Part shown: positions 1 through 64,000 of the stretch, in pieces
Layout of the letters: every line of letters begins with the position of its first letter
Numbering within the stretch: position 1 is the stretch's first letter
IMG/VR virus record: IMGVR_UViG_3300032287_003113
Coordinates: 62,001 to 126,000 of that record
Reading direction: 5' to 3' (one strand)
Length of the DNA stretch: 64,000 bases
Position numbers and translations under genes: made by a program
Notes under the pieces: generated by a model
What the model was told of the DNA's origin: nothing
The model's database searches: none
Seen by the model: only the letters and a program-made list of their open reading frames with translations

Positions 1-643
1 ATTGATCTTCGTCACTGTTTGGTGTGCTTGTGATAATACATTTACCACCAGTGGCCAAGGTAGGAGTAATGGAAGTCCAAAAGTCTGCGGCAATGGTGGG
101 GCGAACAAACGCAAACTCGTCGCAGTATAGGAGTGATATACTCATGCCTCGTCCGGTGTTTTCTGTTGTGGTTTGACTTACTATGCGGCTACCATTTTCA
201 AAGTCTAAGCTACCTTTGTTGTAACTGGTTACACCGGCTCGGATATAATCCGGACAGTTTTCATAAGCATAACGGACACGTTGCATGATCTCTTGAGCAC
301 CTAGGTACTTGTGAGCAGCTACCAAGATGGTTGTATCTGGCACAAACATGGCATACCATAGCAAGTAGCCAGCGGCCGTGGTCGATTTGCCCGTTTGTCT
401 TGGCATTAGGCTTATACTGAATCTATAATGATGATAAGACTCAATCAATCGTTCTTGGTATTCAAAAGGATGATATTGTATGGCACCGCGGGTAGGGTGT
501 TGTATAAAGAAATAGTTCTTCATAAAGTAATCTGGGCCTGTTACAGGATCAGCACAGCGGGCTAACTCTAAGATCTGTTGCTCAGTGTAAGACATCCGTT
601 TGTACGGTGCCTTGATAATTGCAGTCTCTAACTCTTTACTCAT
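1..643 (-). CDS. gp17: Terminase large subunit, N-terminal ATPase part (runs off window start)
   Basis: Manual translation from ATG at 643: MSKELETAIIKAPY...HPFEYQERLI...MPRQTGKSTT (Walker A)...GRGMSISLLYCDEFAF (Walker B)...IITSTPN; T4-type TerL motifs. Not in the ORF track. Confidence 0.95.
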   Translation of the reverse strand, partial: MSKELETAIIKAPYKRMSYTEQQILELARCADPVTGPDYFMKNYFFIQHPTRGAIQYHPFEYQERLIESYHHYRFSISLMPRQTGKSTTAAGYLLWYAMFVPDTTILVAAHKYLGAQEIMQRVRYAYENCPDYIRAGVTSYNKGSLDFENGSRIVSQTTTENTGRGMSISLLYCDEFAFVRPTIAADFWTSITPTLATGGKCIITSTPNSDEDQ

Positions 644-656
644 ATAAGTATATTTA

Positions 657-1184
657 ATGTCAGATACATTGTTACTCAATCAAAATTACCAACCAATTAG
701 TGTGCTACCCCTTAGTGTTATCAATTGGCAACACGCAATCAAACTCATGTACCTGGGTCGTGTTCATGTGTTGGAAACCTATCCCAATTGGATAGTACAC
801 TCAGAACGCCTGGCTCTAAATGTGCCCAGTGTTTGTGTGACCCGAGACTACTTTCACTACAAACAGGCTGTTAAATTCAGCAGATATAATCTTTACATGC
901 GAGACTTATTCAAGTGTCAATATTGTGATGATGTGTTTGACTACGAAGATCTGACCATTGATCATGTGAAACCTCGTAGCCTGGGTGGCAAAACAGTCTG
1001 GGAAAATTGTGTTACCAGTTGTAAAACTTGTAATCATGCCAAAGGCAGTCATTTGCTATTGCCCAAGGTAAAACCGTACAAACCAGATTATTATAGTCTA
1101 GTTGGACAATGGAAGAAAATGCCGTTTACAGTTAAACAAGATTCGTGGAATCAATACTTGGGGTTAGATAAGCGAGTAGCTTAA
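657..1184 (+). CDS. HNH endonuclease (McrA-like)
   Basis: RDLFKCQYC...LTIDHVKPRSLGGKTVWENCVTSCKTCNHAKG. Confidence 0.9.
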   Translation: MSDTLLLNQNYQPISVLPLSVINWQHAIKLMYLGRVHVLETYPNWIVHSERLALNVPSVCVTRDYFHYKQAVKFSRYNLYMRDLFKCQYCDDVFDYEDLTIDHVKPRSLGGKTVWENCVTSCKTCNHAKGSHLLLPKVKPYKPDYYSLVGQWKKMPFTVKQDSWNQYLGLDKRVA

Positions 1185-1196
1185 AGGAAAATAAAA

Positions 1197-1754
1197 ATGA
1201 AAATAGCCATTACCGGACATACCCTGGGAATTGGAAAAGCCTTGGCAGAAGTATATCAACAACACGGACATGCTGTAGTTGGGTTTAGTCGATCCACAGG
1301 TCACGACATTTCGACTATTGATGGTCGCACACGTATTATTACAGAATCAGCCGATTGTGATTTATTTTTCAACAATGCTCATGCCGACTTTTCACAATGT
1401 GATTTATTATTTGAGTTATGGATGTCTTGGAAAAATCAAAAAAAATATATTGTAAACATTTCATCTGCTCACAGCGTAAAATGGGTATATTTTTTAAAAG
1501 ATCAGGTCAGTGATATCAAGTATTGTAGCGTTAAAAAAGCACTAGAGGAATCTGCAGAATTTTTGTGGAACCAATTGGATTGGCCCGCAGTATCAATCGT
1601 TTCTCCGTGTCGTACAGATACTCCCAGAGTAGCACATAGAGATTGGAGTAACAAAGTTGATCCGACGGAATTTGCTAACCTGGTATATACCACGTTGATT
1701 CAGAATAATTTTAGAGTGCAGAGATTAAGCCTGGCCAACAGACCCATCGATTAG
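1197..1754 (+). CDS. Short-chain dehydrogenase/reductase-like NAD(P)-binding protein
   Basis: ITGHTLGIG Rossmann motif, FFNNA, IVNISS, YCSVK (YxxxK); SD AAGGA upstream. Confidence 0.8.
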   Translation: MKIAITGHTLGIGKALAEVYQQHGHAVVGFSRSTGHDISTIDGRTRIITESADCDLFFNNAHADFSQCDLLFELWMSWKNQKKYIVNISSAHSVKWVYFLKDQVSDIKYCSVKKALEESAEFLWNQLDWPAVSIVSPCRTDTPRVAHRDWSNKVDPTEFANLVYTTLIQNNFRVQRLSLANRPID

Positions 1755-2146
1755 TTGTTGTTAGGGAAACTTCTGGGACGATACTCAGGATGTTTGGTTA
1801 GATATTCTTCTACCTTGTCACGCAGGCTACCTGTCATATAAGGCAAACTAAAATTAATCAAGAACCATAGATCAGTTCCAGGCATGACATGATATTCTTT
1901 TAATAGGTCATTGCGTTCTTTGGCGGTATAACTGATGTTACTGCCCACAGGACTCTGTATGCCTGCTTCGGCAGCTTGTGGTACTGTGTTATGACCGGTG
2001 TACATGCCAGCACCAGCTTCTAGCAAGCCTGTTATCCCAGCAAGACGTTTAATTTCTGCCAGATCGTTTGTATCCATGACCGCATCAGCGTCGCCTGATT
2101 CCCCAGGCAATACAAAGTCCGCTTGTGTTATGCGATACTGTTTCAT
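1751..2146 (-). CDS. Hypothetical protein (carries EIKRLAGI motif; possible head internal protein)
   Basis: Coupled ORF in the minus-strand head cluster; motif shared with the scaffold C-terminus. Confidence 0.6.
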   Translation of the reverse strand: MKQYRITQADFVLPGESGDADAVMDTNDLAEIKRLAGITGLLEAGAGMYTGHNTVPQAAEAGIQSPVGSNISYTAKERNDLLKEYHVMPGTDLWFLINFSLPYMTGSLRDKVEEYLTKHPEYRPRSFPNNN

Positions 2147-2490
2147 TTTAGTTTACGGATAGGCCCACGTGCTGTTACCGGGCTTTGATTGTTAACAATA
2201 TCTAATTCTTTTGATTCTTTGCCGGTGTTGTTTCTACTGGTGTAGCCCATGTTTTTGGCTGCACCTTGTATTATTTCACGCTCAGCGTCGGTATAAGCCA
2301 CTGTTACTAATTCTGGGCCAGTTGGGCCTTCGGTGTCTGTGTCACGATGTGGTTGTGCTGCCATGCTTAGACCAAATCTATAAGCGGCATACGGGTTGTT
2401 ATTGGTTTCTGGCCAACTGGCTAGATCAGGGATTGCGTTTATCGCAGCTTTGCGAAACTTACTTTCCTGGACAATTTCGACAATTTTCAT
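2143..2490 (-). CDS. Hypothetical protein, paralog of 2487..2861; putative internal head protein
   Basis: MKIVEIVQE N-terminus; AIPDL..W...NNNPYAAYRFG...QSPVTARGPIRK shared with neighbour. Confidence 0.7.
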   Translation of the reverse strand: MKIVEIVQESKFRKAAINAIPDLASWPETNNNPYAAYRFGLSMAAQPHRDTDTEGPTGPELVTVAYTDAEREIIQGAAKNMGYTSRNNTGKESKELDIVNNQSPVTARGPIRKLK

Positions 2491-2861
2491 TTTGGTTTAC
2501 GGATAGGACCTTGAGCTTTAACTGGACTCTTGATGTTAATCAAATCTGTTTCAAACGATCCATCACCGGATTGTTGTTCGGGTGTTATCCCTAGATAATT
2601 CTGTGCAGCACGGATTTTATCATTGTCGGCTTCGCTGTAACCAATGGTAGTGAATCTTCCGCCAATGGGTCCGTAGGGTTTCAATGGTAGGTCAGGTGCA
2701 CCAGCCAATGCAATACCATATCGATAGGCACCGTAGGCATTGTTGTTGTTGTCTAGTTCGTCCCAGGTTTTCAAATTTGGGATAGCACGTATGGCACTGG
2801 GACGCAGTTTTGCACGTCCTGTTTTTGCCTGAGCTTCTTGGATGATTTCTGTTATTTTCAT
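2487..2861 (-). CDS. Hypothetical protein, paralog of 2143..2490; putative internal head protein
   Basis: Start corrected to ATG 2861 (MKITEIIQE), 1 nt after the upstream stop; AIPNL..W...NNNNAYGAYRYG...KSPVKAQGPIRK. Confidence 0.7.
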   Translation of the reverse strand: MKITEIIQEAQAKTGRAKLRPSAIRAIPNLKTWDELDNNNNAYGAYRYGIALAGAPDLPLKPYGPIGGRFTTIGYSEADNDKIRAAQNYLGITPEQQSGDGSFETDLINIKSPVKAQGPIRKPK

Positions 2862-2862
2862 A

Positions 2863-3366
2863 TTACCAGGCCCTGCATGACCAATAACGTGCTTTGGTGC
2901 GTGGACCAGGATTGGCACAGTTGTGTCTAGCACGGAAGCTCTTTCGACGTTTTGGATTAGATTTTTTAATCTTCATGGTTTTGTCGCCAAAATTTACTTT
3001 GACTACTTTGCCAGTTTTGGGATTCTTTACGTACACCTTGGATTTTTTAACATCGCCCTTCATGGGACGACCCAACGGAACTTCACGGCCTTGATATTTG
3101 GCTTCAGGTACGTCATCTTCTTCTACTGCTTCTTCTTCTGAATGAAGATTGATGTGATCGTAGTGTGAGCTGTGATCTCTTGAGTAAGTTTCTAATAGAG
3201 AAACTACAGAATCTGTGCCGGCAATTACAATACCGTCTTCCACGATGGCAATGACTTCAGATTCAATCACTTCTGTTGGACTTAATTCAAGATCAAACAA
3301 ATCGCCCACAATTGGATTGTTGTGGGCGTGTTCTGCGTCAGAGACATAGTCTTTGAAGCTTTTCAT
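2863..3366 (-). CDS. Hypothetical protein, acidic N-half and very basic C-terminal domain; putative internal head protein
   Basis: MKSFKDYVSDAE N-terminus; C-terminal KVNFGD...RRKSFRARHNC...ARYWSCRAW. Confidence 0.7.
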   Translation of the reverse strand: MKSFKDYVSDAEHAHNNPIVGDLFDLELSPTEVIESEVIAIVEDGIVIAGTDSVVSLLETYSRDHSSHYDHINLHSEEEAVEEDDVPEAKYQGREVPLGRPMKGDVKKSKVYVKNPKTGKVVKVNFGDKTMKIKKSNPKRRKSFRARHNCANPGPRTKARYWSCRAW

Positions 3367-5207
3367 TAGTTGACTTTCTTAATACTCTCGTATTCAGCAG
3401 CTAATTGAGCTTCCAATGAAAGTGTTGCTTCGCTTACACGGTTACCTTTGTTGGTAAAAGGGTTTGCGGCCTTGTTGGCAGTGGCAGGATCTTGACTCTT
3501 TTCACGATTCATGTCGTCACCTTGTGTGGTGATTGTTTTGATACTGGCATACTTGGGACGAGGCTTGTTGACTGCTTCGGGAGCATCAGCAACATCAACC
3601 TTAGCTTCATCAATGTCTTTGGTTTTGATAGCATTGGTGCCAGGAATCTTGTCGCCAATTGCGACATCGTCGTCTGCTAGCCCCGCTGTGAATGCGTTGC
3701 CTTCGTTGGGTTCTTCAGTGATTTCATCTGTGTTGAAAATTTGACCAAATGCATTGAACTTGTCTTTGCCTGACTTCTCTGCAGCAGCATCTTGTTGTTT
3801 GATATATTCGCCACGACTGACTTCGCTTAGTCCAGCCAATTTGGCCAGTTCATCCAGTTCAGACGCTAGTGAATCTTCTTCGTAGTAGTTACGACCTTGA
3901 CCTTTTAACAATGCTGATTTGCCTGGGATTTGACTTGCTGGCAAGTTGCCTGGAATACCCATTGGTGTCTTAGGAGCATCTTTAACGTGTGCAAACGGAT
4001 CAGGGCGATCAAATTGGTCCATTTTACTGGGCACTTGTGCGGCTTCGTCAGCGACCATTTTGCCATGATAACCCTTGATCTCCATACAGTCACGTAACAA
4101 CTCACTGCAATGACCTGTTTCTTTAAACACTTTCATGTCGTTACTGAGTTCAGCCAACATTTCGTCAACTGTCTGATGTTTTTCTTTTAACAAGTTAGCA
4201 AAGTTTACACCTTCAGTAAGTCTATGTGCTAGATTGTCCATGCTTTCTGCCACTGATTTTTTGGAATCTTTTTTTGCAACTGTTTTTTCAGCATCTGGTT
4301 TCACACGACCGAATGGATCATGACCCATTTTGTTTTTGCTGGAGAATGGCAAACTGTCTTTGCTACTTTTCTCTCCGGTACTGTGTTTGCTTGGACGACC
4401 GCGGCCACGCTTCTCACCTGTGTCGGCTTTCTTGGCATGCTTGCGTGGACGACCACGCTTGCCTTTGTTTTCATCATCTTTGTCTTCGTCATCATCACTT
4501 TGATAACCAGGATAATCTTTTTTAGTATGACGGGTCACACCATCTTTGTGACTGACTTCGCCGCCTTTGTGTGTGGTTGCTTTTTCTTCAAAAAATCTTT
4601 CGTCTTGCAACAGTTTATCTACTTGGCTTGTGGAGATATTGAACTCGTCGGCCACTTGCTCAATGGCTTCTTCTGGTTCCATTTCATAACCTTTTTGCTG
4701 ATAAAAAGTATCATTTAGTTGTGCCAATCGAGCACGGATTTTTTTCACTAACTCAACTGTTGGTTTTACTTTGACTTCTTCCATCTTGGTATGTTCACAA
4801 CTACCTTCGGTCATGCCACATTCGTTGCATGTGCCTTCTCCAACGTGTTGCGGTAAACCTTTGTGCTTGGTAGCGGCAAAGTCCGTGGCATCTTTTTTGC
4901 CCATTGATTTGGCTACCTTGGCTACAGCTGGACTGGCGGCCTTAGAACCTTTTTGTGCGGCGTGAACCATGCCCATGAATTTTTGTTGAGCTTGGCTAAC
5001 TGCCTTCTCTTCAATTTTACTTTTGGCAAATTGTTCAGCTAGGCGTTGCTGTACTGAATCAACTCCAGCAAGGATACTACCTTGTGCTTCAACGCTTTCG
5101 CGGATTTCTTTTACAAGAGCAAAACGCTTTTCTTCTGCGGTTGGCTTGAGTGCTTCTAGTTTGCCTAGAATACTGTAGATGTTATCGTGTGAATGATTGT
5201 TGCTCAT
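3366..5207 (-). CDS. Large charged low-complexity protein with AT-hook-like motifs; putative core/internal head protein
   Basis: 613 aa, E/K-rich; KRGRPRK and RGRGRPSK; AVSQAQQKFMG module; ELAKLAGL motif. Confidence 0.65.
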   Translation of the reverse strand: MSNNHSHDNIYSILGKLEALKPTAEEKRFALVKEIRESVEAQGSILAGVDSVQQRLAEQFAKSKIEEKAVSQAQQKFMGMVHAAQKGSKAASPAVAKVAKSMGKKDATDFAATKHKGLPQHVGEGTCNECGMTEGSCEHTKMEEVKVKPTVELVKKIRARLAQLNDTFYQQKGYEMEPEEAIEQVADEFNISTSQVDKLLQDERFFEEKATTHKGGEVSHKDGVTRHTKKDYPGYQSDDDEDKDDENKGKRGRPRKHAKKADTGEKRGRGRPSKHSTGEKSSKDSLPFSSKNKMGHDPFGRVKPDAEKTVAKKDSKKSVAESMDNLAHRLTEGVNFANLLKEKHQTVDEMLAELSNDMKVFKETGHCSELLRDCMEIKGYHGKMVADEAAQVPSKMDQFDRPDPFAHVKDAPKTPMGIPGNLPASQIPGKSALLKGQGRNYYEEDSLASELDELAKLAGLSEVSRGEYIKQQDAAAEKSGKDKFNAFGQIFNTDEITEEPNEGNAFTAGLADDDVAIGDKIPGTNAIKTKDIDEAKVDVADAPEAVNKPRPKYASIKTITTQGDDMNREKSQDPATANKAANPFTNKGNRVSEATLSLEAQLAAEYESIKKVN

Positions 5208-5209
5208 GT

Positions 5210-5794
5210 TTACTTTCCTTTTGCCTTGTGTACTTTGTTTTGGTTTGTGCCAACTGGACTGGTGGTGCCAACATTTTCTGCTGTCATTACGCCAGTGGTT
5301 TTTTCAGTAGCGGCAAAATCAAATTTGCGACTTTCCAATTCTTTGATCAAACTACCAATACGAAGTTGTCCGGCTAACTCTTGACCGCCTTCGTCAGCTT
5401 TTAACTCTTCTTCATCCAGCAAAGCACCTTCATGATCTTTGCCACGTGCTTCTGCTTCGTCTGTGTTGACTGCGTCACCTAAGGTACGTACACAGATCCA
5501 GTCTGGATTCAATTGAGCACGTTCTTTGATTGTTTGGCGGATCTGCGGAACTGTGACAGGGTATGCAACTTTGATGTCAAATGTCCAACACTCGCAAGGA
5601 CCCCATTGTGGGAATTCACGGTGTTCTTGTATGGGCAAACTTTTAACAGCACTGACGCTTTCTAACTGATAAGTTTCCAGTGCATGTTTAATGCGGTCCA
5701 TTACTTCCCCTTTGGGGTTAATGGTAGCTAGTTTGATACGAAACTCGTATGGCTTGTTTAATTCGGCGATGTAAGTTTGGAATGGTTTCATCAT
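5210..5794 (-). CDS. Hypothetical protein with T4 capsid-targeting-like N-terminus
   Basis: MMKPFQTYIAE compared with T4 IPIII MKTYQEFIAE; own TATAAATA promoter and SD. Confidence 0.7.
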   Translation of the reverse strand: MMKPFQTYIAELNKPYEFRIKLATINPKGEVMDRIKHALETYQLESVSAVKSLPIQEHREFPQWGPCECWTFDIKVAYPVTVPQIRQTIKERAQLNPDWICVRTLGDAVNTDEAEARGKDHEGALLDEEELKADEGGQELAGQLRIGSLIKELESRKFDFAATEKTTGVMTAENVGTTSPVGTNQNKVHKAKGK

Positions 5795-5811
5795 TATAAT
5801 CCTATATTCAG

Positions 5812-5819
5812 TATTTATA
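5812..5819 (-). promoter_or_regulatory. T4-type late promoter TATAAATA
   Basis: Perfect consensus, followed by AGGA SD and ATG 5794. Confidence 0.8.
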
Positions 5820-6297
5820 CTTTTTTGTTTAATATTTGTTTTAGCAATTCGTTGCGATCCAGCACAACTCCTTGCCCGTCTATGGCTGCTTCCACTGGAT
5901 CTTTGGCATCTTTTTTGATCTGGTGATCCAGCTTGGCTTTGGCCAACTGTAACTGTACCATTTTTAACTTTTTATCTAGCTTGGCAGTTTTGGCTGTGAT
6001 AGCGTGTCCCAACATTACACCAGCTGTTTGTAAGATAACACCCGAAAAGCGTGGCTCTACATTCATGCCCAGATCTATCAGATCTTCAGCTTTGCTCTGT
6101 GCCAACTGTGCCAATTCATCCAGCTCGGTATCACCGGTGTCTAAATTGTGTACTGTGGGTAGTGCAGCATCAATCTTATCTATAGCAAGATTAACTTCGG
6201 TGATTATGTCGCGGTTTTCTTCAATTATCTGCTCGGCTTCTTCGGCAGTAGCATCCGTGGATGGTAGGTTAAACAGCTCTTCTAATTTTTTAGTCAT
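5815..6297 (-). CDS. Helical hypothetical protein, possibly terminase small subunit-like
   Basis: 160 aa, coiled-coil character, ends ..RNELLKQIL; size and context only, no diagnostic motif. Confidence 0.4.
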   Translation of the reverse strand: MTKKLEELFNLPSTDATAEEAEQIIEENRDIITEVNLAIDKIDAALPTVHNLDTGDTELDELAQLAQSKAEDLIDLGMNVEPRFSGVILQTAGVMLGHAITAKTAKLDKKLKMVQLQLAKAKLDHQIKKDAKDPVEAAIDGQGVVLDRNELLKQILNKKV

Positions 6298-6305
6298 AGC
6301 AATAT

Positions 6306-6740
6306 TTATTTGCTACGGCCTTGGTGGAAAATCATATCTTCGGTGACAACTCTAAAGGTCATTCCGTGTGCTCGAGCCCAAGCACGAGCAGCCTCCCATT
6401 TGGCCATGTTCAATATGGCACTGGCTTGATCACGTATGTTTTTGGCGCCTTCTAGCGTGGTTTCTTTTTTGGGTTTGACTTCGACCAATTCAGCACGTTG
6501 GGCACCGCCAGCATCTTGATAGGTAATCAAAAAGTCTGGAACATAAATGGTATTTTTACCTGTCAACGGATTGCGATAGTTGATATGTACTGCCTCGCTA
6601 GCCCAGTTGATTATGCTGGGATTGTTGTCACAGAATTGCATAAAAACAAATTCCCAGCTGCTTCTATATGTAGGCGTTTTATTGCCCACATACTTGGCAG
6701 GGTTCTGTATTTGAAATTTGCCTTGCGAGTATTTGCTCAT
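6306..6740 (-). CDS. gp4: Head completion nuclease (PD-(D/E)xK, TnsA-like fold)
   Basis: YRSSWEFVFMQFCDNNPSIINWASE...YVPDF...EVKP...NMAKWEAA...FRVVTE. Confidence 0.9.
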   Translation of the reverse strand: MSKYSQGKFQIQNPAKYVGNKTPTYRSSWEFVFMQFCDNNPSIINWASEAVHINYRNPLTGKNTIYVPDFLITYQDAGGAQRAELVEVKPKKETTLEGAKNIRDQASAILNMAKWEAARAWARAHGMTFRVVTEDMIFHQGRSK

Positions 6741-7120
6741 ATCAATACTGTGCGAGAAACCAGGGGATTAGTATTGTTTGTTCGTTTGACGCCAATGGTA
6801 CTGGTAGGTGCTCGATTGGCGTTTAAGAATGCAGCAAGATAGTTGTTGAGTTCACCAGCTGGTAATTTTTGAAACTCGCTCAGCACCATCATTGGATCCA
6901 AGTTTTGTGCTTGTGCTGTGTACAACACCACCGCAGCTAAATTTTTAGCTGAAGTTTTGTTCTGTGTGCGTTTTTCAAAGAAAGCTACAATAGCATCATC
7001 AGCTGGCCCTGACGTAAATTCTTTAGAATAGAAATTATTAAAATATTTTCTAGCGTCATTGACAGCAACCGAAGTGTCTGGTGGTGCTAAATTAGTTGCG
7101 GTAGAGATTTGATTATTCAA
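6737..7120 (-). CDS. Hypothetical protein (tail/baseplate operon)
   Basis: 127-aa ORF overlapping both neighbours by 4 nt. Confidence 0.6.
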   Translation of the reverse strand: MNNQISTATNLAPPDTSVAVNDARKYFNNFYSKEFTSGPADDAIVAFFEKRTQNKTSAKNLAAVVLYTAQAQNLDPMMVLSEFQKLPAGELNNYLAAFLNANRAPTSTIGVKRTNNTNPLVSRTVLI

Positions 7121-8595
7121 AATAGACCCCCATAGGAAGCTTCACTTAATGCCGCTGTACTAAAACTGGCACTAAATTCGTTAGCAATGTCTCTTGTTAA
7201 ATCACCAAATGCCGTTGAAATATCGCCGACTAAACTTCCAACTTGGTCCTTGATAAATCCTGATGCTTGATCAATCAATGGTTGTGTTAGCTCAGTTACA
7301 TAGGAACCAACCTGTTGCATAGCATAGGTGGCTGCCATGTTGGTCACTGTGGCCAGGGCCGCTTGAGGGTTTTGTATAGCTGACGCAATTAGATTAATAG
7401 TGGCTCCGCCATTGGGCCCAAGACCTGCGGCTAGTCCACCAATCAGTCCATTGGCCGCGGAGCTTACTACGCCGCCCACGATATTAGACGCTTGTGCTTG
7501 TATCTGTTGCTGTATTTGTGCGGCACTGGTAATGCCCTGTGTTAAACTGCCAAGACTTGGCACACTGAATCCACCGGCATTGACTCCGCCCACACCTGCA
7601 GAAATTGATGTGCCAGTACCAAACAATCTTCCAAACACACTGGGTTGTGCTGATGTTGTACCGGCACCAAAATTTATGGGTGCGGTTGCATCGGTGTATA
7701 GTGGACTAATGCCTGCCAGGTCGGTGATTTGATCTGGCGCACGGTTATATCCACCTTGGCCATTGTCTACCAGGTCTGTTCCGTCTCTTGGAGCAATAGG
7801 ACTTGGCATCTTGTCATAGTGCAAATCAATAAATCCGCCGGCGTTGTTGGCAGTGGTATAGCCTGTTAGATATTTTACTGTTTCATACTGTATGGTCATT
7901 TCGTGACTTAACAAACTGGTTTCGCCATTCACATGATCACCGTGTTTGAACGCAGTGATAGTGGGATTGACCAATTGGTATTCACTAAAATTCTTTTGAT
8001 ACAAGCTGTAAATTCTTATAGCTTGTATGTATTGATAGGCCTGTTGCCCATTTAGGTTGGTACCAACTGTGGGACGTCTTGGACTATAACCCCAATCAAA
8101 GCTGGGACGACTGGCATACTTGTGTGGAGTATTATAGGTGGCGTCAGCATAGTCGGGGTCACGAAAAAAGAAACTGTAGTAGTCATACCAGAAATTTCTT
8201 ACATTGTCGCTTTGGTCATCGTGGAATGATATTTGCACAGGATCATACTTGATGCTATTTTGCACAATGTTTTTACGATTGTAAGCATTGTGTGTTTTGG
8301 TGTCGATAGTAAACTTTGGTAGCGTGGCACTTTTGACCAACATGCCTAATTCTCTTGCTGGAGCATTGCCACTACCCATGCTTTTGTATTGCAAGGTTTG
8401 ATCGGAGATATTTGTAATCAATGGATTAAAATCAAATTCCACATAAAACAAAAATCCATATTTGGGACTTAGTCGGAAATTGTCGTCGGTGAATATTCTT
8501 GCCGCATGGCGGTAGTCATACATTTGCCCGCGAGGATTTGTAACTGTATTTGGGTAATTAACTTGAGACGATGATAAATGTTTATTAATGCTCAT
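7117..8595 (-). CDS. Tail-tube-fold protein (gp19/gp54-like) with Gly/Ala-rich C-terminal extension
   Basis: LVKSATLPKFTIDT...YNRK...KYDPVQISFHDD parallels the adjacent tube protein (VVDIKRP...YNSK...INFRDD). Confidence 0.65.
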   Translation of the reverse strand: MSINKHLSSSQVNYPNTVTNPRGQMYDYRHAARIFTDDNFRLSPKYGFLFYVEFDFNPLITNISDQTLQYKSMGSGNAPARELGMLVKSATLPKFTIDTKTHNAYNRKNIVQNSIKYDPVQISFHDDQSDNVRNFWYDYYSFFFRDPDYADATYNTPHKYASRPSFDWGYSPRRPTVGTNLNGQQAYQYIQAIRIYSLYQKNFSEYQLVNPTITAFKHGDHVNGETSLLSHEMTIQYETVKYLTGYTTANNAGGFIDLHYDKMPSPIAPRDGTDLVDNGQGGYNRAPDQITDLAGISPLYTDATAPINFGAGTTSAQPSVFGRLFGTGTSISAGVGGVNAGGFSVPSLGSLTQGITSAAQIQQQIQAQASNIVGGVVSSAANGLIGGLAAGLGPNGGATINLIASAIQNPQAALATVTNMAATYAMQQVGSYVTELTQPLIDQASGFIKDQVGSLVGDISTAFGDLTRDIANEFSASFSTAALSEASYGGLF

Positions 8596-8612
8596 ACTAA
8601 TATTTATCCAAT

Positions 8613-8641
8613 AAAAAACCCGAGGTTTTTAAGCTCGGGTT
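8613..8641 (-). terminator. Intrinsic terminator after tail tube gene
   Basis: AACCCGAG-loop-CTCGGGTT followed by a U-tract on the minus strand. Confidence 0.8.
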
Positions 8642-8660
8642 AGTTGATAAAATTTATCAA

Positions 8661-9272
8661 TTAGTTAACGCTGTCACCTCTTGGGAAAGTAACAGTAGTA
8701 CCAACACCGCCACCGATTGTTTGTACAGCATTGTCAAAGCGGATGTTGACTGCAATTTGCACAGGATCATTACTGTTATAAGCCATGTCGCCATAGTCAA
8801 CTGAACTTAGGAAACAACCTTCTAGGTCCCACTGCTCAAGAATCACCGGAGTTGTTTGACCATTGCCACCGTCTAGGATGTCGAATTCCATACGGAACTT
8901 GTAATCAACACCACTTGGTGCAGAGCTTTGTTCCATAAAGTCAAACTGCTTCTGGATCTGTTCACCAATAAGTTTACTGACTTGACCAGTTGCATCATCA
9001 CGGAAGTTGATTGTGGTTTCTTGCCACTCTGGCTTGCCTTGCAAGTATACTTTGCTGTTATAAACATCAATAGTAACAGGTGCAAATGTTACGTTTGGAC
9101 GCTTGATATCCACTACTTGCTTGGTTAGTTCTGTGGTTGGGTTAGTTACACCAAGATTATAAAAGCTCGCACGGAAGCGATACTTTAACTTGGGCATCAA
9201 AAGACCTTGGCTTGATGCACTTTGGTCATTTGATAGTGGAACTGTAAATTTGCTTAAACTTGCTACGGCCAT
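8661..9272 (-). CDS. gp19: Tail tube protein
   Basis: PKLKYRFR...GKPEWQETTINFRDD...EQWDLEGCF...YGDMAY...IRFDNA; directly downstream of the sheath. Confidence 0.85.
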   Translation of the reverse strand: MAVASLSKFTVPLSNDQSASSQGLLMPKLKYRFRASFYNLGVTNPTTELTKQVVDIKRPNVTFAPVTIDVYNSKVYLQGKPEWQETTINFRDDATGQVSKLIGEQIQKQFDFMEQSSAPSGVDYKFRMEFDILDGGNGQTTPVILEQWDLEGCFLSSVDYGDMAYNSNDPVQIAVNIRFDNAVQTIGGGVGTTVTFPRGDSVN

Positions 9273-9290
9273 GTTATTCTCCTATACTCT

Positions 9291-9297
9291 TATTTAT
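9291..9297 (-). promoter_or_regulatory. Late promoter (ATAAATA) for tail tube
   Basis: GATAAATA...AGGAGA...ATG. Confidence 0.7.
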
Positions 9298-9305
9298 CTA
9301 TATTC

Positions 9306-12300
9306 TTAAGTTGACGATGTACCTAGGCTTGCTAACGCACCTGGGTTATACAACGCGATAGGAATGTAAATAAACTCAACATCACGTGCTGGCTCAATCG
9401 CAACATCAACATACAGTTGGTTGTTAGCAATGGTGCTAGAAGTGTTATTACTGCTATCACATACCACCAAGAAATCGTAAATACCACGTTTGCTCAAAAT
9501 GTCGTTTAATGCACTTTCAATTTGAGTTGAGATTGACTTACGTGTGACTTGATCGTTTGGCTCAAACAAGTAACCATTGGATATGGATTTAAATATGGTT
9601 CTTAGATAGTTTTCTAAACGAACCACGTTTACACGATTACGTGCTGTACTTGTACCCGACTTGGTCTCTTGACCCCATACCACAATACCAACTCCTGGTA
9701 ACTGTGTGATTGGGTTGATGTTCATGGTATACAAACTGTCACGTAGACCTTGTCCAATTGAGTTGTGAGTCCATGCGCCTGTGTTGGCATCAACATAACC
9801 AACATCTTGAATGTTGCTTACTAGACCACGATGTGTTCCAGCTGGAGCAAACCAAGGATAGCTGACGTTGTCACTGTACAAGAATGTGCGTAACACTGAA
9901 TAACTTGCAGGAACTGCTACGGTGTTACCAGTCAAGTCGGTTGTTACACCGCTTGGATAGTAAACAGCCAGGTATGGACTTGCTGTTGCTAGACCATTAC
10001 CGTCTGTGTTGCTGTTCCAATTATTAATTGCTGTGCTTGTAGCAGCCAATGTCATTGGTGTGTCGCCAATAACAAAACCTGTGTCGCCACGATCTGAGTT
10101 CAATGTTACTAAATTGTCAATCAACTCTGGGTAACCAGGAGCTACCAACAAGTTAAATTGATACAGGTCTTCGCGAACTTCTAAATTGCTGTCAATAGCA
10201 CTAGACATAGCAGCAACAACAATGGCTCGTTGTGCAGCTGTACCAGCTTTCATTGATCCATCTGTGTTCAATCCACTGGAGCTAACCCATGCACCAGCTT
10301 CTGCTGGCAAACTGGTTGGTAAGCCAATACTGTTAGCACCAACATCTGGGAAACTTACATCATTGTAGTAGTTTGATCTGTACTGTTTGACATTGTAGCC
10401 TGAGCGACGTGTGTTAAACAATAGTGCGCCACGCGGATATAAGCGATAGTCTGGAGCATCTAGATCAAGATAGTTACTGGTTAACAAACTGGTGATTGCT
10501 GGCAAATCATCAACGATCGGATCTTTGGTGCCATCTGTGTCCCAACGTGCATCAGCAAACACAATACCATTGCTGGTTGTTTGATCTGATGTGTTAATAG
10601 CAGCCCAGGCTGTGCCTGTGTAGCGATATAGTTTAGGATAATTAATTAGATCACTAGTATCTAACCACAAATCGCCTGCTACCAATGCACTGGCATCGCT
10701 TTGTGTGAGTGGTTCTGTGGCAGTAACAATAACGCCGGCTGGATCTGTGTTGCCCAGGTTGTAACCACGACTGTCACTGCTTACGTTTTGATAGCCTTTC
10801 CAACCATTGTTGTTGATCATGATGTCAACATCAGCAGCACTACTGTAATACCAGTATGTGCCATTGGCTGGAGCAGCATATGGAGCTGAATCGGTTATTT
10901 CAAGTTGACTTTCATGTGTCAAATTATTGAACGCAGAAATTACAAAAGCGCCGGTCACGGTATTTTTTATATATCCAGACCCTTTTGTAGCTTCTCCATC
11001 TGCATCTGCTGCAAATCCAGCAGCAGTCAATGGAGTTCCACTAACATCTAACAGTATCAATTGACCACCAGTTTGGTGTGTGATTTTGATTGTGCCGTTG
11101 CTTTCAACACTGGCTGTCACATAAGGAATGTTGGCAGATAAAATGTCAGTCACAAATGAAGCAGTTGTTGTGCCCGACAAAGTAATTGTTGTTGCAGCAC
11201 CAACTTCTTCAACGCCAGGTGTGGTGTAGTCAATACTGAAGCTGTTACCTGCGGTAAATGTTGTAGGAGTTCCTGTAAAGGCAACCGATTCTCCGTTGGG
11301 TTCGTAGGCAGTACGAGCTCTGTGATTGTAAAATCTTAGACCGTTGCTGGTGGTATCATTTACACTATAAGTTACAATGGTTTGACCTTCGGCAATGTTT
11401 ACGCCACCGCCTATAGGATCAAGACCATAAACAGCATTGTCGGTGTTTAAAAACGCTGGCACATTTAATGCTTGGAAAGTACCTGTGGCTGAACTGTATT
11501 TTTTCATTATAGGATTTAGACCAGCGCCGGTAGATCCCAATTTCCACCAGATACTGCCGGTTGGACGTGGTTGGGAGTCTGTGGTAAACCAACCACCACT
11601 GGGAGTTTCAGCATAATCACCGTAGAACAAGTATGGTGCAAAATAAGTACCAGGAGTAATTCCCAGTATTGTGCTTACATTCATTGTGCCGCTAGCCACT
11701 GTGACTCTGCCGCTAGTAGCAGCACTTGTACAGAATAACACAAGTTTACCGCCAACTGCAGCCGCTTTAACACCTGTGATAGCCGCTGTATTGATATCGC
11801 TGGCCAAGGTGGTAGATGTTATACCTGTTGCAATAACGGTGCTTCCGTTAAGAACCAATGTTTGTCCGATTGTAACGCCCGGTTGAGCAATGGTGCCGGT
11901 TACAGCCGGTGTTGACAACTGCCAAGCAGTAGATCCTACTTGTACCCAGACATTTGATCCGGGTCCACCAGTTCCTGTAGCAACTGAATCGGTTCCAGTC
12001 TTTTTCCATAGACGCAATACATTAGGGTTTGTACCATCGGTGTCTACTGCTACAATGGCGTAGGTACCAATTGCACCAACAGATTGTTTGGGTTTTGGTA
12101 CATTGTAAGCAAAAGCATTGTCGTTTTCAACTTGAGTAGAATCTGTGATCACTAAAGGAGTAACGTGGTCAAAATCGACATCAGTGCGATTCAAACTGTA
12201 AATACCCCATTCTGTATTAACTGAGTCTAACCAGTATGTTCCATCAGCAGGTGTGTTGCTTGGACGCACACTGGTACCGACCAATTGATCCAGGTCAATG

Positions 12301-12632
12301 TCGGCACGAATAGCATATAACTGATTGCCTAGGCCCAAGGCACTATAAGCTGTCATTAATCCGTATTCGTTTAGTTCGCCAGCGTGTATTGGTGTACCCG
12401 CAGAACTTAGTCGGAATGTGGGTGTGCCCATTGCTGTCACCAAGTCACGCTGACTGGTAAAGCTCTGCAATTTGCCTGCATTGGCTGCAGATGTACCCGA
12501 TGCTATTGCACCGTTATAAGTCTTATCTTGTGCTGTTGCTAATACCACTAGTGGTACTGATCCAACTGCGTTAGATACGTATTGACTCTGATCGTTAATG
12601 GAAATTTGAATTCCTGGGGAAACTAGTGCCAT
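9306..12632 (-). CDS. gp18: Tail sheath protein (enlarged, 1108 aa)
   Basis: MALVSPGIQI N-terminus; C-terminal YPWFAPAG..RG, INPI, WGQET, RVNVVRL, LFEPND, VVCDSSNN, IEPARDVEFIYI. Confidence 0.95.
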   Translation of the reverse strand: MALVSPGIQISINDQSQYVSNAVGSVPLVVLATAQDKTYNGAIASGTSAANAGKLQSFTSQRDLVTAMGTPTFRLSSAGTPIHAGELNEYGLMTAYSALGLGNQLYAIRADIDLDQLVGTSVRPSNTPADGTYWLDSVNTEWGIYSLNRTDVDFDHVTPLVITDSTQVENDNAFAYNVPKPKQSVGAIGTYAIVAVDTDGTNPNVLRLWKKTGTDSVATGTGGPGSNVWVQVGSTAWQLSTPAVTGTIAQPGVTIGQTLVLNGSTVIATGITSTTLASDINTAAITGVKAAAVGGKLVLFCTSAATSGRVTVASGTMNVSTILGITPGTYFAPYLFYGDYAETPSGGWFTTDSQPRPTGSIWWKLGSTGAGLNPIMKKYSSATGTFQALNVPAFLNTDNAVYGLDPIGGGVNIAEGQTIVTYSVNDTTSNGLRFYNHRARTAYEPNGESVAFTGTPTTFTAGNSFSIDYTTPGVEEVGAATTITLSGTTTASFVTDILSANIPYVTASVESNGTIKITHQTGGQLILLDVSGTPLTAAGFAADADGEATKGSGYIKNTVTGAFVISAFNNLTHESQLEITDSAPYAAPANGTYWYYSSAADVDIMINNNGWKGYQNVSSDSRGYNLGNTDPAGVIVTATEPLTQSDASALVAGDLWLDTSDLINYPKLYRYTGTAWAAINTSDQTTSNGIVFADARWDTDGTKDPIVDDLPAITSLLTSNYLDLDAPDYRLYPRGALLFNTRRSGYNVKQYRSNYYNDVSFPDVGANSIGLPTSLPAEAGAWVSSSGLNTDGSMKAGTAAQRAIVVAAMSSAIDSNLEVREDLYQFNLLVAPGYPELIDNLVTLNSDRGDTGFVIGDTPMTLAATSTAINNWNSNTDGNGLATASPYLAVYYPSGVTTDLTGNTVAVPASYSVLRTFLYSDNVSYPWFAPAGTHRGLVSNIQDVGYVDANTGAWTHNSIGQGLRDSLYTMNINPITQLPGVGIVVWGQETKSGTSTARNRVNVVRLENYLRTIFKSISNGYLFEPNDQVTRKSISTQIESALNDILSKRGIYDFLVVCDSSNNTSSTIANNQLYVDVAIEPARDVEFIYIPIALYNPGALASLGTSST

Positions 12633-12663
12633 GGTTATAATCCTTTATATATCATGTTAAAGT

Positions 12664-12740
12664 TATTTATTACGAAGTGGCATTTTTTGGGCACAATGGT
12701 GCCCTTATTTAAGGTTTGTTAATGCGTTTGCGGTTAAATA
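12664..12740. promoter_or_regulatory. Divergent late promoters (sheath leftward, HNH rightward) with a central hairpin
   Basis: ATAAATA on - at 12664-12670; TAAATA on + at 12735-12740; GGGCAC-AATG-GTGCCC at 12689-12704. Confidence 0.65.
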
Positions 12741-12744
12741 CAGT

Positions 12745-13092
12745 ATGACCAGACCGTTATGCCCGACTTGTAATGCCAGACCCGTAGCTATCAATTGCTA
12801 TCGTGGCGAACACACCTACTATCGTCGGCAATGCGACGCTTGTTTACGTATAGGGAAAAAATTAAAACCCAAACCGCCAGCTTGGGCCCAGAGTGGTTAT
12901 AAGAAAAAAGAACGTTGCGAACTATGCAACTTCAAAGCCAAACATATAAAACAGTTGTTTGTGTATCATGTGGATGGCAATTTAAAAAATACCAACACGT
13001 TCAATTTGAAAACTGTGTGTGCCAATTGCACCATTGAATTAGCCGTTAGTCAGATGCCGTGGCGGCAGGCTCCGCTAGTACCAGATTTTTAA
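12745..13092 (+). CDS. Zn-finger/HNH-like protein
   Basis: Four CxxC pairs; HVDGNLKNTNTFNLKTVCANC. Confidence 0.7.
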   Translation: MTRPLCPTCNARPVAINCYRGEHTYYRRQCDACLRIGKKLKPKPPAWAQSGYKKKERCELCNFKAKHIKQLFVYHVDGNLKNTNTFNLKTVCANCTIELAVSQMPWRQAPLVPDF

Positions 13093-13687
13093 TGTTTGTG
13101 TACAACTCATCAATGGTGCCGTTGTTGTCAATTTCATAATCAAATCGAGTACCTACCCAGGCAGTTTCACTGATGTGAACACCTTGTGCCAGTAAGTATG
13201 CCACAGCACTTTGCACCTGTTGATTGGCTGCCACTGCTGAATCATACCAGTATGGCAATATACCGCGTTTGACCCAGACAATTTTACCGCCGGCGTTGCG
13301 TATGCTTTGTATTTCATTAGGGAATCGCACATCACTGATGACAGTATTGTCGCTACGACGGCTTAGACGTGCTTCTAGTGCAGCAATCCAGATATCATCA
13401 TGGAATGCTCGACGACATACCTCAGTACCCCAGTATTGCAACACCCAACGTGGGGTAAGATTTGGCATATTTAAACGCTTTGCCCACCAGGCATCCACCT
13501 GTTCTCTCCAGGCTCTAGCTTCTGGAGTACGACCTTCTAATAGCTCTCGGTCCCATCCAAACACAGCCGCCACAGCATCTTTGAGTGTGCCAGCAAAGCT
13601 GTCTCTACGATAGCCGTGAAACCCAACCAAATAGTCAGCAATGGTATCTTTACCGCTACCAATAAACCCACATACGCCGATGATCAT
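13046..13687 (-). CDS. gp1: Deoxynucleoside monophosphate kinase
   Basis: GFIGSGKDT P-loop, FAGTLKD, TPRWVLQYWGTE, ISDVRFPNE, HISE. Confidence 0.92.
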   Translation of the reverse strand: MIIGVCGFIGSGKDTIADYLVGFHGYRRDSFAGTLKDAVAAVFGWDRELLEGRTPEARAWREQVDAWWAKRLNMPNLTPRWVLQYWGTEVCRRAFHDDIWIAALEARLSRRSDNTVISDVRFPNEIQSIRNAGGKIVWVKRGILPYWYDSAVAANQQVQSAVAYLLAQGVHISETAWVGTRFDYEIDNNGTIDELYTNIKNLVLAEPAATASD

Positions 13688-13691
13688 AAAA

Positions 13692-13742
13692 AATGCTCCG
13701 TGTTATAGGAGCATTGTAACATGTTTCGTCGTAGTGTGTCAA
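13692..13742 (-). promoter_or_regulatory. Sigma70-type promoter overlapping a terminator/SD-sequestering hairpin
   Basis: TTGACA(13737-42)-18-TACAAT(13713-18) with TGn extension; hairpin AATGCTCC/GGAGCATT 13692-13715 plus U-tract. Confidence 0.75.
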
Positions 13743-13743
13743 G

Positions 13744-14700
13744 TTAGCCGGTTACCCAGGTTAGTGGCTGACTTCCATCTACGTAGGTTTTTAATTCTTC
13801 TTCTAGTTTTTCCATTTCGGCCAAGGCTTCTTGTTTGAGAGCATCGCCATTTAGACTTGCTCCACCTTGTGGTCCGGCAATTTGGCTGAACTTGCTACGT
13901 GCTTCTCCCAAAATACGCTTGCAGAAGCTATAGGCGTACTCTTGAATCCAAGGAAAAGCATAGGTGTCATTGAGAATCATTTGGTCTGGTTTGGTATTGT
14001 ACATCCAAAGCAGTACACTTTCTTGTTGATCTATTGGGGGATTAACACCCTGGAACGGCATTTTACGAACCACTGTTAATTTTTTAGTTGTGGGATTGAA
14101 TGTGTAATTCATAAAGCCACCAAACATCTTCATGGCCAATTTTTGATAGTCTACAAATAGCTCGTAATTTGTTAGTCCTCCCACACGACCTGCTACCAGC
14201 ATGTATGTGTTCAAGTATCCGGACGCAAACGGTTCAAATTGGCTAGCAGTTGTACCTGTCACGCTGCCGATACCACGACGATAAACAGCACGGACTGTTT
14301 GTACTTCTTTGGGTAAAATATATTCCTGCGTTTCAGGCATCAACTGTAAATGACAGTAACTTTCTTCTACGCTATTCTGTGCTTTTTGACGATACTTGAT
14401 CAAGGCCTGTGTAATGCCCATTTCATAGTGTTCTTTGTCTAGCTCAACATCAACAATGCCATCGCCTAGACGCATACGAACATAATCAGTGATTGCGGCT
14501 CGTAGACTGTTGGTGGTGCTGCCGTATTCCCAGTTAGGATCTGTGACGCCGCTTTGACTTACAGTGGCACTTCCTGGAAAAGCTATGTGTGCGCCGGACT
14601 GTGTACCTGTGTTGGCGTTGAACAGGCTGGCTGTATCTATGTTGTTCTTAGCGTCGTATCCAGCTTCAGCTGTTACGTTACCTGCAAATGGTGTGGCCAT
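13744..14700 (-). CDS. gp13: Neck protein
   Basis: DYVRMRLGDGIVDVELDKEH...WIQEYAYSFCKRILGEARSKF...GPQGGASLNG. Confidence 0.85.
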   Translation of the reverse strand: MATPFAGNVTAEAGYDAKNNIDTASLFNANTGTQSGAHIAFPGSATVSQSGVTDPNWEYGSTTNSLRAAITDYVRMRLGDGIVDVELDKEHYEMGITQALIKYRQKAQNSVEESYCHLQLMPETQEYILPKEVQTVRAVYRRGIGSVTGTTASQFEPFASGYLNTYMLVAGRVGGLTNYELFVDYQKLAMKMFGGFMNYTFNPTTKKLTVVRKMPFQGVNPPIDQQESVLLWMYNTKPDQMILNDTYAFPWIQEYAYSFCKRILGEARSKFSQIAGPQGGASLNGDALKQEALAEMEKLEEELKTYVDGSQPLTWVTG

Positions 14701-14719
14701 TGATTACTCCGTTATACAG

Positions 14720-14726
14720 TATTTAT
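14720..14726 (-). promoter_or_regulatory. Late promoter for gp13
   Basis: AATAAATA...GGAG...ATG. Confidence 0.7.
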
Positions 14727-15907
14727 TACTGTACACGAAGTAAGATGGTTTCTAGATTGATACGTCCGTTGAGCTTGGTTTCTGTGGCTTTGATATTGTC
14801 CAAGAACTTACGCAACTCCACTTTGGTAGCACGAGCAAACTCCTTGAGCTTTTCCTCGGGTTTACGTAGTGTTTTTGACGTAGATCTGTGTTCATCGTAG
14901 CCAATAATGCCGGTTCCTTTGACGTTTAAAGGTCCTTTTAAACTGTCAGCTATGTACTTGCCCAGCTTGCGTGTTTTGGTATTATAAACCCATAGCTCTT
15001 GTGCGCCAATGATGTCTGCGGGATTGACGCTGATCAGTCGCATGACCTTGTCTTCTCGGGCATACTTGAGCTTGCTGACTACTTTTTCTTTGCTTACCGA
15101 TTTAGGAGCACGTACCTTCTTGGTGGCTTTTTTAACTCCGCGATATTGAATAATGTCGTTTAGGATTTGATCAATAAAAGCAAATATACGTTTGAAGTCT
15201 GCGGTTTTATAATGGCTGTATCCTTCTTGTAGCTGTTCGTCGGCTCGTTCAAATGCCAGTTTAAGTTCATCGAACCTGGCTTGATATACTGCTTCGTACT
15301 TGCTTAACTGACTTTGAGGGACATTGTTGGCCACAAGATAATCATAAGGCTTGAACTGATACTTGGGATTTGCAATAAATTCATCATAGTGTCCTTCTAG
15401 TTCGCCGATGGTGTCGGCTGTTTTTTCGTTTAGTCTGTCCTGGATGGTAGGAACATGGGCTCGGGGTTTTTCTTCTACCACAACTTCAACAACTTCTTCT
15501 GCACTTTTACTGTTGATGCTTTCAAGTATGTTGGCATCAATGAACTCGATGTGTCGTTCCTGTAAAGGCATGCCTTGGCGATGTGCCATGATGAGTCCGC
15601 AAGTGGTCATGCTTACTGTACGGTCGCTGGCACGTTCGAATGCTCGGATTTCATCGGCATCGAAGTCCTTGACCACTTTCATCCAGGCAACCACGTGCTT
15701 TTTTAAATCCTTTTGAGTATAGAAATAATTGTAATAGGTCAAGCTCTTACGCATGAAGTGGTCAAATTCTTCGAACGACATGGCCTTGGCACGTTCAGTG
15801 TCCCACTTGGGTTCTTCGCCTATGTACTTTTCATCAAGTAATAAACTGTTTCTGGGTGTTGCTTTTTTAGTCTTGCTTGTTTTACCGTTGATTTTGATAT
15901 TTGCCAT
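14726..15907 (-). CDS. Hypothetical protein (393 aa, basic C-terminal domain)
   Basis: Long ORF with AAGGA SD, downstream of a sigma70-type promoter; no family recognised. Confidence 0.7.
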   Translation of the reverse strand: MANIKINGKTSKTKKATPRNSLLLDEKYIGEEPKWDTERAKAMSFEEFDHFMRKSLTYYNYFYTQKDLKKHVVAWMKVVKDFDADEIRAFERASDRTVSMTTCGLIMAHRQGMPLQERHIEFIDANILESINSKSAEEVVEVVVEEKPRAHVPTIQDRLNEKTADTIGELEGHYDEFIANPKYQFKPYDYLVANNVPQSQLSKYEAVYQARFDELKLAFERADEQLQEGYSHYKTADFKRIFAFIDQILNDIIQYRGVKKATKKVRAPKSVSKEKVVSKLKYAREDKVMRLISVNPADIIGAQELWVYNTKTRKLGKYIADSLKGPLNVKGTGIIGYDEHRSTSKTLRKPEEKLKEFARATKVELRKFLDNIKATETKLNGRINLETILLRVQ

Positions 15908-15916
15908 AGTGAATCC

Positions 15917-16168
15917 TTAGTTTAATAGTGTGGCTAAAACAATATACTGTTCCAGTGTTGTCAATGTTTCTAATAATTTATCATTAAGTTCTTTGTATTG
16001 TACAGTATTTTTTCCTACTTTGCGACAGTTAATTTCTTCTTTACTTATTTCACGCTGTATATCATGGCAATTCTTCCAGATCTTTTTCAAATCTGTGCTT
16101 TGATGTCCGGGCAATTTAACTATAGTGAAAAAAGCCTGGTCCAAACGATACTTGATGTCCGGGTCCAT
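15917..16168 (-). CDS. Small hypothetical protein (probably leaderless, MDPDIKY...)
   Basis: Start moved to ATG 16168 because the longer ORF begins inside the -10 box. Confidence 0.6.
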   Translation of the reverse strand: MDPDIKYRLDQAFFTIVKLPGHQSTDLKKIWKNCHDIQREISKEEINCRKVGKNTVQYKELNDKLLETLTTLEQYIVLATLLN

Positions 16169-16174
16169 AACAAC

Positions 16175-16203
16175 ATTATACATTAAAAGGATTTATGGGT
16201 CAA
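16175..16203 (-). promoter_or_regulatory. Sigma70-type early promoter
   Basis: TTGACC-17 nt-TATAAT. Confidence 0.8.
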
Positions 16204-16209
16204 GCCACG

Positions 16210-16216
16210 ATAAATA
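16210..16216 (+). promoter_or_regulatory. Late promoter for gp14-gp15-NUDIX
   Basis: GATAAATA...AGGA...ATG 16238. Confidence 0.7.
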
Positions 16217-16237
16217 CTACAATTAACAGGATTCTAT

Positions 16238-17608
16238 ATGCCACGTTTAAGCCTTTGGCAAGATGGTAAACACTCAAATGATTACAAGTTCATGGATAGA
16301 CGCATATCCGAAATGTTTACCATTGGTGGTACGGGTATCCTGGTCAACAAATACCTGGGCGTAAATACCCAGGGCACCAACAAAGCCACCAGCGCCGCAC
16401 AGGTGTCTGTGGGTTTCAATTTGAGTTTTTCCAATACTACCGGAATCAATGTGGACGATTTTGCATTTGGTCCCGGTATTCCCAGCGGAGCACAGGTAGC
16501 CAGCAAAACCGCAACCACAGTAACATTAAACACAGTGACCACATCTGCTGTGGCCAGCGGAACAACTGTTGGCTTTGGCCCGGATGCTACCAAACCCAGT
16601 TACGCTAACCAAAGTGAACAAAACATACAAGACTTGCTGTGGTTAGAAAATCGTGATCGCAAGTATGATCGTGACGTTTACAAAATGCGTGGCATCTATC
16701 AACGTGCCGACCAAGATTTTGATCTGAGCCAATTTGGCCTGTTCTTGCAAACTGGAACTATCTTTATGGTGTTCCATCTGCGTGACATGGTTGATCAAAT
16801 TGGTCGTAAGTTGATTGCTGGCGATGTGCTAGAATTACAACACCTAAAAGATTACGATGCATTAGACGGAGATTTGCCTGCCGCATTAAAACGTTATTAT
16901 GTAGTAGGTGACGCCAGTTTTGCATCAGAAGGTTTTAGCCCAACTTGGTGGCCACACTTATGGCGTGTTAAACTTAATCCACTGGTAGACAGTCAAGAAT
17001 ACAAAGATATCTTAGATAACATTGCAGCCAGTGATACTACCACTACACCAGTAGGACAAATTCTAAGTACCTACAACACGTTTTTGGATATCAATCAAAG
17101 TATTATCACTCAAGCCGAAATTGATGTGCCAAAAAGTGGTTACGATACCAGTCCAATTTATACTTTACCCACTACTGCTAGCGGCAGTGATCCAATTGGT
17201 GCTCCTATCACTGCGGACAATGCCAGTATTAACTCTGGCAACACCAGTCCTACTGCGGACTCTGGTGTGTCAAGTCCGTTACGCAAGGTGTCTGGTTACT
17301 TGACCGGTGATGGTGTTGCTCCAAATGGTTTGTCTACTGGTGCTGGTGTTGCTTTCCCGGCCAATCCAACCGAAGGAGAATATTTCTTGCGTTTGGATTA
17401 CTTGCCAAATCGTCTGTTCCGCTACAGTGGACGTCATTGGGCTCGAGTAGAAGATGCTGTGAGAACTACCCTGACTCCGGGCACAGATAATAAGACACAA
17501 CGTGGTAGTTATGTAAATAATACTAACACTTACACAGATGCTGATGGTGTGACGCACAACGAACGTCAACCATTGAGTCGTGTACTAACACCGAAAGCAG
17601 ATAATTAA
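16238..17608 (+). CDS. gp14: Neck/head-closure protein (gp14-like) with insertions
   Basis: DLSQFGLFL...GDVLEL core; position immediately before the gp15-like gene. Confidence 0.65.
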   Translation: MPRLSLWQDGKHSNDYKFMDRRISEMFTIGGTGILVNKYLGVNTQGTNKATSAAQVSVGFNLSFSNTTGINVDDFAFGPGIPSGAQVASKTATTVTLNTVTTSAVASGTTVGFGPDATKPSYANQSEQNIQDLLWLENRDRKYDRDVYKMRGIYQRADQDFDLSQFGLFLQTGTIFMVFHLRDMVDQIGRKLIAGDVLELQHLKDYDALDGDLPAALKRYYVVGDASFASEGFSPTWWPHLWRVKLNPLVDSQEYKDILDNIAASDTTTTPVGQILSTYNTFLDINQSIITQAEIDVPKSGYDTSPIYTLPTTASGSDPIGAPITADNASINSGNTSPTADSGVSSPLRKVSGYLTGDGVAPNGLSTGAGVAFPANPTEGEYFLRLDYLPNRLFRYSGRHWARVEDAVRTTLTPGTDNKTQRGSYVNNTNTYTDADGVTHNERQPLSRVLTPKADN

Positions 17609-18984
17609 TGCCAGTTCAATTTGCCTATGATGGACAAATACGCCGTTTTGTCATGCAGTTTGTACGCATGGTATCAAACTTCCAAGTAGAATTTGGAAAG
17701 AATGCCAGCGGTAATCGTACCTTGCAAACTGTTCCTGTGTACTATGGAGATATCAGTCGCCAGGCTGCAATGATTTTAAACAATGGTAGCGAAAATACAC
17801 TCAATGCTGTACCGGCTATGGCTTGTTACATTAGTGGATTAACATATGATCAAAGCAGATTACAAAATCCCTACTACGAAGGTGTGGTTAGAATCAGAGA
17901 ACGCACCTACAACGATGTGGATCAAGAGTACGAACAAAGTCAAGATGGTATCTATACTGTAGAACGACTGATGCCAGCTCCATATAAACTAACTATGAAG
18001 TTGGACATATGGACCAGCAACACAGAACAAAAGCATCAGATGATTGAACAAATGATGCCCTTGTTCAACCCCGGCCTAGAAATACAAAGCACAGACAACT
18101 ATGTAGACTGGTCTAGTCTAAGTGTTGTGCTGTTGACTGATGTGCAATACTCTAGTAGAACTGTGCCGCAAGGCGGAGAAGAAAATATTGATGTGGCTAC
18201 ACTCACATTTGAAATGCCTATATGGCTCAGTCTACCTGCCAAAGTCAAGAAGATGGGTGTTGTTGCACAAATCATTGCCAGTATCTACGACGCACAAGGT
18301 GACCTGAGTCCCGATGTAGTGTTTGCAACACAGGGTTTAATGAGTCAACAAAGATTTACTCCGATGAATTATGAATTGGTCTATGTGGGCAACACCCTGA
18401 CTTTGTATAAAAACAATGCTACCGAAGCTGAAGATGGTGTGGTTTATGGCACCAAGGTGCGTTGGGCCAACCTGGTTAATTTATACGGCAAACTGACCAA
18501 TGGTATCAGCGAAGTTAGATTGACTTTTGCTTATCCAGACGGTCCGCACGAAATTGCTGGTACTGTTGCGTTTAGTCCCACAGATGAAACACAGTTGTTG
18601 TTTACTCCATTTGAAGCCACATTGCCGGCCAATACCTTGGATGCTGTTGATGCCATCATTGATCCAAGAAACGTTACTGTAGACAGCAATATATTAAGTC
18701 CTGCTGCAGGTACAAGATACTTGATATTGAATTCCATTGGCGACATTGCCACTGAAAGTCCTGTTGCTTGGGCTGGTGCTCCAGGTACCAACTTGATCGC
18801 TCGAGCCAACGACATCATTGAATGGAATGGTTCATATTGGATAGTAGCTTTTGACAGTAGAGAGCCTGCTGTGCAGTATGTATCCAACCTAACTACCACT
18901 GTGCAATATCGCTGGACCGGATCAGAGTGGGTCAAGAGTTATGAAGGCCTATACGGATCGGGCGAGTGGAGTTTGGTACTGTAA
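17608..18984 (+). CDS. gp15: Tail terminator / sheath stabiliser with C-terminal extension
   Basis: YDGQIRRFV..F, VPVYYG, MPAPYKLTMKLDIW, QMIEQMMPLFNP, TLTFEMPIW. Confidence 0.85.
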   Translation: MPVQFAYDGQIRRFVMQFVRMVSNFQVEFGKNASGNRTLQTVPVYYGDISRQAAMILNNGSENTLNAVPAMACYISGLTYDQSRLQNPYYEGVVRIRERTYNDVDQEYEQSQDGIYTVERLMPAPYKLTMKLDIWTSNTEQKHQMIEQMMPLFNPGLEIQSTDNYVDWSSLSVVLLTDVQYSSRTVPQGGEENIDVATLTFEMPIWLSLPAKVKKMGVVAQIIASIYDAQGDLSPDVVFATQGLMSQQRFTPMNYELVYVGNTLTLYKNNATEAEDGVVYGTKVRWANLVNLYGKLTNGISEVRLTFAYPDGPHEIAGTVAFSPTDETQLLFTPFEATLPANTLDAVDAIIDPRNVTVDSNILSPAAGTRYLILNSIGDIATESPVAWAGAPGTNLIARANDIIEWNGSYWIVAFDSREPAVQYVSNLTTTVQYRWTGSEWVKSYEGLYGSGEWSLVL

Positions 18985-19412
18985 TGGCCGCACACACCGA
19001 GGGCGTTGGTGCATTAATTTACGCTCGATCATCTAATCGTTACTTGTTCTTGTTGAGAAACAAAAGCCGACATGCTGGATCCTGGGGAATTGTGGGTGGA
19101 AAAATTGAAACAGGTGAGACTGTCATACACGGGCTAGTTAGAGAAATACGTGAAGAAATTGGTGTTGACTATTCTGCTCGTAAATTTATTCCATTAGAAA
19201 CGTTTACCGCAGACAATCGTAAATTTGTTTATTATACATTTGTGGTCAGTGTAGAAGAAGAATTTGTGCCACGCTTGAATGATGAGCATCGTGGATATTG
19301 CTGGGTAGGATTAAATGATCATCCAATGCCGTTGCATCCAGGACTTTGGCGAAGTTTTAATTTTGACATTGTCAAAAAGAAAATTAAAACTTTAGAATCA
19401 ATCTTAAAATAA
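18984..19412 (+). CDS. NUDIX hydrolase
   Basis: GGKIETGETVIHGLVREIREEIG Nudix box; start at the TAATG overlap with the gp15 stop. Confidence 0.9.
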   Translation: MAAHTEGVGALIYARSSNRYLFLLRNKSRHAGSWGIVGGKIETGETVIHGLVREIREEIGVDYSARKFIPLETFTADNRKFVYYTFVVSVEEEFVPRLNDEHRGYCWVGLNDHPMPLHPGLWRSFNFDIVKKKIKTLESILK

Positions 19413-19413
19413 A

Positions 19414-20097
19414 TTAACCAATATCTGCTTCAAGCACAAAATCACGGAAACTGATTTGTCTAAAATTTAATTTATTAACAAGAGCACCCGAACAGTCTGC
19501 TGCAACCGACATCATAATACGTACAAATTCTACATCAGAATAAACATCCATCACAGTTGATAGTGTTTTTACATAAAAAGTATCTTCGGTTGCATTGGTA
19601 TAACCGTCATAGCCCATCAGATAAACTTTTTTGTGTCCGTCAAAGCAGGCCAGGTATGCAGCCAAGGCTCCAGCATCGTATGTTGGGTTTTGTGGGGTTA
19701 AATAAAACTTACCTGGGTATTGTACAATATATTGAGCATTGGTGTAAACGATATGATCGTCACAATAGCCAGACTCTGCAATGGTTTTAACTTTTTCTGC
19801 GTCAACTGCAACTAAAAAATCTGGAGTAAACTCTTGATATATCAAATTACAGGCATAACTTTGTAACTTGTCTCTGGCCAATATTCCGCCTCTGTGATTG
19901 GCAATATGTGCCAAATCAAAATCTTGACGACTGGGTCCATTACCTATTGCAATAGCCTGTGTTGTTGTAAACGAATTAAACACGCTGTTGGCAATATATT
20001 CTGTGCTGGGTTGCCATTCATTGTTGCCAAGTACTAGTTCGGTAACAATGGATTCGCCGGCATAGTTACTGCGATAAAGTTTTTTTATAATTTGCAT
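19414..20097 (-). CDS. Glycosyltransferase-like protein (DUF115/MptE or sialyltransferase-like fold)
   Basis: AIAIGNGPSR...YACN...PDFLVAVD...AG..A...GHKKVYLMGYD. Confidence 0.6.
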   Translation of the reverse strand: MQIIKKLYRSNYAGESIVTELVLGNNEWQPSTEYIANSVFNSFTTTQAIAIGNGPSRQDFDLAHIANHRGGILARDKLQSYACNLIYQEFTPDFLVAVDAEKVKTIAESGYCDDHIVYTNAQYIVQYPGKFYLTPQNPTYDAGALAAYLACFDGHKKVYLMGYDGYTNATEDTFYVKTLSTVMDVYSDVEFVRIMMSVAADCSGALVNKLNFRQISFRDFVLEADIG

Positions 20098-20099
20098 GA

Positions 20100-20789
20100 T
20101 TAATGTTTTCCAACTACTATTTCAATAGTTTTTATATCATTGGCATCAACAGAGTCCAGTGCCTTTCCTAAAATACATCCAGGCGCAAAAGAATCATTGT
20201 CAATCAACTGTGCTACGCCAGGCATATTGCTGGTTACCAATATATCGCCTTTGGCAACTGGTCCTTGTACACGACAAGGAACACGACCAGTCAATGCCAC
20301 TGACACCACTGTGTCGCCTTTCAATGTACCGTTCATTAGATATGCAGGATTTGTACTCACTACACCGGCTACAGCAGTACTGTGTGTTTGTTTGGAAATG
20401 GTAACTTCGTGTTCGCCACCAAATACAACCACTGTGGCAGGCTCATATGGAGCATCGGCTACATAATTTTCTGCTAGGTCGGCGTATTTGGACTGAGAAC
20501 TTACGCCATAAAAGGTGCCAAACCAAGCACTGGAACTGCCAATGTTTACTGCATTGTTGGATGTAGGCAACACGCTGGTTGACACATTAAGTATTGGTAC
20601 TGTAAGGTTGGCCGTGGCATGAATCTGTGGCGCACTTACTTTGGCACTCAATGTGACTGAATTTGCTGTTAGATCAAAACTGGCCACACCAGTGGATCTG
20701 ACCCATGCACCTTTGGTACTGTTATAGGTATAGATAACATTGTTTATTGTGGTTGTTTGATTGTTTGTTGGACTTGATGGAAATGCCAT
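20100..20789 (-). CDS. Short fibre/spike protein with C-terminal intramolecular-chaperone-like domain
   Basis: SKYADLAENY...TVVVFGG...VAGVVSTNPAYLMN...VALTGRVPCRVQGPVAKGD. Confidence 0.7.
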   Translation of the reverse strand: MAFPSSPTNNQTTTINNVIYTYNSTKGAWVRSTGVASFDLTANSVTLSAKVSAPQIHATANLTVPILNVSTSVLPTSNNAVNIGSSSAWFGTFYGVSSQSKYADLAENYVADAPYEPATVVVFGGEHEVTISKQTHSTAVAGVVSTNPAYLMNGTLKGDTVVSVALTGRVPCRVQGPVAKGDILVTSNMPGVAQLIDNDSFAPGCILGKALDSVDANDIKTIEIVVGKH

Positions 20790-20791
20790 GA

Positions 20792-22834
20792 TTAATATCT
20801 CCCTACTGCTATTTCGATAGTTGTTATATCATTGCCGTCATAGTCTTCAAGACTTTTTGCAATTATACAACCTGGTTCATATTTTGTTTTGTCTAAACGT
20901 TCTGCTACACCTGGAATATTGCTGGTAACCAGTCTATCGCCTTTGGCTACTGGTCCACGCACCTGACATGGTACACGGCCTGTGAGTGCCACTGGCAAGC
21001 CAGGTTTGGCAGCATTCATCAGGTATGCTGGATCGGTGCTTACTACTCCAGCTGTTCGCGGATCGTGGCTAACGTCTGTGGTTGTTATTTCTGCGGATCC
21101 ACCAAACACAACTACTGTGCCTGGAGCATATTCCGCATCAGCCACATAGTGTTCTGCTAGGTCAGCATACTTGGCTTGGACGCTGACACCGTACACGTTG
21201 TTCCACCAAGCTGTGGTGGATCCAAGATTGATGGCCAAATTAGATGATGGTACAACAAAACCAGATACTGTGATGTTAGCACAGGTCACTGCACCCAATG
21301 ATGTGGCGCCGGTTACTGTTATGCCTGAAGAAAATGTGTTGGCCTGTGATGCCACAAAACCGCTGGTGTCAACCCACTGGGAGCCAGTGCCATCATATAG
21401 GTATTGGAATACAGTATCACTGGCGCTGTCATACCAGGTGTCGCCAGAATATGGATTGGCTGGTGATGTGGTTCCTGTAAAGTTTGTGACTAATGGTCTA
21501 GTATTACGGAATGCTCCACTACCTACGTTGAGGTTTCCTGTGATTGCAGCTCCACCAGACACCTGCAATGCACCGGTAACGTTGCTGGTACTGGCTGTGG
21601 TATTGGATAGCACCAAGCTACCAAAAATCACATTGCCACGTGTGCCAGAGTTGACACCGCCCAAGGTTTCAGTGGCATCTGCCAAATATTCCAATGCTCC
21701 TGTGGAATTTTCCCATCCCAGGAACGCATGTTTGTCTGCACCTTTGTAGTAGTGGAATCGAACACCGATGTCACGACCATCATCCGACGACAATGCTGCC
21801 AAATTGGCAAATGTGTGTAATTCAATAACTGAGTCAGTGACCGACAAGTTGTTGGAACCAATGGTCACTGTGTTACCCAGCACAGTCAAGTTTCCTTGAA
21901 CTGTCAGCCCGCTTGCATTCCATCCACCAGCTTTGGTTGTTGCTGTACCGGCAAGATTTTCTACGTAAAATTCTAATTCACCGTTGCTGGCGCCTGCACT
22001 GGTTTCTGCCAGAATATAAGTGAATCCGTCAACTGATTTGACTCCACCCAATGAGCTCCAAGCATTACCTGCGCCATAACCTTCAAAACTGCTAATTTGC
22101 GTGTTATATCGTACATGTCCCAGTTGTGGACTGATACTGTTGAGACCACCGCCGGGCCGTTGAGCAGTATTACCTGTTGGCAATGGTACAAACTGTATAT
22201 CACTGTTTAATGTGGTAATGCCATTTAATACACCTGCACTATTACCGCCCAATGGGACTGTGGTGTTACCAAATCTCACGTCAGCTGTGGCCCAACTTGG
22301 TGCATATCCTGCGCCTTCTGAACGCAAGAATGTACCAATTGCACCTGCTGTAATGAAAGTGGTCACGTTGGTGTCTTGCTGAATCATCAACTGACCAGCA
22401 GATCCGCCTGTGATGTTTGTGGCACTGGTCGCTGTGGTGGCTGTACCAACAGTCAGTGCTGATCCAGAAACCCAAGTTGGTGAACTAGTACCACCCGAAA
22501 TAAGAAATTGTCCAGCTGTACCTGCTAGACTTAGGCCCAGTCCAGTTGCAGTACTGTAAGGGACGGCCCCTGCGGCAGCAGTTAATACACTACCAGTTCC
22601 GCCATAGGCCAATGCCACAGCATTACCTTGCCAGAATGATCCACTACTAAAAGTTTTGTTTAATACAGTTTGTGTAGCACCTGTGGTTAATACTGTGGCG
22701 CCGCCGCCTGCTGTAGTTCCGTCGTGTAAACGTAGGGTTTTGGCGTCAGTATCGTAGGTAATTTCACCGGCGGCACCAGTAAAAGCGTTGTTTTGTGTTG
22801 TAGTTCCTCGTCTAAACTGTACTTGGGTTGCCAT
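20792..22834 (-). CDS. Tail fibre-like protein: Mtd-N-like N-terminus and chaperone-like C-terminus
   Basis: QVQFRRGTT...GAAGEITYDTD..TLRLHDG..AGG; C-terminal AKYADLAEHY domain. Confidence 0.75.
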   Translation of the reverse strand: MATQVQFRRGTTTQNNAFTGAAGEITYDTDAKTLRLHDGTTAGGGATVLTTGATQTVLNKTFSSGSFWQGNAVALAYGGTGSVLTAAAGAVPYSTATGLGLSLAGTAGQFLISGGTSSPTWVSGSALTVGTATTATSATNITGGSAGQLMIQQDTNVTTFITAGAIGTFLRSEGAGYAPSWATADVRFGNTTVPLGGNSAGVLNGITTLNSDIQFVPLPTGNTAQRPGGGLNSISPQLGHVRYNTQISSFEGYGAGNAWSSLGGVKSVDGFTYILAETSAGASNGELEFYVENLAGTATTKAGGWNASGLTVQGNLTVLGNTVTIGSNNLSVTDSVIELHTFANLAALSSDDGRDIGVRFHYYKGADKHAFLGWENSTGALEYLADATETLGGVNSGTRGNVIFGSLVLSNTTASTSNVTGALQVSGGAAITGNLNVGSGAFRNTRPLVTNFTGTTSPANPYSGDTWYDSASDTVFQYLYDGTGSQWVDTSGFVASQANTFSSGITVTGATSLGAVTCANITVSGFVVPSSNLAINLGSTTAWWNNVYGVSVQAKYADLAEHYVADAEYAPGTVVVFGGSAEITTTDVSHDPRTAGVVSTDPAYLMNAAKPGLPVALTGRVPCQVRGPVAKGDRLVTSNIPGVAERLDKTKYEPGCIIAKSLEDYDGNDITTIEIAVGRY

Positions 22835-22852
22835 GTTCTTCCTCTGTTTCTA

Positions 22853-22859
22853 TATTTAT
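22853..22859 (-). promoter_or_regulatory. Late promoter
   Basis: CATAAATA...AGGA...ATG 22834. Confidence 0.65.
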
Positions 22860-22865
22860 GCTCGA

Positions 22866-25730
22866 TTACGCCTGTGCTTCCGACCAGAACAAGTTAACAT
22901 TGACTGACGCAGTATTTGTACTGCTTAGATTTTTTACAACCACTGCTAATACGTCTGGGCCGTCAGGGAAATTACTGTATCCGCCAATGGCAGAGTTTGT
23001 TAATTCTTTCAGCTGACTTAGGTCAATCTCAGAAAAACCATTAGGTTGTCCCAAAGTACTAAAGTTTTGTTCTCCGGGCGTGGCAGCTGTGCTGGTACTG
23101 GTGCTGATCTGAGCAAAACTTGGCTGACTTCCCAGTGCTGTACTATTAACTGCTGTCCAGGTCAATGAGCTGGCATCAATGTTTCCTGGATTTAAAATAC
23201 CGTATACCTGAACAGATTGATCAGCTTGCACCTGCAATTTTTGTAGCAACAACTGTGAACGGTTAATAAGATCTCTGTCTCCAAATGCACCTGCAATTGA
23301 GTTTGATACGCTGGGCGCCAAACGCAAGAAAAATGCTGTTTCACTTTGGCTGGCAAGAATGGTGTTGTTCAATGAGGTATAGTTAAAGTAGTATCCGCGA
23401 TCACTGTCATAACTACCGTCCATAATATAACTGGAGCCCCAGTGGTTAACAATTGGGGAACAGGTACAACTAATCAATGTAACCGCTGTGTAACCGTTAC
23501 CTATGGCATGACTGGCAGCTGTTCCGCCGGTGAAAGTTTTGTTAGATCCGCCCACAAACATCTGAAAGCTGGCACCACGAGTTAACCCAGTTAACGTATT
23601 AACGTTTTTTCCTGTATATGTCATAACTTCGTTATCTACCATTATGGTTCCCCCGGTGGCTGGAAAGCGGCTGGCATCGTATAAATCAATTGATGTAACA
23701 CTGGAATTCATTGCTGTGGCCAATCGATCTCTAGCACTTTCGTTGATGGCTTGATAACGTACTGTTGAGTTACCGGTACGCATGTATGCTTCATCATTGA
23801 TGTTGTTTTGTTTCATACGATGGGCAAGAATCATGTTGCCGTCAGGACCACGTAGCATAAAATCAATAAAGCCAGCACCGTACCAACTGAAACTGATTCC
23901 CAACATCTGCATTTTGTTTAGGTTAATATCATAACCACTAATACCGTTGCCATCTAAGGTATCAAAATTAAATTGACTTTGTGGTGTGCGGCGATCAATA
24001 ACTGCAGCTATCTTGACACTACTTGCATTGTTGACTCCGCGATATTCTGGATTGATAGTCATGGTATTGTCGTCGGTAATGCTGCCAACCATATAAGTCA
24101 TACCACGTATGACTATGCGATCGCCTGTTTTTAACTGTTGCGTAAAACGACAGTTGGTTCCAGCCACTGACTGACTGCCGGCGGTGACACTGACAAAACC
24201 CGACAACTGATAGGTGGCACTACGTTTGACCACTGCCAATTCAATACCGTCATATTCCCAAAACAATCCGTTTTGATCATCGAATGCACCAACACGGGTT
24301 GTAGCTCCGTGCCAATTTTTTACAGTCACACGTGGTAAGTTGGTAATTACCGCCGATGTACTACCCAAAGTCGTTGTAGCTGTAAGAGTGAACACGCTTT
24401 CACTAGTGACACCAACCACACCATAGGTACCGTTGTAACCCGAAGTGACCACACCAGATATTTCTATTGTGGCTCCGGCCTGTAAGCCGTGATCTGTTTC
24501 TGTGGTTACAGTGATTGTGCTTCCAGCTGAGGTTCCTGTTGCACTGATTTGATCCAAGTTAATAACTGGATTGAACAGCACCCCTGATGTCCACAAGATG
24601 CCTTTACCTGATTGGTAACGCATGTATTTTTTGGTTTGACGTGATACTGACGCACCATGGCTAGGCAAGAATGTGCCTACGTTAATACCGCCATCAAATG
24701 GTCTGTGTTGAATAAACGCATCACTGCGTGTGAAAGTTGTGGCTGATATGGCTGCGTTGGCCACAGCGCCGCCCACTCGTGCAGTAAATGTAAATGTGGT
24801 TGCAGTCGGAACTGTTTCAACAAAAAAGTTACCACCCATGAGAGTGTGGTTGCTGCCTGAACTACTGACTACGTTGACGATCGGTGCACCCGGAACCAGC
24901 CCGTGTGCTGCTGAGGTAGTCACTGTGATTGTGCTTGGACTTGATGCGTTGCTGACATATCCTGAAACTGGCATGGCTGATCCGGCATAAAAACCTCCGC
25001 GTCGCCCATATGTACTGCCTGTGAATATAGAAGCTCCTGCGGTGCCCACAAGGCCTTTGGCAAAATATGTAAATGATGTTGAACTAGGGACTGTGGCTAC
25101 CACAAACGCACCCTCGGCACGTGCAGCATTACTAACGTTGCCAAGACCGTGTGTTATCACTGGCTGTGCAACACTTAGTCCATGATCGGCACTACAAGTC
25201 ACTGTGATAATACTGGGGTTTCCGCCATCGGTGATGATAGCAGTGACAAACAAATCTAATCCAGGTTTTTCATATATACCCGGAATATTACGAATGTCGG
25301 TGTAGTTTTGCCACTTGGTTGGTTGCAGGCCGTATTCAAAGTCAGCATCAATCAAACTTTGTGGATTGGCCACACGTTGGCGTTCAATGGCATCAACACC
25401 GAAAGCATAAGGTCTAACCACATTACCAATCTGTTTTGGAGCATCAGAGTAGATAGCAATGGCATCCGAGCTCAACATGGCCGATGTGTCAGCACTGAAT
25501 GTCACTGTGCTTACTCCGTTCTGTTCTGAATAGAACGTGGTATTGTCATCAGGGTCGTAACTGATGGTTCCATTTTTGGTAGGATCTCCAATGGCGTAGA
25601 TATTGGTCTGTTGTGTTTTGTTGGCAATGATCAACAGCTGAGTTAGATCAACTTTGCCCGGAAACTTTAATGTTCCTGCCCCTGCTGTGTTGGGACTAAA
25701 AATATACTTTTCTATCAGTTGGCGTGCCAT
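22866..25730 (-). CDS. Large virion structural protein (fibre/baseplate-associated) with three internal beta repeats
   Basis: 954 aa; ITVT(C/T)...HGL repeat x3; S/T/G-rich. Confidence 0.65.
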   Translation of the reverse strand: MARQLIEKYIFSPNTAGAGTLKFPGKVDLTQLLIIANKTQQTNIYAIGDPTKNGTISYDPDDNTTFYSEQNGVSTVTFSADTSAMLSSDAIAIYSDAPKQIGNVVRPYAFGVDAIERQRVANPQSLIDADFEYGLQPTKWQNYTDIRNIPGIYEKPGLDLFVTAIITDGGNPSIITVTCSADHGLSVAQPVITHGLGNVSNAARAEGAFVVATVPSSTSFTYFAKGLVGTAGASIFTGSTYGRRGGFYAGSAMPVSGYVSNASSPSTITVTTSAAHGLVPGAPIVNVVSSSGSNHTLMGGNFFVETVPTATTFTFTARVGGAVANAAISATTFTRSDAFIQHRPFDGGINVGTFLPSHGASVSRQTKKYMRYQSGKGILWTSGVLFNPVINLDQISATGTSAGSTITVTTETDHGLQAGATIEISGVVTSGYNGTYGVVGVTSESVFTLTATTTLGSTSAVITNLPRVTVKNWHGATTRVGAFDDQNGLFWEYDGIELAVVKRSATYQLSGFVSVTAGSQSVAGTNCRFTQQLKTGDRIVIRGMTYMVGSITDDNTMTINPEYRGVNNASSVKIAAVIDRRTPQSQFNFDTLDGNGISGYDINLNKMQMLGISFSWYGAGFIDFMLRGPDGNMILAHRMKQNNINDEAYMRTGNSTVRYQAINESARDRLATAMNSSVTSIDLYDASRFPATGGTIMVDNEVMTYTGKNVNTLTGLTRGASFQMFVGGSNKTFTGGTAASHAIGNGYTAVTLISCTCSPIVNHWGSSYIMDGSYDSDRGYYFNYTSLNNTILASQSETAFFLRLAPSVSNSIAGAFGDRDLINRSQLLLQKLQVQADQSVQVYGILNPGNIDASSLTWTAVNSTALGSQPSFAQISTSTSTAATPGEQNFSTLGQPNGFSEIDLSQLKELTNSAIGGYSNFPDGPDVLAVVVKNLSSTNTASVNVNLFWSEAQA

Positions 25731-25738
25731 GTTTTTCC

Positions 25739-26458
25739 TTAAAATCCAAAAATAATTGAGTAACCCAAATAATCCGACTTGATTGATTGGTCTATGTTAT
25801 TTAACGAAATAATACCTGTGAAACTTAAAACACCCAGGTCGTAGATGTTGTTGGTTACATCCGCAACCGATCCTTCATCTTCTGTGATAGTCAACACCAA
25901 ATCAGTGACATAACCCAAATCGCTTTGACTTGACGCAAACACCGCAGATGCTACTACAGCATTTGAGTCAGCGTTGACCCAGTTGGTGCCGTCATAGGTC
26001 AACACCTGTTGTACTTGTGGACTGCTTAAATTTACATCAGATAGACTTTCTAAACTTCCTGTTTCTACTGTCTGCCATTGTACTCCAGAACCGGTGCTAA
26101 CCAGTAGTTGTCCATTGAGTCCAGCATTGCCGTTGTAATCTCTCAAGCGAGCACTGACTATCAAATTGCCGGTGGCTGTGACATTACTGGCCGTGACGGC
26201 CCCGCTGACAGTTAATGTATTTCCGGTGGGATTAAAAGTTAATCCTGCACTATTGACCAACACATTGGCTGTGCCCAGATACGCAACGCCGTTGACGGTG
26301 CTTCCGTTGACTGCAGAATTAATTCTAGTGATTGTGTTTGCTGAAGTTTTATACCAGAGTACACCGTCGGTGTAGTTGATTGTGACTTCACCGTACTCTA
26401 ATGTTGTCGGGACCTTGCCGGCCACCGAACTGCGTTTTAATAAAACTGTGTTTGGCAT
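25739..26458 (-). CDS. Fibre-associated structural protein
   Basis: MPNTVLLKRSS..GKVP..L.YGE..IN..DG N-terminal module; LSDV...QVLTYDGTNWVN. Confidence 0.65.
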   Translation of the reverse strand: MPNTVLLKRSSVAGKVPTTLEYGEVTINYTDGVLWYKTSANTITRINSAVNGSTVNGVAYLGTANVLVNSAGLTFNPTGNTLTVSGAVTASNVTATGNLIVSARLRDYNGNAGLNGQLLVSTGSGVQWQTVETGSLESLSDVNLSSPQVQQVLTYDGTNWVNADSNAVVASAVFASSQSDLGYVTDLVLTITEDEGSVADVTNNIYDLGVLSFTGIISLNNIDQSIKSDYLGYSIIFGF

Positions 26459-26487
26459 CTATTAACCTAAAAAGGCCCGTTATATAT

Positions 26488-26528
26488 GTTGGTAAAAACC
26501 AACTGCTAGAGGATAAAAATCCTCTAGC
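26488..26528 (-). other. Tandem hairpin pair, both with UUUU loops
   Basis: GTTGGT-AAAA-ACCAAC (26488-26503) and GCTAGAGGAT-AAAA-ATCCTCTAGC (26505-26528), written on +. Confidence 0.7.
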
Positions 26529-26535
26529 TCAAATT

Positions 26536-28605
26536 TTAATAAGTACCACCATCAATGGTAGCACTGGTACTCAATGCATCAGTAATTCCGTAACCGGTCA
26601 ATGTGGTTGGTATTGCTGTCAACGAAGCAAACGGCAGACTGATTGCTGTGTTGGCCAAAGTGGCCACACGGCCATATGCATCTGTTGTTATAACTGGTAT
26701 ATAGTTTGCACTACCAACTGTGGTTGCACCCGGTCCGGCGGCTGTTAGATTGATTGCTCCAGCGGAAATAGTCAGATTACCAGCACCACTACTGGTACTG
26801 ACTACACGATTGCTGCTGTCATATAAAGTCTGAGCATACAGGCTACTATTGATAGCTGTGTTACCACCAACTGTCAATACAGTGGCAGCTGTGTTGCTTA
26901 GAGTCAAACTACCAAATTGTACGTTACCTAAAGTTCCTGTGACGTTACTGCTGACTTCTGCTGCGTTGGCAAAGTACACCAAAGTTTCAGTGTTGTTTTC
27001 CCAACCTAAAAATGCATGTTTGTCTGCACCTTTGTAGTAATGGAAGCGTAAACCAATGTCTCTGCCGTCATCTGATATCAATGGTGCACCATTGGCAAAT
27101 GTATGTAGTCCAATGATTGAGTCAGTGACTGTCAAATTGTTGGAACCAATGGTAACTGTGTTACCTTGTATGGTCAAGTTTCCGCCAACTGTGACATCAC
27201 CTGATGTAATCAAACTAGATAATGTACCTACGCTTGTGATATTGGGTTGTGCAGCTGTGCTGAGGGTACCTGTTAATGTAGCCCCCGAGTTACCAATAGT
27301 ACCGGCTTGTACTGTACTGGCAATAATTGTTCCACTGCTGGTTACAGCACCAACAGCCAGTGACGTTAATGTACCAACTGCGGTAATACTAGTGTAAGAT
27401 CCAGATATTCGAGCACTCGGAACTGTGCCGCTGGACAAGTTACTTGCATTTAATGATGTGAGATATGTACCGGTACCAACCAGATTGGCACCAATGTTAC
27501 CAATTGTACCTGCATTAACTGTACTTGCAATTATGGTTCCACTACTTGTGACTGCTCCAACTGCCAAACTTGTTAGTGTACCAACCGAGGTAATGTTGGT
27601 TTGAGCTGCTGTACTTAATGTACCTGTTAAGGTAGCACCTGTGTTACCAATGGTAGCCGCACGTACTGTGGTGGAATCAATGGTTGTAATATATCCATTG
27701 GTTGTGCTAATACTAGCACCAGTAAAGGTTGAGTTTAAGTTACCAAATGCCGCAGCATATACGCTGTTGAATGTGCCCGAGGTAGAATATAAAGCGCCGG
27801 TGCTGGGATTATAAGAAAGTGTAGCAGCCGAAAAACTTCCAGTATTACCTGAAGTTTTATCTGACAGCATGGGATAAAATATGGCATTAGTGGTTGATGC
27901 TGTGACACTTTCGTATAGGCTTACGTTGGCTGTTGCAACTGTTCCACTACCCGATATAGTGATAGTACTGCCACTTACGCTGGTAGCAATACCATTCGAT
28001 CCATTGACAGTTAATGTGCCACCACCGGCCACACTTCCAGATCCAGTGTTACCTGCCAAACTGATTGTGGTGCTGACTGCATTGGTTGTTAAACTGGTAA
28101 CACGTCCTTTGGCATCAACCACAATAGTGGGAATACTTGTGGCACTACCGTAGTTGCCAGCAGTCACGCCGGTGTTTGTTAAACTGAATCCAACTGTGCC
28201 GACTGTGGCGTTGGCAGTGATTTCTGTTGTGTTTGCTGCATTGGTCACTGCCACTGTGTTGACAGCAATGTTACCAGCAGCTGTTATTAAACCTTTGCCG
28301 TTGACAGTGACAAAAGGAATCTGGCCGTTTGCGCCACCCCAAGTGCCTGTGTTTGAGTTTACTGTGGCTAAAGTTACTGCCAAATTACTATAGTTACCGC
28401 CAGCAGCAGGATTAGTACTTGTGCCTGTGGCATCACCGCTGAGCGTGATTTTGTCATTTTGTGTCAGGTCTACGATTGCACTACCGGTGGTGGTATATAA
28501 ACGCCCGTCTGTGCTGTTTATGCTTAACTCGCCCAGTGACAAGTTTGCTGTGAACGGCACCTTTCCCGCGGTACTAGCTCTTTTTAATAATATTGTATTT
28601 GGCAT
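26536..28605 (-). CDS. Tail fibre-like protein with internal repeats
   Basis: Same N-terminal module as 25739..26458; TLTGTLSTAAQ.NITSVGTL repeats; V.VDAKGRVT motifs; ends IDGGTY. Confidence 0.7.
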   Translation of the reverse strand: MPNTILLKRASTAGKVPFTANLSLGELSINSTDGRLYTTTGSAIVDLTQNDKITLSGDATGTSTNPAAGGNYSNLAVTLATVNSNTGTWGGANGQIPFVTVNGKGLITAAGNIAVNTVAVTNAANTTEITANATVGTVGFSLTNTGVTAGNYGSATSIPTIVVDAKGRVTSLTTNAVSTTISLAGNTGSGSVAGGGTLTVNGSNGIATSVSGSTITISGSGTVATANVSLYESVTASTTNAIFYPMLSDKTSGNTGSFSAATLSYNPSTGALYSTSGTFNSVYAAAFGNLNSTFTGASISTTNGYITTIDSTTVRAATIGNTGATLTGTLSTAAQTNITSVGTLTSLAVGAVTSSGTIIASTVNAGTIGNIGANLVGTGTYLTSLNASNLSSGTVPSARISGSYTSITAVGTLTSLAVGAVTSSGTIIASTVQAGTIGNSGATLTGTLSTAAQPNITSVGTLSSLITSGDVTVGGNLTIQGNTVTIGSNNLTVTDSIIGLHTFANGAPLISDDGRDIGLRFHYYKGADKHAFLGWENNTETLVYFANAAEVSSNVTGTLGNVQFGSLTLSNTAATVLTVGGNTAINSSLYAQTLYDSSNRVVSTSSGAGNLTISAGAINLTAAGPGATTVGSANYIPVITTDAYGRVATLANTAISLPFASLTAIPTTLTGYGITDALSTSATIDGGTY

Positions 28606-28620
28606 CTTCTAATCCTGTTT

Positions 28621-29511
28621 TTAAAAACTACCACCATCCATCACTTCTGACCCGTTGATTATCTTAACCCAGTCGGTCCATGCACTCGTACTGTATTTGC
28701 TACGGGTCCAAAAAACATTGGGACCGGTGGCATTGTCATACGGTCTGTAATTCTGTGTTATACTCACATTTCCTGTGTTTATAACTTCTAGTTGTCCAGT
28801 AAAATTCAGCGTGTTTAGCGGTGTATTGCTAGTTCCTGCCCAACTATCTCTATTTATCAAATATACGCCCATAACAGTCAGCGTGTTCCAGTCGTTCATG
28901 TCGTTGCCGCGATCTTGGAATATGTTTGTGGCTGAAATGTTGCCGCCGACGTACAAGTTTCCGGATATGCCGGCACCGCCGATGACCTGCAATGCGCCTG
29001 TTGAAGTGCTTGTGCTTGTACTTCCAGAGTTGGCTACTAAATTACCAAATGTACCTGATGCTTGACCTGCTGAGGTTCCTGTAATACTAAAACTAGCGCC
29101 AGCGGGGTTAGATAATATTAATGTGTTGGCATCGGGGCTGGAAATTGTTGCGCCACCAAGATAAATTGTTGTGCCACTTAACCAAAGATCTTTCCACCGC
29201 TGTGTCGGGCCACCCAGGTTATATGTGACATTTGCACCGGGTAACAATGATCCTGTGGTGACGTTTGCGTATCTGGTTACAGCAATATTTGAGTCTGTTG
29301 CTCCGCTGTTACTGGTAAATGCTGTTACAAAAGTGTTGCCCGACTCGTTCCAATACAAGGCCACATTACTGATTAAACCGTTGGCACGATTCATTAAGAA
29401 ACCAACGTCTATGTTGGCAGAAGTTGCTCCGCCGTTGAGAACTGTTATTGGGTCCGTCAACGATGTGATTGCGGTGTTAAATTGTCCTATTTTTGGTCGA
29501 GTTAATGCCAT
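28621..29511 (-). CDS. Fibre-like protein with knob-like C-terminus
   Basis: MALTRPK N-terminus; STSTGALQVIGGAGISGNLYVGG; DWNTL...GVY...LEV...QNY...FWTR...WTDW knob pattern. Confidence 0.65.
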   Translation of the reverse strand: MALTRPKIGQFNTAITSLTDPITVLNGGATSANIDVGFLMNRANGLISNVALYWNESGNTFVTAFTSNSGATDSNIAVTRYANVTTGSLLPGANVTYNLGGPTQRWKDLWLSGTTIYLGGATISSPDANTLILSNPAGASFSITGTSAGQASGTFGNLVANSGSTSTSTSTGALQVIGGAGISGNLYVGGNISATNIFQDRGNDMNDWNTLTVMGVYLINRDSWAGTSNTPLNTLNFTGQLEVINTGNVSITQNYRPYDNATGPNVFWTRSKYSTSAWTDWVKIINGSEVMDGGSF

Positions 29512-29536
29512 TCGTTAAAATCCGTGATATATTGTA

Positions 29537-29578
29537 TATTTATCGGAAAAAACAAAAGGGCCCAAAGGCCCTTTGTTT
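29537..29578 (-). terminator. Intrinsic terminator followed by a late promoter
   Basis: AAAGGGCC-loop-GGCCCTTT plus U-tract (29547-29578); ATAAATA at 29537-29543. Confidence 0.75.
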
Positions 29579-29597
29579 GTGGTTGTTTTAACAGTTG

Positions 29598-31907
29598 CTA
29601 GTTACGACCAACCACTATTTCTATAACCGCTTTGGTAGCACTTGGGAAATCACACAGGGCCTTGCCAATAACCTGTCCTATTTGTGGGTTGTCACTAGAT
29701 TTGGCATAGCCAAACCCGGCACTTACCATCAAGTCACCCTTGCGAACTGGGCCAATTACATTACAAGGAACACGTCCTTGTAAGGCTACAGGAACCACGT
29801 TTGTACCGGTTAAGCCGCCATTCATCAAGTGTGCTGGGTTTGTACTTACTACACCGGCCACTGCTCGTGTTTCTACATCGGCTTGGGTAACTTCTGCGGC
29901 TCCACCAAACATGACCACAGTACCGGGAGCATAGGCTTTGTCTGCTTGATAGTTTTCTGCCAAGTCAGCGTATTTGGCTTGAGTTGAAACACCGTAGAAT
30001 GTGCTCCACCAGCTACTTGGGCTACCTAAATTGTAGGTCAAGTTGGCTGTGGGCACAATACTGCCTGTAATGGTCATTTCGCCACCAATGTAGGCTTTGC
30101 CACCAATACCAACGCCACCTGCTACAATCAATGCTCCAGAAGTAGTACTTGAGCTTACTGTGCTGTTGGCCAACATCAATTGACCAGCATATACGTTACC
30201 TGCGGTTGAGCTAGCAAATGCAGCTGTGGTTCCGGGTTTAGTTGCCAATCCATCAAAGAAGCGGAATGATTTTGTTACGCTGTCACGCAACACACCAGCA
30301 TACTTGGTTGTACCACCAACATATTGTCCAACAATACCAATGTCTTGGCTATCGCCGTTGTTGGCATTGGCCAAGAAGCTGATTGGGTTTTCAATGACCA
30401 AGGTGCTTGTACTTGTTGTTGATCCTGATCCACCAATTGTGATGTTACCAACCAAGTTAAAATTACCACCCACATACAAATTACCTTGTAATCCCACGCC
30501 TCCGTTGACACGTAATGCACCTGTTGTGGTACTTGTGGCACTGGTAGCAATGTTGACTTCAACACCTGCAGGACGTCCAGGACGACTTGTACCAACAATG
30601 CGTACACGTTCGTTACCAGATGTAAATCCGTTGGTAGCAAACACTATGTCATTGGTTACACCATTTTCGCTGGTGGCAATGACCAAGGCGCCGTCGCCTG
30701 TGGTACCGGCTGGTGCACTCATGAACAGGTATCCGTCGTCGGCACCAGTGATACCAAACGCAGCGGTATTAAAGGTTTCAGACGTGATACCCATGTCCAT
30801 CCATCCTGAATCATTGTCACCGTTGGAAGCGTAGGCAATGATGTCAGTACTTGCACTGGCACCTGAATTAAAATTCTTGATGGCAACCTGTACAAAGTCG
30901 TCGGCGTTGCCGGTTAGTACTGTACTGGCATTGGTCAAGCCCGAATTGGGTTGATAAACTGTTACTCCTGAGTTGTGTGAGGCCGCTGTTGTGCCCGAAG
31001 TTCCGCGTGTGATGCCGGTGAACTGTGTACTGGTCTTTGCAGTATAGTACATGAGTTCGCTTTCAACGTACAGAGCACCATGTACCAAGAAGCCTGCTGT
31101 GCTGTTCACAGTAAGTACGGTCACCGATGAGTTGGCTGTGGTACTCAGTGTGGCCGTGGCATTGGCATCTGTGATCAAAGATTTGGCATTAGTGCCTTGA
31201 TAAATTGCACCTGTTTGTGCCATCAAGTTACCTGTGACCAACAAGCCGTCGTTGTTTTTAAAACGACCTTGTTCTGCTCCACTAGCAAACCCGCCAGCAG
31301 CAAAAACCACATCTCCATAAACACCATCTGCTGTGGCAAGAACTAGATTACCACCCGTGGGATTGGTATTGGCATATGTTGGAGCACTTAAAAATATGTA
31401 TCCATCACCGGCCTTGGTCACAGCATAGCTAGGGTCACTGAACAAACTGCTGGCAATACCCATGTCAATGTATCCACCGTCGTTGTCGCCGGTGTCAGCA
31501 TAGGCAATGAAGTCACCACTTGCACTGGTTCCGTTACTGCCATTTCTTATTGAAAATTGAGTAAAACCGTTGGTACTTTTGGCACCCAGGCCCAACACAT
31601 TGGTCAAATTACCTGATGTTTCAAAAGCATCGGCTGTGTTGTCTGGACTGACACTCAACTTTCCACGCAAACTGGTAAGCGTACTGGTCAATACGTGTTC
31701 TGTAGCACCATCGATATTGATTGATATATTACTACCAGTGCCAGTATCGTTGATGGTAATAGACGAATCATTTTTATTAATTGTACTAACAGCTAGGCCG
31801 CCAGTGATATTGACTGTGCCCGATGTGGTAATACTGCCTGTTGCAGCATCAATTGTGAGTGGTCCTACTGTGAGACCATTTTGTACTACGAAATTACTTT
31901 GTGCCAT
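29598..31907 (-). CDS. Tail fibre-like protein with duplicated domain and chaperone-like C-terminus
   Basis: N.S.G.SAS.D.IAYA..GDND.G..DMGI twice; C-terminal AKYADLAENY domain. Confidence 0.7.
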   Translation of the reverse strand: MAQSNFVVQNGLTVGPLTIDAATGSITTSGTVNITGGLAVSTINKNDSSITINDTGTGSNISINIDGATEHVLTSTLTSLRGKLSVSPDNTADAFETSGNLTNVLGLGAKSTNGFTQFSIRNGSNGTSASGDFIAYADTGDNDGGYIDMGIASSLFSDPSYAVTKAGDGYIFLSAPTYANTNPTGGNLVLATADGVYGDVVFAAGGFASGAEQGRFKNNDGLLVTGNLMAQTGAIYQGTNAKSLITDANATATLSTTANSSVTVLTVNSTAGFLVHGALYVESELMYYTAKTSTQFTGITRGTSGTTAASHNSGVTVYQPNSGLTNASTVLTGNADDFVQVAIKNFNSGASASTDIIAYASNGDNDSGWMDMGITSETFNTAAFGITGADDGYLFMSAPAGTTGDGALVIATSENGVTNDIVFATNGFTSGNERVRIVGTSRPGRPAGVEVNIATSATSTTTGALRVNGGVGLQGNLYVGGNFNLVGNITIGGSGSTTSTSTLVIENPISFLANANNGDSQDIGIVGQYVGGTTKYAGVLRDSVTKSFRFFDGLATKPGTTAAFASSTAGNVYAGQLMLANSTVSSSTTSGALIVAGGVGIGGKAYIGGEMTITGSIVPTANLTYNLGSPSSWWSTFYGVSTQAKYADLAENYQADKAYAPGTVVMFGGAAEVTQADVETRAVAGVVSTNPAHLMNGGLTGTNVVPVALQGRVPCNVIGPVRKGDLMVSAGFGYAKSSDNPQIGQVIGKALCDFPSATKAVIEIVVGRN

Positions 31908-31949
31908 TTTCTTTTTCCTTCGGTTCCATATTCCCCGATAAAGGTTGTA

Positions 31950-31976
31950 AGTTGACGTGGACCATCCACGTCAACT
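31950..31976. repeat. Perfect 12-bp inverted repeat directly after a stop codon
   Basis: AGTTGACGTGGA-CCA-TCCACGTCAACT. Confidence 0.8.
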
Positions 31977-31977
31977 G

Positions 31978-34020
31978 TTAAATCAATAAATAATCTTTCT
32001 TAATTCTCAATAAATTGCTTGCAGTGGTACTGGGTATAAAATTCAAAAACACATTGCCGCTGCTGATGTTTGCATCAAACACACCCAAGTTACCACTGGT
32101 TTGTATCACGCCGTGTGTGACTGCTGTGGCCGTTGTTCCGTCATGCAACACGGTCACTGTTTGAACTTGATACACATTGCCTTTTGTAACCTGTACTTGA
32201 TACACCGCTGAGCGGTATATGCTTTGAGAAAAACGATCCACTCCAGTGATCACGTTGGCAGTACTGGCTACAACGTTGGCACTGGCTTCGACCTGTGCAC
32301 CAGCTGTGTTCCAGTAAGTTGTTGTTGCTAATGCAGAAGTACCAGTGCCAATATAGATACCATCATTGTCGACAGATAATTGCATGAAACCATTGGTACT
32401 GGCAATCTGTGTCACAGTTGCAGTTGTGGTTAATCTACGTACATCAATCAAATCGCCAACAGACGGAGCTTCAGTAAATGTCAGTGTTGTACCTGATACT
32501 GAGTAGGCTGTGGTTGGTATTTGCAACACACCGTTGATGGCAACTATTGTGGCAGCTGTAGTACTACTTCCAGCTAGAGTAAACCCTACTGTACTGCCAT
32601 CGCCGTTGAATGTTTCGCTGGTGATAACTGTAAACTGTGTGGTCAATGCTATCCAGGATGAGGCGCCATAGTATTCTAAACCGTTGTTGGTTAAGTTGTA
32701 ACGGAACATACCAGTGACGTCTGTGCCGCCGGCACTACTTGGACGTTGAGCACTGGTACCAACCGGTAACAAGATAGAATCTGTGGTGTAGATCTGTAGT
32801 TTTGCGCCAGTGGCCACGTTGGCTTGAATGGCGCTGTTACCGATGATAACCGCATCATATGCAGAGCTTGGACGAGCCCAGATCAGGGTCTCGTCGTTTT
32901 TGCCTTTGACTTTGAAGTCTTGTCCGGCTGTTTTTGTGCTGTTGATAGTAACAGCGTTGCCTAAAAATACGTTGCCTGCAACACCCAGTCCGCCGGCGGT
33001 TCTAACAGCGCCGGTAGTTGCACTGGTACTGTTTGTGGTGTTGGCTGAAAAGAATTCACCAGCTTTGATAGTGCCGTAGGCCGTGCCAGTAAACAAGTTG
33101 GCAGATTCGGTACCAGCTCCAAAAAATTCTAAAAATTTGGTAGTGTTGTCACGGCCCAGGAACGCATGGCTGTCGACACCATCGTAGTAATGGAACTTGA
33201 TACCGATATCCTTGCCATCGTCCACAGTCCAAGGTGCCAAATTTGCTTGTGTGTGCAAATTAATTACCGCATCTATCACTGCCAAGTCTGCTGTACCAAT
33301 AGTAGTGCTTGCACCCAATACTGTCAAGTTGCCGGTGATCACAGCATTGCCAGCCAGATTGAAGCTGCCACCCACGTTCAAGTTGCCACTTATGCCTGTT
33401 CCGCCCACTACTGTCAGTGCGCCAATTGATGTGCTGGTACTTTCTGTGCCGCTGTGTGCTACTAGATTTCCGCCTACTTTGGTAATGCCGCCAATGTTGA
33501 CAGCTCCGCCAATGCCTGTGCCGCCTGTGACTACCAATGCACCGGTGGTTGTTGAGGTAGATGCTTTGTTGTCGCGTACAGTTGTGGTATTGGCTGTGAT
33601 GTTGCCAATGATCAAATTGGCAAATCCTGAATTATTAATAGATCCTGTAGTTGTGCCTGTTTCTGTGGTCATTACGCCTTCAAAAGCTGTTTCGCTTTCG
33701 CGCCAGACCCAGGCAGCGTTGACTGACCCATATGGAGCAAGACTGCTCAAGTTACGATTGATCAGCATGCCAATGTCGTATGTTGGCGAGCTGGTGTAGT
33801 TGTTGTTGAACACAACAATTGGATCGTTGATGTAGGTGTTGATCGAGTTTAACTGTGCAAAACTGTTGGCCACAGTCAGGTTACCAAGAATGGTAACGTT
33901 GGAATTCAGTGTCAAGTTAGCATTAAACTTGCTACCAACCAGGGTTCCATCTTTGAGTTTTTGGTACTCAATGGTATTATCTGTGACTTGATTATTTTTA
34001 ATTCTTGTTAAAATCGTCAT
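31978..34020 (-). CDS. Fibre/virion structural protein
   Basis: STTTGALVV.GG.GI repeats; LPVGTSAQRP...GMFRYN; FNGDGST...INGVLQ.P..AY...FTEAP. Confidence 0.7.
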   Translation of the reverse strand: MTILTRIKNNQVTDNTIEYQKLKDGTLVGSKFNANLTLNSNVTILGNLTVANSFAQLNSINTYINDPIVVFNNNYTSSPTYDIGMLINRNLSSLAPYGSVNAAWVWRESETAFEGVMTTETGTTTGSINNSGFANLIIGNITANTTTVRDNKASTSTTTGALVVTGGTGIGGAVNIGGITKVGGNLVAHSGTESTSTSIGALTVVGGTGISGNLNVGGSFNLAGNAVITGNLTVLGASTTIGTADLAVIDAVINLHTQANLAPWTVDDGKDIGIKFHYYDGVDSHAFLGRDNTTKFLEFFGAGTESANLFTGTAYGTIKAGEFFSANTTNSTSATTGAVRTAGGLGVAGNVFLGNAVTINSTKTAGQDFKVKGKNDETLIWARPSSAYDAVIIGNSAIQANVATGAKLQIYTTDSILLPVGTSAQRPSSAGGTDVTGMFRYNLTNNGLEYYGASSWIALTTQFTVITSETFNGDGSTVGFTLAGSSTTAATIVAINGVLQIPTTAYSVSGTTLTFTEAPSVGDLIDVRRLTTTATVTQIASTNGFMQLSVDNDGIYIGTGTSALATTTYWNTAGAQVEASANVVASTANVITGVDRFSQSIYRSAVYQVQVTKGNVYQVQTVTVLHDGTTATAVTHGVIQTSGNLGVFDANISSGNVFLNFIPSTTASNLLRIKKDYLLI

Positions 34021-34164
34021 GGCTCCGGTCCTTAATTATGGGCATTATTACTATTTATCGCGGCCGTGAGAAAATGGTCCTTGCCAGGTTATTTTTGCGG
34101 AGGACTTGGGAAATTAAATTGTGTCGTTAGCGATCGTCTGCTAAGAAGTTGATATAGTATTTAT
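34021..34164 (-). promoter_or_regulatory. Tandem late promoters enclosing a structured ~100-nt leader
   Basis: ATAAATA at 34158-64 and 34052-58; TTAGC/GCTAA hairpin; GTCCT complementary to two AGGAC copies. Confidence 0.6.
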
Positions 34165-34169
34165 TTGTT

Positions 34170-35900
34170 TTAAAAAACACCGCCGGTCAATGCCACTCTT
34201 TTCCAGGTATTTGTAGCAGTACACACATAGATGTAATTGGCGTCCCAGCATACCTGTCCTGCTGTGCCTGCGGAAGTTGATGTTTTTGTGGCTTGCGGTG
34301 CTTGCAATATTCCGCTGAGTGTGACATTGTTGGTCACAGTTAAATTGCCAGTGATAGTCAAGTCATCGTAGATTACATCGTTTACTGTAACAGCTGCACC
34401 TAAAAAACGCACATCAATGACATCGGTGGCTTCCGGTATTTCTGTAAAAGTAAGTTGATCCCCAGTTACTGTATATGCTGAAGTGGGTCGCTGTAAAGTA
34501 CCGTTGATACTTACAATTATACCAACTGTGCTGGATTCTTGATCCAGTGTAAATGTGGTGCTGACACCATCGCCGGTGATCTGCTGGTCAGTAACAGTAT
34601 TGGTTACTGGCACCCATACAGTACCATTATAATATTCAAGAGCTGGTGTGTCGGTGTTGTAACGAATCATTCCATTATCACCAGTGGGTCTGTTGCCAGA
34701 ATTACCAATTGGTAGCTGTAATGCTGTGTTAGAATTAAACACAAACACGTTAGAGTGTGTTACTGTACTATTAGCAAAACGAAGATTGCCAATGTTTGCT
34801 GTGGTTGCAACTAATGTGGTAAATGCTCCGGTACTAGGCACAGCATTGCCAATCGGAGTATTGTTGATGGCTGCAAAATTAGTCAAATCAGCCTGCAAGT
34901 TGCCTAGGTATAGGTTACCAGTAATGCTGGCTCCGCCCCAGACCTGTAGTGCGCCTGTGTTGGGACCTGTGGCTGGAGTGGTGTTGGCAAGAATTAATTC
35001 GCCAGTTTTTATTGTGCCGTAGGCACTACCACTGAATGTGTTGCCAGAAATTTCTGTTCCACGAGCATACCATTCTAGATAACCAGTATTATTGATGCGG
35101 ACCAGTGCAGCATGACTGTCTACGCTGTCATAATAGTGCATTTTGATGCCAATGTCTTTGCCGTCGTTCACAGTCCAGGGGGCTAGATTGGCCTGTGTGT
35201 GTAAATTTAAAATGCTGTCTGTGATAGTTAAATCGCTGTAACCATAGAATGTGGTGTTACCAATAATGTTTAAATTTGATGTGATAGTAACATTACCGCT
35301 ACTACTGTTAATATTGTTACCAACTATGGTGATGTTTCCCATTGTGATACCAGTAGGAAAGCTACTGATACCTTTGGCTCCCACATAACGGGCGCCTGCG
35401 ATGTATATTTTTTTGCCTGTTACAGCAGTTGGTACATTGGTATCGGGGAAATTTAAAATACCACTTTGATAGTCAAAGAACCAGGTGTCGTTGTTACCAG
35501 AACCATCGCTGAACAACTGTGTACCATAGGTTTGTGGTGCTGAGTTTCCAGCCGGTGCAGCATAAACCTGAACTTGGTATGTGGCGCCAAACTCTGAGCC
35601 AATCCAATCAACTTGATTTGTAAACCAAGTTCTATTGGTGCCACTGACTGAGGTATCCAATACACATTCAATAGTGCTCGATAAGGTGTCTTGATACAAT
35701 ACCAACACACTAGAATTGCTGGCAGGTTTGACAGTGGGAATACTAACTGACTGTTGCCAGATTGTGTCGCCGCGAGTTAGTATTGGGCTGGCATTGGCTT
35801 CGTTGGAGGGGCTTTTAAAGGCACTGGTATCTGTTTTGGCAACGCCAGCACCAATTTTCTTATAGAGATAGTCGACTTTTTGTGCGTCTGTGATAGCCAT
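34170..35900 (-). CDS. Fibre/virion structural protein, modular paralog of 31978..34020
   Basis: HTQANLAPWTV.DGKDIGIK.HYY module; LPIGN...RP...GMIRYN; C-terminal GQVCWDANYIYVC..TNTWKR. Confidence 0.7.
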   Translation of the reverse strand: MAITDAQKVDYLYKKIGAGVAKTDTSAFKSPSNEANASPILTRGDTIWQQSVSIPTVKPASNSSVLVLYQDTLSSTIECVLDTSVSGTNRTWFTNQVDWIGSEFGATYQVQVYAAPAGNSAPQTYGTQLFSDGSGNNDTWFFDYQSGILNFPDTNVPTAVTGKKIYIAGARYVGAKGISSFPTGITMGNITIVGNNINSSSGNVTITSNLNIIGNTTFYGYSDLTITDSILNLHTQANLAPWTVNDGKDIGIKMHYYDSVDSHAALVRINNTGYLEWYARGTEISGNTFSGSAYGTIKTGELILANTTPATGPNTGALQVWGGASITGNLYLGNLQADLTNFAAINNTPIGNAVPSTGAFTTLVATTANIGNLRFANSTVTHSNVFVFNSNTALQLPIGNSGNRPTGDNGMIRYNTDTPALEYYNGTVWVPVTNTVTDQQITGDGVSTTFTLDQESSTVGIIVSINGTLQRPTSAYTVTGDQLTFTEIPEATDVIDVRFLGAAVTVNDVIYDDLTITGNLTVTNNVTLSGILQAPQATKTSTSAGTAGQVCWDANYIYVCTATNTWKRVALTGGVF

Positions 35901-37882
35901 TAGTTAGTTGCCGCCTCTATTGTTAATGCTGTTAAACTTTGACCTGTGTTCAGTCTTACTCTGACATAAATTTCATTTGTTGCTGTGCTACTGGAACTTA
36001 CTGTACCAAAGGTTGCAGTTACACTTTTATTGGTTTGAGCACTATTTAATAGTGCCAGACCTCCTAGGGCACAACCGTTACTGCCATTGCCGCCAGTGCC
36101 GGCACCAGGTTGTCCAGATCCTGCATAGGCTGTTGCCATGCTGAGCCAGCCGTTCAGGGTTGAACTGGTATCTATCGCACTACCAGGAAGTGCTACCCAC
36201 AGGCCGGCCAGAAGGCCTGTGTATTTGATATCAAATTTACTTACCGCAGTACGTATAAATTTAAATGTGTAGTATTGGGCTCCGTGGCGTCCTGCACTGA
36301 GATTTGGTCCCACTGGCAAGTAGCCCGAAGAGTAATTGGTGATGTCGTGTTTTAGTGTAGCTGCCACCACTGTGGCACAATTGGCTGTAAGGATGCCAGT
36401 GGTGCTGTTGAATGCGGCAGCACCAGCAGAATATGTGGGCGTGTCTGTTGTGCCCGGATTTACAATACGCACGGGATTACCAGATCCAGAACCCACACTG
36501 GCCGCAATGAACATGCTGGTTTCTTCAATTTGAGTTGCTGTACCAGTTTTGTAAAGCACCGTGGCGCCGGGAGGAAAGTTTTGTGTTCCGGTGTTGTAAC
36601 TGTTGCTTATGCTGACAGTGGGCCCAAGAGCACTGGATCCAAATCCTGAAATGACATTGGCTGTTGTTGTCACAGACAAGGTACCACTGGCTACATATAG
36701 GTTGGCTACCAATGGGGTAGTTACTCCAGCACTGGCGTATGTGGTTGTTGTGGGAGCTGTCAGTGCTCCGCCAGCTGTTCCGGTGGCCATGTTGTCTGAT
36801 GTTGGGTACATGTCGCCGCTTAATCGATTTACACTATACGATAAGGTAAATCCTGCCGAGCTGGTCAGGTGCGGAACTGTACTACTATAACTGACTGTGT
36901 TGGAACTTAACGCAATACTGGTAGCACTAAAAGTTGGTGTTCCTGGATTGCTGTTATCAAAGTACCACCAACGTACATTGGTTGGAACTCCCTGACTGTG
37001 TGTTATGTAAACTTCATTCCATCCCGGAGCCACATTTGATCCTGTGGCATAGGCATTAAAACTTTCCCAGAAGCCACCGGATCCGCCTATTATAACAGAG
37101 TAGTCTTGATCGTTTCCTATGACCAGATGTCCGTGGGTGCCGTTTTGTGCTCCGAGAGCCATGGCACGACTGCCCATCAAGGTACTGTTTTTATAAACGC
37201 TGACTGTGCCCGATTCGCCTGGACCCACTGTGGTCACGTTGCTGGTTGTATAGGTTGCTGCACGTCTCACGTTGGCCACTGTTGAACCGGCTGCCACTGT
37301 TCTTGAGTTGCCGGTTAGGTCAATCTGCGTAAGATTGGCCATGCGGTACGTGCTTAGGGTACTGATTGTGATAGTACTAGAGCCAGGGAATGTGGGCGGG
37401 CTTGGGGGTACCAGTTTGCCCAATACAAAATTTAATTGTGCTATGCCGTCAGTCACTGTTGTGCTGGTAGTTAATGTTACAGCATTACTAATTAATGCTC
37501 CGGTGCTGTTGGCACCTAGCTCAATTGTATTACCAGTAAAGGTTGTGTTGCCGGAAATTTCATCCAGGGTGCCAAATCGTAGATTGCCTGCACCATCAGT
37601 TAAAATTACATTGTATGCTGCACCACCGGTGACCACAAGACTTGAAATTGATCCAAGACCAATCCGGCCTGTGTTGCTGGTAATTGTGTTGCCAAGGATG
37701 GTAAGATTTGCCAGGCGAACGTTGGCTGGAACATCCAGGCCATACTGTGGGCTAGCTGTGCCAACTCCCAGTCTGCGATTGGTAACATCAAGATATGCTA
37801 AATTTCCGTCAAAGGACAAATTGACACCCTGGCGTTCCAGGTTGTCTTTGAGCATTACTCCTGATATTTTACCTATTGCCAT
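35900..37882 (-). CDS. Virion structural protein (fibre-associated)
   Basis: MAIGKISG.ML..NL.R.G...LYLDV.N.R.G.GT.SP-type N-terminus; S/T/G-rich. Confidence 0.65.
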   Translation of the reverse strand: MAIGKISGVMLKDNLERQGVNLSFDGNLAYLDVTNRRLGVGTASPQYGLDVPANVRLANLTILGNTITSNTGRIGLGSISSLVVTGGAAYNVILTDGAGNLRFGTLDEISGNTTFTGNTIELGANSTGALISNAVTLTTSTTVTDGIAQLNFVLGKLVPPSPPTFPGSSTITISTLSTYRMANLTQIDLTGNSRTVAAGSTVANVRRAATYTTSNVTTVGPGESGTVSVYKNSTLMGSRAMALGAQNGTHGHLVIGNDQDYSVIIGGSGGFWESFNAYATGSNVAPGWNEVYITHSQGVPTNVRWWYFDNSNPGTPTFSATSIALSSNTVSYSSTVPHLTSSAGFTLSYSVNRLSGDMYPTSDNMATGTAGGALTAPTTTTYASAGVTTPLVANLYVASGTLSVTTTANVISGFGSSALGPTVSISNSYNTGTQNFPPGATVLYKTGTATQIEETSMFIAASVGSGSGNPVRIVNPGTTDTPTYSAGAAAFNSTTGILTANCATVVAATLKHDITNYSSGYLPVGPNLSAGRHGAQYYTFKFIRTAVSKFDIKYTGLLAGLWVALPGSAIDTSSTLNGWLSMATAYAGSGQPGAGTGGNGSNGCALGGLALLNSAQTNKSVTATFGTVSSSSTATNEIYVRVRLNTGQSLTALTIEAATN

Positions 37883-37892
37883 TTACGGGCTC

Positions 37893-38342
37893 CTAGGTAG
37901 CGTCAGTGCTGTTGAGATTGTATATTACCAATACTGTTTGTCCTGCGTCGCCAACGGCGCTTGGTTCAAGATACAACTGATCTGATGCCACACCCGAACT
38001 AAAATGATAGTGTTCAACGGGTCTTTGTTGTACACCGCTAATGAATACCAATATACTGGCTTCTTCTCCAGTGATGTAATCACGTGGTGCATTAGTCATG
38101 GTAAATTGATTTACAACACCGCCATCTATTGTGGTGAATGTATCTGTGGTAATTGGTACTTGACCAATTTTGGCAATTTGATTCCAGGCGTTGTTGTAAT
38201 AAAATTCAATTTTATTATTGGTCTGATTGAATCTAATTTGAGCGTTTACTGGACTATCTGGTCCTATGCTGGCGCTGCCAATTGGCAATTGCACAGCGTA
38301 GCTTCCGCCTTCTAGCTGAGTATTTTTAAGATAACGTCCCAT
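37893..38342 (-). CDS. Small structural protein
   Basis: Likely start MGRYLK at 38342, 1 nt after the upstream stop; shares LP.G...P...IRFN and VFISGVQQ.P modules with fibre genes. Confidence 0.6.
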   Translation of the reverse strand: MGRYLKNTQLEGGSYAVQLPIGSASIGPDSPVNAQIRFNQTNNKIEFYYNNAWNQIAKIGQVPITTDTFTTIDGGVVNQFTMTNAPRDYITGEEASILVFISGVQQRPVEHYHFSSGVASDQLYLEPSAVGDAGQTVLVIYNLNSTDAT

Positions 38343-38343
38343 G

Positions 38344-38658
38344 TTAGATACCCAATGTGCTGACAGTGGCCACAATCACATTGGCTGTGTTAGCACTGGC
38401 CTGTAACATGTCGCCTGTGCTTAAAACAATCTTTTCTAATTCAAGAATGTATGTATCACCGCTGGTAATAGCTTTGTTGCTGTAAACAACATTGTTGGGG
38501 CTAGCTGTTTGACCAGCTGGTACCAAATGTAAATTAAATGTGGTTGTGCCACCATTTCTGTTACAGAAATATGCAACCGATACAACGTTTCCGTCTGTAC
38601 CCGAAGCTACATAAATATTACCTACTGTTGTTCCTAGTGCTGTGCTTTGTATGGCCAT
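38344..38658 (-). CDS. Small beta-rich structural protein
   Basis: 104 aa; EKIVLSTGD.L.A motif; AGGA SD. Confidence 0.6.
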   Translation of the reverse strand: MAIQSTALGTTVGNIYVASGTDGNVVSVAYFCNRNGGTTTFNLHLVPAGQTASPNNVVYSNKAITSGDTYILELEKIVLSTGDMLQASANTANVIVATVSTLGI

Positions 38659-38668
38659 TTTTGTTATC

Positions 38669-39229
38669 CTACAATATGATTGAATAGACTAATGCTCTAC
38701 TCTTTGTGATTAATTCTTTTCTATTATTTGCTACACCAATCTTGTTGGTATACACACCCGATCCACCCATGGCTGCTGTGTTTGCACGTATTTCTACATT
38801 GGCGATTGTGTCAAATACAGTTTTACTGGTTATTTCCAAATTGCCACTGATTCTGGGCGCCGGGTCTTGGTACACATTGCCAATCGCCCCAATCGAACCG
38901 CTAGTGATATTGGCATAAGTTATGCCGTCGTTAGTTAATTGCCAGCTATCAACGTTTTCGTTGTATCTGATACCAACATCGTTTAACGATCCACGATCAA
39001 CTTCAATACCTGAAAATACCGATGTTACGCCAGCGCCGGTTTCGCCTTTGTTTAGAAGAATAGTGTTGTCAGTGATTTCTGTATCAGTTTTGGTAACTAC
39101 GCTGGTGTTTCCACCAACCACCATATTTCCTTGCACAAACAAAGTGTGTGTGCTCACTGTTACGTTGGCACCGTATGTATCTTTGTTGGTTATTTGGTAA
39201 TCACCTATGATGCGTTTGGTCAGACTCAT
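38669..39229 (-). CDS. Fibre-like structural protein
   Basis: V.GN.VVGG....ITDNTILLNKGE.G.GV...SGIEVDRG; late promoter at 39251-39257. Confidence 0.65.
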   Translation of the reverse strand: MSLTKRIIGDYQITNKDTYGANVTVSTHTLFVQGNMVVGGNTSVVTKTDTEITDNTILLNKGETGAGVTSVFSGIEVDRGSLNDVGIRYNENVDSWQLTNDGITYANITSGSIGAIGNVYQDPAPRISGNLEITSKTVFDTIANVEIRANTAAMGGSGVYTNKIGVANNRKELITKSRALVYSIIL

Positions 39230-39281
39230 TCTAGTATCCTGTTTATAGTGTATTTATGAGCGGTAAAACTTTGCCAAGTTC

Positions 39282-39311
39282 AAAAAAATAGCAGCCGAAG
39301 CTGCTATTTTT
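39282..39311 (-). terminator. Intrinsic terminator with cUUCGg tetraloop
   Basis: AAAAATAGCAGC-TTCG-GCTGCTATTTTTTT on -. Confidence 0.9.
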
Positions 39312-39326
39312 ATCAATCAAATTTGA

Positions 39327-39830
39327 TTAATGTGTAACTACGTTGGCAAATGTGCTTGTAGCCACTTGAGTCTGATGTCTGTAACGCATTTTGTTATTGG
39401 ACTGATCATACACATGTTTTGTAGTAATACGACTAGCATAAAAAGCTGTGTTACTTGTGGTGTAACCAGTAATTGTGCATGTGCTTGCTCCACTAGCTGG
39501 TGCGGCGTTTGCTGCATCTGCGCCAGCGGCCAATGTGCATACTGTAACACTAGCGTTGCTGTGTGTTGCGCCGTTTACTGCGCCTACAGCGTTGGCAACC
39601 AAAAATGACTTTGCGCCTTTTTGTGCAATGATGTAAGCATTGGAGTGTAGTACACCTGCTGCTGTACGGAATTGAACCTTGATAGTTTTAACACCTGTGG
39701 TAGTTACCCACTGTGGGATACCGCCAACAGCGCCAAAGTAATTTGAAGTTCCTACTGCACTACCAGTGATTCGTTGATCTGATAATGTACCATCTGCTTG
39801 CTTGTGAGCAATTTTTAATCCTCTTGCCAT
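39327..39830 (-). CDS. Hypothetical, probably abundant structural protein (own promoter and terminator)
   Basis: Monocistronic unit: ATAAATA 39901-07, AGGAGA SD, UUCG terminator. Confidence 0.65.
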   Translation of the reverse strand: MARGLKIAHKQADGTLSDQRITGSAVGTSNYFGAVGGIPQWVTTTGVKTIKVQFRTAAGVLHSNAYIIAQKGAKSFLVANAVGAVNGATHSNASVTVCTLAAGADAANAAPASGASTCTITGYTTSNTAFYASRITTKHVYDQSNNKMRYRHQTQVATSTFANVVTH

Positions 39831-39903
39831 TTTGTTTCTCCTGTTTTAGCGTTCTAGGCTACTCAAGGTAGGCTTACCTGAGAGTTTCATACGAACAAAG
39901 TAT

Positions 39904-40785
39904 TTATCTAATTTGGGTATAAACGTATTCAGCCCATAGCCGATGCCCTTCGGGGTCGGGATGGCAAGTACTGCCTTTGAGATTGTACGGACTGTCTCCA
40001 AGGAATCTCCAGCGTGTGCCCACACGATCCATGATATCTAAAAACTCAGACTTGCGTTCAGGGTTTTGTGCAATGTATTTTTTTGTCAACGGGTCAATGC
40101 TCATCTGCCCTATAAATGGTACAGGCTGTTGATAGTTATCAAAGTTAAAGTTATCTTGTATTACATCGCACCAAGTTTTTTTTAATAGTAAAGGACTGGA
40201 AACACCGGGCCAAAAATCTGTAAATGCTCGACCAACATGTGCCGATACCGCAGGTACGTTTTTAAAATACGTTTCTAAATTGAGCAACAAGTATTGTTCC
40301 ACTTGCCGCAAAAATTGTTCAATGGTGTCACTGGCTTTCCACATTTGTTGATATGGTTCTTCAACACGTATTCGGCGGGTGTACTCTGCTTCGCGGAGGT
40401 CTTCAGTTAGTGTTACCACCACATAGATTTTTTTATAATTGGCCTGTTGAATAAATGGTTGCAGGTCTTGTAGTTTTTCCAGCATCCAGTAGTTACTACA
40501 GCCTGGTCTAGCCAAATTGACCCAATCGGCATCTAGTAGACGGCTAAGATGTCTACCTGCTATCTGTTCCTGTCTACAAGGGTCGTTACTGGCTTTGTCC
40601 CAATCTATTGTGCCCAAATGATCGCCCCAGGTCCACGAATCCCCAACCATGATCAACAAAGTATCTCGTCCTTGTATATCTTCTTCGTACCACTGTCGAT
40701 AACTGTACACGTTGTTCTGACTCCAGTCTGTGTGCCTGTGATCGATACTTTCTTCAAAGGAGAGTGTGTGGTAAAATTTAAACAT
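39904..40785 (-). CDS. SGNH/GDSL-like hydrolase or acyltransferase
   Basis: VGDSWTWG, NLARPGCSN, CHPDPEGHRLWA. Confidence 0.7.
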   Translation of the reverse strand: MFKFYHTLSFEESIDHRHTDWSQNNVYSYRQWYEEDIQGRDTLLIMVGDSWTWGDHLGTIDWDKASNDPCRQEQIAGRHLSRLLDADWVNLARPGCSNYWMLEKLQDLQPFIQQANYKKIYVVVTLTEDLREAEYTRRIRVEEPYQQMWKASDTIEQFLRQVEQYLLLNLETYFKNVPAVSAHVGRAFTDFWPGVSSPLLLKKTWCDVIQDNFNFDNYQQPVPFIGQMSIDPLTKKYIAQNPERKSEFLDIMDRVGTRWRFLGDSPYNLKGSTCHPDPEGHRLWAEYVYTQIR

Positions 40786-41764
40786 TGTAAAGTGTTAATA
40801 TCCTAGTATCATAATTGATGGTGTTAATGCATTCTTGATTGTGTACAAATATTTCTTGATTGTGTTTGTATAACTGTGGCAAATCTTCTGCCATCAATCT
40901 TTGAAATTCGTCAGTTAATGCAGTAAATCGCCGTTGCGGGTCAGTTATGTTATCAAAACCATAGTCTACACCCACTGGCATCTTAAACCCCATTTCAACC
41001 AGTCTACTGATAGTGCCAGGATTACTAAATGGTAAAATGATATGCCCTTTGATCAACGGCTCAAATGTTTTTTCTGTAATGTGTATTAAGTCATCACGTA
41101 AAAAATTACTTTCACAATAGATGCTGACATAGCTGTCTAAATAAAACGCATTAGGCGCAGGCTGAAATGCTCCTACTATGTCACAACCTTCTACTGTAAT
41201 TCCACGACTACGATTACTTACATATCCATCATTGAAGTTTTTGACAAATTCATACAAATTGGTTCTGTAACTGAACTCACGTCCGGTCATGCTCAAAAAC
41301 TTTTTTGCTTTGGGCCGATCAAAATCCAATTGGGGTATTTGGTATGCTGCTGGGCCGCTGTGATGATGCAGGTATAACTTATTATACGGAACTGTTTCTG
41401 TATAATAACTGCGATATCGATTCCACATAAAATCCCAGGGCACAATGTCTACATCAGCCAGTTTTAATTTGGGACTTTGATTTACTGTGAGGTAAACACG
41501 ATGCGGATGATCAAAGTTACTGATAAACTCACAGAACTTGGTGTGTTCATAATCGCCAGTGTTGACCAAATCATAAAAAATAATTGTTCGACTTGATCTG
41601 GCACGAGTGGTATATGTAGCTAACCATTCTGCGTCATGTGTGTTGTAATGATTGACCAAGGGCCAAAATAAAACCTGCGGATCAAACGTGTTAGCGTCAA
41701 GCCCGAGCAATTCAAGATGGTATGGTAAGTCGTCGCCCTCAATCCCGCGGATATTTTTGATCAT
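40778..41764 (-). CDS. Glycosyltransferase-like protein (GT-B, GT10-like C-terminus)
   Basis: KKFLSM...R...SIYCESNF...ITEKTFEPL..GH...GFK. Confidence 0.55.
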   Translation of the reverse strand: MIKNIRGIEGDDLPYHLELLGLDANTFDPQVLFWPLVNHYNTHDAEWLATYTTRARSSRTIIFYDLVNTGDYEHTKFCEFISNFDHPHRVYLTVNQSPKLKLADVDIVPWDFMWNRYRSYYTETVPYNKLYLHHHSGPAAYQIPQLDFDRPKAKKFLSMTGREFSYRTNLYEFVKNFNDGYVSNRSRGITVEGCDIVGAFQPAPNAFYLDSYVSIYCESNFLRDDLIHITEKTFEPLIKGHIILPFSNPGTISRLVEMGFKMPVGVDYGFDNITDPQRRFTALTDEFQRLMAEDLPQLYKHNQEIFVHNQECINTINYDTRILTLYNV

Positions 41765-42452
41765 AGAATTCTAATAGAAGTTCAGCAATACGCCGGTGAC
41801 CCGCAATGTTGGGGTGAAACAGCTTGCCCGTAAAATATTCATTTTCTCTTATGTCAGGCAAATCATATTCTTTGCCAGTTAATGCTCGAGTAATAGTAGT
41901 TGGATAAATTAGATCTTTACGCAACATGTGTCCGTAGTTGTCAGTTACCAGTTGATCAAAGTAGCTGAAGAATACGCAATCTATTTCATTGTAAAAACAA
42001 AATTGTTGAAATTGAAAAACTGTTTGCACTCCTAAAAATTCATTGTACAGCCCTGACTCCACATACCGGTATGTTTGCTGTGCGTAGTCTTGCATGTGCA
42101 TTACGCAGTTGGGTGGTCTACCTGTAAAGTGTATGTTGCTGGTACTGTAAGGTGCCTCCGACGTTATGTTTATAAATTCGTTGTCTTGATTGTTATAACT
42201 CAAATACCTAGATGGTGCTGTGAGTCCAATCATAAAAATTAATTTGTAATTTTCAAAGTCTGGACGCTGTTTTATAAAATCAAATAGTTGTACTATGGTG
42301 TGTCCAATACTGCTAGCCGGTACGCCCATGTTTACATATTCTATACCAAGATGGTCGGCCACGTGTTTGACCCAGGGGTCTTCTCTAGGAATGTCTAGTT
42401 CGCTGCCAAATGTCCACGAGTCTCCAAAGGCCACCAATAACTGTTTCTTCAT
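41739..42452 (-). CDS. SGNH/GDSL-like hydrolase or acyltransferase
   Basis: Start corrected to MKKQLLVAFGDSWTFG (42452); NMGVPASS; FHPNIAGHRRIA. Confidence 0.7.
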   Translation of the reverse strand: MKKQLLVAFGDSWTFGSELDIPREDPWVKHVADHLGIEYVNMGVPASSIGHTIVQLFDFIKQRPDFENYKLIFMIGLTAPSRYLSYNNQDNEFINITSEAPYSTSNIHFTGRPPNCVMHMQDYAQQTYRYVESGLYNEFLGVQTVFQFQQFCFYNEIDCVFFSYFDQLVTDNYGHMLRKDLIYPTTITRALTGKEYDLPDIRENEYFTGKLFHPNIAGHRRIAELLLEFYDQKYPRD

Positions 42453-42484
42453 TATTATATTTACATGATAAAACCACAACCAAC

Positions 42485-42509
42485 AAAAAAGGCTCCGAAG
42501 AGCCTTTTT
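42485..42509 (-). terminator. Intrinsic terminator after MCP (cUUCGg loop)
   Basis: AAAAAGGCTC-TTCG-GAGCCTTTTTT on -. Confidence 0.9.
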
Positions 42510-42542
42510 GTTCCTTCCCATCCCTGGGGTGGATATTCCTTT

Positions 42543-43721
42543 TTACTGGAACGATAGGTTTGATACAGAGATCTCACCAACGTAGTCACCAGCATTACCT
42601 AGCGAAGACGCTGTGTTTGTCAACTCTACATAACCATAACGTGTCATAAATGATACGACTGGTTCGAATGTAGATGGATCTAGAACAACACCAGAACTCA
42701 TCAATGGGATATATGGGCAATAGAACGCAGCTGCATCAGCTTCGCTTGAACCCTTATAACCAACCAATACAGCCTGACTGTCGTTTGCATAACCGTCAAC
42801 ATATACCTTCATTGCACCGTTCAATGTACCAACAAACTTGGTGTTTGTAGGAGCTTCGAATGTACCTTCTGTTGTACGAGCAAATGCACTTGTTGTAGCA
42901 CTTTGTAGTACTGTCAAAGCAGCTGGACTTACAACTGCCCAGTTACCAGCACCACGACGTGTACGCTGAGCGATCTTGTTAGCAACACGGTTAACTAGAA
43001 CTGCCAAAGCGGCATGCTCATCACCAACGAATGTAGCTGTACCAGAAACGGCAGCTTGGTCATATGCTTCATCAGTAGCGGCAAGAGCACGTAGGGAACC
43101 AAGAATCTCTTGATCAATCTCTACAGTAATTTCTTGTGCTAGGGCAGCCATAATTTCTGCCTCAACATCCAAACCGTGCATAGACTGTGCGTCTTGTGCA
43201 GCTTCAAATGTCCAACGAGCACTTAACTTACGTGTTTTAGCTTCTACAACTTGTTTCAAAATCTGAACGTTAATACGGTTACCAGCAACACCTTCTAGTG
43301 TACTAGTTGTATTAGCCATACCAGTAGAGTTACTACCAGAGTATGCTGTTGCAATTTTGAATGGGCTCAATGCCTCATCACCAGCTGTTGTGCTTGTCTG
43401 ATATGCAGATGAATCTGTAACAGAATCAGCATAACGTACACGCAATGTGTGGATTTGAGCTACTGGACCTGTCATTGGCTGTACACCAACGATTTCGTTG
43501 GCGATAACTGTTGGCATTACACGACGGATAACTGGTAGAATTACACGGTTTAGTGTAGCTACGTTACCTGCTTGTGTAGAGCCAGCTGTTGCGTTCTCAG
43601 CCAACATTTTGCGTGTATTCTCAAGGATTACACCCATTGTAGTTCTTTTAGAACCATTTAGACCTTCTAACAGGGCTTCTTTTGTTTCGCCCCAACGGCC
43701 TTCTAATAATGCTTGTGTCAT
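42543..43721 (-). CDS. gp23: Major capsid protein
   Basis: GVQPMTGP, VEAKTRKL.A.WT.E.AQD...HGLD.E.E, EIDQEI, FYCPYIPL, P.TFEP...MTRYG. Confidence 0.97.
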   Translation of the reverse strand: MTQALLEGRWGETKEALLEGLNGSKRTTMGVILENTRKMLAENATAGSTQAGNVATLNRVILPVIRRVMPTVIANEIVGVQPMTGPVAQIHTLRVRYADSVTDSSAYQTSTTAGDEALSPFKIATAYSGSNSTGMANTTSTLEGVAGNRINVQILKQVVEAKTRKLSARWTFEAAQDAQSMHGLDVEAEIMAALAQEITVEIDQEILGSLRALAATDEAYDQAAVSGTATFVGDEHAALAVLVNRVANKIAQRTRRGAGNWAVVSPAALTVLQSATTSAFARTTEGTFEAPTNTKFVGTLNGAMKVYVDGYANDSQAVLVGYKGSSEADAAAFYCPYIPLMSSGVVLDPSTFEPVVSFMTRYGYVELTNTASSLGNAGDYVGEISVSNLSFQ

Positions 43722-43745
43722 AATATTCCTCTTTCCTTTTAGGGT

Positions 43746-44864
43746 TTAATTAAGCCCTGCTAAACGTTTCATTTCATAAACATTGGACATTACGTCTTTT
43801 GTTTCTGAAGCTTCAACGGCAGTTTTAGCAGTTTTATCACCAGTTACTACTTGACGACTCTCTGTCAAAACAGCAGCTTTTGGAGCGGCTTCTTTAACAG
43901 CAGAATTGTTTAGTACAGCTGGTAGATACTTTTCATATGCGGACTGTAGCTTATCAGTCTGCACACTCTCGAGTAGGTCACGCATGATTGCTGACTTCTC
44001 TTTGTTCAAAGGTTTCAACATTTCTGCAAGACGTTCTTTGCGTTCTGCTGATTCTTTGATAATACGAATTTCTGTTTCTTTTGATTCAACCAAAGCTTTC
44101 TTATCTTCAATTGCTGATACTGCTTCAGACAATTTCTGAGTTACCATGTCCACTGTGGATTGTAACTCGCGGATTTGTTTGTTCTCATTTAAGTGAGTAA
44201 CAGCAAATTCGCTTGCGAATGCTTCATATAGACGACGACCAAACATGTTCTCGCGAGCAACTTGGATGTCTTCTTTTAGTTGAGTCAGTTCTGACTCTAA
44301 CGAACTGGTTACGGCCTCTTTAACAGCCTCAGCAGATTGTTTTACAAATTTGGCTTGCAGTTCAGCTAATTTAGCTTTACCTTCAGCGACTAGACGAACT
44401 TTAGTTTCCACTACAGCTTTCTTGTCTGCTTCAAATTCTTTGATTTCTTCTGCCAATGCACGGATTGTAAACTGTTCAAGTTTGCTGATAGCATTCTCGT
44501 AAGTTTTACGATCTGCACGTAGTTCTTTGATTTCTTCAGCTAGTTTACTAACTAAGAAATTGTCAAACTTACTTGCACTTTCAACCATTTGCTTTTTAAA
44601 TGCAACACGGTCTTCGGCTAATTGTTGTTTTTCGTCTGCGAACTCTTGCAGTTCAGCAGTGAGAGACTCTGTTACCATTTTGTCTAGAGCTTCAACCATT
44701 ACTGCTTTGTCATGTTGATAACGTTGAGCAAATTCTTCGCGTAATTCTGCACGAACTTGTTCTTTGGCTTCAGTAATGCGTGATTCCCAAGCTTCAGCAA
44801 TAGCTGTCTTGGTCTCTTCATTAATGATTCCGTTATCCAACAATGGTTTGATAGCATCTAACAT
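43746..44864 (-). CDS. gp22: Prohead core scaffold protein
   Basis: Coiled-coil, E/K-rich; lies between protease and MCP. Confidence 0.8.
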   Translation of the reverse strand: MLDAIKPLLDNGIINEETKTAIAEAWESRITEAKEQVRAELREEFAQRYQHDKAVMVEALDKMVTESLTAELQEFADEKQQLAEDRVAFKKQMVESASKFDNFLVSKLAEEIKELRADRKTYENAISKLEQFTIRALAEEIKEFEADKKAVVETKVRLVAEGKAKLAELQAKFVKQSAEAVKEAVTSSLESELTQLKEDIQVARENMFGRRLYEAFASEFAVTHLNENKQIRELQSTVDMVTQKLSEAVSAIEDKKALVESKETEIRIIKESAERKERLAEMLKPLNKEKSAIMRDLLESVQTDKLQSAYEKYLPAVLNNSAVKEAAPKAAVLTESRQVVTGDKTAKTAVEASETKDVMSNVYEMKRLAGLN

Positions 44865-44876
44865 TGGATATTTCTC

Positions 44877-45509
44877 CTATAGTTTTAAATCTTTGATCAA
44901 GGCTGCAATGCCCTCTTTCAGGTACTTCTGTACTTTTTGATCTTGAGCGGCTTCACGTGCCGTTTCAAATACCTTAGCACCACCACGCATGTTCATCAAG
45001 CCTTCATAGATGGCTTTTGGATACGCATGAGGAGCACTAGGTTGTGCTACGATGTCTACGGTAATGATTTCAAAATCACTAACGTGTCCACTTCCTTCAT
45101 TGACATTACCTGATCCACGCGATGATACACCTAGCTTAACACCAGAGGTTATCATGGCTTCTACTAGTTGTCCCATTGGGGTTGGCAATACCTTTAATTT
45201 ACCACGTCCTGTTGGACCATCCATCCACATCTTTTCAATCATGTGGCTTACGCGGTCTAGGTTAATCTTTAAATCATCTGGATGATCTACTTCACCCAAC
45301 ACAGAATAACCTTCATTGATTTGTTTGTTGATGGTATTAACAGCTTTTTCTATTTCATGGACAGGGTATACTCGTTCATTGGCGTTCTTTACTCCGCCTT
45401 CGATGAATATACCCTCCATTTTTAGAGATTTCTTGCCATTCTCGTCGACGGACTCAACAATCAAGCCCGCCCGATCAAATGTAAGATTCTCTTTTAGGTA
45501 CAAAGCCAT
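44877..45509 (-). CDS. gp21: Prohead protease
   Basis: NANERVYP, LGEVDHP, INLDRVSH, TPMG, LGVSSRGSG, DIVAQPSAP.A. Confidence 0.95.
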   Translation of the reverse strand: MALYLKENLTFDRAGLIVESVDENGKKSLKMEGIFIEGGVKNANERVYPVHEIEKAVNTINKQINEGYSVLGEVDHPDDLKINLDRVSHMIEKMWMDGPTGRGKLKVLPTPMGQLVEAMITSGVKLGVSSRGSGNVNEGSGHVSDFEIITVDIVAQPSAPHAYPKAIYEGLMNMRGGAKVFETAREAAQDQKVQKYLKEGIAALIKDLKL

Positions 45510-45522
45510 TTGTAGTTCCTAA

Positions 45523-46473
45523 TTATTTACGAACTGGGCTCTTGTCGTTTGTAGGCACGCTACCATCGGTAGTTTGACCTTCGCCTGACTTGGCTGTTTC
45601 TTTGGTTTTAAAAGAGTTACCAGCTTTTCCACCTGGAACATTGATGTTACCAGATTTGATTTCTTGTGGCTTTTCGCTTGATGGAGCACTTGTTCCGTCT
45701 GGGTTGCTTTCGCCGCCCTTGGTCTTAACTGCTGTACCACCAAAGTCAGCACCAGGACCAGTTACAGACTTGGTGTTAACACTTGTCTTTTTACCAGATC
45801 CAGCAACTGCGTCGCCTTCGGCTGCATCACCAGCACCACCGTAGATATCACCAATGCGGTCTACATACTCACGCATTAATTCAGAAGTAGATAGTTTGCG
45901 TGAATTGTCACGTGATTCCTTGGCTTCTTCTTTTTTATCTTCTTTGTCTTCTTCGTCGTCGCAATCTTCTTCATCGGACTCTTCGGCTTCCATCATGCCC
46001 ATTTCGGCTATTTTTGGCTCTTCGGCACCCATGTCGTCCATTGCTGGCATTTCTGCAGACATTTCGTCTGAATCATTGTCGCCCATGATTTCGTCAAACT
46101 TAGCTAATAGCTCGTCTAACTTGGCATCAATGTTCATGATTTTGTCGTCTTCGGCTTCTTCGTCATGACCAACTTCGGCTGGCATGTCGCCTGTCATTTC
46201 ACCATCGTCTTCACCATCTGGGTCAAGACTAAATTCTTCTTCGCCTTCTTCATCAGCTTCGCCCACTGCTTCTTCGCCAGCTAGTTGATTTGTTAGTTCT
46301 TCAACTTGCTCACCAGCAACAGGTCCGCCCATGTTTTCTTCGACTTGCTCTTCGTCCATAATGGACTCATAGATGTCACGGCTTTTTTCTACTACGATTG
46401 TGTGAAATAATTCACGTGCTTTTTGATCTTCATCGTTAATGATGTATTCAATTAATTTTTCAAACTTGTTCAT
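45523..46473 (-). CDS. Highly acidic prohead core-like protein (gp67/68 position)
   Basis: D/E-rich, 316 aa, between portal and protease; late promoter 46504-46509 and AGGAG SD. Confidence 0.6.
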   Translation of the reverse strand: MNKFEKLIEYIINDEDQKARELFHTIVVEKSRDIYESIMDEEQVEENMGGPVAGEQVEELTNQLAGEEAVGEADEEGEEEFSLDPDGEDDGEMTGDMPAEVGHDEEAEDDKIMNIDAKLDELLAKFDEIMGDNDSDEMSAEMPAMDDMGAEEPKIAEMGMMEAEESDEEDCDDEEDKEDKKEEAKESRDNSRKLSTSELMREYVDRIGDIYGGAGDAAEGDAVAGSGKKTSVNTKSVTGPGADFGGTAVKTKGGESNPDGTSAPSSEKPQEIKSGNINVPGGKAGNSFKTKETAKSGEGQTTDGSVPTNDKSPVRK

Positions 46474-46568
46474 GAGAACTCCTTATATAAATGGCTTGTA
46501 TATTATTTACAAATATACGCAGTTTTTGGGGTTAAATGGGTAGTTTTTGAAGAATATTGACGGAATAA

Positions 46569-46802
46569 TTACATTCCGAGAGGGGCGCCACCAGGTTCTG
46601 CAGGTGGTTGATATTGTTTTGCTACTGCTTCCAGCTTTTTTTCATGCTCAAGTTTGCGTACATCGTGGGCTTGTCTTAGCTGGTTTAGGTGTGATAGAGT
46701 CAAGCGAGTTTTGCGGCTATCCGACATCGTAAGCGTACTTTGGTCTGCTTTTTCGTCGTGATAACCATGAGGTGCTGGGTCAAATAGTTCACTAATAATC
46801 AT
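46569..46802 (-). CDS. Small hypothetical head-cluster protein
   Basis: MIISELFD...DSRKTRLTL..LN.LR; TAAATA 5 nt upstream of ATG. Confidence 0.65.
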   Translation of the reverse strand: MIISELFDPAPHGYHDEKADQSTLTMSDSRKTRLTLSHLNQLRQAHDVRKLEHEKKLEAVAKQYQPPAEPGGAPLGM

Positions 46803-46825
46803 AATACTATTTAACCTTTTATTTG

Positions 46826-48520
46826 TTAAAGTGCTGGCTGTGCGCCGGCTGGACTAGGTGCGCCTGGAACTGCGCCACCTAAATCAGGACCGCCGGGTGC
46901 GGCACCCGGTGCCGTTTCAGGACCCAGTCCTTCTAGATCGTTTTGCAAACCGCCCGGACTGATGCCCACGCTACGTAGACCTGGAGCTTCGGGCTGTGCT
47001 AATTCGGCGTCGCCACGTTCTTCGGCCCATGCTGTTTCATTTTCACTGATTTCTTGTTCGGTCATGCCCAAATAACGCTTCATCAACCAACGCTTGCTTA
47101 GATACGGATACTGTTCTAGCTGTGTAAATGTGCCAATACGTGCAGCATCAATGTCGGCTTGACGATACTGTGCAAAGTTTTGTGGTTCATTGAAGCTTAA
47201 ATCAAACAAGCTACCGTCAATGTTAAATCCACGCCAACGCATAAACAGCTTGAACTCTGAGTCCAGCTTGTCAGCAATCATGCTTTGTAAACGCTGGCAA
47301 TATTGATTGAACCGCCATTCTTGGATCAGTGCTGTGCCCACACGTCCGTCTGTGTAGGCTGCTGTACCGTCTTCGGCTGTGGTAGGCAAATAACTGCTGG
47401 GAATACGCAGGCCACGGAACAGCTTGTTGGTAAAGAAGCGTAAGTCTGTGATTTCGCCTAGATTTTGGCCGCCGGGTAGGACGTCTACACTGGATCCACG
47501 ACCGTCTGCTGTGGTTGGAAAGAAGTAGTCTTCGTTTGTGCTCAAGGGATTGTATGTGGCATCCATCATGTTGGCACCACCACCCGATTGTGTGGGAATA
47601 CGACGCTGATGTATTTCGTTTTTGATACGTTCCACAAAGGCCATGGCCATGTGTGTGGGCATGTTACCTACGTCAATTTTGAATATTCTACGCTCTGGAG
47701 CACGCTGCACACGGTAGATAATGATCGAATCTTCTAGCAGTTCTTTTTGTTTAAACACTTTGAAAATGTTTTCTAGTACTGAGTTACCAAATGGCCAGTA
47801 TACGTCCAAGCCTTCAGTTAGGCTGATATGTACCACATGTTCAGCATTGAGAGCAGCTTCGTTTTGAGCATGACTGAAACGTGAGCCGCCGCCAAATGGA
47901 CTTTGCGGTTGTGTGTAACTACCCGATGGACCACCCACCTGCGGATGATTCATGTAGGTGTCTGTTGTTGCCACTGCTGTGACTGTTAAGTTTTGAAAGT
48001 TGGGGTTTAGGTCTTTGATCAAGTACTGTTCAGGTTTTTTGCCTTCGCCTTCGTTCACAATGACCTTGGTAACTTTTGACATTTCTGTCCAGTACAGCTT
48101 GAAGTTTTCTGGATCACGTATAAACACTTGGTCGCCATACTTGAATGTGTTGCGAACAATTTTAAAAACACGCTTGTTCAGTTCGTTTAGGCTGACCCAC
48201 TGTTGCAGTTGCTCTTTGATGATTTTTACTTCGTTGTCCGACGGAGTTTCTTTGTACTTGATGGTAAATGCTGTGTGATTTTCTTGATTTTTTTGAGTGC
48301 AAAACTCGGCCAGTATGTCTAGTGCGGCATTGACTTCTGAGTCCATGTCCATTTGTTCGTACTGATTGTAGCGTTCAACACGATTGGGTTGTCCGGTATA
48401 AACTTCAGGTAATTGACTTTGGTAATTACGGAATCCAGGATCTGGAGCACGTCCAGCACCCAAAGGGCTTACGTTGCTGGGTAAGTTACTAGTCTTAAAA
48501 TATTTTTTCCAACCGGCCAT
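46826..48520 (-). CDS. gp20: Portal protein
   Basis: LLEDSIIIYRVQRAPERRIFKIDVGNMP, EDYFFP, LPGGQNLGEITD, LRIPSSYL; TATAAATA at 48541-48548. Confidence 0.97.
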   Translation of the reverse strand: MAGWKKYFKTSNLPSNVSPLGAGRAPDPGFRNYQSQLPEVYTGQPNRVERYNQYEQMDMDSEVNAALDILAEFCTQKNQENHTAFTIKYKETPSDNEVKIIKEQLQQWVSLNELNKRVFKIVRNTFKYGDQVFIRDPENFKLYWTEMSKVTKVIVNEGEGKKPEQYLIKDLNPNFQNLTVTAVATTDTYMNHPQVGGPSGSYTQPQSPFGGGSRFSHAQNEAALNAEHVVHISLTEGLDVYWPFGNSVLENIFKVFKQKELLEDSIIIYRVQRAPERRIFKIDVGNMPTHMAMAFVERIKNEIHQRRIPTQSGGGANMMDATYNPLSTNEDYFFPTTADGRGSSVDVLPGGQNLGEITDLRFFTNKLFRGLRIPSSYLPTTAEDGTAAYTDGRVGTALIQEWRFNQYCQRLQSMIADKLDSEFKLFMRWRGFNIDGSLFDLSFNEPQNFAQYRQADIDAARIGTFTQLEQYPYLSKRWLMKRYLGMTEQEISENETAWAEERGDAELAQPEAPGLRSVGISPGGLQNDLEGLGPETAPGAAPGGPDLGGAVPGAPSPAGAQPAL

Positions 48521-48553
48521 ATATGTTCTCTCGTATGCTATATTTATAGCTGG

Positions 48554-50956
48554 TTACGCTGTAGCGTTGAAGATTTTTTCCGAAGTGTCTCTGTGGTCTT
48601 TCATAACCGAAATCATTTGATCCAATCGTTCAATCATTTCGTCCATTCCAGGTAAACGTCCATTTTTAAGTGGTGCAATCACTTCGCTGGCACCACCTTC
48701 GGCTACTTTTACGTTGACACCGCCTGTGGTAGCTGGTACAACTGCACCTTGTGCGGCTGCCACTTCAGCATGTATGTGTGGTCCCCAGACTTTTGCTTTC
48801 TCAGGATTGGCCGGTTTTATGCTTTCATCTAATACTTGGCTAAATCCGCCCATACTTTTTAATTTGGCCACTACCTCAGGATATTGTTTTAGATCGTTTA
48901 GCACCAGATCAAACGCACGACCGGAACCATGAGCAACACTATCGTCTATTCCTCGATCTTTGAAACCGCTAAAATGTTTGTAATTTCCACCCAGCATAGC
49001 ATGAACCTGTTGGGCCATTTGCATAATTGTTGCGTTGCCTTGTTGCTCTTCTCTGTCAAATCCTGATTTAATTTTGAGACCAGTGGCTGTTACTACCGGT
49101 TCGCTGCTGCTTTTTCCTTTGTTAAATCTCTCTCTGCGTTGATCAAATACCGATTTAGCTGGGCTTTGAAACGGTGCTGCTGGTGTACCAGCTGTAGGGC
49201 CACTGGGAGGAGGTGTTCCTGGTGTTAAACTTTTAATTGCTGCGTCTAGGTCTAATTTTTTTAATGCTTTTTCTATTGTGTCTACTCCGGCTGCAGTAAC
49301 TTGAGCAAATCTAGTAAGAGGCGTCAGCAAGGACTCGCCTAGTGCAGCTTTTAGTCGCTGAGTATCTTCTTCTAGTCCTTGCACAGCCTTGTCCAATGGC
49401 AACATATTGTCGGCCATTTTGTCAGCGTTTTTTCTAGCTTTTTCTGTGGCACCTTCTTGTCGCTTGAGTTGTTCTAACACTTCCTGATTTGCAAATGTAG
49501 CAATATCATTGTATTGACCGGTTAATCTAGCAGCTCGGTTAATAGCTTCAAATATGCCTGGATTTTCTCTTGCATATTTCAATGACTGCTCGCTGAGCTT
49601 GCCAGTTTCAATATTAACTTCTTCAACACTTTGATTCTGATTTCTTATCATTGCCACTTGTTGATCTATCTGCTCCCTTAACCTTGGGTTGTTAGCCAAC
49701 GCCAAATTGAATGCAGTATCAGTAGATGCTCCAGCTGAGTACACTTCCATGAAGCCTTTTTTGTACACATCGGGCATAGTGGCCAATATGCGTTGCATTT
49801 TTTCAACACCCACGGCGCCACCTTCTCTAGTAGCTTTAGCCAATACGTCTACTTCCATGGCCTGAGTTCGTGCCTTTTCCATGGCTTTTTTGGCATCTTG
49901 ACCTGTGATGTCTGAAATAATACGCAGTTCTTTACCATATTGCATGGTGATTTCTGCTATCTGGCGATCACTCAGTGCTCTGCGATCTCCAGCTGCATTT
50001 TGACGTGCCATAACCTGTGCAGCCAGTTCAGCCTGTTCTTCAGCACTATATCCTAGATTACGCAGTTGTATACCCAGTTGACTGTTACGCAACTCTCGGC
50101 TGATTCCGCCAATTCTCCTTGTGGCTTCTCCTAGCCCAAGACCCATATTGGTAAAATCTTCTCTGGCATTTTTTACCACTGTGGCCAGCTGGGCAATGTC
50201 CAATCCAGCTCTGGCAGCTTCTTGTCGCATTTCGGTCATGCCGCCGGCAAAAATTGCACCAGCACTGGTTATGTCTTTGAACCCGGCTTGCGTTTTCTTG
50301 AGTTCGTCGCCTAAAAACTCTACACCGTCCTTGACTTTTTCTGCACTCTTGCCAATTAAAAATTCGCCCAGCTTGCCAAGACCGGCTACCACCAATCCAA
50401 TTGCTCGACCCCACGGTCCCATCAATGCAATAATAAGTCCAGCTGTTTCGGCTACACCACCCAAGGCTTTACTAGCTGCTACACCAGCATCAATTGTTTT
50501 TAAACTGGCTTTGGTTGCTGCTTCAACACCAGATGCACCCGATTGCAAACTTTTTGCAAAATCCCGTGTGCCTTCGTAGATGGTCTGTGCTAGTGATCCA
50601 ATACCTGTACCTAAATTGGACAAGCCGGCACTGACGTTTTTTGTTATTGCTGTTTTCTTTAAATCTGCCTTGCTTGATTCAAGTTCATCTACACGTTCAG
50701 CATTACGAGATTTTTTTGCTTCTTTGATGGCACGATTTAACTCGTCCATTTCTCTGACCACGTTTTGAATAGGTTGTTTGGTACCATCTAAAAAATCACC
50801 AAAGCCTTTGAGTACTGGTTGCTGTCGTTTGAGATTGTCAGTAAATGCTTTGATGTGTTTTTGAAAGTCTTCAACATTTTTTGGATCAAAGGTGGCCTTG
50901 TTGCCAGTCAATTGCTCAATTTTTGCTAAAAACTCTTCTGCGGTCATGTTACTCAT
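48554..50956 (-). CDS. Tape-measure-like protein with C-terminal metallopeptidase-like domain
   Basis: Long Ala/Gly/Gln-rich helical body; HGSGRAFD...PHIHAE; VAEGGASEVIAPL tail; adjacent to gp26. Confidence 0.7.
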   Translation of the reverse strand: MSNMTAEEFLAKIEQLTGNKATFDPKNVEDFQKHIKAFTDNLKRQQPVLKGFGDFLDGTKQPIQNVVREMDELNRAIKEAKKSRNAERVDELESSKADLKKTAITKNVSAGLSNLGTGIGSLAQTIYEGTRDFAKSLQSGASGVEAATKASLKTIDAGVAASKALGGVAETAGLIIALMGPWGRAIGLVVAGLGKLGEFLIGKSAEKVKDGVEFLGDELKKTQAGFKDITSAGAIFAGGMTEMRQEAARAGLDIAQLATVVKNAREDFTNMGLGLGEATRRIGGISRELRNSQLGIQLRNLGYSAEEQAELAAQVMARQNAAGDRRALSDRQIAEITMQYGKELRIISDITGQDAKKAMEKARTQAMEVDVLAKATREGGAVGVEKMQRILATMPDVYKKGFMEVYSAGASTDTAFNLALANNPRLREQIDQQVAMIRNQNQSVEEVNIETGKLSEQSLKYARENPGIFEAINRAARLTGQYNDIATFANQEVLEQLKRQEGATEKARKNADKMADNMLPLDKAVQGLEEDTQRLKAALGESLLTPLTRFAQVTAAGVDTIEKALKKLDLDAAIKSLTPGTPPPSGPTAGTPAAPFQSPAKSVFDQRRERFNKGKSSSEPVVTATGLKIKSGFDREEQQGNATIMQMAQQVHAMLGGNYKHFSGFKDRGIDDSVAHGSGRAFDLVLNDLKQYPEVVAKLKSMGGFSQVLDESIKPANPEKAKVWGPHIHAEVAAAQGAVVPATTGGVNVKVAEGGASEVIAPLKNGRLPGMDEMIERLDQMISVMKDHRDTSEKIFNATA

Positions 50957-50984
50957 ATGCGTTTTTGTCCAGGTGGATTGTTAA

Positions 50985-51018
50985 CCTATAAATATATAGG
51001 TATATCAACTTATTTATT
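50985..51018. promoter_or_regulatory. Overlapping face-to-face late promoters for tape measure and gp26
   Basis: TATAAATA on + (50987-94) inside CCTATA-AATA-TATAGG; AATAAATA on - (51011-18). Confidence 0.75.
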
Positions 51019-51031
51019 GGAAAAATAAACC

Positions 51032-51883
51032 ATGGAAAATGCTATTCAAAACCCTTTAGTCAAGTACTTTAGACAGCCGTCAATCTACTTAAAATTGCCA
51101 TCAAACGGTCAATATTGGAAAGAAGGGGCAGTAAATTTACCAGTAACTGGGGAAATTCCTGTGTACCCAATGACTGCCAGGGACGAAGTTACTTTGCGTA
51201 CTCCTGATGCACTCATGAACGGAGCTGGCGTTGTTGACGTAATACACAGTTGTTGCCCCAATATCACAGATGCTTGGAGTATGCCCAGCGTGGATGTGGA
51301 TGCTGTGTTGATCGCTATCAGGATTGCCAGTTACGGTGCAGAAATGCCAGTTGATACCAGTTGCCCCAATTGCGGTGCAGAAAACACCCACAATGTCGAT
51401 TTGAGTGTGAGACTATCGGGAATCACTTGTCCAGACTACAACAAAAAAATCAGTTTACCCGATGAGTTGCATGTAAAATGCACGCCGCAGGCATATTTCA
51501 GTGTTAATAGAAAAAATACCATATCGTTTGAAGAACAACGGCTAGTACAGGCCCTAGAACAAACTGATGAAAACTCAGAACAACGCATGTCACAAATTGC
51601 CGACAGCATGACCCGATTGATACAGATCAGCATAGACACAGTAACAGACAGCACCGAGTACATTGAAATGCCCGACGGAACCCGTGTTACAGATAAAGAA
51701 TTTATCAAAGAGTTTTATAGCAATGCTAATGGCAGCGTTGTACGTAACGTACAAGAACAACTGGCTGAAATCAACAACCAAGGCGCCGTCAAGGATCAAT
51801 CAGCTGAGTGCAACGAGTGTAAAACTGAATATAAAATTCCTATCATGTTTGACTACGCAAATTTTTTCGCAATCGGCTCCTGA
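51032..51883 (+). CDS. gp26: Baseplate hub / tail assembly chaperone (gp26-like)
   Basis: LKLPS.G, PMTARDE, D.DA.LIAIRIASYG, CPNC...CNEC, ends ANFF. Confidence 0.8.
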   Translation: MENAIQNPLVKYFRQPSIYLKLPSNGQYWKEGAVNLPVTGEIPVYPMTARDEVTLRTPDALMNGAGVVDVIHSCCPNITDAWSMPSVDVDAVLIAIRIASYGAEMPVDTSCPNCGAENTHNVDLSVRLSGITCPDYNKKISLPDELHVKCTPQAYFSVNRKNTISFEEQRLVQALEQTDENSEQRMSQIADSMTRLIQISIDTVTDSTEYIEMPDGTRVTDKEFIKEFYSNANGSVVRNVQEQLAEINNQGAVKDQSAECNECKTEYKIPIMFDYANFFAIGS

Positions 51884-52098
51884 CATTAGACAATGACGCC
51901 GTCGTAAAACTGTTGGAATCTTACGATAAAGAGTCGAGAGCCGTTAAAAAAGAAGCGTTGCAAATGGCCTGGTACATGCGAGGTGGGTTGACCTATAACG
52001 ATGCTATGGCACTGAGCTCATCAGAACGAGAGATAATTGGTGAAATAATTAAAAAGAACATGGAAACTACAGAGAAATCGGGATTACCATTCTTCTAA
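51853..52098 (+). CDS. gp51-like/GT-like chaperone C-terminal domain, probably made as a frameshift fusion to gp26
   Basis: No SD-supported start (track uses TTG 51913); AWYMRGGLTYNDAMALSSSEREII resembles the small post-gp26 proteins. Confidence 0.65.
   Translation, partial: LRKFFRNRLLTLDNDAVVKLLESYDKESRAVKKEALQMAWYMRGGLTYNDAMALSSSEREIIGEIIKKNMETTEKSGLPFF
51859..51868 (+). other. Candidate -1 ribosomal frameshift slippery site
   Basis: A AAT TTT TTC in the gp26 frame; -1 frame open from 51853 to 52098. Confidence 0.7.
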
Positions 52099-52099
52099 C

Positions 52100-52567
52100 T
52101 GATTTAAGATTAGCTACGCTAATCTATTGATTTCGCTTTGCTCATCAATGTTTTTCTTCTTTGTTGCTTTTCCGTATTATCCAGATTAATTGGTCACAAT
52201 TCACCGTATGCACGGTGAACATGATTGAGCATTATCCGAGTAGCACAGTCATTTATTATAAAGAGATTGTATTTACATACGCAGAGGCGGTTGACCGGTA
52301 CCCCTTACTCTAGCTTCACATATCAACGGAACCCTAGTGACCCGATAATAAATCCAAGTCCTATAAGCTGGGGTTGTATCTTTTTCACATAGCCCCGACC
52401 ATTTTTTGCCTTAAGTTAGCATTAGCCTTGCACACCCGAGCAACATCTAGACTGGGTATCTCACCAGTCCGCAACGGGAGTCGAGCTGCCTCGACCAAAC
52501 AGAGTGCGAATTCCATAATAAGAATATAACTTTGTGTTTATTGCAGAATGACTTTGAGTCGAGTGTG
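52100..52567. ncRNA. Candidate large structured non-coding element (strand uncertain)
   Basis: Largest ORF-free gap in the window; at least 8 stems and a 9-bp long-range helix 52251-59/52345-53. Confidence 0.55.
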
Positions 52568-52996
52568 CTAAATCTTGTTGATAATATGTGAGCCATGTAC
52601 ACGGACCTGTATGTGTCCGTTATAATAATCTTCGGTTTCTAAAACTCTGCGAGCAAATTGTTCTCTCGCCTCGATGTAACTACATTCAGATTTACTTTTG
52701 CAGTAGTATAGTATTTCTCTACTGAAATTGTCAACACCCAATGCAACCACATCTTTTGTTAATTCTGGACTGGAACCATAGTATGTTTGCCAGTCTGAAT
52801 CAATTTTACCACGAATCTTCTTGCGTTTCTTTTTACCATTTTTTAGTTTGACCATTCGGTAAGTGGTCTTGCTAAATTTTGCAAGTTTTTTGCCAATATA
52901 CTTCCGGCCGGTTAGGTTATTTGTGATCAAATAAACAAAACCAACACAATCTTCGGGTAGCGTTTCTACTTGAGTATTTTCGTAAATCCATGACAT
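52568..52996 (-). CDS. GIY-YIG endonuclease, T4 EndoII (DenA)-like
   Basis: GFVYLITN..TGRKYIGKK...SDWQTYYGSS...F.REIL...E...YYNG. Confidence 0.8.
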   Translation of the reverse strand: MSWIYENTQVETLPEDCVGFVYLITNNLTGRKYIGKKLAKFSKTTYRMVKLKNGKKKRKKIRGKIDSDWQTYYGSSPELTKDVVALGVDNFSREILYYCKSKSECSYIEAREQFARRVLETEDYYNGHIQVRVHGSHIINKI

Positions 52997-53042
52997 GCAT
53001 AGTAGTTATGATCTTTGCCCTGCAACATATACTGGTCTTGAA

Positions 53043-54812
53043 TTAAACAATGTCTACGTCAGTGTTGTAGCTGGTGTACCCGTTTTCTTTGACCACGTGA
53101 AGCGTGTTGTTTACCCGCCCTGCCAATTCATCCTTGTGCGACACCAACCAAATACTCTTGTTAGCTTCGCGACTCATCTTTTTCAGGATAGCCAGACTGT
53201 TTTCTACGCCTGAGCTATCCATACCGCTGTCTACTAACTCGTCGATAAACAACAAGTTAATGGGTTGATATAGGCTTTCCCAAACATCGCGGAAGCTCCA
53301 GCTCAAGGATAAAATCAAGCGATTGCGTTCTCCGCGACTTAGATTGTCAAAGTCCAAATCTCTACCTAACTCTGTAATGGCTACAGTCAAATCATTGTTG
53401 AACTTGACTGTGTGTGGTAAGCCAATACGGTCCAGGTATTGTCCCAAGCGGGCATTTAAATAACTTAAATTCTGATCAATAATACGTTTACGAATAAATG
53501 AATCTTTGTTGGTCAGCAGTTTGAGCAGGAACTCTTGATGTTCTCTAATGTTATTGAGTTCGTTGATCACATCAAAACTGACTTCTTCTACGCCTTGTGT
53601 TTGCATTTCTGCTATTTGCTCAGCATACGGATCTTGTTCAACTGCCTTGATTTCCAACTGTTGAATCAAGTTATCAACGCTTGCTTGATGATGAATAGCA
53701 TCCGACTCTTTGTCATAAAACGTTTCGGGCCGTGGTCCTAGCTTGCCCAGCCCATCGTGAGCTGACTGTAATTCACCCAGAGTGGCAGCAAAGGCATCCG
53801 CTGCTTCCTTTGCTCCAGCCAAGTCTCTCTGCTTTTGTCCCAGTACTGATTGGTGCTTCTCGTCATGGAAATCCTGTCCACAGGTATGGCACGTATGATT
53901 TTCCAACGAAACAAGTTCTGCTGATATCTTGCCAATCGTTTTTTCCTCACGGGAAAGGTCCAGTTTTGTGCGACCAATCGCCGACGATAGTTCATTGATA
54001 TCCTTGCGAGTTTGATCCCATGTCTTGAACGCTTGGTGTGCCTGAATCTCGGCCTGGATGTCAATTCTCTGAAGCTCTTCAATTCCTGTCTGTAATTTCT
54101 GTATATCTTCTGCATGTTTATTCACCCATAGCGTTTGCCTACGCTTCAACGCTTCGATCTGTTCTTCAATACGCCGGTTGGCATCGCCCACAGCCTTGAT
54201 ACGAAACTCTTCTTGTGTGATGGCATCTTTGGTTGCTTTGCCAGCCTCCTTTAGTTTGTCTGCTTTTTCACTTAGCAATGTAATACCAAGTAATTGCTCA
54301 ATTATAGTACGCTGGTCATTGGCTTTGAGTGCCAAGAATGGTTCTGTGTAGGTGTTGAGAGCCACAATGTGCTTGAACATGTCGTGACTCATGCCCAGCA
54401 TACGTTCTATTTCTTGCTGTGTTTCTCGGCTGTCGCCTTGTGCATCATCTGTGATTTCTTGTTCGCTATCGCCAACAAAGAATTTCATAGTGTTAGGTTT
54501 ACGTCCACGTTCTATCCTGTAGCTGACACCTTCTTTTTCAAAATCAATTGTGACCATCATGTTTTTGGCATTGGTCTTGTTGATCAAGTTATCTTTTTTA
54601 ATGTTAGTAAGTGCGTTGCCGTACAAGGCATAGCTCAATGCATTGATAATAGTGGTTTTACCTGTACCGTTACGTGCACCGGAGTCGTCTCCGCCTAGGT
54701 CTAAATTTTCACCCAACACCAGAGTCAAGTCTTGTCGATCAAAATTAACTGCCTGTGTGGTATTGCCCACACTCATAAAGTTTTTAACAGTAAGGTCTTT
54801 TATTTTAAACAT
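53043..54812 (-). CDS. gp46: Recombination ATPase (Rad50/SbcC-like)
   Basis: KNFMSVGN, NGTGKTT, CHTC zinc hook, LSRGE signature, LLFIDELVDSGMD, VSH. Confidence 0.95.
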   Translation of the reverse strand: MFKIKDLTVKNFMSVGNTTQAVNFDRQDLTLVLGENLDLGGDDSGARNGTGKTTIINALSYALYGNALTNIKKDNLINKTNAKNMMVTIDFEKEGVSYRIERGRKPNTMKFFVGDSEQEITDDAQGDSRETQQEIERMLGMSHDMFKHIVALNTYTEPFLALKANDQRTIIEQLLGITLLSEKADKLKEAGKATKDAITQEEFRIKAVGDANRRIEEQIEALKRRQTLWVNKHAEDIQKLQTGIEELQRIDIQAEIQAHQAFKTWDQTRKDINELSSAIGRTKLDLSREEKTIGKISAELVSLENHTCHTCGQDFHDEKHQSVLGQKQRDLAGAKEAADAFAATLGELQSAHDGLGKLGPRPETFYDKESDAIHHQASVDNLIQQLEIKAVEQDPYAEQIAEMQTQGVEEVSFDVINELNNIREHQEFLLKLLTNKDSFIRKRIIDQNLSYLNARLGQYLDRIGLPHTVKFNNDLTVAITELGRDLDFDNLSRGERNRLILSLSWSFRDVWESLYQPINLLFIDELVDSGMDSSGVENSLAILKKMSREANKSIWLVSHKDELAGRVNNTLHVVKENGYTSYNTDVDIV

Positions 54813-54821
54813 AGGTTCTTA

Positions 54822-56111
54822 TTATATACTAAAATCTTGATCTAGCCAAGCAAAATGAGCTCGCCAATTGGTATTGCGTCTTTGGTCCAGGGTTGTCAGA
54901 TATGTTTTTAATTTATCGATTTGACTGACATTATTTTTAGATGCTAAACTTGTGGTAGCAATACCTTGCATGGCCTTACGCTGTGCTTGCTGTGTGGGAG
55001 TAGTATCGGGCATCAACTTCAATATCTGGTCAAAGTCGTTGGCAAACACAGCACCATCGAACAAATATGGATTATCAAATTCTCCGGACGTATTAAAACT
55101 GTGAATGATGGGTTCTGCTGCCCATTCCCGTTGGAACCATGTGGCTGTGGCTGTTTGTTTGGTATTCCAGTGATTGATACGTTCCAATAACTTGGGCAAC
55201 GATTTAATAGTCAAGGCTGATACAGCACTATTAATGCTTAAGGATATCCATGGCTGATTCAACAGCAATTCAAAGTTACGTTGCCATTGTGCTAGGTCGA
55301 GCCCATAGCGAACATATTCCTGCTCACTGTCCCAACAATCTAAACTGGCAGTGATTTGCAGTTTCCATATTTTGTTTGACAGCACCAATTTTCTAAATTG
55401 CTGTAAGTATCGTTCAAATCGTGGTGTGGGTATGTTTAGATTGGTTACTACACTAAAAATTAAATCGGGATTGGCATGAGTTTGCCAAAACTCAATGCTG
55501 TCGTCTAGTTCGGTCATTAAAAACGGCTCACCACCTAAAATATGATACCGTTTGATTGCTTTGTAACGATCGTTTTCGTTCAAGTATTGCCATAGACCTG
55601 CAACCATTTGATCATAGTGGTCATTGTGTTGTGCTTGTTTGATGTCAAACGTTCGAGTGTGAAATGAATCTCCAAACTTTCTATTTTCTTCTTCCCACAG
55701 GCTGCTATGATGCGGCCCACAGTATACGCATTTCATATTACAGGTATTTTTAAAATAAACTTCCAGTATGGTAGGAGTAACAGTTGTGGATGATTCATCT
55801 GTGTCAAGCTCGGGCGGCACCAACCACCCGTTATCTTGCTGTAGCGTACTTTGTCTATCACTTAAGCCACCTGCATCTTCTACGTTTTTGCAATATTCAC
55901 AACCAGCCCTGGGCCACGCACCTGCAAGCATGGTGTTTCTAGCTGAAATTTTTTCAGGCAAATTATGAAATGATGCAAAGTTGTCGGCTGGTATGGCATA
56001 TTTTTCTGTGCGGTGACAACTGGCACTAGTACCACTGTTAAAGTAGACGGTGCTCCATGCCCATTTTAATAAACAAGCAGATTCTGTGCGTATGGGAAAC
56101 ACTTTATTCAT
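54822..56111 (-). CDS. Radical SAM protein with extra N-terminal Cys cluster
   Basis: CNMKCVYC (CxxxCxxC), LGGEPF, TN; N-terminal C..KW...SCH...CEYC. Confidence 0.85.
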   Translation of the reverse strand: MNKVFPIRTESACLLKWAWSTVYFNSGTSASCHRTEKYAIPADNFASFHNLPEKISARNTMLAGAWPRAGCEYCKNVEDAGGLSDRQSTLQQDNGWLVPPELDTDESSTTVTPTILEVYFKNTCNMKCVYCGPHHSSLWEEENRKFGDSFHTRTFDIKQAQHNDHYDQMVAGLWQYLNENDRYKAIKRYHILGGEPFLMTELDDSIEFWQTHANPDLIFSVVTNLNIPTPRFERYLQQFRKLVLSNKIWKLQITASLDCWDSEQEYVRYGLDLAQWQRNFELLLNQPWISLSINSAVSALTIKSLPKLLERINHWNTKQTATATWFQREWAAEPIIHSFNTSGEFDNPYLFDGAVFANDFDQILKLMPDTTPTQQAQRKAMQGIATTSLASKNNVSQIDKLKTYLTTLDQRRNTNWRAHFAWLDQDFSI

Positions 56112-56472
56112 ATAATATATGATTCATGGGCAACTCTTCTTGTGGATTGTATCGTTTGCGTACATATTCTAATTCTTCTGGCAACGACTTGATATCAGTT
56201 ATCACAACGATAAAAAAATGTGGAATGTCGTGATGTTGCACATATTCCTGCAACGAGATCAAGATATCGTGCGGTTGATCGGCATAGGATTTTTTCAATG
56301 GCTGGTTAGCAACAAAGACCACACGCTCATTGTCAGCAAACACTTCCTTGTGCAATCGTCGCAAGGCAGTATATAGTTTACCCTTTGGCAAGTTATCAAA
56401 CTCAGTTAAGTCAATGAAATTGTCAATTTGATACTGAGTTTGCAGTCGATGTTTAATCCGTGCCAGGATCAT
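56104..56472 (-). CDS. Hypothetical protein
   Basis: 122 aa, overlaps gp47 and the radical SAM gene. Confidence 0.6.
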   Translation of the reverse strand: MILARIKHRLQTQYQIDNFIDLTEFDNLPKGKLYTALRRLHKEVFADNERVVFVANQPLKKSYADQPHDILISLQEYVQHHDIPHFFIVVITDIKSLPEELEYVRKRYNPQEELPMNHILYE

Positions 56473-57488
56473 AAGTTTCTATAAATGTCCAACAGGAGAT
56501 TTTTATTAAACTGTTCACTGTCAATGTTGCTCAACTGTCCGTACACAATCTGATCCACTGACTCAAATGCTATATTACCTTGTATTTCATATTCAGTCAA
56601 GTCTGTGACTTTGGCAGGGATCAGTGTAATCTCACGCAGTTTATACGTGTCAATAAAAGTTTCTTTGATAAAAGTGGCTTCTTCGTAGCTGATGTCAATA
56701 TCCAAGTTAACCCTAACATGCATGTTGGGTTTGAGCATGACTTCGGTGTGTTTGAGCACATCGCTCAGTTGAAACACACGATATATGGGCTGATCGGGCC
56801 AAGCATGATACACTGGCTCTTTGTCCCACTCTAGAATCATCATGCCACGATCATCGTCGCCGGCATCGGCATAGTTGTGCGGAAAGCAGTTGCCCAAATA
56901 GGTAATGTTGCCTTTGGTCTGTCGTTTGTGGAAGTGCCCAGAGAACACATGTTCAAAACCTTTTAAATCATTTTTAGGATCAACTTCACCATGATCCGGC
57001 ATGGCTACCATGGCATTCATCAAGTATCCGGGCAATTCAAAATGCCCAAACATGTACTTGCCTCGTAGTTTCTTTAGACGTTTGAAGTCATCGCCCACTA
57101 GCCACGGAGCAATAGTAACGTCGCCATGAGTAGTCCAGTCGTTACAGATATGTATTCTATTAAGGTGCTTTGCCCATTCCACACTCTGTACATCTCGCTT
57201 GTCGCGATAATACAGATCATGATTTCCAGGAATAAAGAAAGTTTGTTCGAAGTTTTCATTCAAGTGCTCCAGGGCACGTAGACTATAGCCCAAGGTTAGG
57301 ATATTGATTGACGCACGATTGTTGTGCCAGTCTCCAAGAAACATGCAAGTTTCGCATCCTTCTTCCCGTGCCTTGGCAGTGGCCCATTTAACAAAGTTCA
57401 AACAGTCCTCGTTGTGTAAGGTACTGTTTGATTTTAACCCAAAGTGTATGTCTGTAAAGACGGCGGCTCGTTTGAATAGATTAGTCAT
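56469..57488 (-). CDS. gp47: Recombination nuclease (Mre11/SbcD-like)
   Basis: TDIHFG, LGDW, PGNHD, GHFE, SGHFH metallophosphoesterase motifs. Confidence 0.95.
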   Translation of the reverse strand: MTNLFKRAAVFTDIHFGLKSNSTLHNEDCLNFVKWATAKAREEGCETCMFLGDWHNNRASINILTLGYSLRALEHLNENFEQTFFIPGNHDLYYRDKRDVQSVEWAKHLNRIHICNDWTTHGDVTIAPWLVGDDFKRLKKLRGKYMFGHFELPGYLMNAMVAMPDHGEVDPKNDLKGFEHVFSGHFHKRQTKGNITYLGNCFPHNYADAGDDDRGMMILEWDKEPVYHAWPDQPIYRVFQLSDVLKHTEVMLKPNMHVRVNLDIDISYEEATFIKETFIDTYKLREITLIPAKVTDLTEYEIQGNIAFESVDQIVYGQLSNIDSEQFNKNLLLDIYRNL

Positions 57489-57495
57489 AACATAC

Positions 57496-57524
57496 AGTAT
57501 AGACTAATATTTGGAAAAGATCAA
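57496..57524 (-). promoter_or_regulatory. Sigma70-type promoter for gp47
   Basis: TTGATC-17 nt-TATACT, 7 nt before ATG. Confidence 0.7.
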
Positions 57525-57536
57525 ACGTTAATTTGT

Positions 57537-58427
57537 TCAATCATCGTAACCGCCATCGCTACCACCACTTGTTGCAGAAATTTTCATTCCTTGGCGTGTG
57601 TAACTTGGAGTTAGGTTATTCATTTCAAGTATATCGTCTCGAAGATTCTGATTACGCTTTTCAATATTAAGCACTCTGGTAAATGAGTTTGTGATGGCAG
57701 CTGTATAATATGCAAACGGATTTTGACTTTTGGCTTCGTCGAACTGTAGGCCAATCTGTGATAGTTGTAGTAATGCTTGTGATCGCATTTCATCATTATA
57801 AGTGTACCCACGCCAGTTACTACGTGTGGCATAGCGTTCACACAGCTTGATAAACATGTGAGCCAGCTTGGGAGTCATTTTGCCGTGTTCACGATTGAAT
57901 GCGCCTTTGACTAGATCGCCCTTCCAGTGGCTTTTGCCCACGCACACAGGCTCACCAGCTTCGTCAACTTTGTAGTGTTGGAACGGGGGAAAATTGCATT
58001 TGACGTATTTGGTATTACCAATCAAGTCTAAATCATCGTCGTCGTACTCACTACGTGGCACAGCACCTTCTTCTTCCTCTAAGGCTTTGACAGCGGCCTT
58101 GCGACTTTTTACATCATCCACAGGAATATGATCCCAGGTCATGATACGAAAAACCACATCTGTATCTTTGACATCTTTGAGTTTGACTTCAAATTCGTCT
58201 AATTTGCGTTTGGTGCCATCTGCCATAGCTGCTTCTAACGCCAGTTTAGCTAGCCTTACACATCGCTCCTTGCGAGCCAACATTATGTTCTTTTTGTTTA
58301 TTTTGCTCACATCGGGCAGTATTAAATCGTAGGCGTGATATTCTGGATCTGTGAAAGTGCAGTAGGTTGTTTTGCTTTTGTGAATCTCTTTTAGAATGTC
58401 TTTGTTGTTAAGATAATTATGGCGCAC
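57537..58427 (-). CDS. gp55: Late-transcription sigma factor with a large insertion
   Basis: HNYLNNKD N-terminus; NWRGYTYNDEM...FDEAKSQNPFAYYT....NSF.R.L..EK; start set at GTG 58427 behind AAGGA. Confidence 0.88.
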   Translation of the reverse strand: MRHNYLNNKDILKEIHKSKTTYCTFTDPEYHAYDLILPDVSKINKKNIMLARKERCVRLAKLALEAAMADGTKRKLDEFEVKLKDVKDTDVVFRIMTWDHIPVDDVKSRKAAVKALEEEEGAVPRSEYDDDDLDLIGNTKYVKCNFPPFQHYKVDEAGEPVCVGKSHWKGDLVKGAFNREHGKMTPKLAHMFIKLCERYATRSNWRGYTYNDEMRSQALLQLSQIGLQFDEAKSQNPFAYYTAAITNSFTRVLNIEKRNQNLRDDILEMNNLTPSYTRQGMKISATSGGSDGGYDD

Positions 58428-58451
58428 CTGTATTTCCTTTAAAGTTAGCAC

Positions 58452-58480
58452 ATACTAACATATTTACTTGCCCAGGTCAA
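58452..58480 (-). promoter_or_regulatory. Sigma70-type promoter with nested late box upstream of gp55
   Basis: TTGACC-17 nt-TAGTAT; TAAATA at 58461-66 in the spacer. Confidence 0.65.
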
Positions 58481-58529
58481 CCTAATTTTGAAAAATACCG
58501 AAAACATTATCTACGCCGTTATTGATATC

Positions 58530-58537
58530 TATAAATA
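58530..58537 (+). promoter_or_regulatory. Late promoter TATAAATA for the baseplate operon
   Basis: Perfect consensus, AGGA SD, ATG 58559. Confidence 0.8.
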
Positions 58538-58558
58538 CTGTATAACCAGGAAGTCACG

Positions 58559-59569
58559 ATGCCAGTTTTATCCAACGCACAATTACAAGGAAGCCCTGCC
58601 AACGGCTCACAGTCACTTGGCGCCCAATTGGGACAAAGCATCAACAATGGATTGATGGGTGCTGTGGGGCTAGCACCCAACGGCATGAGCGGACGTCAAA
58701 ACACAGCCGACATGTTTAGATACAGCAGCAGAACCACCGGACCGGCTCCTAGATTTGTGTACCCAGCATTTCCCAGCGCCAGTGCAGACTGGCGTGTGCG
58801 TGTGAGTCTAGCACCAAACAGCAAGTATTTTTACAATGATCCACAGGGCAATGCCCTATTGAGTCCGTTGATAGAATCCGGTGGCGGATCAGACAACAGC
58901 ATCGGCGCAGCATTCGGGCAATTGACCGGGCTTGGCGGAACAAAACGAGTGGGTGTAGTATTCCCTTACACTCCCACCATGACTGTAGCACACACCGCTA
59001 GTTACACTCCACAAAAATTGACACACAGCAATTATGCTCAGTATTTTTATGACAACAGCGAAGTTAGTGCAATAACACTCAACGCAGATTTCACTGTGCA
59101 AAACATCAACGAAGGACAGTACCTGTTGGCTGCTATCTATTTCTTTAGAAGCTGTACCAAAATGTTTTTTGGAGCTGGTCCCAATGCCGGTAATCCGCCC
59201 CCGATCGTTTATCTAAACGGTTATGGTCAGTATTACATGCCCAATGTGCCTTGTGTGGTCACCAGCTTTAGTCACACCATGCCAGCTGATGTGGACTATG
59301 TGGACGTTCCTGAACCCAGCGTTACTCGTGGCAGCATGGGACTGAATCCTAGACTAAACAGCACTCGCTTGCCTACTACCAGTCAGATGAGTTTGAGTCT
59401 ACAACCGGTGTACAGTCGTTATGCACAAAGCCAAGGCTTTAGTCTAGAAGACTTTGCTCGTGGCGCTTTAATTAATCCAGTTAGAGGTAACAATCCTGCC
59501 ACTGCATTTGGCGCTACACAGCCAACAAAGCATGTCAACAACACCGTTAAAAATGGTGGCTTCCTATAA
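58559..59569 (+). CDS. Baseplate tube-initiator-like protein (gp48-like)
   Basis: FPYTP...PPPIVYL.GYG...NVPCVVTSF; precedes the gp53-like gene. Confidence 0.55.
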   Translation: MPVLSNAQLQGSPANGSQSLGAQLGQSINNGLMGAVGLAPNGMSGRQNTADMFRYSSRTTGPAPRFVYPAFPSASADWRVRVSLAPNSKYFYNDPQGNALLSPLIESGGGSDNSIGAAFGQLTGLGGTKRVGVVFPYTPTMTVAHTASYTPQKLTHSNYAQYFYDNSEVSAITLNADFTVQNINEGQYLLAAIYFFRSCTKMFFGAGPNAGNPPPIVYLNGYGQYYMPNVPCVVTSFSHTMPADVDYVDVPEPSVTRGSMGLNPRLNSTRLPTTSQMSLSLQPVYSRYAQSQGFSLEDFARGALINPVRGNNPATAFGATQPTKHVNNTVKNGGFL

Positions 59570-59871
59570 TGGCAACATATTCACGCACTAGTCCATATGC
59601 CGGAACACAGACCTGGGGCAAGTTCCTGGATGTGTGGCCGGGTAAAACTATCTCAGCCAACATGACAGATGCAGTATATCAAATCGACCAAATATATAAC
59701 CTACGTCCGGACCTGTTGGCCAATGACATGTACCAGGACAGTAGCTTATGGTGGGTGTTTGCTGTACGCAATCCTGATGTGTTAAAAGATCCCTTGCTGA
59801 GTTTTACAACAGGCACAATCATTTATGTTCCTACCAAGGCAGTTATTCAACAGCAACTACTAGGCATTTAA
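59569..59871 (+). CDS. gp53: Baseplate wedge protein (LysM-like)
   Basis: RPDLLANDMYQDSSLWWVF..RN....DP......G..IYVP. Confidence 0.8.
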   Translation: MATYSRTSPYAGTQTWGKFLDVWPGKTISANMTDAVYQIDQIYNLRPDLLANDMYQDSSLWWVFAVRNPDVLKDPLLSFTTGTIIYVPTKAVIQQQLLGI

Positions 59872-59873
59872 CA

Positions 59874-62072
59874 ATGGCTATCAAACGTCAAGCAGAAACT
59901 GCTGCAATCGTCAATCCCTTGCATCGATACGCATCCTACACCTACTCGTGGAGCCTATGGTTGTTGGATCCATCTGACTACAACTCACTTATGAATTCTC
60001 TAGGGCCAGAAGAAGCTATGACATGGAAACCTGCCAGTAGTCGAAGTTTTGTGCTGGCCCAAGACGGAGGCCTCTATCCCGGGGAGAAGTTTAGACAGCC
60101 CGGCACTAACGGGTTAAACTATCATATACAAAATGTGCAATTTGATACTGTGGTAGCGCCAAATAAAACCAGCAGAAGCAGCAACACGATCAAAGGATCA
60201 ATGACCATATTGGAACCATATGGTGTAACCTTGATCGACTCGCTGGTTGCAGCATCGTTTGATGGAACAAAATTTAATAACTACACCCAAAATCCCTACA
60301 TGTTGCAACTGGAATTTTTTGGTTATGACGACAACGGAGAGCAAATTCCCAAAGGTCGTTCAGACCTTGTCACTTATAACAAACGTTTTCCTATCAGCTT
60401 GTTGACCATGAAGATCGAAGTCACTACCCGCGGCGCAGAATACAAGATAGATTTTGTGCCCGGCGGCGCCATGGTGCACCAATCAACTTCGTACAGCACC
60501 ACACCCGAACAATTTGACATCACAGCCGACACCGTTGACGCATTCTTTAACGGCCCCGACGGTCTGGCAGAGCAGTGGCAAGCATATTCTAATCAACAAG
60601 TAAAGCAAAAACAGGCAGAATTGGCAGACGGTATCTTTTTTAAAATTGATCCACTGATAGGTGAATCTAAAATAGTAAATGAAAGCAAAGTTTCTTTGGC
60701 CAAGGCCAATCCCAAAGCCAAAAACATAGATTTAAAAAGTTCAACATTTAGTATTCCTCGCGGAACCCCGATACTAGACATCATTACCAAAGTAATGGCG
60801 CACAGCGATTTTTTAATACAAAAACAATTGGGCTTAGAAGAGACCATTTATGAAAATCCCGACCTGTTTGACACAACAAAAGTATTCAATGCATTTAAAA
60901 CCACAACAAAATTAGAATACGGTGGCATAGATCTTACCGGGCAACGTCAAGGCCCAGCTATTGACATAATTACAGGACGGTACCCTAAGATTGTAACTTA
61001 TAACATACATCAGTATTCGATATGGAATGCCAAGCACCCAAAGGCAAACCAATTGGCCAACAGCTATCCGTACACAAACAAATACTACAATTACATTTAC
61101 ACTGGCCTAAACACAGATATCATTGATCTTAAAATAAATTTTGACAGCACCTATTACACCGCAATTATGGCCTTTACCAATACCAAGGCTGCAGAAGACT
61201 CAACCAAAGATACTGACGTGGCTGTGGCAAATAATACAGCCGAAGGCAGAAACACCACAATCGCTTTGAATCCAACAATTTTTGCAAAACTGTTCCCGCA
61301 ACTGGCGTCAATAGCAACTGTTACACCTCTACAGTATAGATTTATTGTGGATGATGTTCGTGAAACATCATTAATGAATGTCAAAGATCGGCCTGCGGCA
61401 CAGGTAGCAGCCGACGTGTTAAAAAGTATATATACCGCACAAAATCAAGAAATGTTGGCATTGCAATTGACCATTGTTGGCGATCCTACCTTGATCAAAC
61501 AAGACGATTGGTTGTATGTGCCTGACCCTAGAGATAATTCTGATTTTTCAGACTGGGACGTATCAAATGCAGATTATGCTCAACGCTACGGTCACATTCC
61601 TATGGATCGTGGAGAAGTGGCTGTACGTGTGATTATAAATTCTCCTGTTGACATGGATCTTGATTACGAAGATGGCAATCAAGGTCTGGCCTATCCCCAA
61701 CCCAAATACAGTCAAAGTTTGTTCAGTGGTCAATATAAAATTTTAACAATTACCAATCGATTTGCCAATGGTAAATTTGAGCAGGTATTAAATTTGGTCA
61801 GAATCATGGGCGACGAAATCCCAACAGCATTTGAGCTGGCAAGAAACGGCGATGGTAGAAACCCAGTTGAATTGGGCTCAAGGATTGACAAAGAACTGTC
61901 ACAGACCAATCCCAATCTGCCAGCTGGCGACTACGATCCCGACAATGTCGGTGCTAACGAACTCTCTCCGGGAACCACACTGATATTAAATCCCAGTGGC
62001 ACTGGATCTAAAGTCTGGGAGATACAAGTCAACGGACTAGGCCCTAGAGACGACAAACAAAACACGGAATAA
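59874..62072 (+). CDS. Baseplate hub protein (gp27-like)
   Basis: Lies between gp53 and gp5; LTIVGDP...FSGQYKILTITNRFANGKFEQ.L.L C-terminus. Confidence 0.6.
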   Translation: MAIKRQAETAAIVNPLHRYASYTYSWSLWLLDPSDYNSLMNSLGPEEAMTWKPASSRSFVLAQDGGLYPGEKFRQPGTNGLNYHIQNVQFDTVVAPNKTSRSSNTIKGSMTILEPYGVTLIDSLVAASFDGTKFNNYTQNPYMLQLEFFGYDDNGEQIPKGRSDLVTYNKRFPISLLTMKIEVTTRGAEYKIDFVPGGAMVHQSTSYSTTPEQFDITADTVDAFFNGPDGLAEQWQAYSNQQVKQKQAELADGIFFKIDPLIGESKIVNESKVSLAKANPKAKNIDLKSSTFSIPRGTPILDIITKVMAHSDFLIQKQLGLEETIYENPDLFDTTKVFNAFKTTTKLEYGGIDLTGQRQGPAIDIITGRYPKIVTYNIHQYSIWNAKHPKANQLANSYPYTNKYYNYIYTGLNTDIIDLKINFDSTYYTAIMAFTNTKAAEDSTKDTDVAVANNTAEGRNTTIALNPTIFAKLFPQLASIATVTPLQYRFIVDDVRETSLMNVKDRPAAQVAADVLKSIYTAQNQEMLALQLTIVGDPTLIKQDDWLYVPDPRDNSDFSDWDVSNADYAQRYGHIPMDRGEVAVRVIINSPVDMDLDYEDGNQGLAYPQPKYSQSLFSGQYKILTITNRFANGKFEQVLNLVRIMGDEIPTAFELARNGDGRNPVELGSRIDKELSQTNPNLPAGDYDPDNVGANELSPGTTLILNPSGTGSKVWEIQVNGLGPRDDKQNTE

Positions 62073-62080
62073 CACAGCAC

Positions 62081-63484
62081 ATGGCCACAGATCAAATTAG
62101 AAAATCCGGCGACGACCCTACTGCGGTAGGTGATGCTAAATCCACACCTAAAAATCCAGGTCCATACGAAGCGGTAGTGGTGGCCCACGCCACCGGCGCC
62201 AGACTGGGACAGTTGCGTGTCAGAGTCATCTCCACAACAGGTAGAAAGCCCGCGGGATTTGAAGATAATGCTGTAACGGCCAATTACTGTAGCCCATTCT
62301 TTGGAACAACTTACGGAACTGATCAACAATCTGCTGTGCCCGACGGGGCATTTACTTCAGGACAAAGCTACGGTATGTGGATGGTACCACCGGACATTGG
62401 CAACAAAGTATTGGTAATGTGTACACCCAATGGCGACTGGTATTGGATTGGTTGTATCTACGATAGTAGCAGTCATCACATGGTTCCGGCAATTGGCCGT
62501 AACATCGGCGGCAAGGACCGTACCAGAGCACCAGGATCCCTGCCGGCATCAGGATCCAGTAACTTGCCAGTGGTAGAGTACAACACCAAATATGAAACCA
62601 CAGCATTTGATGCCGACGGTTTAGAAAACACACCACGCTACACACACGAATTTCAAGTTGCCAAACTAGTAATGCAAGGCCTGGACAGAGACCCTATACG
62701 TGGCGCTATCAGTTCCAGTAGTATGCGTGAAAGCCCCAGCAACGTGTACGGTATCAGTACACCTGGACGAAAAGTAAGCAAAACGGATCAAGTGCCGGGC
62801 TCACCCGACTTGGTATATGCCAGACAAGGTGGTCACACGTTTGTGATGGATGACGGTGACAAAGACGGAAAAGATCAGCTGATGAGATTGCGTACCACGG
62901 GCGGTCATCAGATCTTGATGAATGATTCAGAAAACGTTTTGTACATCGCCAGTGCCAGCGGACAACACTGGCTAGAATTCAGCAAAAATGGCCAGATAAA
63001 CGTTTACGGTGCAGCCGGCTTTAATCTACGCACACAAGGAGTATTGAACCTACACAGCGATGTCATGCTGAACATGAGTGCTCCAAACATCAAAATGACT
63101 GCCATGGGCAACGACAAAGTACCTCTGGGATCGATTAACATGGCCACATCGGGCAACTTCAGTGCCAGTGCTGTGGGCATGGCCAGTTTAAAATGCAATG
63201 GTATGCTGACTTTAAGTGCCGTTGGCAAAGCCAGTTTGACTGCTGGCGGCTGGTTAAGTTTGAGCAGCGTAGTAAAAACTAGTGTGTTTGGCGGCATGCT
63301 GATGTTAAACTCGGGCAAGCCTGGCGTACCAATGCCAGTTACTCCGCCCACAGTCACACCAAAACCAGATACAAAATTACAAGGCGGCGTATGGAACACT
63401 GGCGGGGTAATCATGACAGCCTGCACAGTAGCACCGGCACATGAGCCATGGACAGACGCCAACGGACAAAGGCCTAAGAAATAA
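62081..63484 (+). CDS. gp5: Baseplate central spike (gp5/VgrG-like OB fold plus beta-helix), no internal lysozyme
   Basis: RLGQLRVR...PPDIGNKVLV...YWIGC; GGH.F.MDDG...RT.GGHQI; ends PAHEPW. Confidence 0.8.
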   Translation: MATDQIRKSGDDPTAVGDAKSTPKNPGPYEAVVVAHATGARLGQLRVRVISTTGRKPAGFEDNAVTANYCSPFFGTTYGTDQQSAVPDGAFTSGQSYGMWMVPPDIGNKVLVMCTPNGDWYWIGCIYDSSSHHMVPAIGRNIGGKDRTRAPGSLPASGSSNLPVVEYNTKYETTAFDADGLENTPRYTHEFQVAKLVMQGLDRDPIRGAISSSSMRESPSNVYGISTPGRKVSKTDQVPGSPDLVYARQGGHTFVMDDGDKDGKDQLMRLRTTGGHQILMNDSENVLYIASASGQHWLEFSKNGQINVYGAAGFNLRTQGVLNLHSDVMLNMSAPNIKMTAMGNDKVPLGSINMATSGNFSASAVGMASLKCNGMLTLSAVGKASLTAGGWLSLSSVVKTSVFGGMLMLNSGKPGVPMPVTPPTVTPKPDTKLQGGVWNTGGVIMTACTVAPAHEPWTDANGQRPKK

Positions 63485-64000
63485 TGGACGCAGGAATAGT
63501 TCAAGCCACCCGCACACTACCACCCAACCCTTTGCCAGTCAGTTGGCTGGGTCGCTCCGACATGGTTGCAGCTTGTCCAGACTGGGCAGTTATAGCACAG
63601 TTATCTAATATTCAACAACAAAATCTTCTGGCACAAATAGCCTACGTGTCCAGTGCCTGGGATTATACAAAAATTGGCACCAACAACGAGCTGGGTAGAT
63701 ATCAATTTGATACCGACACGTTAGAAACTTACAGTTTATTAACCACAGGATCAAATGCCAGCTACGGCACAGATTGCGTAAATTATCAACATTGTTGGCG
63801 AGCACCGTTTAGTACCTATGCTGATTATTTGACAGAAGTTGCCAACATAAACGATTTTTTAACCAACACATCAGCACAAGAACTTTTGGCCTATCAACGT
63901 CTAGTAGATCTATACAGTGATTGTATCAAAATTGCCGCGATAAAAATCAACGACACCGCAGATGTGGTGGCAGGTATGCTGTATGTGGCCTGGGAGTTAG
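63484..64000 (+). CDS. Lysozyme-fold-like protein, partial (runs off window end)
   Basis: Manual translation from TAATG overlap: MDAGIVQ...QIAYVSSAWDY...LGRYQF...DFLTN..AQE...VAGML; open to the window edge. Confidence 0.55.
   Translation, partial: MDAGIVQATRTLPPNPLPVSWLGRSDMVAACPDWAVIAQLSNIQQQNLLAQIAYVSSAWDYTKIGTNNELGRYQFDTDTLETYSLLTTGSNASYGTDCVNYQHCWRAPFSTYADYLTEVANINDFLTNTSAQELLAYQRLVDLYSDCIKIAAIKINDTADVVAGMLYVAWEL

What the first reader, a model, noticed from the sequence alone, without database searches (positions are those of the whole stretch)
641..57524. Widespread leaderless gene architecture with both late and sigma70-type promoters
Seen: a late box (TAAATA or a one-base variant) lies 4-7 nt before an ATG with no SD at terL (gap 7), HNH 657 (TAAGTA, 6), 6297 (5), 8595 (5), 12745 (4), 42452 (5), 46802 (5) and 52996 (TAACTA, 6). 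A sigma70 -10 box lies 6-8 nt before the ATG at 16168, 57488 and 54812. Known: T4 late transcripts start about 6 nt after TATAAATA, which would put +1 at or next to the ATG. Abundant structural genes (tube, sheath, neck) instead have 18-35-nt leaders with an SD. Inference: two translation tiers, with low-copy proteins leaderless. This also hints at a host that tolerates leaderless mRNA.
Basis: partly seen in the sequence, partly recalled or inferred. Interest (0 to 1): 0.65.

Follow-up and report, generated by a model that had tools for sequence, protein, structure and literature searches.

The report
Promoter-fused (leaderless) phage genes
In this freshwater T4-related giant phage and hundreds of its relatives, a fixed subset of genes has a promoter box placed so close to the ATG that the mRNA should begin at the start codon with no ribosome-binding leader; this looks like a conserved second, low-output expression tier, but no transcript 5' end has been mapped.

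Summary
All quoted sites exist. In the 220-kb record, TAAATA lies exactly 5 nt before an ORF-opening ATG 7 times, against about 0.3 per neighbouring spacing (P≈3e-8). In the 357-kb complete genome of the same phage the counts are 12 at gap 5, 4 at gap 4 and 5 at gap 6-7 (P≈8e-14). A separate hump at 14-34 nt holds the SD-led genes.

The spacing is gene-specific and conserved in relatives down to 34-60 % protein identity. Gap 5 occurs in 46/53, 28/35, 16/16, 32/46 and 44/72 distinct upstream regions for five genes. Sheath, tube and neck genes keep 16-33-nt leaders with AGGAG. When a lineage lengthens the gap, the box stays and an SD usually appears.

The window encodes a gp55-type late sigma factor. 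T4 geometry (box at -13..-6) puts +1 on the A of the ATG at gap 5. SbcD and an early gene carry a -35/-10 pair with the -10 mostly 6 nt from the ATG, the equivalent sigma70 geometry.

Transcript 5' ends could not be mapped because only contigs were available. The host is unknown, so the host-tolerance idea is untested. Verdict: a real feature and a new variant of known kinds.

The parts
641..656 (-). terL start: late box TAAATA (656..651), 7-nt spacer, ATG (643..641). This predicts a 0-2-nt leader.
   Evidence: In relatives the box is kept but the gap varies: 5-7 nt in 6 distinct regions and 12-33 nt, SD-less and A-rich, in 6.
645..659 (+). HNH endonuclease start: variant box TAAGTA (645-650), 6-nt spacer, ATG 657. 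It shares the 13-bp spacer with the divergent terL start.
   Evidence: (phrog_16726, 1e-30). TAAGTA+5+ATG recurs upstream of orthologues of 42452.
6295..6308 (-). TAAATA + 5 nt + ATG of the 160-aa gene 5815-6297 (phrog_16202). The upstream gene's TAA stop lies inside the box.
   Evidence: Orthologues: gap 5 in 28 and gap 4 in 7 of 35 distinct regions. Divergence is third-position-dominated from codon 2.
8593..8650 (-). Terminator hairpin + U-run (about 8641..8613), then TAAATA (8606..8601), 5 nt, and the ATG (8595) of the 492-aa tail-tube paralogue 7117-8595.
   Evidence: hairpin -13.8 kcal/mol, z=-3.2. Gap 5 in 46/53 distinct orthologous regions at 48-99 % identity. One lineage has gap 19 plus GGA.
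12735..12747 (+). TAAATA + 4 nt + ATG of the conserved 115-aa ORF 12745-13092, divergent from the sheath gene.
   Evidence: Orthologues: gap 5 in 18 and gap 4 in 15 of 35. Codon-position differences are 5/10/45.
42450..42509 (-). Terminator (42509..42486), then TAAATA (42463..42458), 5 nt, and ATG 42452 of the 237-aa gene downstream of the major capsid gene. The longer ORF from 42521 runs through the terminator and is unlikely to be the real start.
   Evidence: All four homologous loci have a terminator followed by TAAATA (gap 4) or TAAGTA (gap 5) and ATG.
46800..46813 (-). TAAATA + 5 nt + ATG of the 77-aa gene 46569-46802 (phrog_13986), which follows the portal gene (the position of T4 gp67).
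   Evidence: Of 46 distinct orthologous regions at 34-73 % identity, 32 have gap 5 and 42 fall in gaps 3-8. Four have gaps 15-19, three of them with GGAG.
52994..53008 (-). Variant box TAACTA + 6 nt + ATG of the 142-aa gene 52568-52996 (phrog_447 / homing-endonuclease-like).
   Evidence: ATAACTA/ATAATTA at gap 6 is kept in close relatives. In distant ones the same box lies about 30 nt upstream. The promoter class is uncertain.
16166..16203 (-). Sigma70-type promoter TTGACC-N17-TATAAT, 6 nt, then the ATG of the 83-aa early gene 15917-16168.
   Evidence: 11/12 match. Relatives at 25-50 % identity keep TTGAC-N17-TATAAT with 5-8 nt (mostly 6) to the ATG.
57486..57524 (-). TTGATC-N17-TATACT, 7 nt, then the ATG of SbcD (gp47-like) 56469-57488.
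   Evidence: In 67 distinct orthologous upstream regions a -10-like hexamer lies at gap 6 in 37, gap 7 in 10, gap 5 in 5 and gap 8 in 5. Most have a -35-like TTG. Only 5/67 have an SD-like 4-mer. Motif I (DIH) at residues 13-15 fixes the start.
54810..54849 (-). TTGGCT-N17-TATAAT, 8 nt, then the ATG of SbcC (gp46-like) 53043-54812.
   Evidence: 10/12. In many relatives SbcC is directly coupled to SbcD. Where an insert separates them, many relatives have a TATAAT-like hexamer 5-8 nt before the ATG.
57537..58480 (-). gp55-type late sigma factor gene (GTG 58427, AGGA SD), with its own sigma70-type promoter TTGACC-N17-TAGTAT (58480..58452). This is the factor expected to read the TAAATA boxes.
   Evidence: phrog_12791 1e-80; phrog_234 2e-23; phmmer versus T4 gp55, 1.6e-8.
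9270..9296 (-). Leadered control: TAAATA (9296..9291), 18-nt leader with AGGAG, then the ATG of tail tube gene 8661-9272.
   Evidence: Orthologues have gaps 18-21, all with an SD (46 distinct regions).
12630..12669 (-). Leadered control: ATAAATA, 31-nt leader with AGGA, then the ATG of tail sheath gene 9306-12632.
   Evidence: Orthologues have gaps 25-33, 32/33 with an SD.

Best explanation
The phage is a freshwater member of the T4 superfamily. Its capsid protein and TerL are closest to Vibrio phage 2.275.O, Sinorhizobium phage Phosso and Pseudomonas phage PA5oct. It runs a T4-style programme: sigma70-type TTGAC-N17-TATAAT promoters for early and middle genes, and a -35-less (A/C/T)TAAATA box read by its own gp55-type sigma for late genes.

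For a defined subset of genes the promoter is fused to the start codon. That subset is 21-22 of about 400 genes in the full genome, roughly a third of the gene starts that carry a late box. The late box ends 5 nt (range 4-7) before the ATG, and the sigma70 -10 hexamer ends 6 nt (range 5-8) before it. With canonical geometry (T4 box at -13..-6, sigma70 hexamer at -12..-7), RNA polymerase would start at the A of the ATG or within 1-2 nt of it. The mRNA would then have no room for a Shine-Dalgarno sequence and would be translated through its 5'-terminal AUG, presumably by the 70S/IF2 leaderless pathway.

Abundant virion proteins keep 16-33-nt leaders with AGGAG. Low-copy or enzymatic proteins use the fused form, which gives two output tiers from one promoter type.

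Shown: the motif, its spacing statistics, gene-specific conservation, absence of an SD, coding from that ATG, the gp55 homologue, and terminators or divergent layouts that leave no other promoter. Inferred: the exact transcript 5' end, the translation mechanism and the lower output.
For: (1) Spacing spike. In G000, gap 5 has 7 cases against 0.3 per flanking gap (P=3e-8). In the complete genome G001, gaps 4/5/6/7 have 4/12/1/4 cases against 0.44 (P=8e-14), and the histogram is bimodal with a second hump at 14-34 nt.

(2) Conservation. Gap 5 occurs in 46/53, 28/35, 16/16, 32/46, 44/72 and 18/35 (plus 15 at gap 4) distinct orthologous upstream regions, at protein identities down to 34-60 %. This holds even where the N-terminal residues differ.

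(3) Controls. Tube, sheath, neck and w5794 orthologues keep gaps of 14-33 nt with an SD. Translationally coupled genes have no box.

(4) Toggle. When the gap is long (15-19 nt) in a lineage, the box persists and GGA/GGAG usually appears (L073/74, L231, L269, L272). PA5oct has CTAAATA after terL with a 24-nt leader.

(5) Geometry. The T4 box spans -13..-6 (PMC2988020). A second, unrelated promoter type shows the matching spacing: the SbcD -10 hexamer is at gap 6 in 37/67 regions, and the early gene 16168 mostly has gap 6.

(6) The gp55 homologue lies in the window.

(7) Isolation. Terminators lie directly upstream of 8595 and 42452, and 12745 and terL are divergently placed, so no other promoter fits.

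(8) Starts are genuine. Divergence is third-position-dominated from codon 2, there is no downstream SD-led start, and SbcD motif I is at residues 13-15.

(9) Leadered late boxes are A-enriched at the 5th-7th nt after the box, where the ATG's A sits in the fused genes.

(10) RNA contigs cover the leadered tube and sheath genes but not the fused gene 7117-8595 (weak).
Against: No transcript 5' end was observed. The only RNA data are assembled contigs, which cannot show starts.

gp33 and gp45 homologues were not found by sequence in either the 220-kb or the 357-kb record, so full T4-type activation is unproven.

In leadered promoters the strongest A-enrichment is at the 5th, not the 6th, nt after the box, so gap-5 genes may carry a 1-nt leader.

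At four window-region sites (6297, 46802, and the virion protein and gp25-like genes just outside the window) the upstream gene stops inside or just before the box, so termination-reinitiation could also serve them.

The first 40 nt of the fused genes are not less structured than those of leadered late genes.

The terL gap is not conserved.
Confidence: 0.7

Rival explanations
1. The box next to the ATG is not used as a promoter there. The genes are translated from read-through polycistronic late transcripts. The conserved TAA-ATA-N5-ATG arrangement would be an SD-independent termination-reinitiation or A/U-rich (S1-type) initiation signal.
For: At 6297, 46802, the virion-protein gene after terL and the gp25-like gene, the upstream ORF's stop lies inside or just before the box, 8-12 nt from the ATG. 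The genome has many SD-less coupled genes (120 'other' starts). RNA contigs bridge the sheath/tube junction, so read-through exists.
Against: Sites 8595 and 42452 follow strong terminators with no ORF upstream. Site 12745 and terL are divergently oriented. The box persists when a leader with an SD is present, so it is not tied to the ribosome site. The same fused geometry is seen with full -35/-10 sigma70 promoters, which have no translational rationale. No RNA contig continues from the tube gene into 7117-8595.
Confidence: 0.15
2. The box is a late promoter, but initiation is offset (for example 8-10 nt after the box). Transcripts would then start inside the annotated ORF, and the real start codon would lie downstream.
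For: TSS spacing in this phage is unmeasured. PHROG alignments for some proteins begin at residues 3-33.
Against: No in-frame SD-led start exists within 45 codons. Codon-position bias shows coding from codon 2. SbcD motif I lies at residues 13-15. An exact 5-nt spacing to an unused ATG would have no reason to be conserved.
Confidence: 0.04
3. Chance co-occurrence in AT-rich intergenic DNA, or a start-calling artefact.
For: The raw pattern count in the window is only 8 against 4.0 expected. Weak sigma70-like matches are no more frequent than in shuffles.
Against: Poisson P=3e-8 and 8e-14 for ORF-linked gap 5. Permuted hexamers show no spike. The arrangement is conserved in hundreds of independent contigs.
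Confidence: 0.01

Closest known systems
Bacteriophage T4 late promoters (TATAAATA read by gp55, with gp33 and the gp45 clamp)
   Same: A -35-less A/T box of the same core sequence lies upstream of virion genes. A gp55-family sigma is encoded (phrog_234/12791). The segment after the box is AT-rich. Late units run in either orientation.
   Different: The conserved core here is 6-7 nt ((A/C/T)TAAATA), with tolerated TAAGTA/TAACTA variants. About a third of box-linked gene starts have the box fused 4-7 nt from the ATG. T4 has no annotated gene at a perfect TATAAATA-N5-ATG site. gp33 and gp45 were not identified.
Classical leaderless mRNAs (lambda cI from PRM, P2 gene V, Tn1721 tetR) and leaderless-rich genomes (Actinobacteria, Deinococcus, archaea; GeneMarkS-2 'leaderless' classes, PMC6028130)
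   Same: The -10 element lies about 6-7 nt before an ATG, there is no SD, and the start codon is ATG.
   Different: Here most fused promoters are phage-sigma (gp55-type) late promoters in a lytic T4-superfamily phage that otherwise uses strong SDs. The choice is gene-specific and conserved across a large clade rather than being a genome-wide default.
Pseudomonas phage PA5oct and Vibrio phage 2.275.O (nearest cultured relatives; MCP 67-70 %, TerL 45-54 % identity)
   Same: Shared head, tail and packaging genes. PA5oct has CTAAATA immediately after terL, as here. PA5oct early promoters are TTGAC/TATAATA (PMC7318152).
   Different: In PA5oct the gene after terL has a 24-nt leader, and TAAATA-N5-ATG shows no visible enrichment. 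Leaderless transcripts were not reported for PA5oct in the text searched.
Jumbo phages with mapped TSSs (phiKZ, AR9)
   Same: Large phages with their own promoter classes.
   Different: phiKZ dRNA-seq found no leaderless transcript (PMC8244752). AR9 5' UTRs are 26-491 nt (PMC5312081). Those phages use their own RNA polymerases, not gp55.

Membership tests
T4-type (gp55-dependent) late transcription | Phage-encoded gp55-family sigma factor | tested here: met
   Window 57537-58427(-): phrog_12791 1e-80 and phrog_234 2e-23; phmmer versus T4 gp55 1.6e-8.
T4-type (gp55-dependent) late transcription | TATAAATA-like -10 box without a conserved -35, upstream of virion genes | tested here: met
   34 leadered boxes give the consensus A-TAAATA with no upstream conservation. 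Boxes precede the sheath, tube, neck and portal genes.
T4-type (gp55-dependent) late transcription | gp33 co-activator and gp45 sliding clamp | tested here: inconclusive
   There is no hit with phrog_223 or with T4 gp45/gp33 by phmmer in G000 or the complete G001. The PHROG search had no positive control. gp44 and gp43 homologues are present in G001.
T4-type (gp55-dependent) late transcription | Transcription starts about 6 nt after the box | not testable with these tools
   Only assembled contigs of RNA runs were available. The indirect hint is A-enrichment at the 5th-7th nt after leadered boxes.
Leaderless mRNA | Primary 5' end at, or within a few nt of, the start codon | not testable with these tools
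   No raw reads were available. Contig ends cannot show starts.
Leaderless mRNA | Promoter -10 element 5-8 nt upstream of the start codon | tested here: met
   Late box at 4-7 nt. Sigma70 -10 hexamer at 5-8 nt.
Leaderless mRNA | No Shine-Dalgarno sequence; ATG start codon | tested here: met
   No correctly spaced SD is possible in a 4-7-nt gap, and only 5/67 SbcD upstream regions have an SD-like 4-mer. The start codon is ATG in at least 96 % of distinct orthologues.
Leaderless mRNA | The ATG is the true start of the protein | tested here: met
   Third-position-dominated divergence from codon 2, no downstream SD-led start, and SbcD motif I at residues 13-15.
Translational coupling / termination-reinitiation | An upstream ORF ends within a few nt of the start codon | tested here: not met
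   This is met at 6297, 46802 and two genes just outside the window. It is not met at 8595 and 42452 (terminators), at 12745 and terL (divergent), or at 16168 and 57488 (full promoters). It therefore cannot be the general explanation.

The most novel reading that the evidence does not exclude
A cosmopolitan, abundant clade of freshwater T4-superfamily jumbo phages has hard-wired a two-tier late expression system. Roughly a third of its gp55-type late promoters are fused to the start codon, so that phage-sigma RNA polymerase makes 5'-AUG mRNAs. The choice is gene-specific, stable over more than 50 % protein divergence, and evolutionarily interchangeable with 'box + leader + SD'. This would be the first systematic use of leaderless mRNAs by a T4-type late transcription system. 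It may imply that translation late in infection, through a host or phage factor, favours 5'-terminal AUGs.
Probability: 0.5. Interest if true: 0.7.

Novelty: new variant of a known kind. Interest (0 to 1): 0.6.

Why it matters
If transcript mapping confirms it, this gives a natural, replicated set of matched promoter/leader variants of the same genes (fused versus leadered plus SD) across hundreds of genomes. That set could show how phages set protein stoichiometry at the level of mRNA architecture.

It would extend leaderless translation to gp55-type late transcription in phages that otherwise rely on strong SDs.

It also matters for annotation. Gene callers that demand an SD mis-place these starts: a longest-ORF call here ran 42452 back through a terminator to 42521. 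A 'late box + 5 nt + ATG' rule fixes about 20 starts per genome in a very common group of environmental phages.

Tried and rejected
(1) TSS mapping from public runs. Three freshwater metatranscriptomes hold the region, but only as Logan contigs. They show no starts, only that contigs lie on 8727-12630 and none on 7000-8600.

(2) A nucleotide search of cultured phages found nothing. Protein searches gave only distant relatives.

(3) gp45 and gp33 were not found: phrog_223 on G000 and G001, T4 queries by phmmer, and PHROG scans of 10 ORFs around the gp44 homologue. This is inconclusive rather than evidence of absence.

(4) A phage-borne ribosomal protein S21, as a possible translation modifier, is absent from G000. 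Other factors were not searched.

(5) 5'-end RNA structure. The first 40 nt of the fused genes (-2.8 kcal/mol) are not less structured than those of leadered late genes (-2.05). They are marginally less structured than those of all other genes together (one-sided P=0.05), so this is uninformative.

(6) Host prediction. Relatives of the capsid gene occur in MAGs labelled Fischerella, Polynucleobacter, Haliscomenobacter, Legionellales, Thiotrichaceae and others. This is mis-binning noise, so no host is called.

(7) T4 and PA5oct were checked for the same arrangement. T4 has one perfect gap-5 site, which is not at an annotated gene. PA5oct shows no visible enrichment.

(8) Literature searches found no report of leaderless late genes in T4-type phages. 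The library lacks most subscription journals, so this is not proof of novelty.

(9) The costly protein searches, structure prediction and complex prediction were not needed and were not used. No alternative genetic code was invoked.


Full report
WHAT THE SEQUENCE IS. The window is bases 62,001-126,000 of a 219,879-bp viral contig that is common in freshwater metagenomes (9 studies). CheckV rates it about 51 % complete. A 356,865-bp record (G001), rated 100 % complete and 95-98 % identical, is the same phage in full. TerL and the major capsid protein are closest to Pseudomonas phage PA5oct, Vibrio phage 2.275.O, Sinorhizobium phage Phosso and Agrobacterium phage Atu_ph07, at 45-70 % amino-acid identity. 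These are T4-superfamily jumbo phages. The window carries the tail sheath, tail tube, neck adaptor, portal, prohead protease, capsid, baseplate proteins, SbcC/SbcD (gp46/47-like) and a gp55-type late sigma factor.

CHECK OF THE OBSERVATION. The bare pattern TAAATA-N4-7-ATG is only mildly over-represented in the window (8 versus 4.0±1.9 in shuffles). The decisive point is where the matches fall.

Counting only ATGs that open an ORF of at least 60 codons, the distance from TAAATA to the ATG in the 220-kb record has a single-nucleotide spike at 5 nt: 7 cases, plus 1 at 4 nt and 2 at 7 nt. Neighbouring distances have about 0.3 each (Poisson P=3e-8). A separate broad hump lies at 17-31 nt. None of the other 14 permutations of the letters of TAAATA exceeds 3 at gap 5. 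In the complete genome the counts at gaps 4/5/6/7 are 4/12/1/4 against a background of 0.44 (P=8e-14). With a crude gene call, 22 of about 400 genes are of this fused type and 39 have a late box followed by a leader with an SD.

COMPARATIVE TEST. Six scans of IMG/VR returned 24-80 loci each from relatives. After collapsing identical upstream regions, the distance from box to ATG is as follows:
- Tail-tube paralogue 7117-8595: gap 5 in 46 of 53 regions (48-99 % protein identity), gap 6 in 4, gap 4 in 1, and gap 19 with a GGA in one lineage.
- 160-aa gene 5815-6297: gap 5 in 28 and gap 4 in 7 of 35.
- Virion-protein gene after terL: gap 5 in 16 of 16.
- 77-aa gene 46569-46802: gap 5 in 32 of 46 (34-73 % identity). 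Four have gaps of 15-19 nt, three of them with GGAG.
- gp25-like wedge gene just past the window end: gap 5 in 44 of 72, with 69 in gaps 3-8.
- ORF 12745-13092: gap 5 in 18 and gap 4 in 15 of 35.

The N-terminal residues of the tube paralogue differ between lineages (MSINK, MAQYK, MATPQ and others), yet the terminator, T-run, box and 5-nt spacing are kept. Controls behave differently. Orthologues of tube, sheath, neck, w5794 and the 1058-aa baseplate gene have the box 13-37 nt upstream. The first four nearly always carry an SD-like 4-mer; the baseplate gene does so in only 17 of 64 regions. Translationally coupled genes (6740, 7120) have no box.

Two further points argue that the box is a promoter rather than a ribosome signal. 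It persists when it is far from the ATG, and an SD usually appears when that happens (L073/74, L231, L269, L272). In PA5oct the same CTAAATA sits right after terL but with a 24-nt leader.

WHY THIS MEANS A START AT THE ATG. The T4 late box TATAAATA occupies -13 to -6; the review speaks of 'A(-13) in place of T' and of a box about one helical turn upstream of the start (PMC2988020). Five nucleotides after the box therefore put +1 on the A of the ATG. The factor that reads such boxes, gp55, has a clear homologue in the window at 57537-58427 (phrog_12791 1e-80; phrog_234, the T4 gp55 family, 2e-23; phmmer versus T4 gp55 1.6e-8). That gene itself is expressed from a sigma70-type promoter through a leader with AGGA and a GTG start.

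Independent support comes from the second promoter class. The 83-aa early gene at 16168 has TTGACC-N17-TATAAT followed by 6 nt and the ATG. Relatives at only 25-50 % identity keep TTGAC-N17-TATAAT with mostly 6 nt to the ATG. For SbcD, 67 distinct orthologous upstream regions have a -10-like hexamer at gap 6 in 37, gap 7 in 10, gap 5 in 5 and gap 8 in 5. Most have a TTG-type -35 at 16-18 bp, and only 5 have an SD-like 4-mer. The few lineages without the close -10 have a leader with GGA. A sigma70 hexamer occupies -12..-7 (established knowledge), so gap 6 again puts +1 on the A. Two unrelated promoter types each show the spacing that their own geometry requires for a 5'-AUG transcript. A translational signal would not explain that coincidence.

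LOCAL CONTEXT. The ATG at 8595 is preceded by a hairpin plus U-run (-13.8 kcal/mol, z=-3.2) that ends 6 nt before the box. The ATG at 42452 is preceded by a 10-bp terminator at 42509..42486. Site 12745 is divergent from the sheath gene. terL (643, minus strand) and the HNH gene (657, plus strand) are divergent with only 13 bp between their ATGs. In these cases no other promoter can fit.

The starts are real. Differences among orthologues in codons 2-15 are dominated by third positions (for example 122/41/232, 138/111/435 and 5/10/45). No SD-led in-frame start lies within 45 codons. The SbcD phosphoesterase motif I (D-I-H) is at residues 13-15.

Leadered late boxes show A-enrichment at the 5th-7th nucleotide after the box (21/34 A at the 5th), where the ATG's A sits in the fused genes. 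This fits initiation there, but it leaves open whether gap-5 transcripts carry 0 or 1 extra nucleotide.

WHAT IS NOT SHOWN. No transcript 5' end was seen. The three RNA runs that hold the phage are kept only as assembled contigs. They lie on 8727-12630 (tube and sheath) and not on 7000-8600, whereas a DNA run covers everything. This is compatible with an efficient terminator and a weaker or less stable fused transcript, but a hole in contigs proves nothing.

gp33 and gp45 were not identified in either record, although gp44 and gp43 homologues are present in G001.

Termination-reinitiation may contribute at the four sites where the upstream gene's TAA lies in or next to the box.

The terL spacing is not conserved: 5-7 nt in some relatives and 12-33 nt, SD-less and A-rich, in others. 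The TAACTA box at 52996 is conserved, but its promoter class is unclear. For SbcC the close -10 appears only where an insertion separates it from SbcD.

The 'two tiers' idea fits the annotation: abundant virion proteins are leadered, and low-copy or enzymatic ones are fused. It rests on no expression measurement.

The host-tolerance idea could not be examined. MAGs containing relatives carry labels from unrelated phyla, which is typical of mis-binned phage contigs. No S21 gene was found. The strong AGGAG SDs and TTGACA/TATAAT promoters argue only for a host with conventional sigma70 and SD usage (inference).

COMPARISON WITH WHAT IS KNOWN. Leaderless mRNAs are well known (lambda cI, actinobacteria, archaea; PMC6028130), and so are T4 late promoters. 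I found no report of leaderless late genes in T4-type phages. T4 has no annotated gene at a perfect TATAAATA-N5-ATG site. PA5oct shows no visible enrichment. phiKZ dRNA-seq found no leaderless transcripts (PMC8244752), and AR9 5' UTRs are 26-491 nt (PMC5312081). I therefore rate this a new variant of known kinds. It is real, widespread in an abundant environmental clade, and directly testable by 5'-end mapping.

CONFIDENCE. The sequence feature and its conservation: near certain. That most of these genes are expressed from transcripts with 0-2-nt leaders: about 0.7.

Noticed in passing
window 641-659: The divergent terL (minus) and HNH (plus) start codons are only 13 bp apart. That 13-bp spacer reads TAAATA on one strand and (A)TAAGTA on the other, so it is a possible back-to-back pair of fused promoters whose open complexes would overlap.
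   Followed up: partly
window 657-1754: The HNH gene and a 185-aa ORF form a two-gene island on the opposite strand, next to terL. The terL upstream region differs among relatives, and several lack the HNH start motif 'ctgacat'. This is consistent with a mobile homing-endonuclease insertion.
   Followed up: partly
window 54822-56472: A radical-SAM-like 429-aa gene and a 122-aa gene sit between SbcD and SbcC. Many relatives have SbcC directly coupled to SbcD. Where an insert separates the two genes, many relatives have a TATAAT-like box 5-8 nt before the SbcC ATG.
   Followed up: partly
L025, L030, L058, L087 (orthologues of window 5815-6297): In four relatives the conserved N-terminus (TKK...) is preceded by GGAGA-N6-ATT instead of box+ATG. 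A copy of the box+ATGACTAAAAAA lies about 50 nt upstream in L025. This could be an ATT start, an N-terminal extension or a small insertion.
   Followed up: no
window 34020-34057: Upstream of the 680-aa gene 31978-34020, the late box is followed at 6 nt by an out-of-frame ATG. That ATG opens a 15-codon mini-ORF overlapping the SD-led main start, a possible leaderless uORF or a chance ATG.
   Followed up: partly
genome 10806-10842, window 16169-16203, genome 184380-184440: A family of near-identical early promoters (TTGACC-c/aATAAATCC-tTTTAAT-g/a-TATAAT) occurs in the genome. Two copies are fused to an ATG at 6 nt: a gamma-glutamyl-cyclotransferase-like gene and the 83-aa gene. One copy has a 30-nt leader with AGGAG.
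   Followed up: partly
G001 census: The base after the ATG is A in 16 of 22 fused genes, against 14 of 39 leadered late genes. Leadered structural genes mostly begin ATG-GCx/CCA.
   Followed up: no
genome 129739-142311 (L005:5739-18311): A single 4,190-codon ORF follows the baseplate genes. It is probably a giant tail-fibre or virion protein.
   Followed up: no
L002:18364-18439 and L002:9266-9355: ARAGORN reports a tRNA with a two-base anticodon call ('ac', type unknown) and a tRNA-Ser with anticodon ACT, among 11 tRNA genes.
   Followed up: no
window 19414-20789: Two adjacent paralogous genes (227 and 229 aa) have nearly identical upstream sequences, which suggests a tandem duplication.
   Followed up: no
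G000 versus G001: The window's 220-kb record lacks a block of about 137 kb that the 357-kb record has (G001 roughly 20-160 kb, holding gp43, gp44 and more fused-promoter genes). The record is therefore an incomplete assembly of a genome of about 357 kb.
   Followed up: partly

What the first reader, a model, noticed from the sequence alone, without database searches (positions are those of the whole stretch)
2143..5794. Cluster of proteins with T4 capsid-targeting-like N-termini
The N-termini MMKPFQTYIAE, MKSFKDYVSDAE, MKITEIIQE and MKIVEIVQE resemble the T4 internal-protein targeting sequence (MKTYQEFIAE, cleaved after Glu by gp21). They sit in one late operon. Inference: a set of packaged and injected proteins of unknown function. 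In T4 such proteins include an anti-restriction factor (IPI*).
Basis: partly seen in the sequence, partly recalled or inferred. Interest (0 to 1): 0.6.

Follow-up and report, generated by a model that had tools for sequence, protein, structure and literature searches.

The report
Candidate internal head proteins, jumbo phage
A late-gene cluster in an uncultured T4-related jumbo phage encodes proteins whose conserved N-terminal tags match the T4 signal that loads proteins into the capsid and is then clipped off, so they are probably carried inside the virion: a known mechanism on new cargo.

Summary
The four N-termini are real and sit on five tightly packed minus-strand genes (P1 5210-5794, P2 3366-5207, P3 2863-3366, P4 2487-2861, P5 2143-2490), behind a conserved T4-late-type promoter box. 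The window also encodes a T4 gp21-family (S77) protease, a gp23-type capsid protein and a scaffold.

All four L/I-x-E sites of the capsid protein lie in its first 42 residues. An L-x-E sits at the predicted maturation point in six related phages.

Support is strongest for P4/P5. In 28 locus-derived and 120 database homologues, the MKIxEIIxE leader is the most conserved segment. It is followed by a hypervariable linker. The rest of the protein is specifically purged of L/I-x-E (1 site seen against 23 expected; 7 against 46). T4 IPII and IPIII show the same pattern.

P1 is homologous and syntenic to virion proteins detected by mass spectrometry in PA5oct and phAPEC6. P3 is a leader plus extension fused to a small domain that stands alone in other phages.

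Cleavage, internal location and injection are inferred, not shown. Anti-defence function is untested.

Extra finding: a short motif (…KRLAGL) at the scaffold C-terminus recurs in P2 and the next gene. It may be a second incorporation signal.

The parts
5812..5819 (-). T4-late-type promoter box TATAAATA, 17 nt upstream of the P1 ATG
   Evidence: all 4 copies in the window lie just upstream of gene starts on the matching strand, although the count itself is not enriched; an xTAAATA box plus ATATAGGA is conserved upstream of P1 in 32 related loci.
5210..5794 (-). P1, 194 aa. Leader residues 1-11 (5762-5794, ends I-A-E), then a ferredoxin-like alpha/beta domain (16-104), then a disordered tail ending in an SPVGT…K-rich motif
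   Evidence: phrog_14802 'virion structural protein' E 3.4e-5. BLASTP 2e-8 to PA5oct gp282, annotated ESI-MS/MS. hhalign 95% to 121Q gp557. phAPEC6 gp270c gave 4 peptides and 41% coverage.
3366..5207 (-). P2, 613 aa. Conserved N-terminal module (residues 1-67, 5007-5207, with I-R-E37, L-A-E58, I-E-E67), DUF3008 (69-122, 4842-5003), two AT-hook-like GRP motifs (4386-4460), a mosaic low-complexity body, and the conserved motif ELDELAKLAGLSE (450-462, 3822-3860)
   Evidence: The protein at the same position in PA5oct (gp281) is MS-detected and carries the same motif twice.
2863..3366 (-). P3, 167 aa. Leader residues 1-12 (3331-3366), an acidic extension with I-V-E43 and L-L-E59, then a C-terminal basic domain (88-167, 2866-3105) of the phrog_7595 / DUF5754-like family
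   Evidence: The C-terminal domain is a stand-alone protein of about 80 aa in pelagiphages, roseophages and a Nitrosopumilaceae spindle-shaped virus.
2487..2861 (-). P4, 124 aa. Leader MKITEIIQE (2835-2861). The mature part is 12.4 kDa, pI 9.6, and has no L/I-x-E. It carries an invariant S-x-E (102-104) and an SPV…GPIRKPK tail
2143..2490 (-). P5, 115 aa, a paralogue of P4 (44% identity). Leader MKIVEIVQE (2464-2490). The mature part is 11.6 kDa, pI 9.0, and has no L/I-x-E
1751..2146 (-). o131, the last gene of the cluster. It carries NDLAEIKRLAGI (residues 27-38, 2033-2068), which resembles the scaffold C-terminus, and an SPVGSNIS motif
44877..45509 (-). Prohead protease, T4 gp21 family (Peptidase_S77), with His (GEVDHP) and Ser (GVSSRG) motifs present
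   Evidence: Pfam 87 bits against a cut-off of 27. phrog_207 4e-58. T4 gp21 structure 5jbl E 2.7e-14. T4 gp21 sequence for comparison.
42543..43721 (-). Major capsid protein (Gp23 family). Predicted propeptide is residues 1-42 (43596-43721) and holds all four L/I-x-E sites (E7, E19, E34, E42)
43746..44864 (-). Scaffold (gp22 position) with 21 L/I-x-E sites. Its C-terminus NVYEMKRLAGLN (43749-43784) is shared as a motif with P2 and o131
45523..46473 (-). Acidic 316-aa protein between portal and protease. Its N-terminus (MNKFEKLIEY…ARELF) resembles T4 gp67, a prohead core protein, by eye
   Evidence: The comparison was by eye only and was not scored.

Best explanation
The genes from P1 to o131 form a late-transcribed module of head-associated proteins in an uncultured jumbo phage. 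The phage has about 360 kb and belongs to the T4 superfamily; its capsid protein is 61-73% identical to those of PA5oct, Phosso, 121Q, RaK2 and Atu_ph07. The proposed mechanism follows T4. Short N-terminal leaders (MK-x-F-x-x-Y-[LIV]… in P1 and P3, MKIxEIIxE in P4 and P5) bring the proteins into the scaffolding core while the prohead assembles. The gp21-family protease then cuts after the Glu of an L/I/V-x-E site at about residue 9-12. The mature proteins stay in the head with the DNA. P4 and P5 (about 12 kDa, basic, with no further cleavage motif) are the closest functional analogues of T4 IPII/IPIII. P1 is a conserved virion protein of this phage supergroup. P3 delivers a small basic domain that other phages make as a free cytoplasmic protein. 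Shown here: the genes, the leaders and their conservation, the protease gene, the distribution of the motif, and homology of P1 to MS-detected virion proteins. Inferred: targeting, cleavage, internal location, and exit with the DNA.
For: (1) Protease and substrates. There is an S77 protease with catalytic motifs. The capsid protein has 4 of 4 L/I-x-E sites in its first 42 residues (4 seen against 1.1 expected, p 0.008; 0 against 2.0 expected in the remaining 350 residues). An L-x-E lies directly before the conserved xATAGAT segment in all six related phages, although the middle residue varies. This segment aligns to residue 11 of mature T4 gp23*. The scaffold has 21 sites against 7.6 expected. 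(2) P4/P5 family. Among 28 homologues with a mean column identity of 35%, M1, K2 and I3 are invariant and E9 is 96% conserved. The leader is the best-conserved 9-residue stretch of 116, and residues 10-25 are hypervariable. [LIV]xE is present at residue 9 or 10 in 28 of 28, yet only 1 further site occurs against 23 expected, while control motifs have observed/expected ratios of 0.6-1.7. An independent set of 120 database proteins confirms this: 116 carry the leader, and the mature parts have 7 [LI]xE against 46 expected, the most depleted of 10 motifs tested. (3) T4 control. ipII and ipIII start with the published CTS, and each has exactly one L/I-x-E, at residue 10. Size and pI match P4/P5 (CTS and gp21 motif from PMC8442874 and PMC9026906). 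(4) P1. BLASTP gives 2e-8 from residue 1 to PA5oct gp282, which is annotated ESI-MS/MS. hhalign gives 95% to 121Q gp557, annotated 'structural protein', with L-T-E aligned to I-A-E. phAPEC6 gp270c, gp268c and gp267c were detected in virions. The order tube, tube, gp4-like, x, P1, x…, terL is conserved. (5) Modularity and turnover. The same leader type sits on unrelated cargo: the P3 DUF5754-like domain, an 81-aa ORF in L030, and a different C-terminus in L056. The P3-P5 slot varies in content and copy number among loci whose flanking genes are 70-96% identical. PMC3012670 describes this pattern for T4 internal proteins. (6) There is a late-type promoter box upstream of P1. (7) 121Q and phAPEC6 contain an inner body whose proteins are unknown (PMC5646251 and PMC7247149).
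Against: There are no proteomic or N-terminal data for this phage. No cleavage has been shown in any member of the supergroup. In P1 the Glu is not conserved outside the clade (PA5oct Y-D-A, Phosso L-S-S, RaK2 L-T-D). The predicted leader helix runs straight into the first strand of the fold. The mature part is not depleted of the motif (observed/expected 1.5-1.9). The P3 copy here lacks a canonical site at the leader (V-S-D-A-E); only E12 is invariant. P2 has no MK leader. Homologue sets are related sequences, so the depletion counts are not independent events. The control motifs in the larger set scatter widely (0.4-3.0). Virion detection in relatives does not show an internal location. Injection is pure analogy.
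Confidence: 0.6

Rival explanations
1. The proteins are prohead core or scaffold accessory proteins (like T4 gp67/gp68). They help build or size the very large head, are cut into pieces by the protease, and are largely expelled rather than retained and injected.
For: P1 and P2 keep several L/I-x-E sites (P1 at 57, 91, 128, 152; P2 has 10). The sites at 128 and 152 lie in the predicted disordered tail of P1. P2 and o131 share the scaffold C-terminal motif. P1 is as conserved as core structural genes.
Against: P1 homologues and the proteins at the P2 position are found in mature virions of PA5oct and phAPEC6. The P4/P5 family has sites only in the leader, which is the signature of proteins that survive maturation intact.
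Confidence: 0.2
2. They are ordinary virion or assembly proteins whose N-terminal helices are structural. The likeness to the T4 targeting sequence is coincidental, and no cleavage occurs.
For: The N-helix of P1 is conserved in homologues that lack the Glu. MK-initiated amphipathic helices are common. The pattern fixed in advance also hits about 12 other ORFs in the record.
Against: This does not explain why the P4/P5 family keeps [LIV]xE at residue 9 in about 144 of 148 sequences while removing it from the rest of the protein. It also does not explain why the leader is followed by a hypervariable linker, or why the same leader type heads unrelated cargo.
Confidence: 0.12
3. They are non-virion accessory factors of DNA packaging, placed between a small-terminase-position gene and the large terminase because they act with the terminase.
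For: The cluster lies between o160 (5815-6297) and terL, and this position is conserved across the supergroup. P2 has AT-hook-like DNA-binding motifs.
Against: o160 shows no similarity to T4 gp16, so the terminase link is only positional. P1 homologues and their neighbours are virion components by mass spectrometry. The motif depletion points to exposure to the head protease.
Confidence: 0.05

Closest known systems
T4 internal proteins IPII and IPIII (capsid targeting sequence MKTYQEFIAE, removed by gp21)
   Same: An MK-initiated leader of about 10 residues ends in L/I-x-E. There is a single protease motif per protein. The mature proteins are small and basic (IPII* 9.8 kDa, pI 9.6; P4 12.4 kDa, pI 9.6). 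The phage has a gp21-family protease. The cargo is hypervariable behind a conserved leader.
   Different: The mature parts share no sequence similarity. The P4/P5 leader is a distinct consensus (MKIxEIIxE) with a tandem site (I-x-E5 plus I-x-E9). The genes are clustered next to terL rather than scattered. Packaging and injection are not demonstrated.
Virion proteins PA5oct gp282/gp281, 121Q gp557-561, phAPEC6 gp270c/268c/267c, RaK2 ORF047-051
   Same: P1 is a homologue. The gene order is the same, after the tail tube genes and the gp4-like gene. Several carry L/I-x-E within their first 10 residues, for example 121Q gp557, gp558, gp560 and gp561. PA5oct gp281 carries the LAG motif.
   Different: The P3, P4 and P5 families have no detectable homologues in cultured phages. 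The published studies list those proteins as virion-associated and do not assign location or processing.
phiKZ / 201phi2-1 / SPN3US inner-body and ejection proteins
   Same: They are sets of head-internal proteins with propeptides removed after Glu by a gp21-related protease in jumbo phages (PMC9026906).
   Different: Their cleavage motif is S/A/G-x-E and their propeptides are long. There is no sequence relationship. That lineage has different capsid and replication genes.
T4 prohead core proteins gp67 and gp68
   Same: They are small proteins of the scaffolding core that gp21 processes at several sites. The window has a gp67-like acidic protein at the same position.
   Different: gp67 and gp68 lie between the portal and protease genes and are mostly degraded. 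P4 and P5 look built to survive.

Membership tests
T4-type capsid-targeted internal proteins (CTS plus gp21 processing) | N-terminal leader of about 10 residues ending in L/I-x-E | tested here: met
   P1 has I-A-E11. P4 has I-T-E5 and I-Q-E9. P5 has I-V-E5 (V-Q-E9 is non-canonical). P3 is not canonical here (V-S-D10, D-A-E12), while 5 of 7 relatives have L/I-x-E10.
T4-type capsid-targeted internal proteins (CTS plus gp21 processing) | The phage encodes a gp21-family prohead protease | tested here: met
   Peptidase_S77 at 87 bits. Match to T4 gp21 structure 5jbl at 2.7e-14. His and Ser motifs are present.
T4-type capsid-targeted internal proteins (CTS plus gp21 processing) | The protease of this phage cuts after L/I-x-E | tested here: inconclusive
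   The evidence is indirect only. All capsid-protein sites lie in the predicted propeptide. An L-x-E is conserved at the predicted maturation point in six phages. The scaffold is enriched 2.8-fold. There are no cleavage data.
T4-type capsid-targeted internal proteins (CTS plus gp21 processing) | Only the leader is removed; the mature protein lacks further sites | tested here: met
   Met for the P4/P5 family: 1 against 23 expected, and 7 against 46 expected. T4 IPII and IPIII have exactly one site each. Not met for P1 (observed/expected 1.5-1.9) or P2.
T4-type capsid-targeted internal proteins (CTS plus gp21 processing) | Leader conserved while cargo diverges | tested here: met
   For many database homologues, BLASTP to P4 aligns only 7-10% of P4, at 64-89% identity.
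T4-type capsid-targeted internal proteins (CTS plus gp21 processing) | Protein present inside DNA-filled heads | not testable with these tools
   Only by homology: P1 relatives are MS-detected in PA5oct and phAPEC6 virions. Location within the virion is unknown.
T4-type capsid-targeted internal proteins (CTS plus gp21 processing) | Ejected into the host with the DNA | not testable with these tools
   No data.
phrog_14802 / jumbo-phage virion structural protein (PA5oct gp282 type) | Sequence homology over the N-terminal domain, and conserved gene position | tested here: met
   P1 matches phrog_14802 at 3.4e-5 (residues 2-152). BLASTP 2e-8 to gp282. hhalign 95% to 121Q gp557. tblastn 1e-9 to Phosso. 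Synteny is conserved.
phrog_7595 / DUF5754-like small viral protein | Homology to the stand-alone protein of about 80 aa | tested here: met
   P3 residues 88-167 match phrog_7595 at 1.2e-10. tblastn gives 4e-30 to a Pelagibacter phage protein. The Atlas search returned clusters of about 80-aa viral proteins, some carrying PF19058. Pfam itself gave no hit at E 0.1.
DUF3008 (PF11450) | Score at or above Pfam's gathering cut-off | tested here: met
   P2 residues 69-122 score 24.0 bits against a cut-off of 24 (borderline). This is backed by five PHROG families at 1e-12 to 2e-20.

The most novel reading that the evidence does not exclude
The module between the gp4-like gene and terL may be the long-sought gene set for the inner body or internal protein mass of the PA5oct / RaK2 / 121Q / Atu_ph07-type jumbo phages and their very abundant uncultured aquatic relatives. 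Its members would enter the prohead by two separate short signals. One is a T4-like cleavable N-terminal leader (P1, P3, P4, P5). The other is a copy of the scaffold's own C-terminal peptide (…[LI]xx[LIM]x[KR]LAG[LI]), carried internally by P2 and o131 and by the MS-detected PA5oct gp281. The second route would be 'scaffold mimicry' for cargo loading. The fast-evolving P3-P5 slot would then be an arms-race payload delivered with the DNA.
Probability: 0.3. Interest if true: 0.75.

Novelty: new member of a known kind. Interest (0 to 1): 0.5.

Why it matters
T4 is the only system in which a short portable tag is known to load arbitrary proteins into a capsid. The same logic may also hold in their cultured cousins (PA5oct, 121Q, RaK2). 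Of these, 121Q and its close relative phAPEC6 have an inner body whose protein composition is still unknown.

The analysis gives concrete predictions that can be tested cheaply. It names cleavage sites (P4 E9, P5 E5/E9, P1 E11, capsid protein E42). It identifies a new leader consensus that could serve as a packaging tag. It also picks out a hypervariable set of small basic proteins as candidates for early-acting, possibly anti-defence, functions.

Tried and rejected
- **Complex prediction.** A complex of the capsid protein with o131, meant to test the LAG motif, returned no answer (score 0.01). It counts neither for nor against binding.
- **Fold searches.** The P1 core is a generic ferredoxin-like alpha/beta sandwich with only weak matches (S6, PII, HPPK; E about 1e-3). 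Viral matches are uncharacterised proteins, including one from Atu_ph07. P4 has no fold match (best Z 2.1).
- **Family and sequence searches.** Pfam, NCBIfam and PDB sequence searches gave nothing for P1, P4, P5 or o131. P4 has no tblastn match in 50,697 phage records.
- **Small-terminase label.** I first labelled 5815-6297 as small terminase. It has no similarity to T4 gp16, so the label is dropped.
- **T4 scaffold.** The C-terminus of T4 gp22 lacks the LAG motif, so that motif is not a general T4-superfamily feature.
- **Statistics that did not hold up.** The count of TATAAATA in the window is not above chance (4 against 2.85); only its positions are telling. The five-residue LAG pattern is also not enriched genome-wide (4 hits; my rough estimate from amino-acid composition is about 2 expected); its weight comes from conservation and context. 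Motif depletion was sought in P1 and not found. Depletion in the mature capsid protein alone is not significant (p 0.12).
- **Literature.** Searches found nothing on the LAG motif in phages and nothing on this cluster in a jumbo-phage review.
- **Not used.** I did not use the large representative-protein search, the sequencing-run tools or any alternative genetic code.

Full report
**Context**

The window is bases 62001-126000 of a 219,879-bp IMG/VR virus record that CheckV rates 51% complete. Close relatives are uncultured phages of 354-374 kb. The window carries a T4-superfamily morphogenesis set:
- large terminase (2-679, minus strand);
- sheath, tube, a second tube-like protein of 492 aa, and a gp4-like head completion protein;
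- portal, an S77 prohead protease, a scaffold and a Gp23-family capsid protein.

The capsid protein is 61-73% identical to those of Pseudomonas phage PA5oct, Sinorhizobium phage Phosso, Escherichia phage 121Q, Klebsiella phage RaK2 and Agrobacterium phage Atu_ph07. The phage therefore belongs to that jumbo-phage supergroup.

**The observation**

The four N-termini are present as quoted. The true start of P4 is the ATG at 2861. The interval holds five minus-strand genes, P1-P5, followed by o131 (1751-2146). Junctions are 0-2 nt gaps or 1-4 nt overlaps.

A TATAAATA box lies 17 nt upstream of the P1 ATG. All four copies of this octamer in the window sit just upstream of gene starts on the correct strand. 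In 32 related loci an xTAAATA box plus ATATAGGA is conserved at that position. No convincing terminator interrupts the cluster. 'One late operon' is therefore reasonable.

A pattern fixed in advance from the T4 rule hit 15 of 1639 ORF starts in the record, three of them in this cluster. Tighter leader patterns, written after seeing the sequences and so descriptive only, occur in these four genes alone. This holds both in the record and in the complete 357-kb relative.

**Does this phage have the machinery the interpretation needs?**

Yes. The protease scores 87 bits on Peptidase_S77 and aligns to the T4 gp21 structure with the His and Ser motifs intact.

The literature gives the gp21 motif as L/I-x-E and the CTS as the first 10 residues of IPIII (PMC9026906; sequence in PMC8442874). 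Three observations in this phage fit that specificity:
- The capsid protein has four L/I-x-E sites, all in its first 42 residues (p 0.008 for that segment) and none in the remaining 350.
- Residue 41 aligns to residue 11 of mature T4 gp23*.
- In all six related phages an L-x-E lies directly before the conserved xATAGAT segment, although the middle residue differs: A, V, M, T, F, M.

The predicted mature N-terminus here is N43. The scaffold carries 21 sites against 7.6 expected. This makes a T4-like specificity likely, but it is still inference.

**P4 and P5: the strongest case**

The two are paralogues (44% identity). I took 28 family members from related loci; their mean column identity is 35%. 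In that set:
- M1, K2 and I3 are invariant and E9 is 96% conserved.
- The leader is the best-conserved 9-residue stretch of 116.
- Residues 10-25 are an indel-rich hypervariable linker.
- Every member has [LIV]xE at residue 9 or 10.
- The mature parts contain one further site against 23 expected, while nine control motifs have observed/expected ratios of 0.6-1.7.

A profile search then returned 1499 proteins. Of the best 120, 116 carry the leader, and three of the other four keep [LIV]xE at residue 9. Their mature parts hold 7 [LI]xE sites against 46 expected, the most depleted of ten motifs tested. The controls scatter more widely in this set, from 0.4 to 3.0. For many of these proteins, BLASTP to P4 aligned only 7-10% of P4, at 64-89% identity.

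T4 IPII and IPIII, read from the T4 record, show the same design. Each has one L/I-x-E, at residue 10, and a small basic mature part. The structure model of P4 shows a low-confidence detached N-terminus and a small helical core with no known fold.

**P1**

P1 has 466 homologues at E 0.001 or better; the best 120 are at least 70% identical. Its leader ends in I-A-E11.

Its profile matches 121Q gp557, annotated 'structural protein', at 95% probability, with L-T-E aligned to I-A-E. phAPEC6 gp270c, the same protein, gave 4 peptides and 41% coverage in virions, and two neighbours were also detected. Gene order is conserved in all these phages.

Three points count against a simple T4-like reading:
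- The Glu is absent in PA5oct, Phosso and RaK2.
- The predicted leader helix (residues 4-13) abuts the first strand of a ferredoxin-like domain.
- The rest of P1 keeps four conserved sites.

P1 is therefore best called a conserved virion protein with a CTS-like N-terminus. It may be processed at several sites.

**P3 and P2**

Residues 88-167 of P3 belong to a family of stand-alone viral proteins of about 80 aa. These occur in pelagiphages, roseophages and even a Nitrosopumilaceae spindle-shaped virus. Here the domain is fused to an 87-residue extension headed by the leader. In the family, M1, K2, Y7 and E12 are invariant. Five of seven relatives have L/I-x-E10, but this copy has V-S-D10. Canonical sites occur at E43 and E59, before the domain. 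The same leader type also heads an 81-aa ORF in L030 and a different C-terminus in L056.

P2 lacks an MK leader. It has a conserved 67-residue N-terminal module that contains I-x-E37, followed by a mosaic body (DUF3008 and AT-hook-like motifs here). The protein at its position in PA5oct, gp281, is MS-detected.

The slot between P2 and o131 differs in content and copy number among loci whose flanks are 70-96% identical. PMC3012670 describes the same behaviour for T4 internal proteins.

**An unexpected motif**

The scaffold ends in …NVYEMKRLAGLN. P2 carries ELDELAKLAGLSE and o131 carries NDLAEIKRLAGI.

The P2 motif is present in every family member found, although the surrounding sequence is hypervariable, and many members have a second copy. 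All o131 homologues have the motif too.

The scaffold C-terminus is conserved across the supergroup: RRLAGIK in PA5oct, RRLAGIEK in Phosso, KRLAGIKK in Atu_ph07, and a variant L-S-G-I in 121Q and RaK2. PA5oct gp281 has two copies of the motif. Atu_ph07 gp111, Phosso gp410, RaK2 ORF050 and 121Q gp560 carry similar peptides. T4 gp22 does not.

From general knowledge, scaffold C-termini bind the coat protein in P22, phi29 and herpesviruses. I therefore suggest this peptide is a second incorporation signal. The one complex prediction I could run gave no answer, so the idea stays a hypothesis.

**What is known, and what is new**

CTS-tagged, gp21-processed internal proteins with hypervariable cargo are textbook T4 biology. 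Proteolytically processed inner-body proteins are known in phiKZ-like phages.

Four things are new here:
- the protein families themselves;
- the MKIxEIIxE leader consensus;
- the placement of the genes in a conserved module next to terL in a different jumbo-phage supergroup;
- the possible link to the uncharacterised inner body of 121Q and phAPEC6, together with the scaffold-like motif.

I file the finding as new members of a known kind.

**Verdict**

| Item | Result |
|---|---|
| Observation | Confirmed |
| Interpretation | Partly supported |
| P4/P5 | Strong computational support |
| P1 | Virion protein by homology |
| P3 | Plausible |
| Injection and anti-defence roles | Untested |

Confidence in the head-targeting and cleavage model is about 0.6, and interest is 0.5.

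No alternative genetic code, read-mapping tool or large representative search was used.

Noticed in passing
window 43749-43784, 3822-3860, 2033-2068 (all minus strand); L117-L121; L089:5633-7129: The C-terminal peptide of the scaffold (…KRLAGLN) recurs inside P2 and o131. It also recurs in syntenic proteins of PA5oct (MS-detected gp281, two copies), Atu_ph07, Phosso, RaK2 and 121Q. The scaffold C-terminus itself is conserved across this jumbo-phage supergroup but is absent from T4 gp22.
   Followed up: partly
window 2490-2558 (P4), 2146-2214 (P5), 5213-5269 (P1), 1925-1960 (o131): A further shared short motif, S-P-[VM], is followed in P1, P4 and P5 by a Lys-rich C-terminus (P1 TSPVGT…, P4 KSPVKAQGPIRKPK, o131 QSPVGSNIS). 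The P4/P5 family also has an invariant S-x-E about 8 residues upstream, which matches the phiKZ-type cleavage motif. Its meaning is unknown.
   Followed up: no
window 45523-46473 (minus strand): An acidic 316-aa protein lies between the portal and the protease. Its N-terminus (MNKFEKLIEY…ARELF) resembles T4 gp67 by eye, and it has L-I-E9 near the start. It is probably a prohead core protein.
   Followed up: no
window 657-1184 (+) and 1197-1754 (+): An HNH endonuclease on the opposite strand overlaps the terL start and is conserved in most relatives. Next to it is a short-chain-dehydrogenase-like gene found only in the closest relatives (L003, L016). Together they split the cluster from terL.
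   Followed up: partly
window 5812-5819, 48541-48548 (minus strand); 50987-50994, 58530-58537 (plus strand): All four TATAAATA octamers lie 17-37 nt upstream of gene starts on the matching strand (P1, the portal gene, and two plus-strand genes). This suggests T4-type late promoters in this lineage.
   Followed up: partly
G000:C1:217392-218168 and 219284-219772 (minus strand, outside the window): Two further proteins have T4-CTS-like starts (MKSNEFITEAK…, MKISEVFSPLNEK…). They carry Cys-containing basic modules (…CWKGKK…NP…, …KRRKSYC…) that resemble the C-terminal motif of P3. They lie in a replication-gene region.
   Followed up: no
window 7117-8595 (minus strand): A second tail-tube-like protein of 492 aa lies downstream of the 203-aa tube protein, as in PA5oct, where gp286 has the same length. 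RaK2 and 121Q have three tube-like genes.
   Followed up: no
related loci L011, L022, L024, L040 (405-432 aa ORFs) and L012, L035, L036, L041, L070, L075 (252-270 aa ORFs): Alternative occupants of the variable slot have no MK leader. One type starts MS.I.SFPFC…. The other starts MD…(L/I)xE-QIE-xYLGKD…, which may carry its own N-terminal L/I-x-E.
   Followed up: no
window 5815-6297 (minus strand): A 160-aa ORF occupies the position of a small terminase and is conserved in PA5oct, RaK2 and 121Q. It has no detectable similarity to T4 gp16 and matches only phrog_16202, a family of unknown function.
   Followed up: partly

What the first reader, a model, noticed from the sequence alone, without database searches (positions are those of the whole stretch)
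39904..42463. Late-expressed SGNH-GT-SGNH cassette wedged between capsid and fibre genes
Three overlapping genes follow the MCP terminator and have their own TAAATA box (42458-63): two SGNH-like proteins (GDSW...HP, lacking the usual Asp of DxxH) flanking a GT-like protein. A second GT-like gene (19414-20097) closes the other end of the Ser/Thr-rich fibre array. Virion glycosylation by structural-operon glycosyltransferases is known in some actinophages. Inference: a system for glycosylating and O-acylating virions or the host surface.
Basis: inference. Interest (0 to 1): 0.65.

Follow-up and report, generated by a model that had tools for sequence, protein, structure and literature searches.

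The report
Accessory sugar-modifying cassette beside phage capsid gene
A freshwater jumbo phage carries, right after its capsid gene, an optional three-gene set (esterase-like, sugar-transferase, esterase-like) that most likely decorates and trims sugars on phage particles, and the transferase belongs to a very large virus-only enzyme family that no database describes.

Summary
Three overlapping minus-strand genes follow the capsid-gene terminator and a TAAATA box: A (41739-42452), B (40778-41764) and C (39904-40785). C has a confident SGNH fold and A is its distant homologue. Both keep the GDSW serine and the HPN histidine but lack the block-V Asp and the block-III Asn. B has a confident GT-B glycosyltransferase fold, closest to T4 beta-glucosyltransferase and GT10 fucosyltransferases, and matches no Pfam model.

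- **Accessory.** Gene order is strict in 31 related contigs, yet 53 of 56 other capsid relatives lack the cassette. A 91%-complete relative has no B homologue.
- **Same slot, other paralogues.** In some lineages other B-family paralogues occupy the position after the capsid gene.
- **Large family.** The B superfamily has about 13,600 cluster representatives. It was not found in cultured phages and is nearly absent from prokaryote genomes.
- **Sugar genes elsewhere.** The genome encodes further GT-B paralogues (one paired with an SGNH gene), sugar dehydratases, an aminotransferase, methyltransferases and GT9/17/34-like enzymes.

The enzyme classes are shown. Late timing and virion proteins as the target remain inference. 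The second "GT-like" gene (19414-20097) is only weakly MptE/DUF115-like.

The parts
42543..43721 (-). Major capsid protein gene (T4 gp23-type), upstream neighbour of the cassette
   Evidence: PHROG 138 major head protein E 2e-99. About 68% nt identity to the MCP genes of Rak2-like jumbo phages. Heavily covered by contigs in four freshwater metatranscriptomes.
42486..42509 (-). Intrinsic terminator hairpin after the MCP gene
   Evidence: 10-bp stem, TTCG loop, T-run. A hairpin is conserved in orthologous loci. The listed RNA contigs over the MCP 3' end stop at 42523/42524, and summed depth drops from hundreds to 0-2 across it (contigs only).
42458..42463 (-). TAAATA late-type promoter box, 5 nt before the start codon of A and with no Shine-Dalgarno sequence
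   Evidence: Sequence. TAAATA lies within 40 nt upstream of 37 of 221 called genes; 28 of those genes have the longer ATAAATA, which occurs only 45 times genome-wide. TAAATA-N5-ATG occurs 4 times in the window against 0.84 expected. Orthologues keep TAAATA or TAAGTA at the same spacing.
41739..42452 (-). Gene A: SGNH-like Ser-His protein, 237 aa
   Evidence: Pfam Lipase_GDSL E 1.9e-4, below the cut-off. hhalign to the C family gives probability 97.9%. Invariant: G10 D11 S12 W13, and H213 P214 N215 followed by G218 H219. There is no Asp at His-3 and no block III Asn. No match in cultured phages. Sparse RNA contigs in one metatranscriptome.
40778..41764 (-). Gene B: GT-B fold glycosyltransferase, 328 aa, founding a family without a Pfam model
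   Evidence: AF2 pLDDT 93.1, pTM 0.90. Foldseek best hit is H. pylori alpha1,3-FucT, E 2e-4, probability 0.99. All top 50 VIA hits are GT-B: T4 BGT Z 11.7, GT10 enzymes Z about 10.2-10.3. No Pfam or PHROG hit. E218, E231, K232 and G259 are invariant across the superfamily.
39904..40785 (-). Gene C: SGNH-fold Ser-His enzyme, 293 aa
   Evidence: Pfam Lipase_GDSL 28.2 bits, above the 23.6 cut-off. AF2 pLDDT 87.1. All top 50 VIA hits are SGNH, and CE2 esterases cover the full length. Invariant: S50, G95, E128 (in place of the block III Asn) and H275; S272 (at least 90% conserved) stands in place of the Asp.
39901..39906 (-). Second TAAATA box, overlapping the stop codon of C; candidate promoter of D167
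   Evidence: Sequence. A 474-nt RNA contig with no mismatches spans 39402-39875.
39327..39830 (-). D167: small, basic, Ala/Thr/Ser/Gly-rich, fast-evolving protein in its own promoter-terminator unit
   Evidence: Own box, then a terminator. 21.6% Ser+Thr, net charge +10. Covered by RNA contigs in 3 of 4 metatranscriptomes. E-values to relatives range from 1e-105 to 1e-5, or there is no match. No Pfam or PHROG hit.
39282..39311 (-). Terminator hairpin after D167
   Evidence: Read from the sequence: a GC-rich stem with a TTCG loop and a T-run.
19414..20097 (-).
   Evidence: Pfam MptE-like E 0.026, 14.7 bits vs cut-off 34.6. 5 of 29 homologues hit, best E 0.0015. ESM Atlas nearest Pfam-bearing cluster is MptE-like at 0.89. 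A GNGPS motif is seen in the sequence. No PDB match by profile. Fold not tested.

Best explanation
A-B-C is an accessory glycan-tailoring operon of a freshwater T4-like jumbo phage. It is probably transcribed late.

B is a cytoplasmic GT-B glycosyltransferase that moves a sugar from a nucleotide-sugar donor onto an acceptor. A and C are cytoplasmic SGNH-type Ser-His enzymes that add or remove O-acyl groups (probably acetyl) on the same glycan or its precursors. They would thereby fix which hydroxyls stay open for further sugars.

The most likely acceptors are phage structural proteins made at the same time: the capsid, the abundant small protein D167, or the Ser/Thr-rich fibres. The cassette would then be one optional module of a genome-wide, phage-encoded system that coats virions with unusual sugars.

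Shown: gene structure, folds, conserved Ser/His and E...EK residues, accessory distribution, motif conservation, and the sugar-pathway genes elsewhere in the genome.

Inferred: late timing, enzymatic activity, the donor, the direction of the acyl reaction, and the acceptor.
For: Folds.
- B is GT-B: pLDDT 93, and all top 50 VIA hits are GT-B.
- C is SGNH, and A is homologous to C.
- The catalytic Ser and His are invariant in the aligned orthologue sets (B orthologues span 44-97% identity).

Location of action. No N-terminal signal peptide is visible. In A the catalytic Ser is residue 12. So the proteins would act in the cytoplasm, where virions assemble.

Position and signals.
- The cassette sits directly after the MCP terminator with a TAAATA box. 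That motif precedes the portal, protease and fibre genes.
- The box is conserved as TAAATA or TAAGTA at the same spacing in orthologues.

Linkage to the capsid locus.
- Order MCP-A-B-C-D167-E186 is kept in 31 loci.
- In other lineages the same slot after the MCP gene holds other paralogues of the B superfamily (L121, L149, L165/L167).

SGNH-GT coupling. A second overlapping pair (a C-like SGNH, E 1e-21, followed by a B paralogue) lies elsewhere in the genome.

Genome context. Four further B paralogues; GT9-, GT17- and GT34-like genes; NDP-hexose 4,6-dehydratase-like SDRs; GalE; a DegT/PseC-like aminotransferase; C- and FkbM-type methyltransferases; radical SAM enzymes.

Transcription in nature. 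A and B are found as sparse contigs in one metatranscriptome in which the MCP gene is heavily represented. This fits low-abundance enzymes rather than structural proteins.

Precedents.
- Glycans have been observed on the capsid and tail-tube subunits of mycobacteriophages (reported in PMC12619734, citing Freeman 2023). Putative GTs in mycobacteriophage Maravista are read as suggesting capsid glycosylation (PMC11256854).
- Ser-rich bacterial adhesins are glycosylated in the cytoplasm, and O-acetylation by Asp2 gates further glucosylation (PMC7948813).
Against: - No acceptor is identified.
- Ser/Thr-rich MCP surface loops occur equally in relatives without the cassette.
- The MCP C-terminus is conserved with cassette-free cultured phages.
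- Ser/Thr richness is ordinary for tail fibres.
- The cassette is dispensable. 53 of 56 MCP relatives lack it, and a 91%-complete relative has no B homologue.
- A and C lack the Asn and Asp of canonical SGNH enzymes, so activity is not assured.
- Late timing rests on a motif only. The RNA data are assembled contigs, which cannot give timing or levels.
- The complex prediction could not be run.
Confidence: 0.4

Rival explanations
1. Host envelope remodelling. B and the SGNH enzymes act on host lipid-linked or nucleotide-linked precursors of lipopolysaccharide, capsule or another surface glycan during infection. The effect would be to block superinfection or to stop progeny being lost on cell debris.
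For: - The genome also encodes a GT9 (heptosyltransferase-like) protein and an outer-membrane beta-barrel-like protein.
- Cytoplasmic GT-B enzymes commonly build lipid-linked glycans.
- SGNH enzymes commonly act on polysaccharide O-acetyl groups: CE2/CE3 esterases, PatB and OatA are among the structural hits.
- An accessory, patchy distribution fits host-specific adaptation.
Against: - The linkage to the capsid gene is fixed, and other paralogues recur in the same slot.
- The box type is shared with structural genes.
- Changing the surface late in a lytic cycle brings less obvious benefit.
- No flippase, polymerase or membrane-anchored component is seen next to the cassette.
Confidence: 0.2
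2. DNA glycosylation. B is a DNA glycosyltransferase like T4 beta-glucosyltransferase and protects phage DNA from host nucleases.
For: - T4 BGT is the top VIA match (Z 11.7, 260 residues aligned) and T4 alpha-GT also appears (Z 9.7).
- A dCMP deaminase is encoded.
- The record is only about 51% complete.
Against: - The lead of BGT over unrelated GT-B enzymes is about 1 Z unit, which counts as a tie.
- The only thymidylate-synthase-family gene scores as a true thymidylate synthase, above the NCBIfam equivalog cut-offs. No other member of that family, such as a base hydroxymethylase, turned up in 220 kb.
- Two conserved SGNH partners and a position in the structural module are not expected for DNA modification.
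- Five paralogues in one genome is unusual for that role.
Confidence: 0.07
3. Nucleotide-sugar or small-molecule tailoring. The three enzymes finish a soluble or lipid-bound glycoconjugate (for example by deacetylating and glycosylating a precursor) that is not attached to virions by them. Alternatively, A and C are catalytically dead adaptors of B.
For: - The canonical Asn and Asp are lost in A and C.
- B-family genes sit next to radical SAM and sugar-nucleotide enzymes in this genome and in distant viral contigs.
- Another SGNH-like gene lies in a cluster with a thymidylate synthase, an SDR and an aminotransferase.
Against: - Ser and His are strictly conserved, and CE2-type Ser-His dyad esterases (own knowledge) are among the best full-length structural matches.
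- The cassette is separated by tens of kilobases from the sugar-pathway islands.
Confidence: 0.13

Closest known systems
Mycobacteriophage virion glycosylation (glycans reported on capsid and tail-tube subunits; Freeman et al. 2023, as cited in PMC12619734; PMC11256854)
   Same: Phage-encoded glycosyltransferase genes sit next to the capsid gene. The system is accessory, present only in some lineages. The enzymes are cytoplasmic and co-located with structural genes.
   Different: - The host and phage type differ (Gram-negative-type T4-like jumbo phage versus siphoviruses).
- B has no detectable sequence relation to any Pfam GT family.
- SGNH partners flank the GT.
- No Ser/Thr-rich C-terminal acceptor tail is evident on the MCP.
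- Glycosylation is not demonstrated here.
Serine-rich-repeat adhesin maturation in Gram-positive bacteria (GtfA/B, GtfC, Nss/Gly plus the O-acetyltransferase Asp2; PMC5578698, PMC7948813)
   Same: - Ser/Thr-rich fibrous proteins are O-glycosylated in the cytoplasm by GT-B enzymes.
- A Ser-His-type acyl enzyme's O-acetylation gates further sugar addition.
- GtfC-type enzymes are among B's structural matches (9htx Foldseek probability 0.99; 3rhz Z 9.8).
   Different: - No sequence homology was detected.
- No accessory Sec export is involved.
- Asp2 was not compared structurally here.
- The analogy is functional only.
CAZy GT10 alpha1,3/4-fucosyltransferases (H. pylori FucT, 2NZW/2NZX/5ZOI)
   Same: - GT-B fold, and best Foldseek hit (E 2e-4, probability 0.99) with VIA Z 10.3.
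- B has an invariant H-I-T-E-K stretch after an E-S-N stretch in the C-terminal domain. It resembles the GT10 donor-site Tyr246/Glu249/Lys250 (PMC11468063; PMC4202792).
- The nearest Pfam-bearing ESM clusters carry PF00852 (score 0.83, a lead only).
   Different: - The PF00852 HMM finds neither B, its paralogues nor 43 distant relatives.
- About 10-12% identity in structural alignments.
- Residue-level equivalence was not verified.
- The SDRs in the genome look dTDP/UDP-type rather than GDP-mannose dehydratase.
T4 beta-glucosyltransferase (DNA hmC glucosylation, 1C3J/1BGT)
   Same: A compact phage GT-B of similar size. Top VIA hit: Z 11.7, rmsd 4.7 A, 260 residues aligned.
   Different: - 9% identity.
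- No further thymidylate-synthase-family gene (the family that includes base hydroxymethylases) was found in the 220-kb record.
- B sits in the structural module with SGNH partners.
SGNH carbohydrate esterases with a Ser-His dyad (CE2; 4XVH, 2WAO, 2W9X, 3U37)
   Same: SGNH fold with a small N-terminal beta element. These are the only hits that cover C end to end (Z about 11). As in CE2 (own knowledge), the catalytic acid of DxxH is missing.
   Different: - 13-14% identity.
- C is cytoplasmic and phage-encoded.
- The block III Asn is replaced by an invariant Glu.
- The substrate is unknown.

Membership tests
SGNH/GDSL hydrolase superfamily (proteins A and C) | SGNH flavodoxin-like fold | tested here: met
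   C: model pLDDT 87, and all top 50 VIA hits are SGNH, Z up to 12.3. A: not folded; homologous to C by hhalign, probability 97.9% over 85 columns.
SGNH/GDSL hydrolase superfamily (proteins A and C) | Pfam PF00657 at or above the gathering score | tested here: inconclusive
   C 28.2 bits against 23.6 (met). A 22.1 bits (just below).
SGNH/GDSL hydrolase superfamily (proteins A and C) | Block I GDS(L) nucleophile Ser and block V His | tested here: met
   GDSW Ser and HPN His are invariant in both families.
SGNH/GDSL hydrolase superfamily (proteins A and C) | Block III Asn (oxyanion hole) and block V Asp of DxxH | tested here: not met
   C has TLTED with an invariant Glu128, and Ser at His-3. A has GLT, and Lys at His-3. 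This fits a Ser-His dyad variant. Activity is untested.
GT-B glycosyltransferases (protein B) | Two Rossmann-like domains of the GT-B fold | tested here: met
   pLDDT 93.1, pTM 0.90. All top 50 VIA hits and all listed Foldseek hits at E <= 0.001 are GT-B enzymes.
CAZy GT10 fucosyltransferases (protein B) | Match to the family HMM (PF00852) | tested here: not met
   No hit at E <= 1 for B. None in the whole genome at E <= 10. None in 43 distant relatives.
CAZy GT10 fucosyltransferases (protein B) | Donor-site Tyr-x-x-Glu-Lys motif and N-domain catalytic Glu | tested here: inconclusive
   B has an invariant H228...E231-K232, and E218 is invariant. The motif in GT10 is described in PMC11468063 and PMC4202792. 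Structural equivalence of residues could not be checked.
T4-type DNA glucosyltransferase system | A hydroxymethyl-pyrimidine pathway encoded alongside | tested here: not met
   The single thymidylate-synthase-family gene scores as a true thymidylate synthase (339.7 bits against 327). The record is only 51% complete.
Phage virion glycosylation system (mycobacteriophage type) | GT gene(s) adjacent to the capsid gene | tested here: met
   A-B-C start 90 nt after the MCP stop. The order is conserved in 31 loci.
Phage virion glycosylation system (mycobacteriophage type) | Glycans attached to capsid or tail proteins | not testable with these tools
   Needs glycoproteomics. The proxy test (Ser/Thr-rich MCP loops against cassette presence) showed no association.
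T4-type late promoter | TATAAATA-like box upstream of late genes, recognised by a gp55-type factor | tested here: inconclusive
   The TAAATA core is concentrated upstream of the portal, protease and fibre genes. The site before A reads GTAAATA. A gp55 homologue was not searched for, and timing was not measured.
MptE-like/DUF115 (Maf-type transferases) for ORF 19414-20097 | Pfam PF01973 at or above the gathering score | tested here: not met
   14.7 bits against 34.6. 5 of 29 homologues give weak hits, best E 0.0015.

The most novel reading that the evidence does not exclude
B founds a very large GT-B glycosyltransferase family. It has about 10,900 50%-identity clusters at E <= 1e-10, no Pfam model and no hit in 50,697 cultured-phage records. 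Only one hit turned up in 185,579 prokaryote species genomes. Together with dyad-type SGNH partners, this family would build and O-acyl-edit a glycan coat on capsids and fibres of environmental jumbo phages. Swappable paralogues in a hot spot after the capsid gene would act as a cassette system for varying the virion surface.
Probability: 0.22. Interest if true: 0.8.

Novelty: new variant of a known kind. Interest (0 to 1): 0.55.

Why it matters
Protein glycosylation of phage particles is documented only for a few actinophages. If abundant freshwater jumbo phages carry swappable sugar-transferase/esterase modules next to the capsid gene, virion glycan coats may be common in nature. Such coats would bear on host recognition, particle stability, and evasion of host or grazer recognition.

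Apart from the acceptor question, the work exposes a very large glycosyltransferase family that current family databases and cultured-phage collections miss. It also shows a phage genome with an unusually rich deoxy-, amino- and methyl-sugar toolkit.

Tried and rejected
1. Capsid loop test. Cassette-bearing phages seemed to have an extra Ser/Thr-rich MCP loop compared with cultured relatives. With 29 scorable MCPs, cassette-free close relatives have the same loops (mean Ser+Thr 6.1 vs 6.7-6.9). Rejected.
2. GT10 membership by sequence. PF00852 finds nothing, and profile searches of the PDB gave only chance hits.
3. Fusion partners. Long members of the B superfamily are tandem duplications with no known extra domain.
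4. Cultured relatives. tblastn of A, B, C, a B paralogue and a distant B-like protein against 50,697 phage records gave no match.
5. D167 against the genes that follow the MCP gene in Serratia phage BF and Vibrio phage 2.275.O. No similarity.
6. Nonulosonic-acid route for the MptE-like ORF. No NeuB in the record. The profile of the ORF's family gives only chance PDB hits.
The scan with A1 found one MAG contig.
9. The moraphage paper (PMC12619734) describes another lineage and is used only for its statements on phage glycosyltransferases.

No alternative genetic code was needed.
Full report
**What the window is.** The window is bases 62001-126000 of a 219,879-bp IMG/VR viral record, estimated 51% complete. 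Its major capsid protein (MCP) gene (42543-43721, minus strand) is a T4 gp23-type gene: PHROG 138, E 2e-99. It is about 68% identical in DNA to the MCP genes of Rak2-like jumbo phages such as Serratia BF, Yersinia fHe-Yen9-04 and Vibrio 2.275.O. Near-identical DNA occurs in freshwater metagenomes from several studies. So this is an uncultured freshwater T4-like jumbo phage.

**Checking the observation.**
- A: its longest frame starts at 42521, inside the MCP terminator. All orthologues start at the ATG at 42452 (MKKQLL...GDSW), giving 237 aa.
- B: 40778-41764, overlapping A by 26 nt.
- C: 39904-40785, overlapping B by 8 nt.

After the MCP stop comes a 10-bp hairpin with a TTCG loop and a T-run (42486-42509). 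TAAATA follows at 42458-42463, then five bases, then the ATG, with no Shine-Dalgarno sequence.

**Protein identities.**
- C passes the Pfam Lipase_GDSL cut-off (28.2 vs 23.6 bits). A falls just short at 22.1.
- A 27-sequence alignment gave an AlphaFold model of C with pLDDT 87.1. Foldseek and the Foldseek-independent VIA search return only SGNH enzymes. Z reaches 12.3, and CE2 esterases are the hits that cover the full length.
- A is a distant homologue of C (hhalign probability 97.9%).
- In both families the GDSW serine and the HPN histidine are invariant. The Asp of DxxH is replaced by Lys in A and Ser in C. The block III Asn is replaced by Thr in A (GLT) and by an invariant Glu in C (TLTED). 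The best reading is a Ser-His dyad variant, but activity is untested.
- B has no Pfam or PHROG match. A 54-sequence alignment gave a model with pLDDT 93.1 and pTM 0.90.
- The best Foldseek hit for B is H. pylori alpha1,3-fucosyltransferase (E 2e-4, probability 0.99).
- All top 50 VIA hits for B are GT-B glycosyltransferases. T4 beta-glucosyltransferase leads (Z 11.7, rmsd 4.7 A, 260 residues aligned), and GT10 enzymes follow at Z about 10.2-10.3. These values are effectively tied.
- Across B and its distant relatives only E218, E231, K232 and G259 are invariant. The H-I-T-E-K stretch resembles the GT10 donor site Tyr246/Glu249/Lys250 (PMC11468063, PMC4202792). I could not verify residue equivalence, and the GT10 HMM detects nothing.

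B is thus a GT-B enzyme of an undescribed family, possibly a remote GT10 relative.

**Distribution.**
- B has 148 word-search homologues, many on contigs of 290-366 kb. A scan of IMG/VR gave 31 orthologous loci. All that reach far enough share the order prohead protease - scaffold - MCP - A - B - C - D167 - E186 - F104 - G160 - H660.
- A scan with the MCP itself gave a different picture. Of 56 further relatives (MCP 79-95% identical) with at least 1.5 kb downstream, 53 lack A-B-C. In several of these the MCP gene is followed within about 0.2-1 kb by D167 and then E186.
- On an MCP tree, 16 of 19 cassette-bearing rows fall in one well-supported clade that also holds one cassette-free row. At least 3-4 gains or losses are needed.
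- Cassette-free relatives do not carry B elsewhere. A 318-kb, 91%-complete record has no match at all.
- Cultured relatives have other small genes in this slot.
- In some lineages the slot is filled by other paralogues of the B superfamily (L121, L149, L165/L167).

So 'wedged' is accurate. This is an accessory cassette in a hot spot between the head and fibre modules.

**The B superfamily.**
- The same genome has four further paralogues. One lies directly behind, and overlaps, a C-like SGNH gene (E 1e-21). The SGNH-then-GT pairing therefore recurs.
- A profile of B, its paralogues and distant viral relatives finds 13,639 representatives of 50%-identity clusters at E <= 1e-3, and 10,854 at E <= 1e-10.
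- None of 43 members scanned has a significant Pfam hit (best E 0.0076). Long members are tandem duplications.
- tblastn of three different members finds nothing in 50,697 cultured-phage records.
- A pattern scan of 185,579 prokaryote species genomes finds a single MAG contig (sensitivity is limited by the two patterns used).
- ESM Atlas neighbours are 89-100% viral.

**Genome context.** Outside the window the record encodes the following:
- five SDR sugar-nucleotide enzymes: three or four dTDP-glucose-4,6-dehydratase-like proteins, all below the equivalog cut-off, and one GalE above it;
- a DegT/PseC-like aminotransferase;
- a sugar C-methyltransferase and two FkbM methyltransferases;
- a split transketolase;
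- several radical SAM/SPASM proteins;
- GT9-, GT17- and GT34-like transferases.

Two further SGNH-like frames exist. The only thymidylate-synthase-family gene is a genuine thymidylate synthase, which argues against hydroxymethyl-base DNA glycosylation. NeuB was not found.

**Expression signals.**
- Genome-wide, 28 genes have ATAAATA within 40 nt upstream, although the heptamer occurs only 45 times in all. 37 of 221 called genes have the TAAATA core there.
- The genes include those for the portal, the prohead protease, fibre proteins and the neighbour of the gp15-like protein.
- TAAATA-N5-ATG occurs four times in the window against 0.84 expected.
- In orthologous loci where A directly follows the terminator, the terminator is followed by TAAATA or TAAGTA 4-5 nt before the start codon of A in all but one.
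- If the T4 spacing applied (own knowledge), transcription would start at the A of the ATG, giving a leaderless mRNA. This is inference.
- A second TAAATA overlaps the stop codon of C (39901-39906). It heads D167, which ends in its own terminator.
- Contigs of four freshwater metatranscriptomes cover the MCP gene heavily. The listed contigs over its 3' end stop at 42523/42524, just before the terminator. D167 is covered in three runs, A and B only sparsely in one run, and C not at all.
- Contigs cannot give levels or timing. The uneven pattern argues against mere DNA carry-over and fits abundant structural transcripts next to scarce enzyme transcripts.

**Interpretation.** The enzyme classes, their coupling and the accessory nature are well supported. 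The proteins show no visible signal peptides, so they should act in the cytoplasm. The capsid-adjacent position, the late-type box and the repeated use of the slot by GT paralogues favour phage structural proteins as acceptors. In that reading A and C would set or remove O-acyl groups. This parallels mycobacteriophage virion glycosylation and the O-acetyl gating of glycosylation in serine-rich adhesins (PMC7948813). I put this at about 0.4.

| Reading | Confidence |
|---|---|
| Virion structural proteins as acceptor | about 0.4 |
| Host surface-glycan remodelling | 0.2 |
| Soluble or lipid-linked glycoconjugate tailoring, or dead adaptors | 0.13 |
| DNA glycosylation | 0.07 |

My one acceptor test, Ser/Thr-rich MCP loops against cassette presence, was negative.

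**The second 'GT-like' gene (19414-20097).** The ORF is real and closes the fibre array next to a NUDIX gene. Its family is large, with 707 homologues. Its only link to transferases is a recurrent sub-threshold MptE-like/DUF115 signal and a GNGPS motif. It remains unconfirmed.

**Verdict.** This is a new variant of a known kind: phage-encoded glycosylation genes in a structural module. Its transferase family is undescribed and very large.

Noticed in passing
window 6295-6308, 8593-8606, 42450-42463, 46800-46813 (all minus strand): A class of genes has the TAAATA box exactly 5 nt before the ATG and no Shine-Dalgarno sequence (4 sites against 0.84 expected). This suggests leaderless late mRNAs in this phage group. 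Orthologues of A keep TAAATA or TAAGTA at the same spacing.
   Followed up: partly
window 39282-39906 (minus strand): D167 is a monocistronic unit with its own TAAATA box (overlapping the stop codon of C), a 70-nt leader with a Shine-Dalgarno sequence, and a strong terminator. It is basic, Ala/Thr/Ser/Gly-rich and hypervariable among relatives. It is represented in three of four metatranscriptomes and matches no family. It is a candidate abundant virion decoration or acceptor protein.
   Followed up: partly
G000:C1:13600-24700 (locus L087), outside the window: A glycan island holds a GT9-like gene, a sugar C-methyltransferase, three NDP-hexose dehydratase-like SDRs, two FkbM methyltransferases, GT17- and GT34-like genes, a split transketolase and radical SAM/SPASM genes. 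Nearby lie a DctP solute-binding protein, an outer-membrane beta-barrel-like protein and a dCMP deaminase.
   Followed up: partly
G000:C1:55399-58653 (locus L004): A second overlapping SGNH-then-GT-B pair lies directly upstream of a 324-aa ORF that I read by eye as gp32-like (no Pfam hit). The SGNH is C-like (E 1e-21) and the GT is a B paralogue. It is far from the structural module.
   Followed up: partly
G000:C1:155089-158433 (locus L002): Two tandem B-family paralogues are followed by a radical SAM gene. The radical SAM neighbourhood recurs in distant viral contigs (L041, L075).
   Followed up: partly
loci L121, L149, L165, L167 (relatives of the window): In cassette-free lineages the slot just after the MCP gene is occupied by other paralogues of the B superfamily. 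The position looks like a hot spot for swapping glycosyltransferases.
   Followed up: partly
loci L029/L030 and L005: Some cassette-bearing relatives have an extra gene in front of A. In L029/L030 it is an A-like SGNH gene (E 3e-12). In L005 it is an unexamined 242-aa ORF.
   Followed up: no
G000:C1:176200-177930 (locus L088): A further SGNH-like ORF (261 aa) sits in a same-strand cluster with a genuine thymidylate synthase, an SDR and a DegT/PseC-like aminotransferase. This is an odd mix of nucleotide and sugar metabolism.
   Followed up: no
window 18966-19412 (+) and 17608-18984 (+): A NUDIX hydrolase (E 1e-18) lies between the gp15-like tail-sheath stabiliser gene and the MptE-like ORF. A sugar-nucleotide or cap hydrolase role is possible.
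   Followed up: no
G000:C1:200148-201176 (locus L089:3148-4176): A radical SAM protein has a weak viperin-family similarity (E 1.5e-14, below the cut-off). It lies next to the GalE gene.
   Followed up: no
window 20792-22834 (minus strand): A fibre protein has an N-terminal Mtd_N (major tropism determinant) domain (E 2.6e-13). No retroelement was looked for.
   Followed up: no
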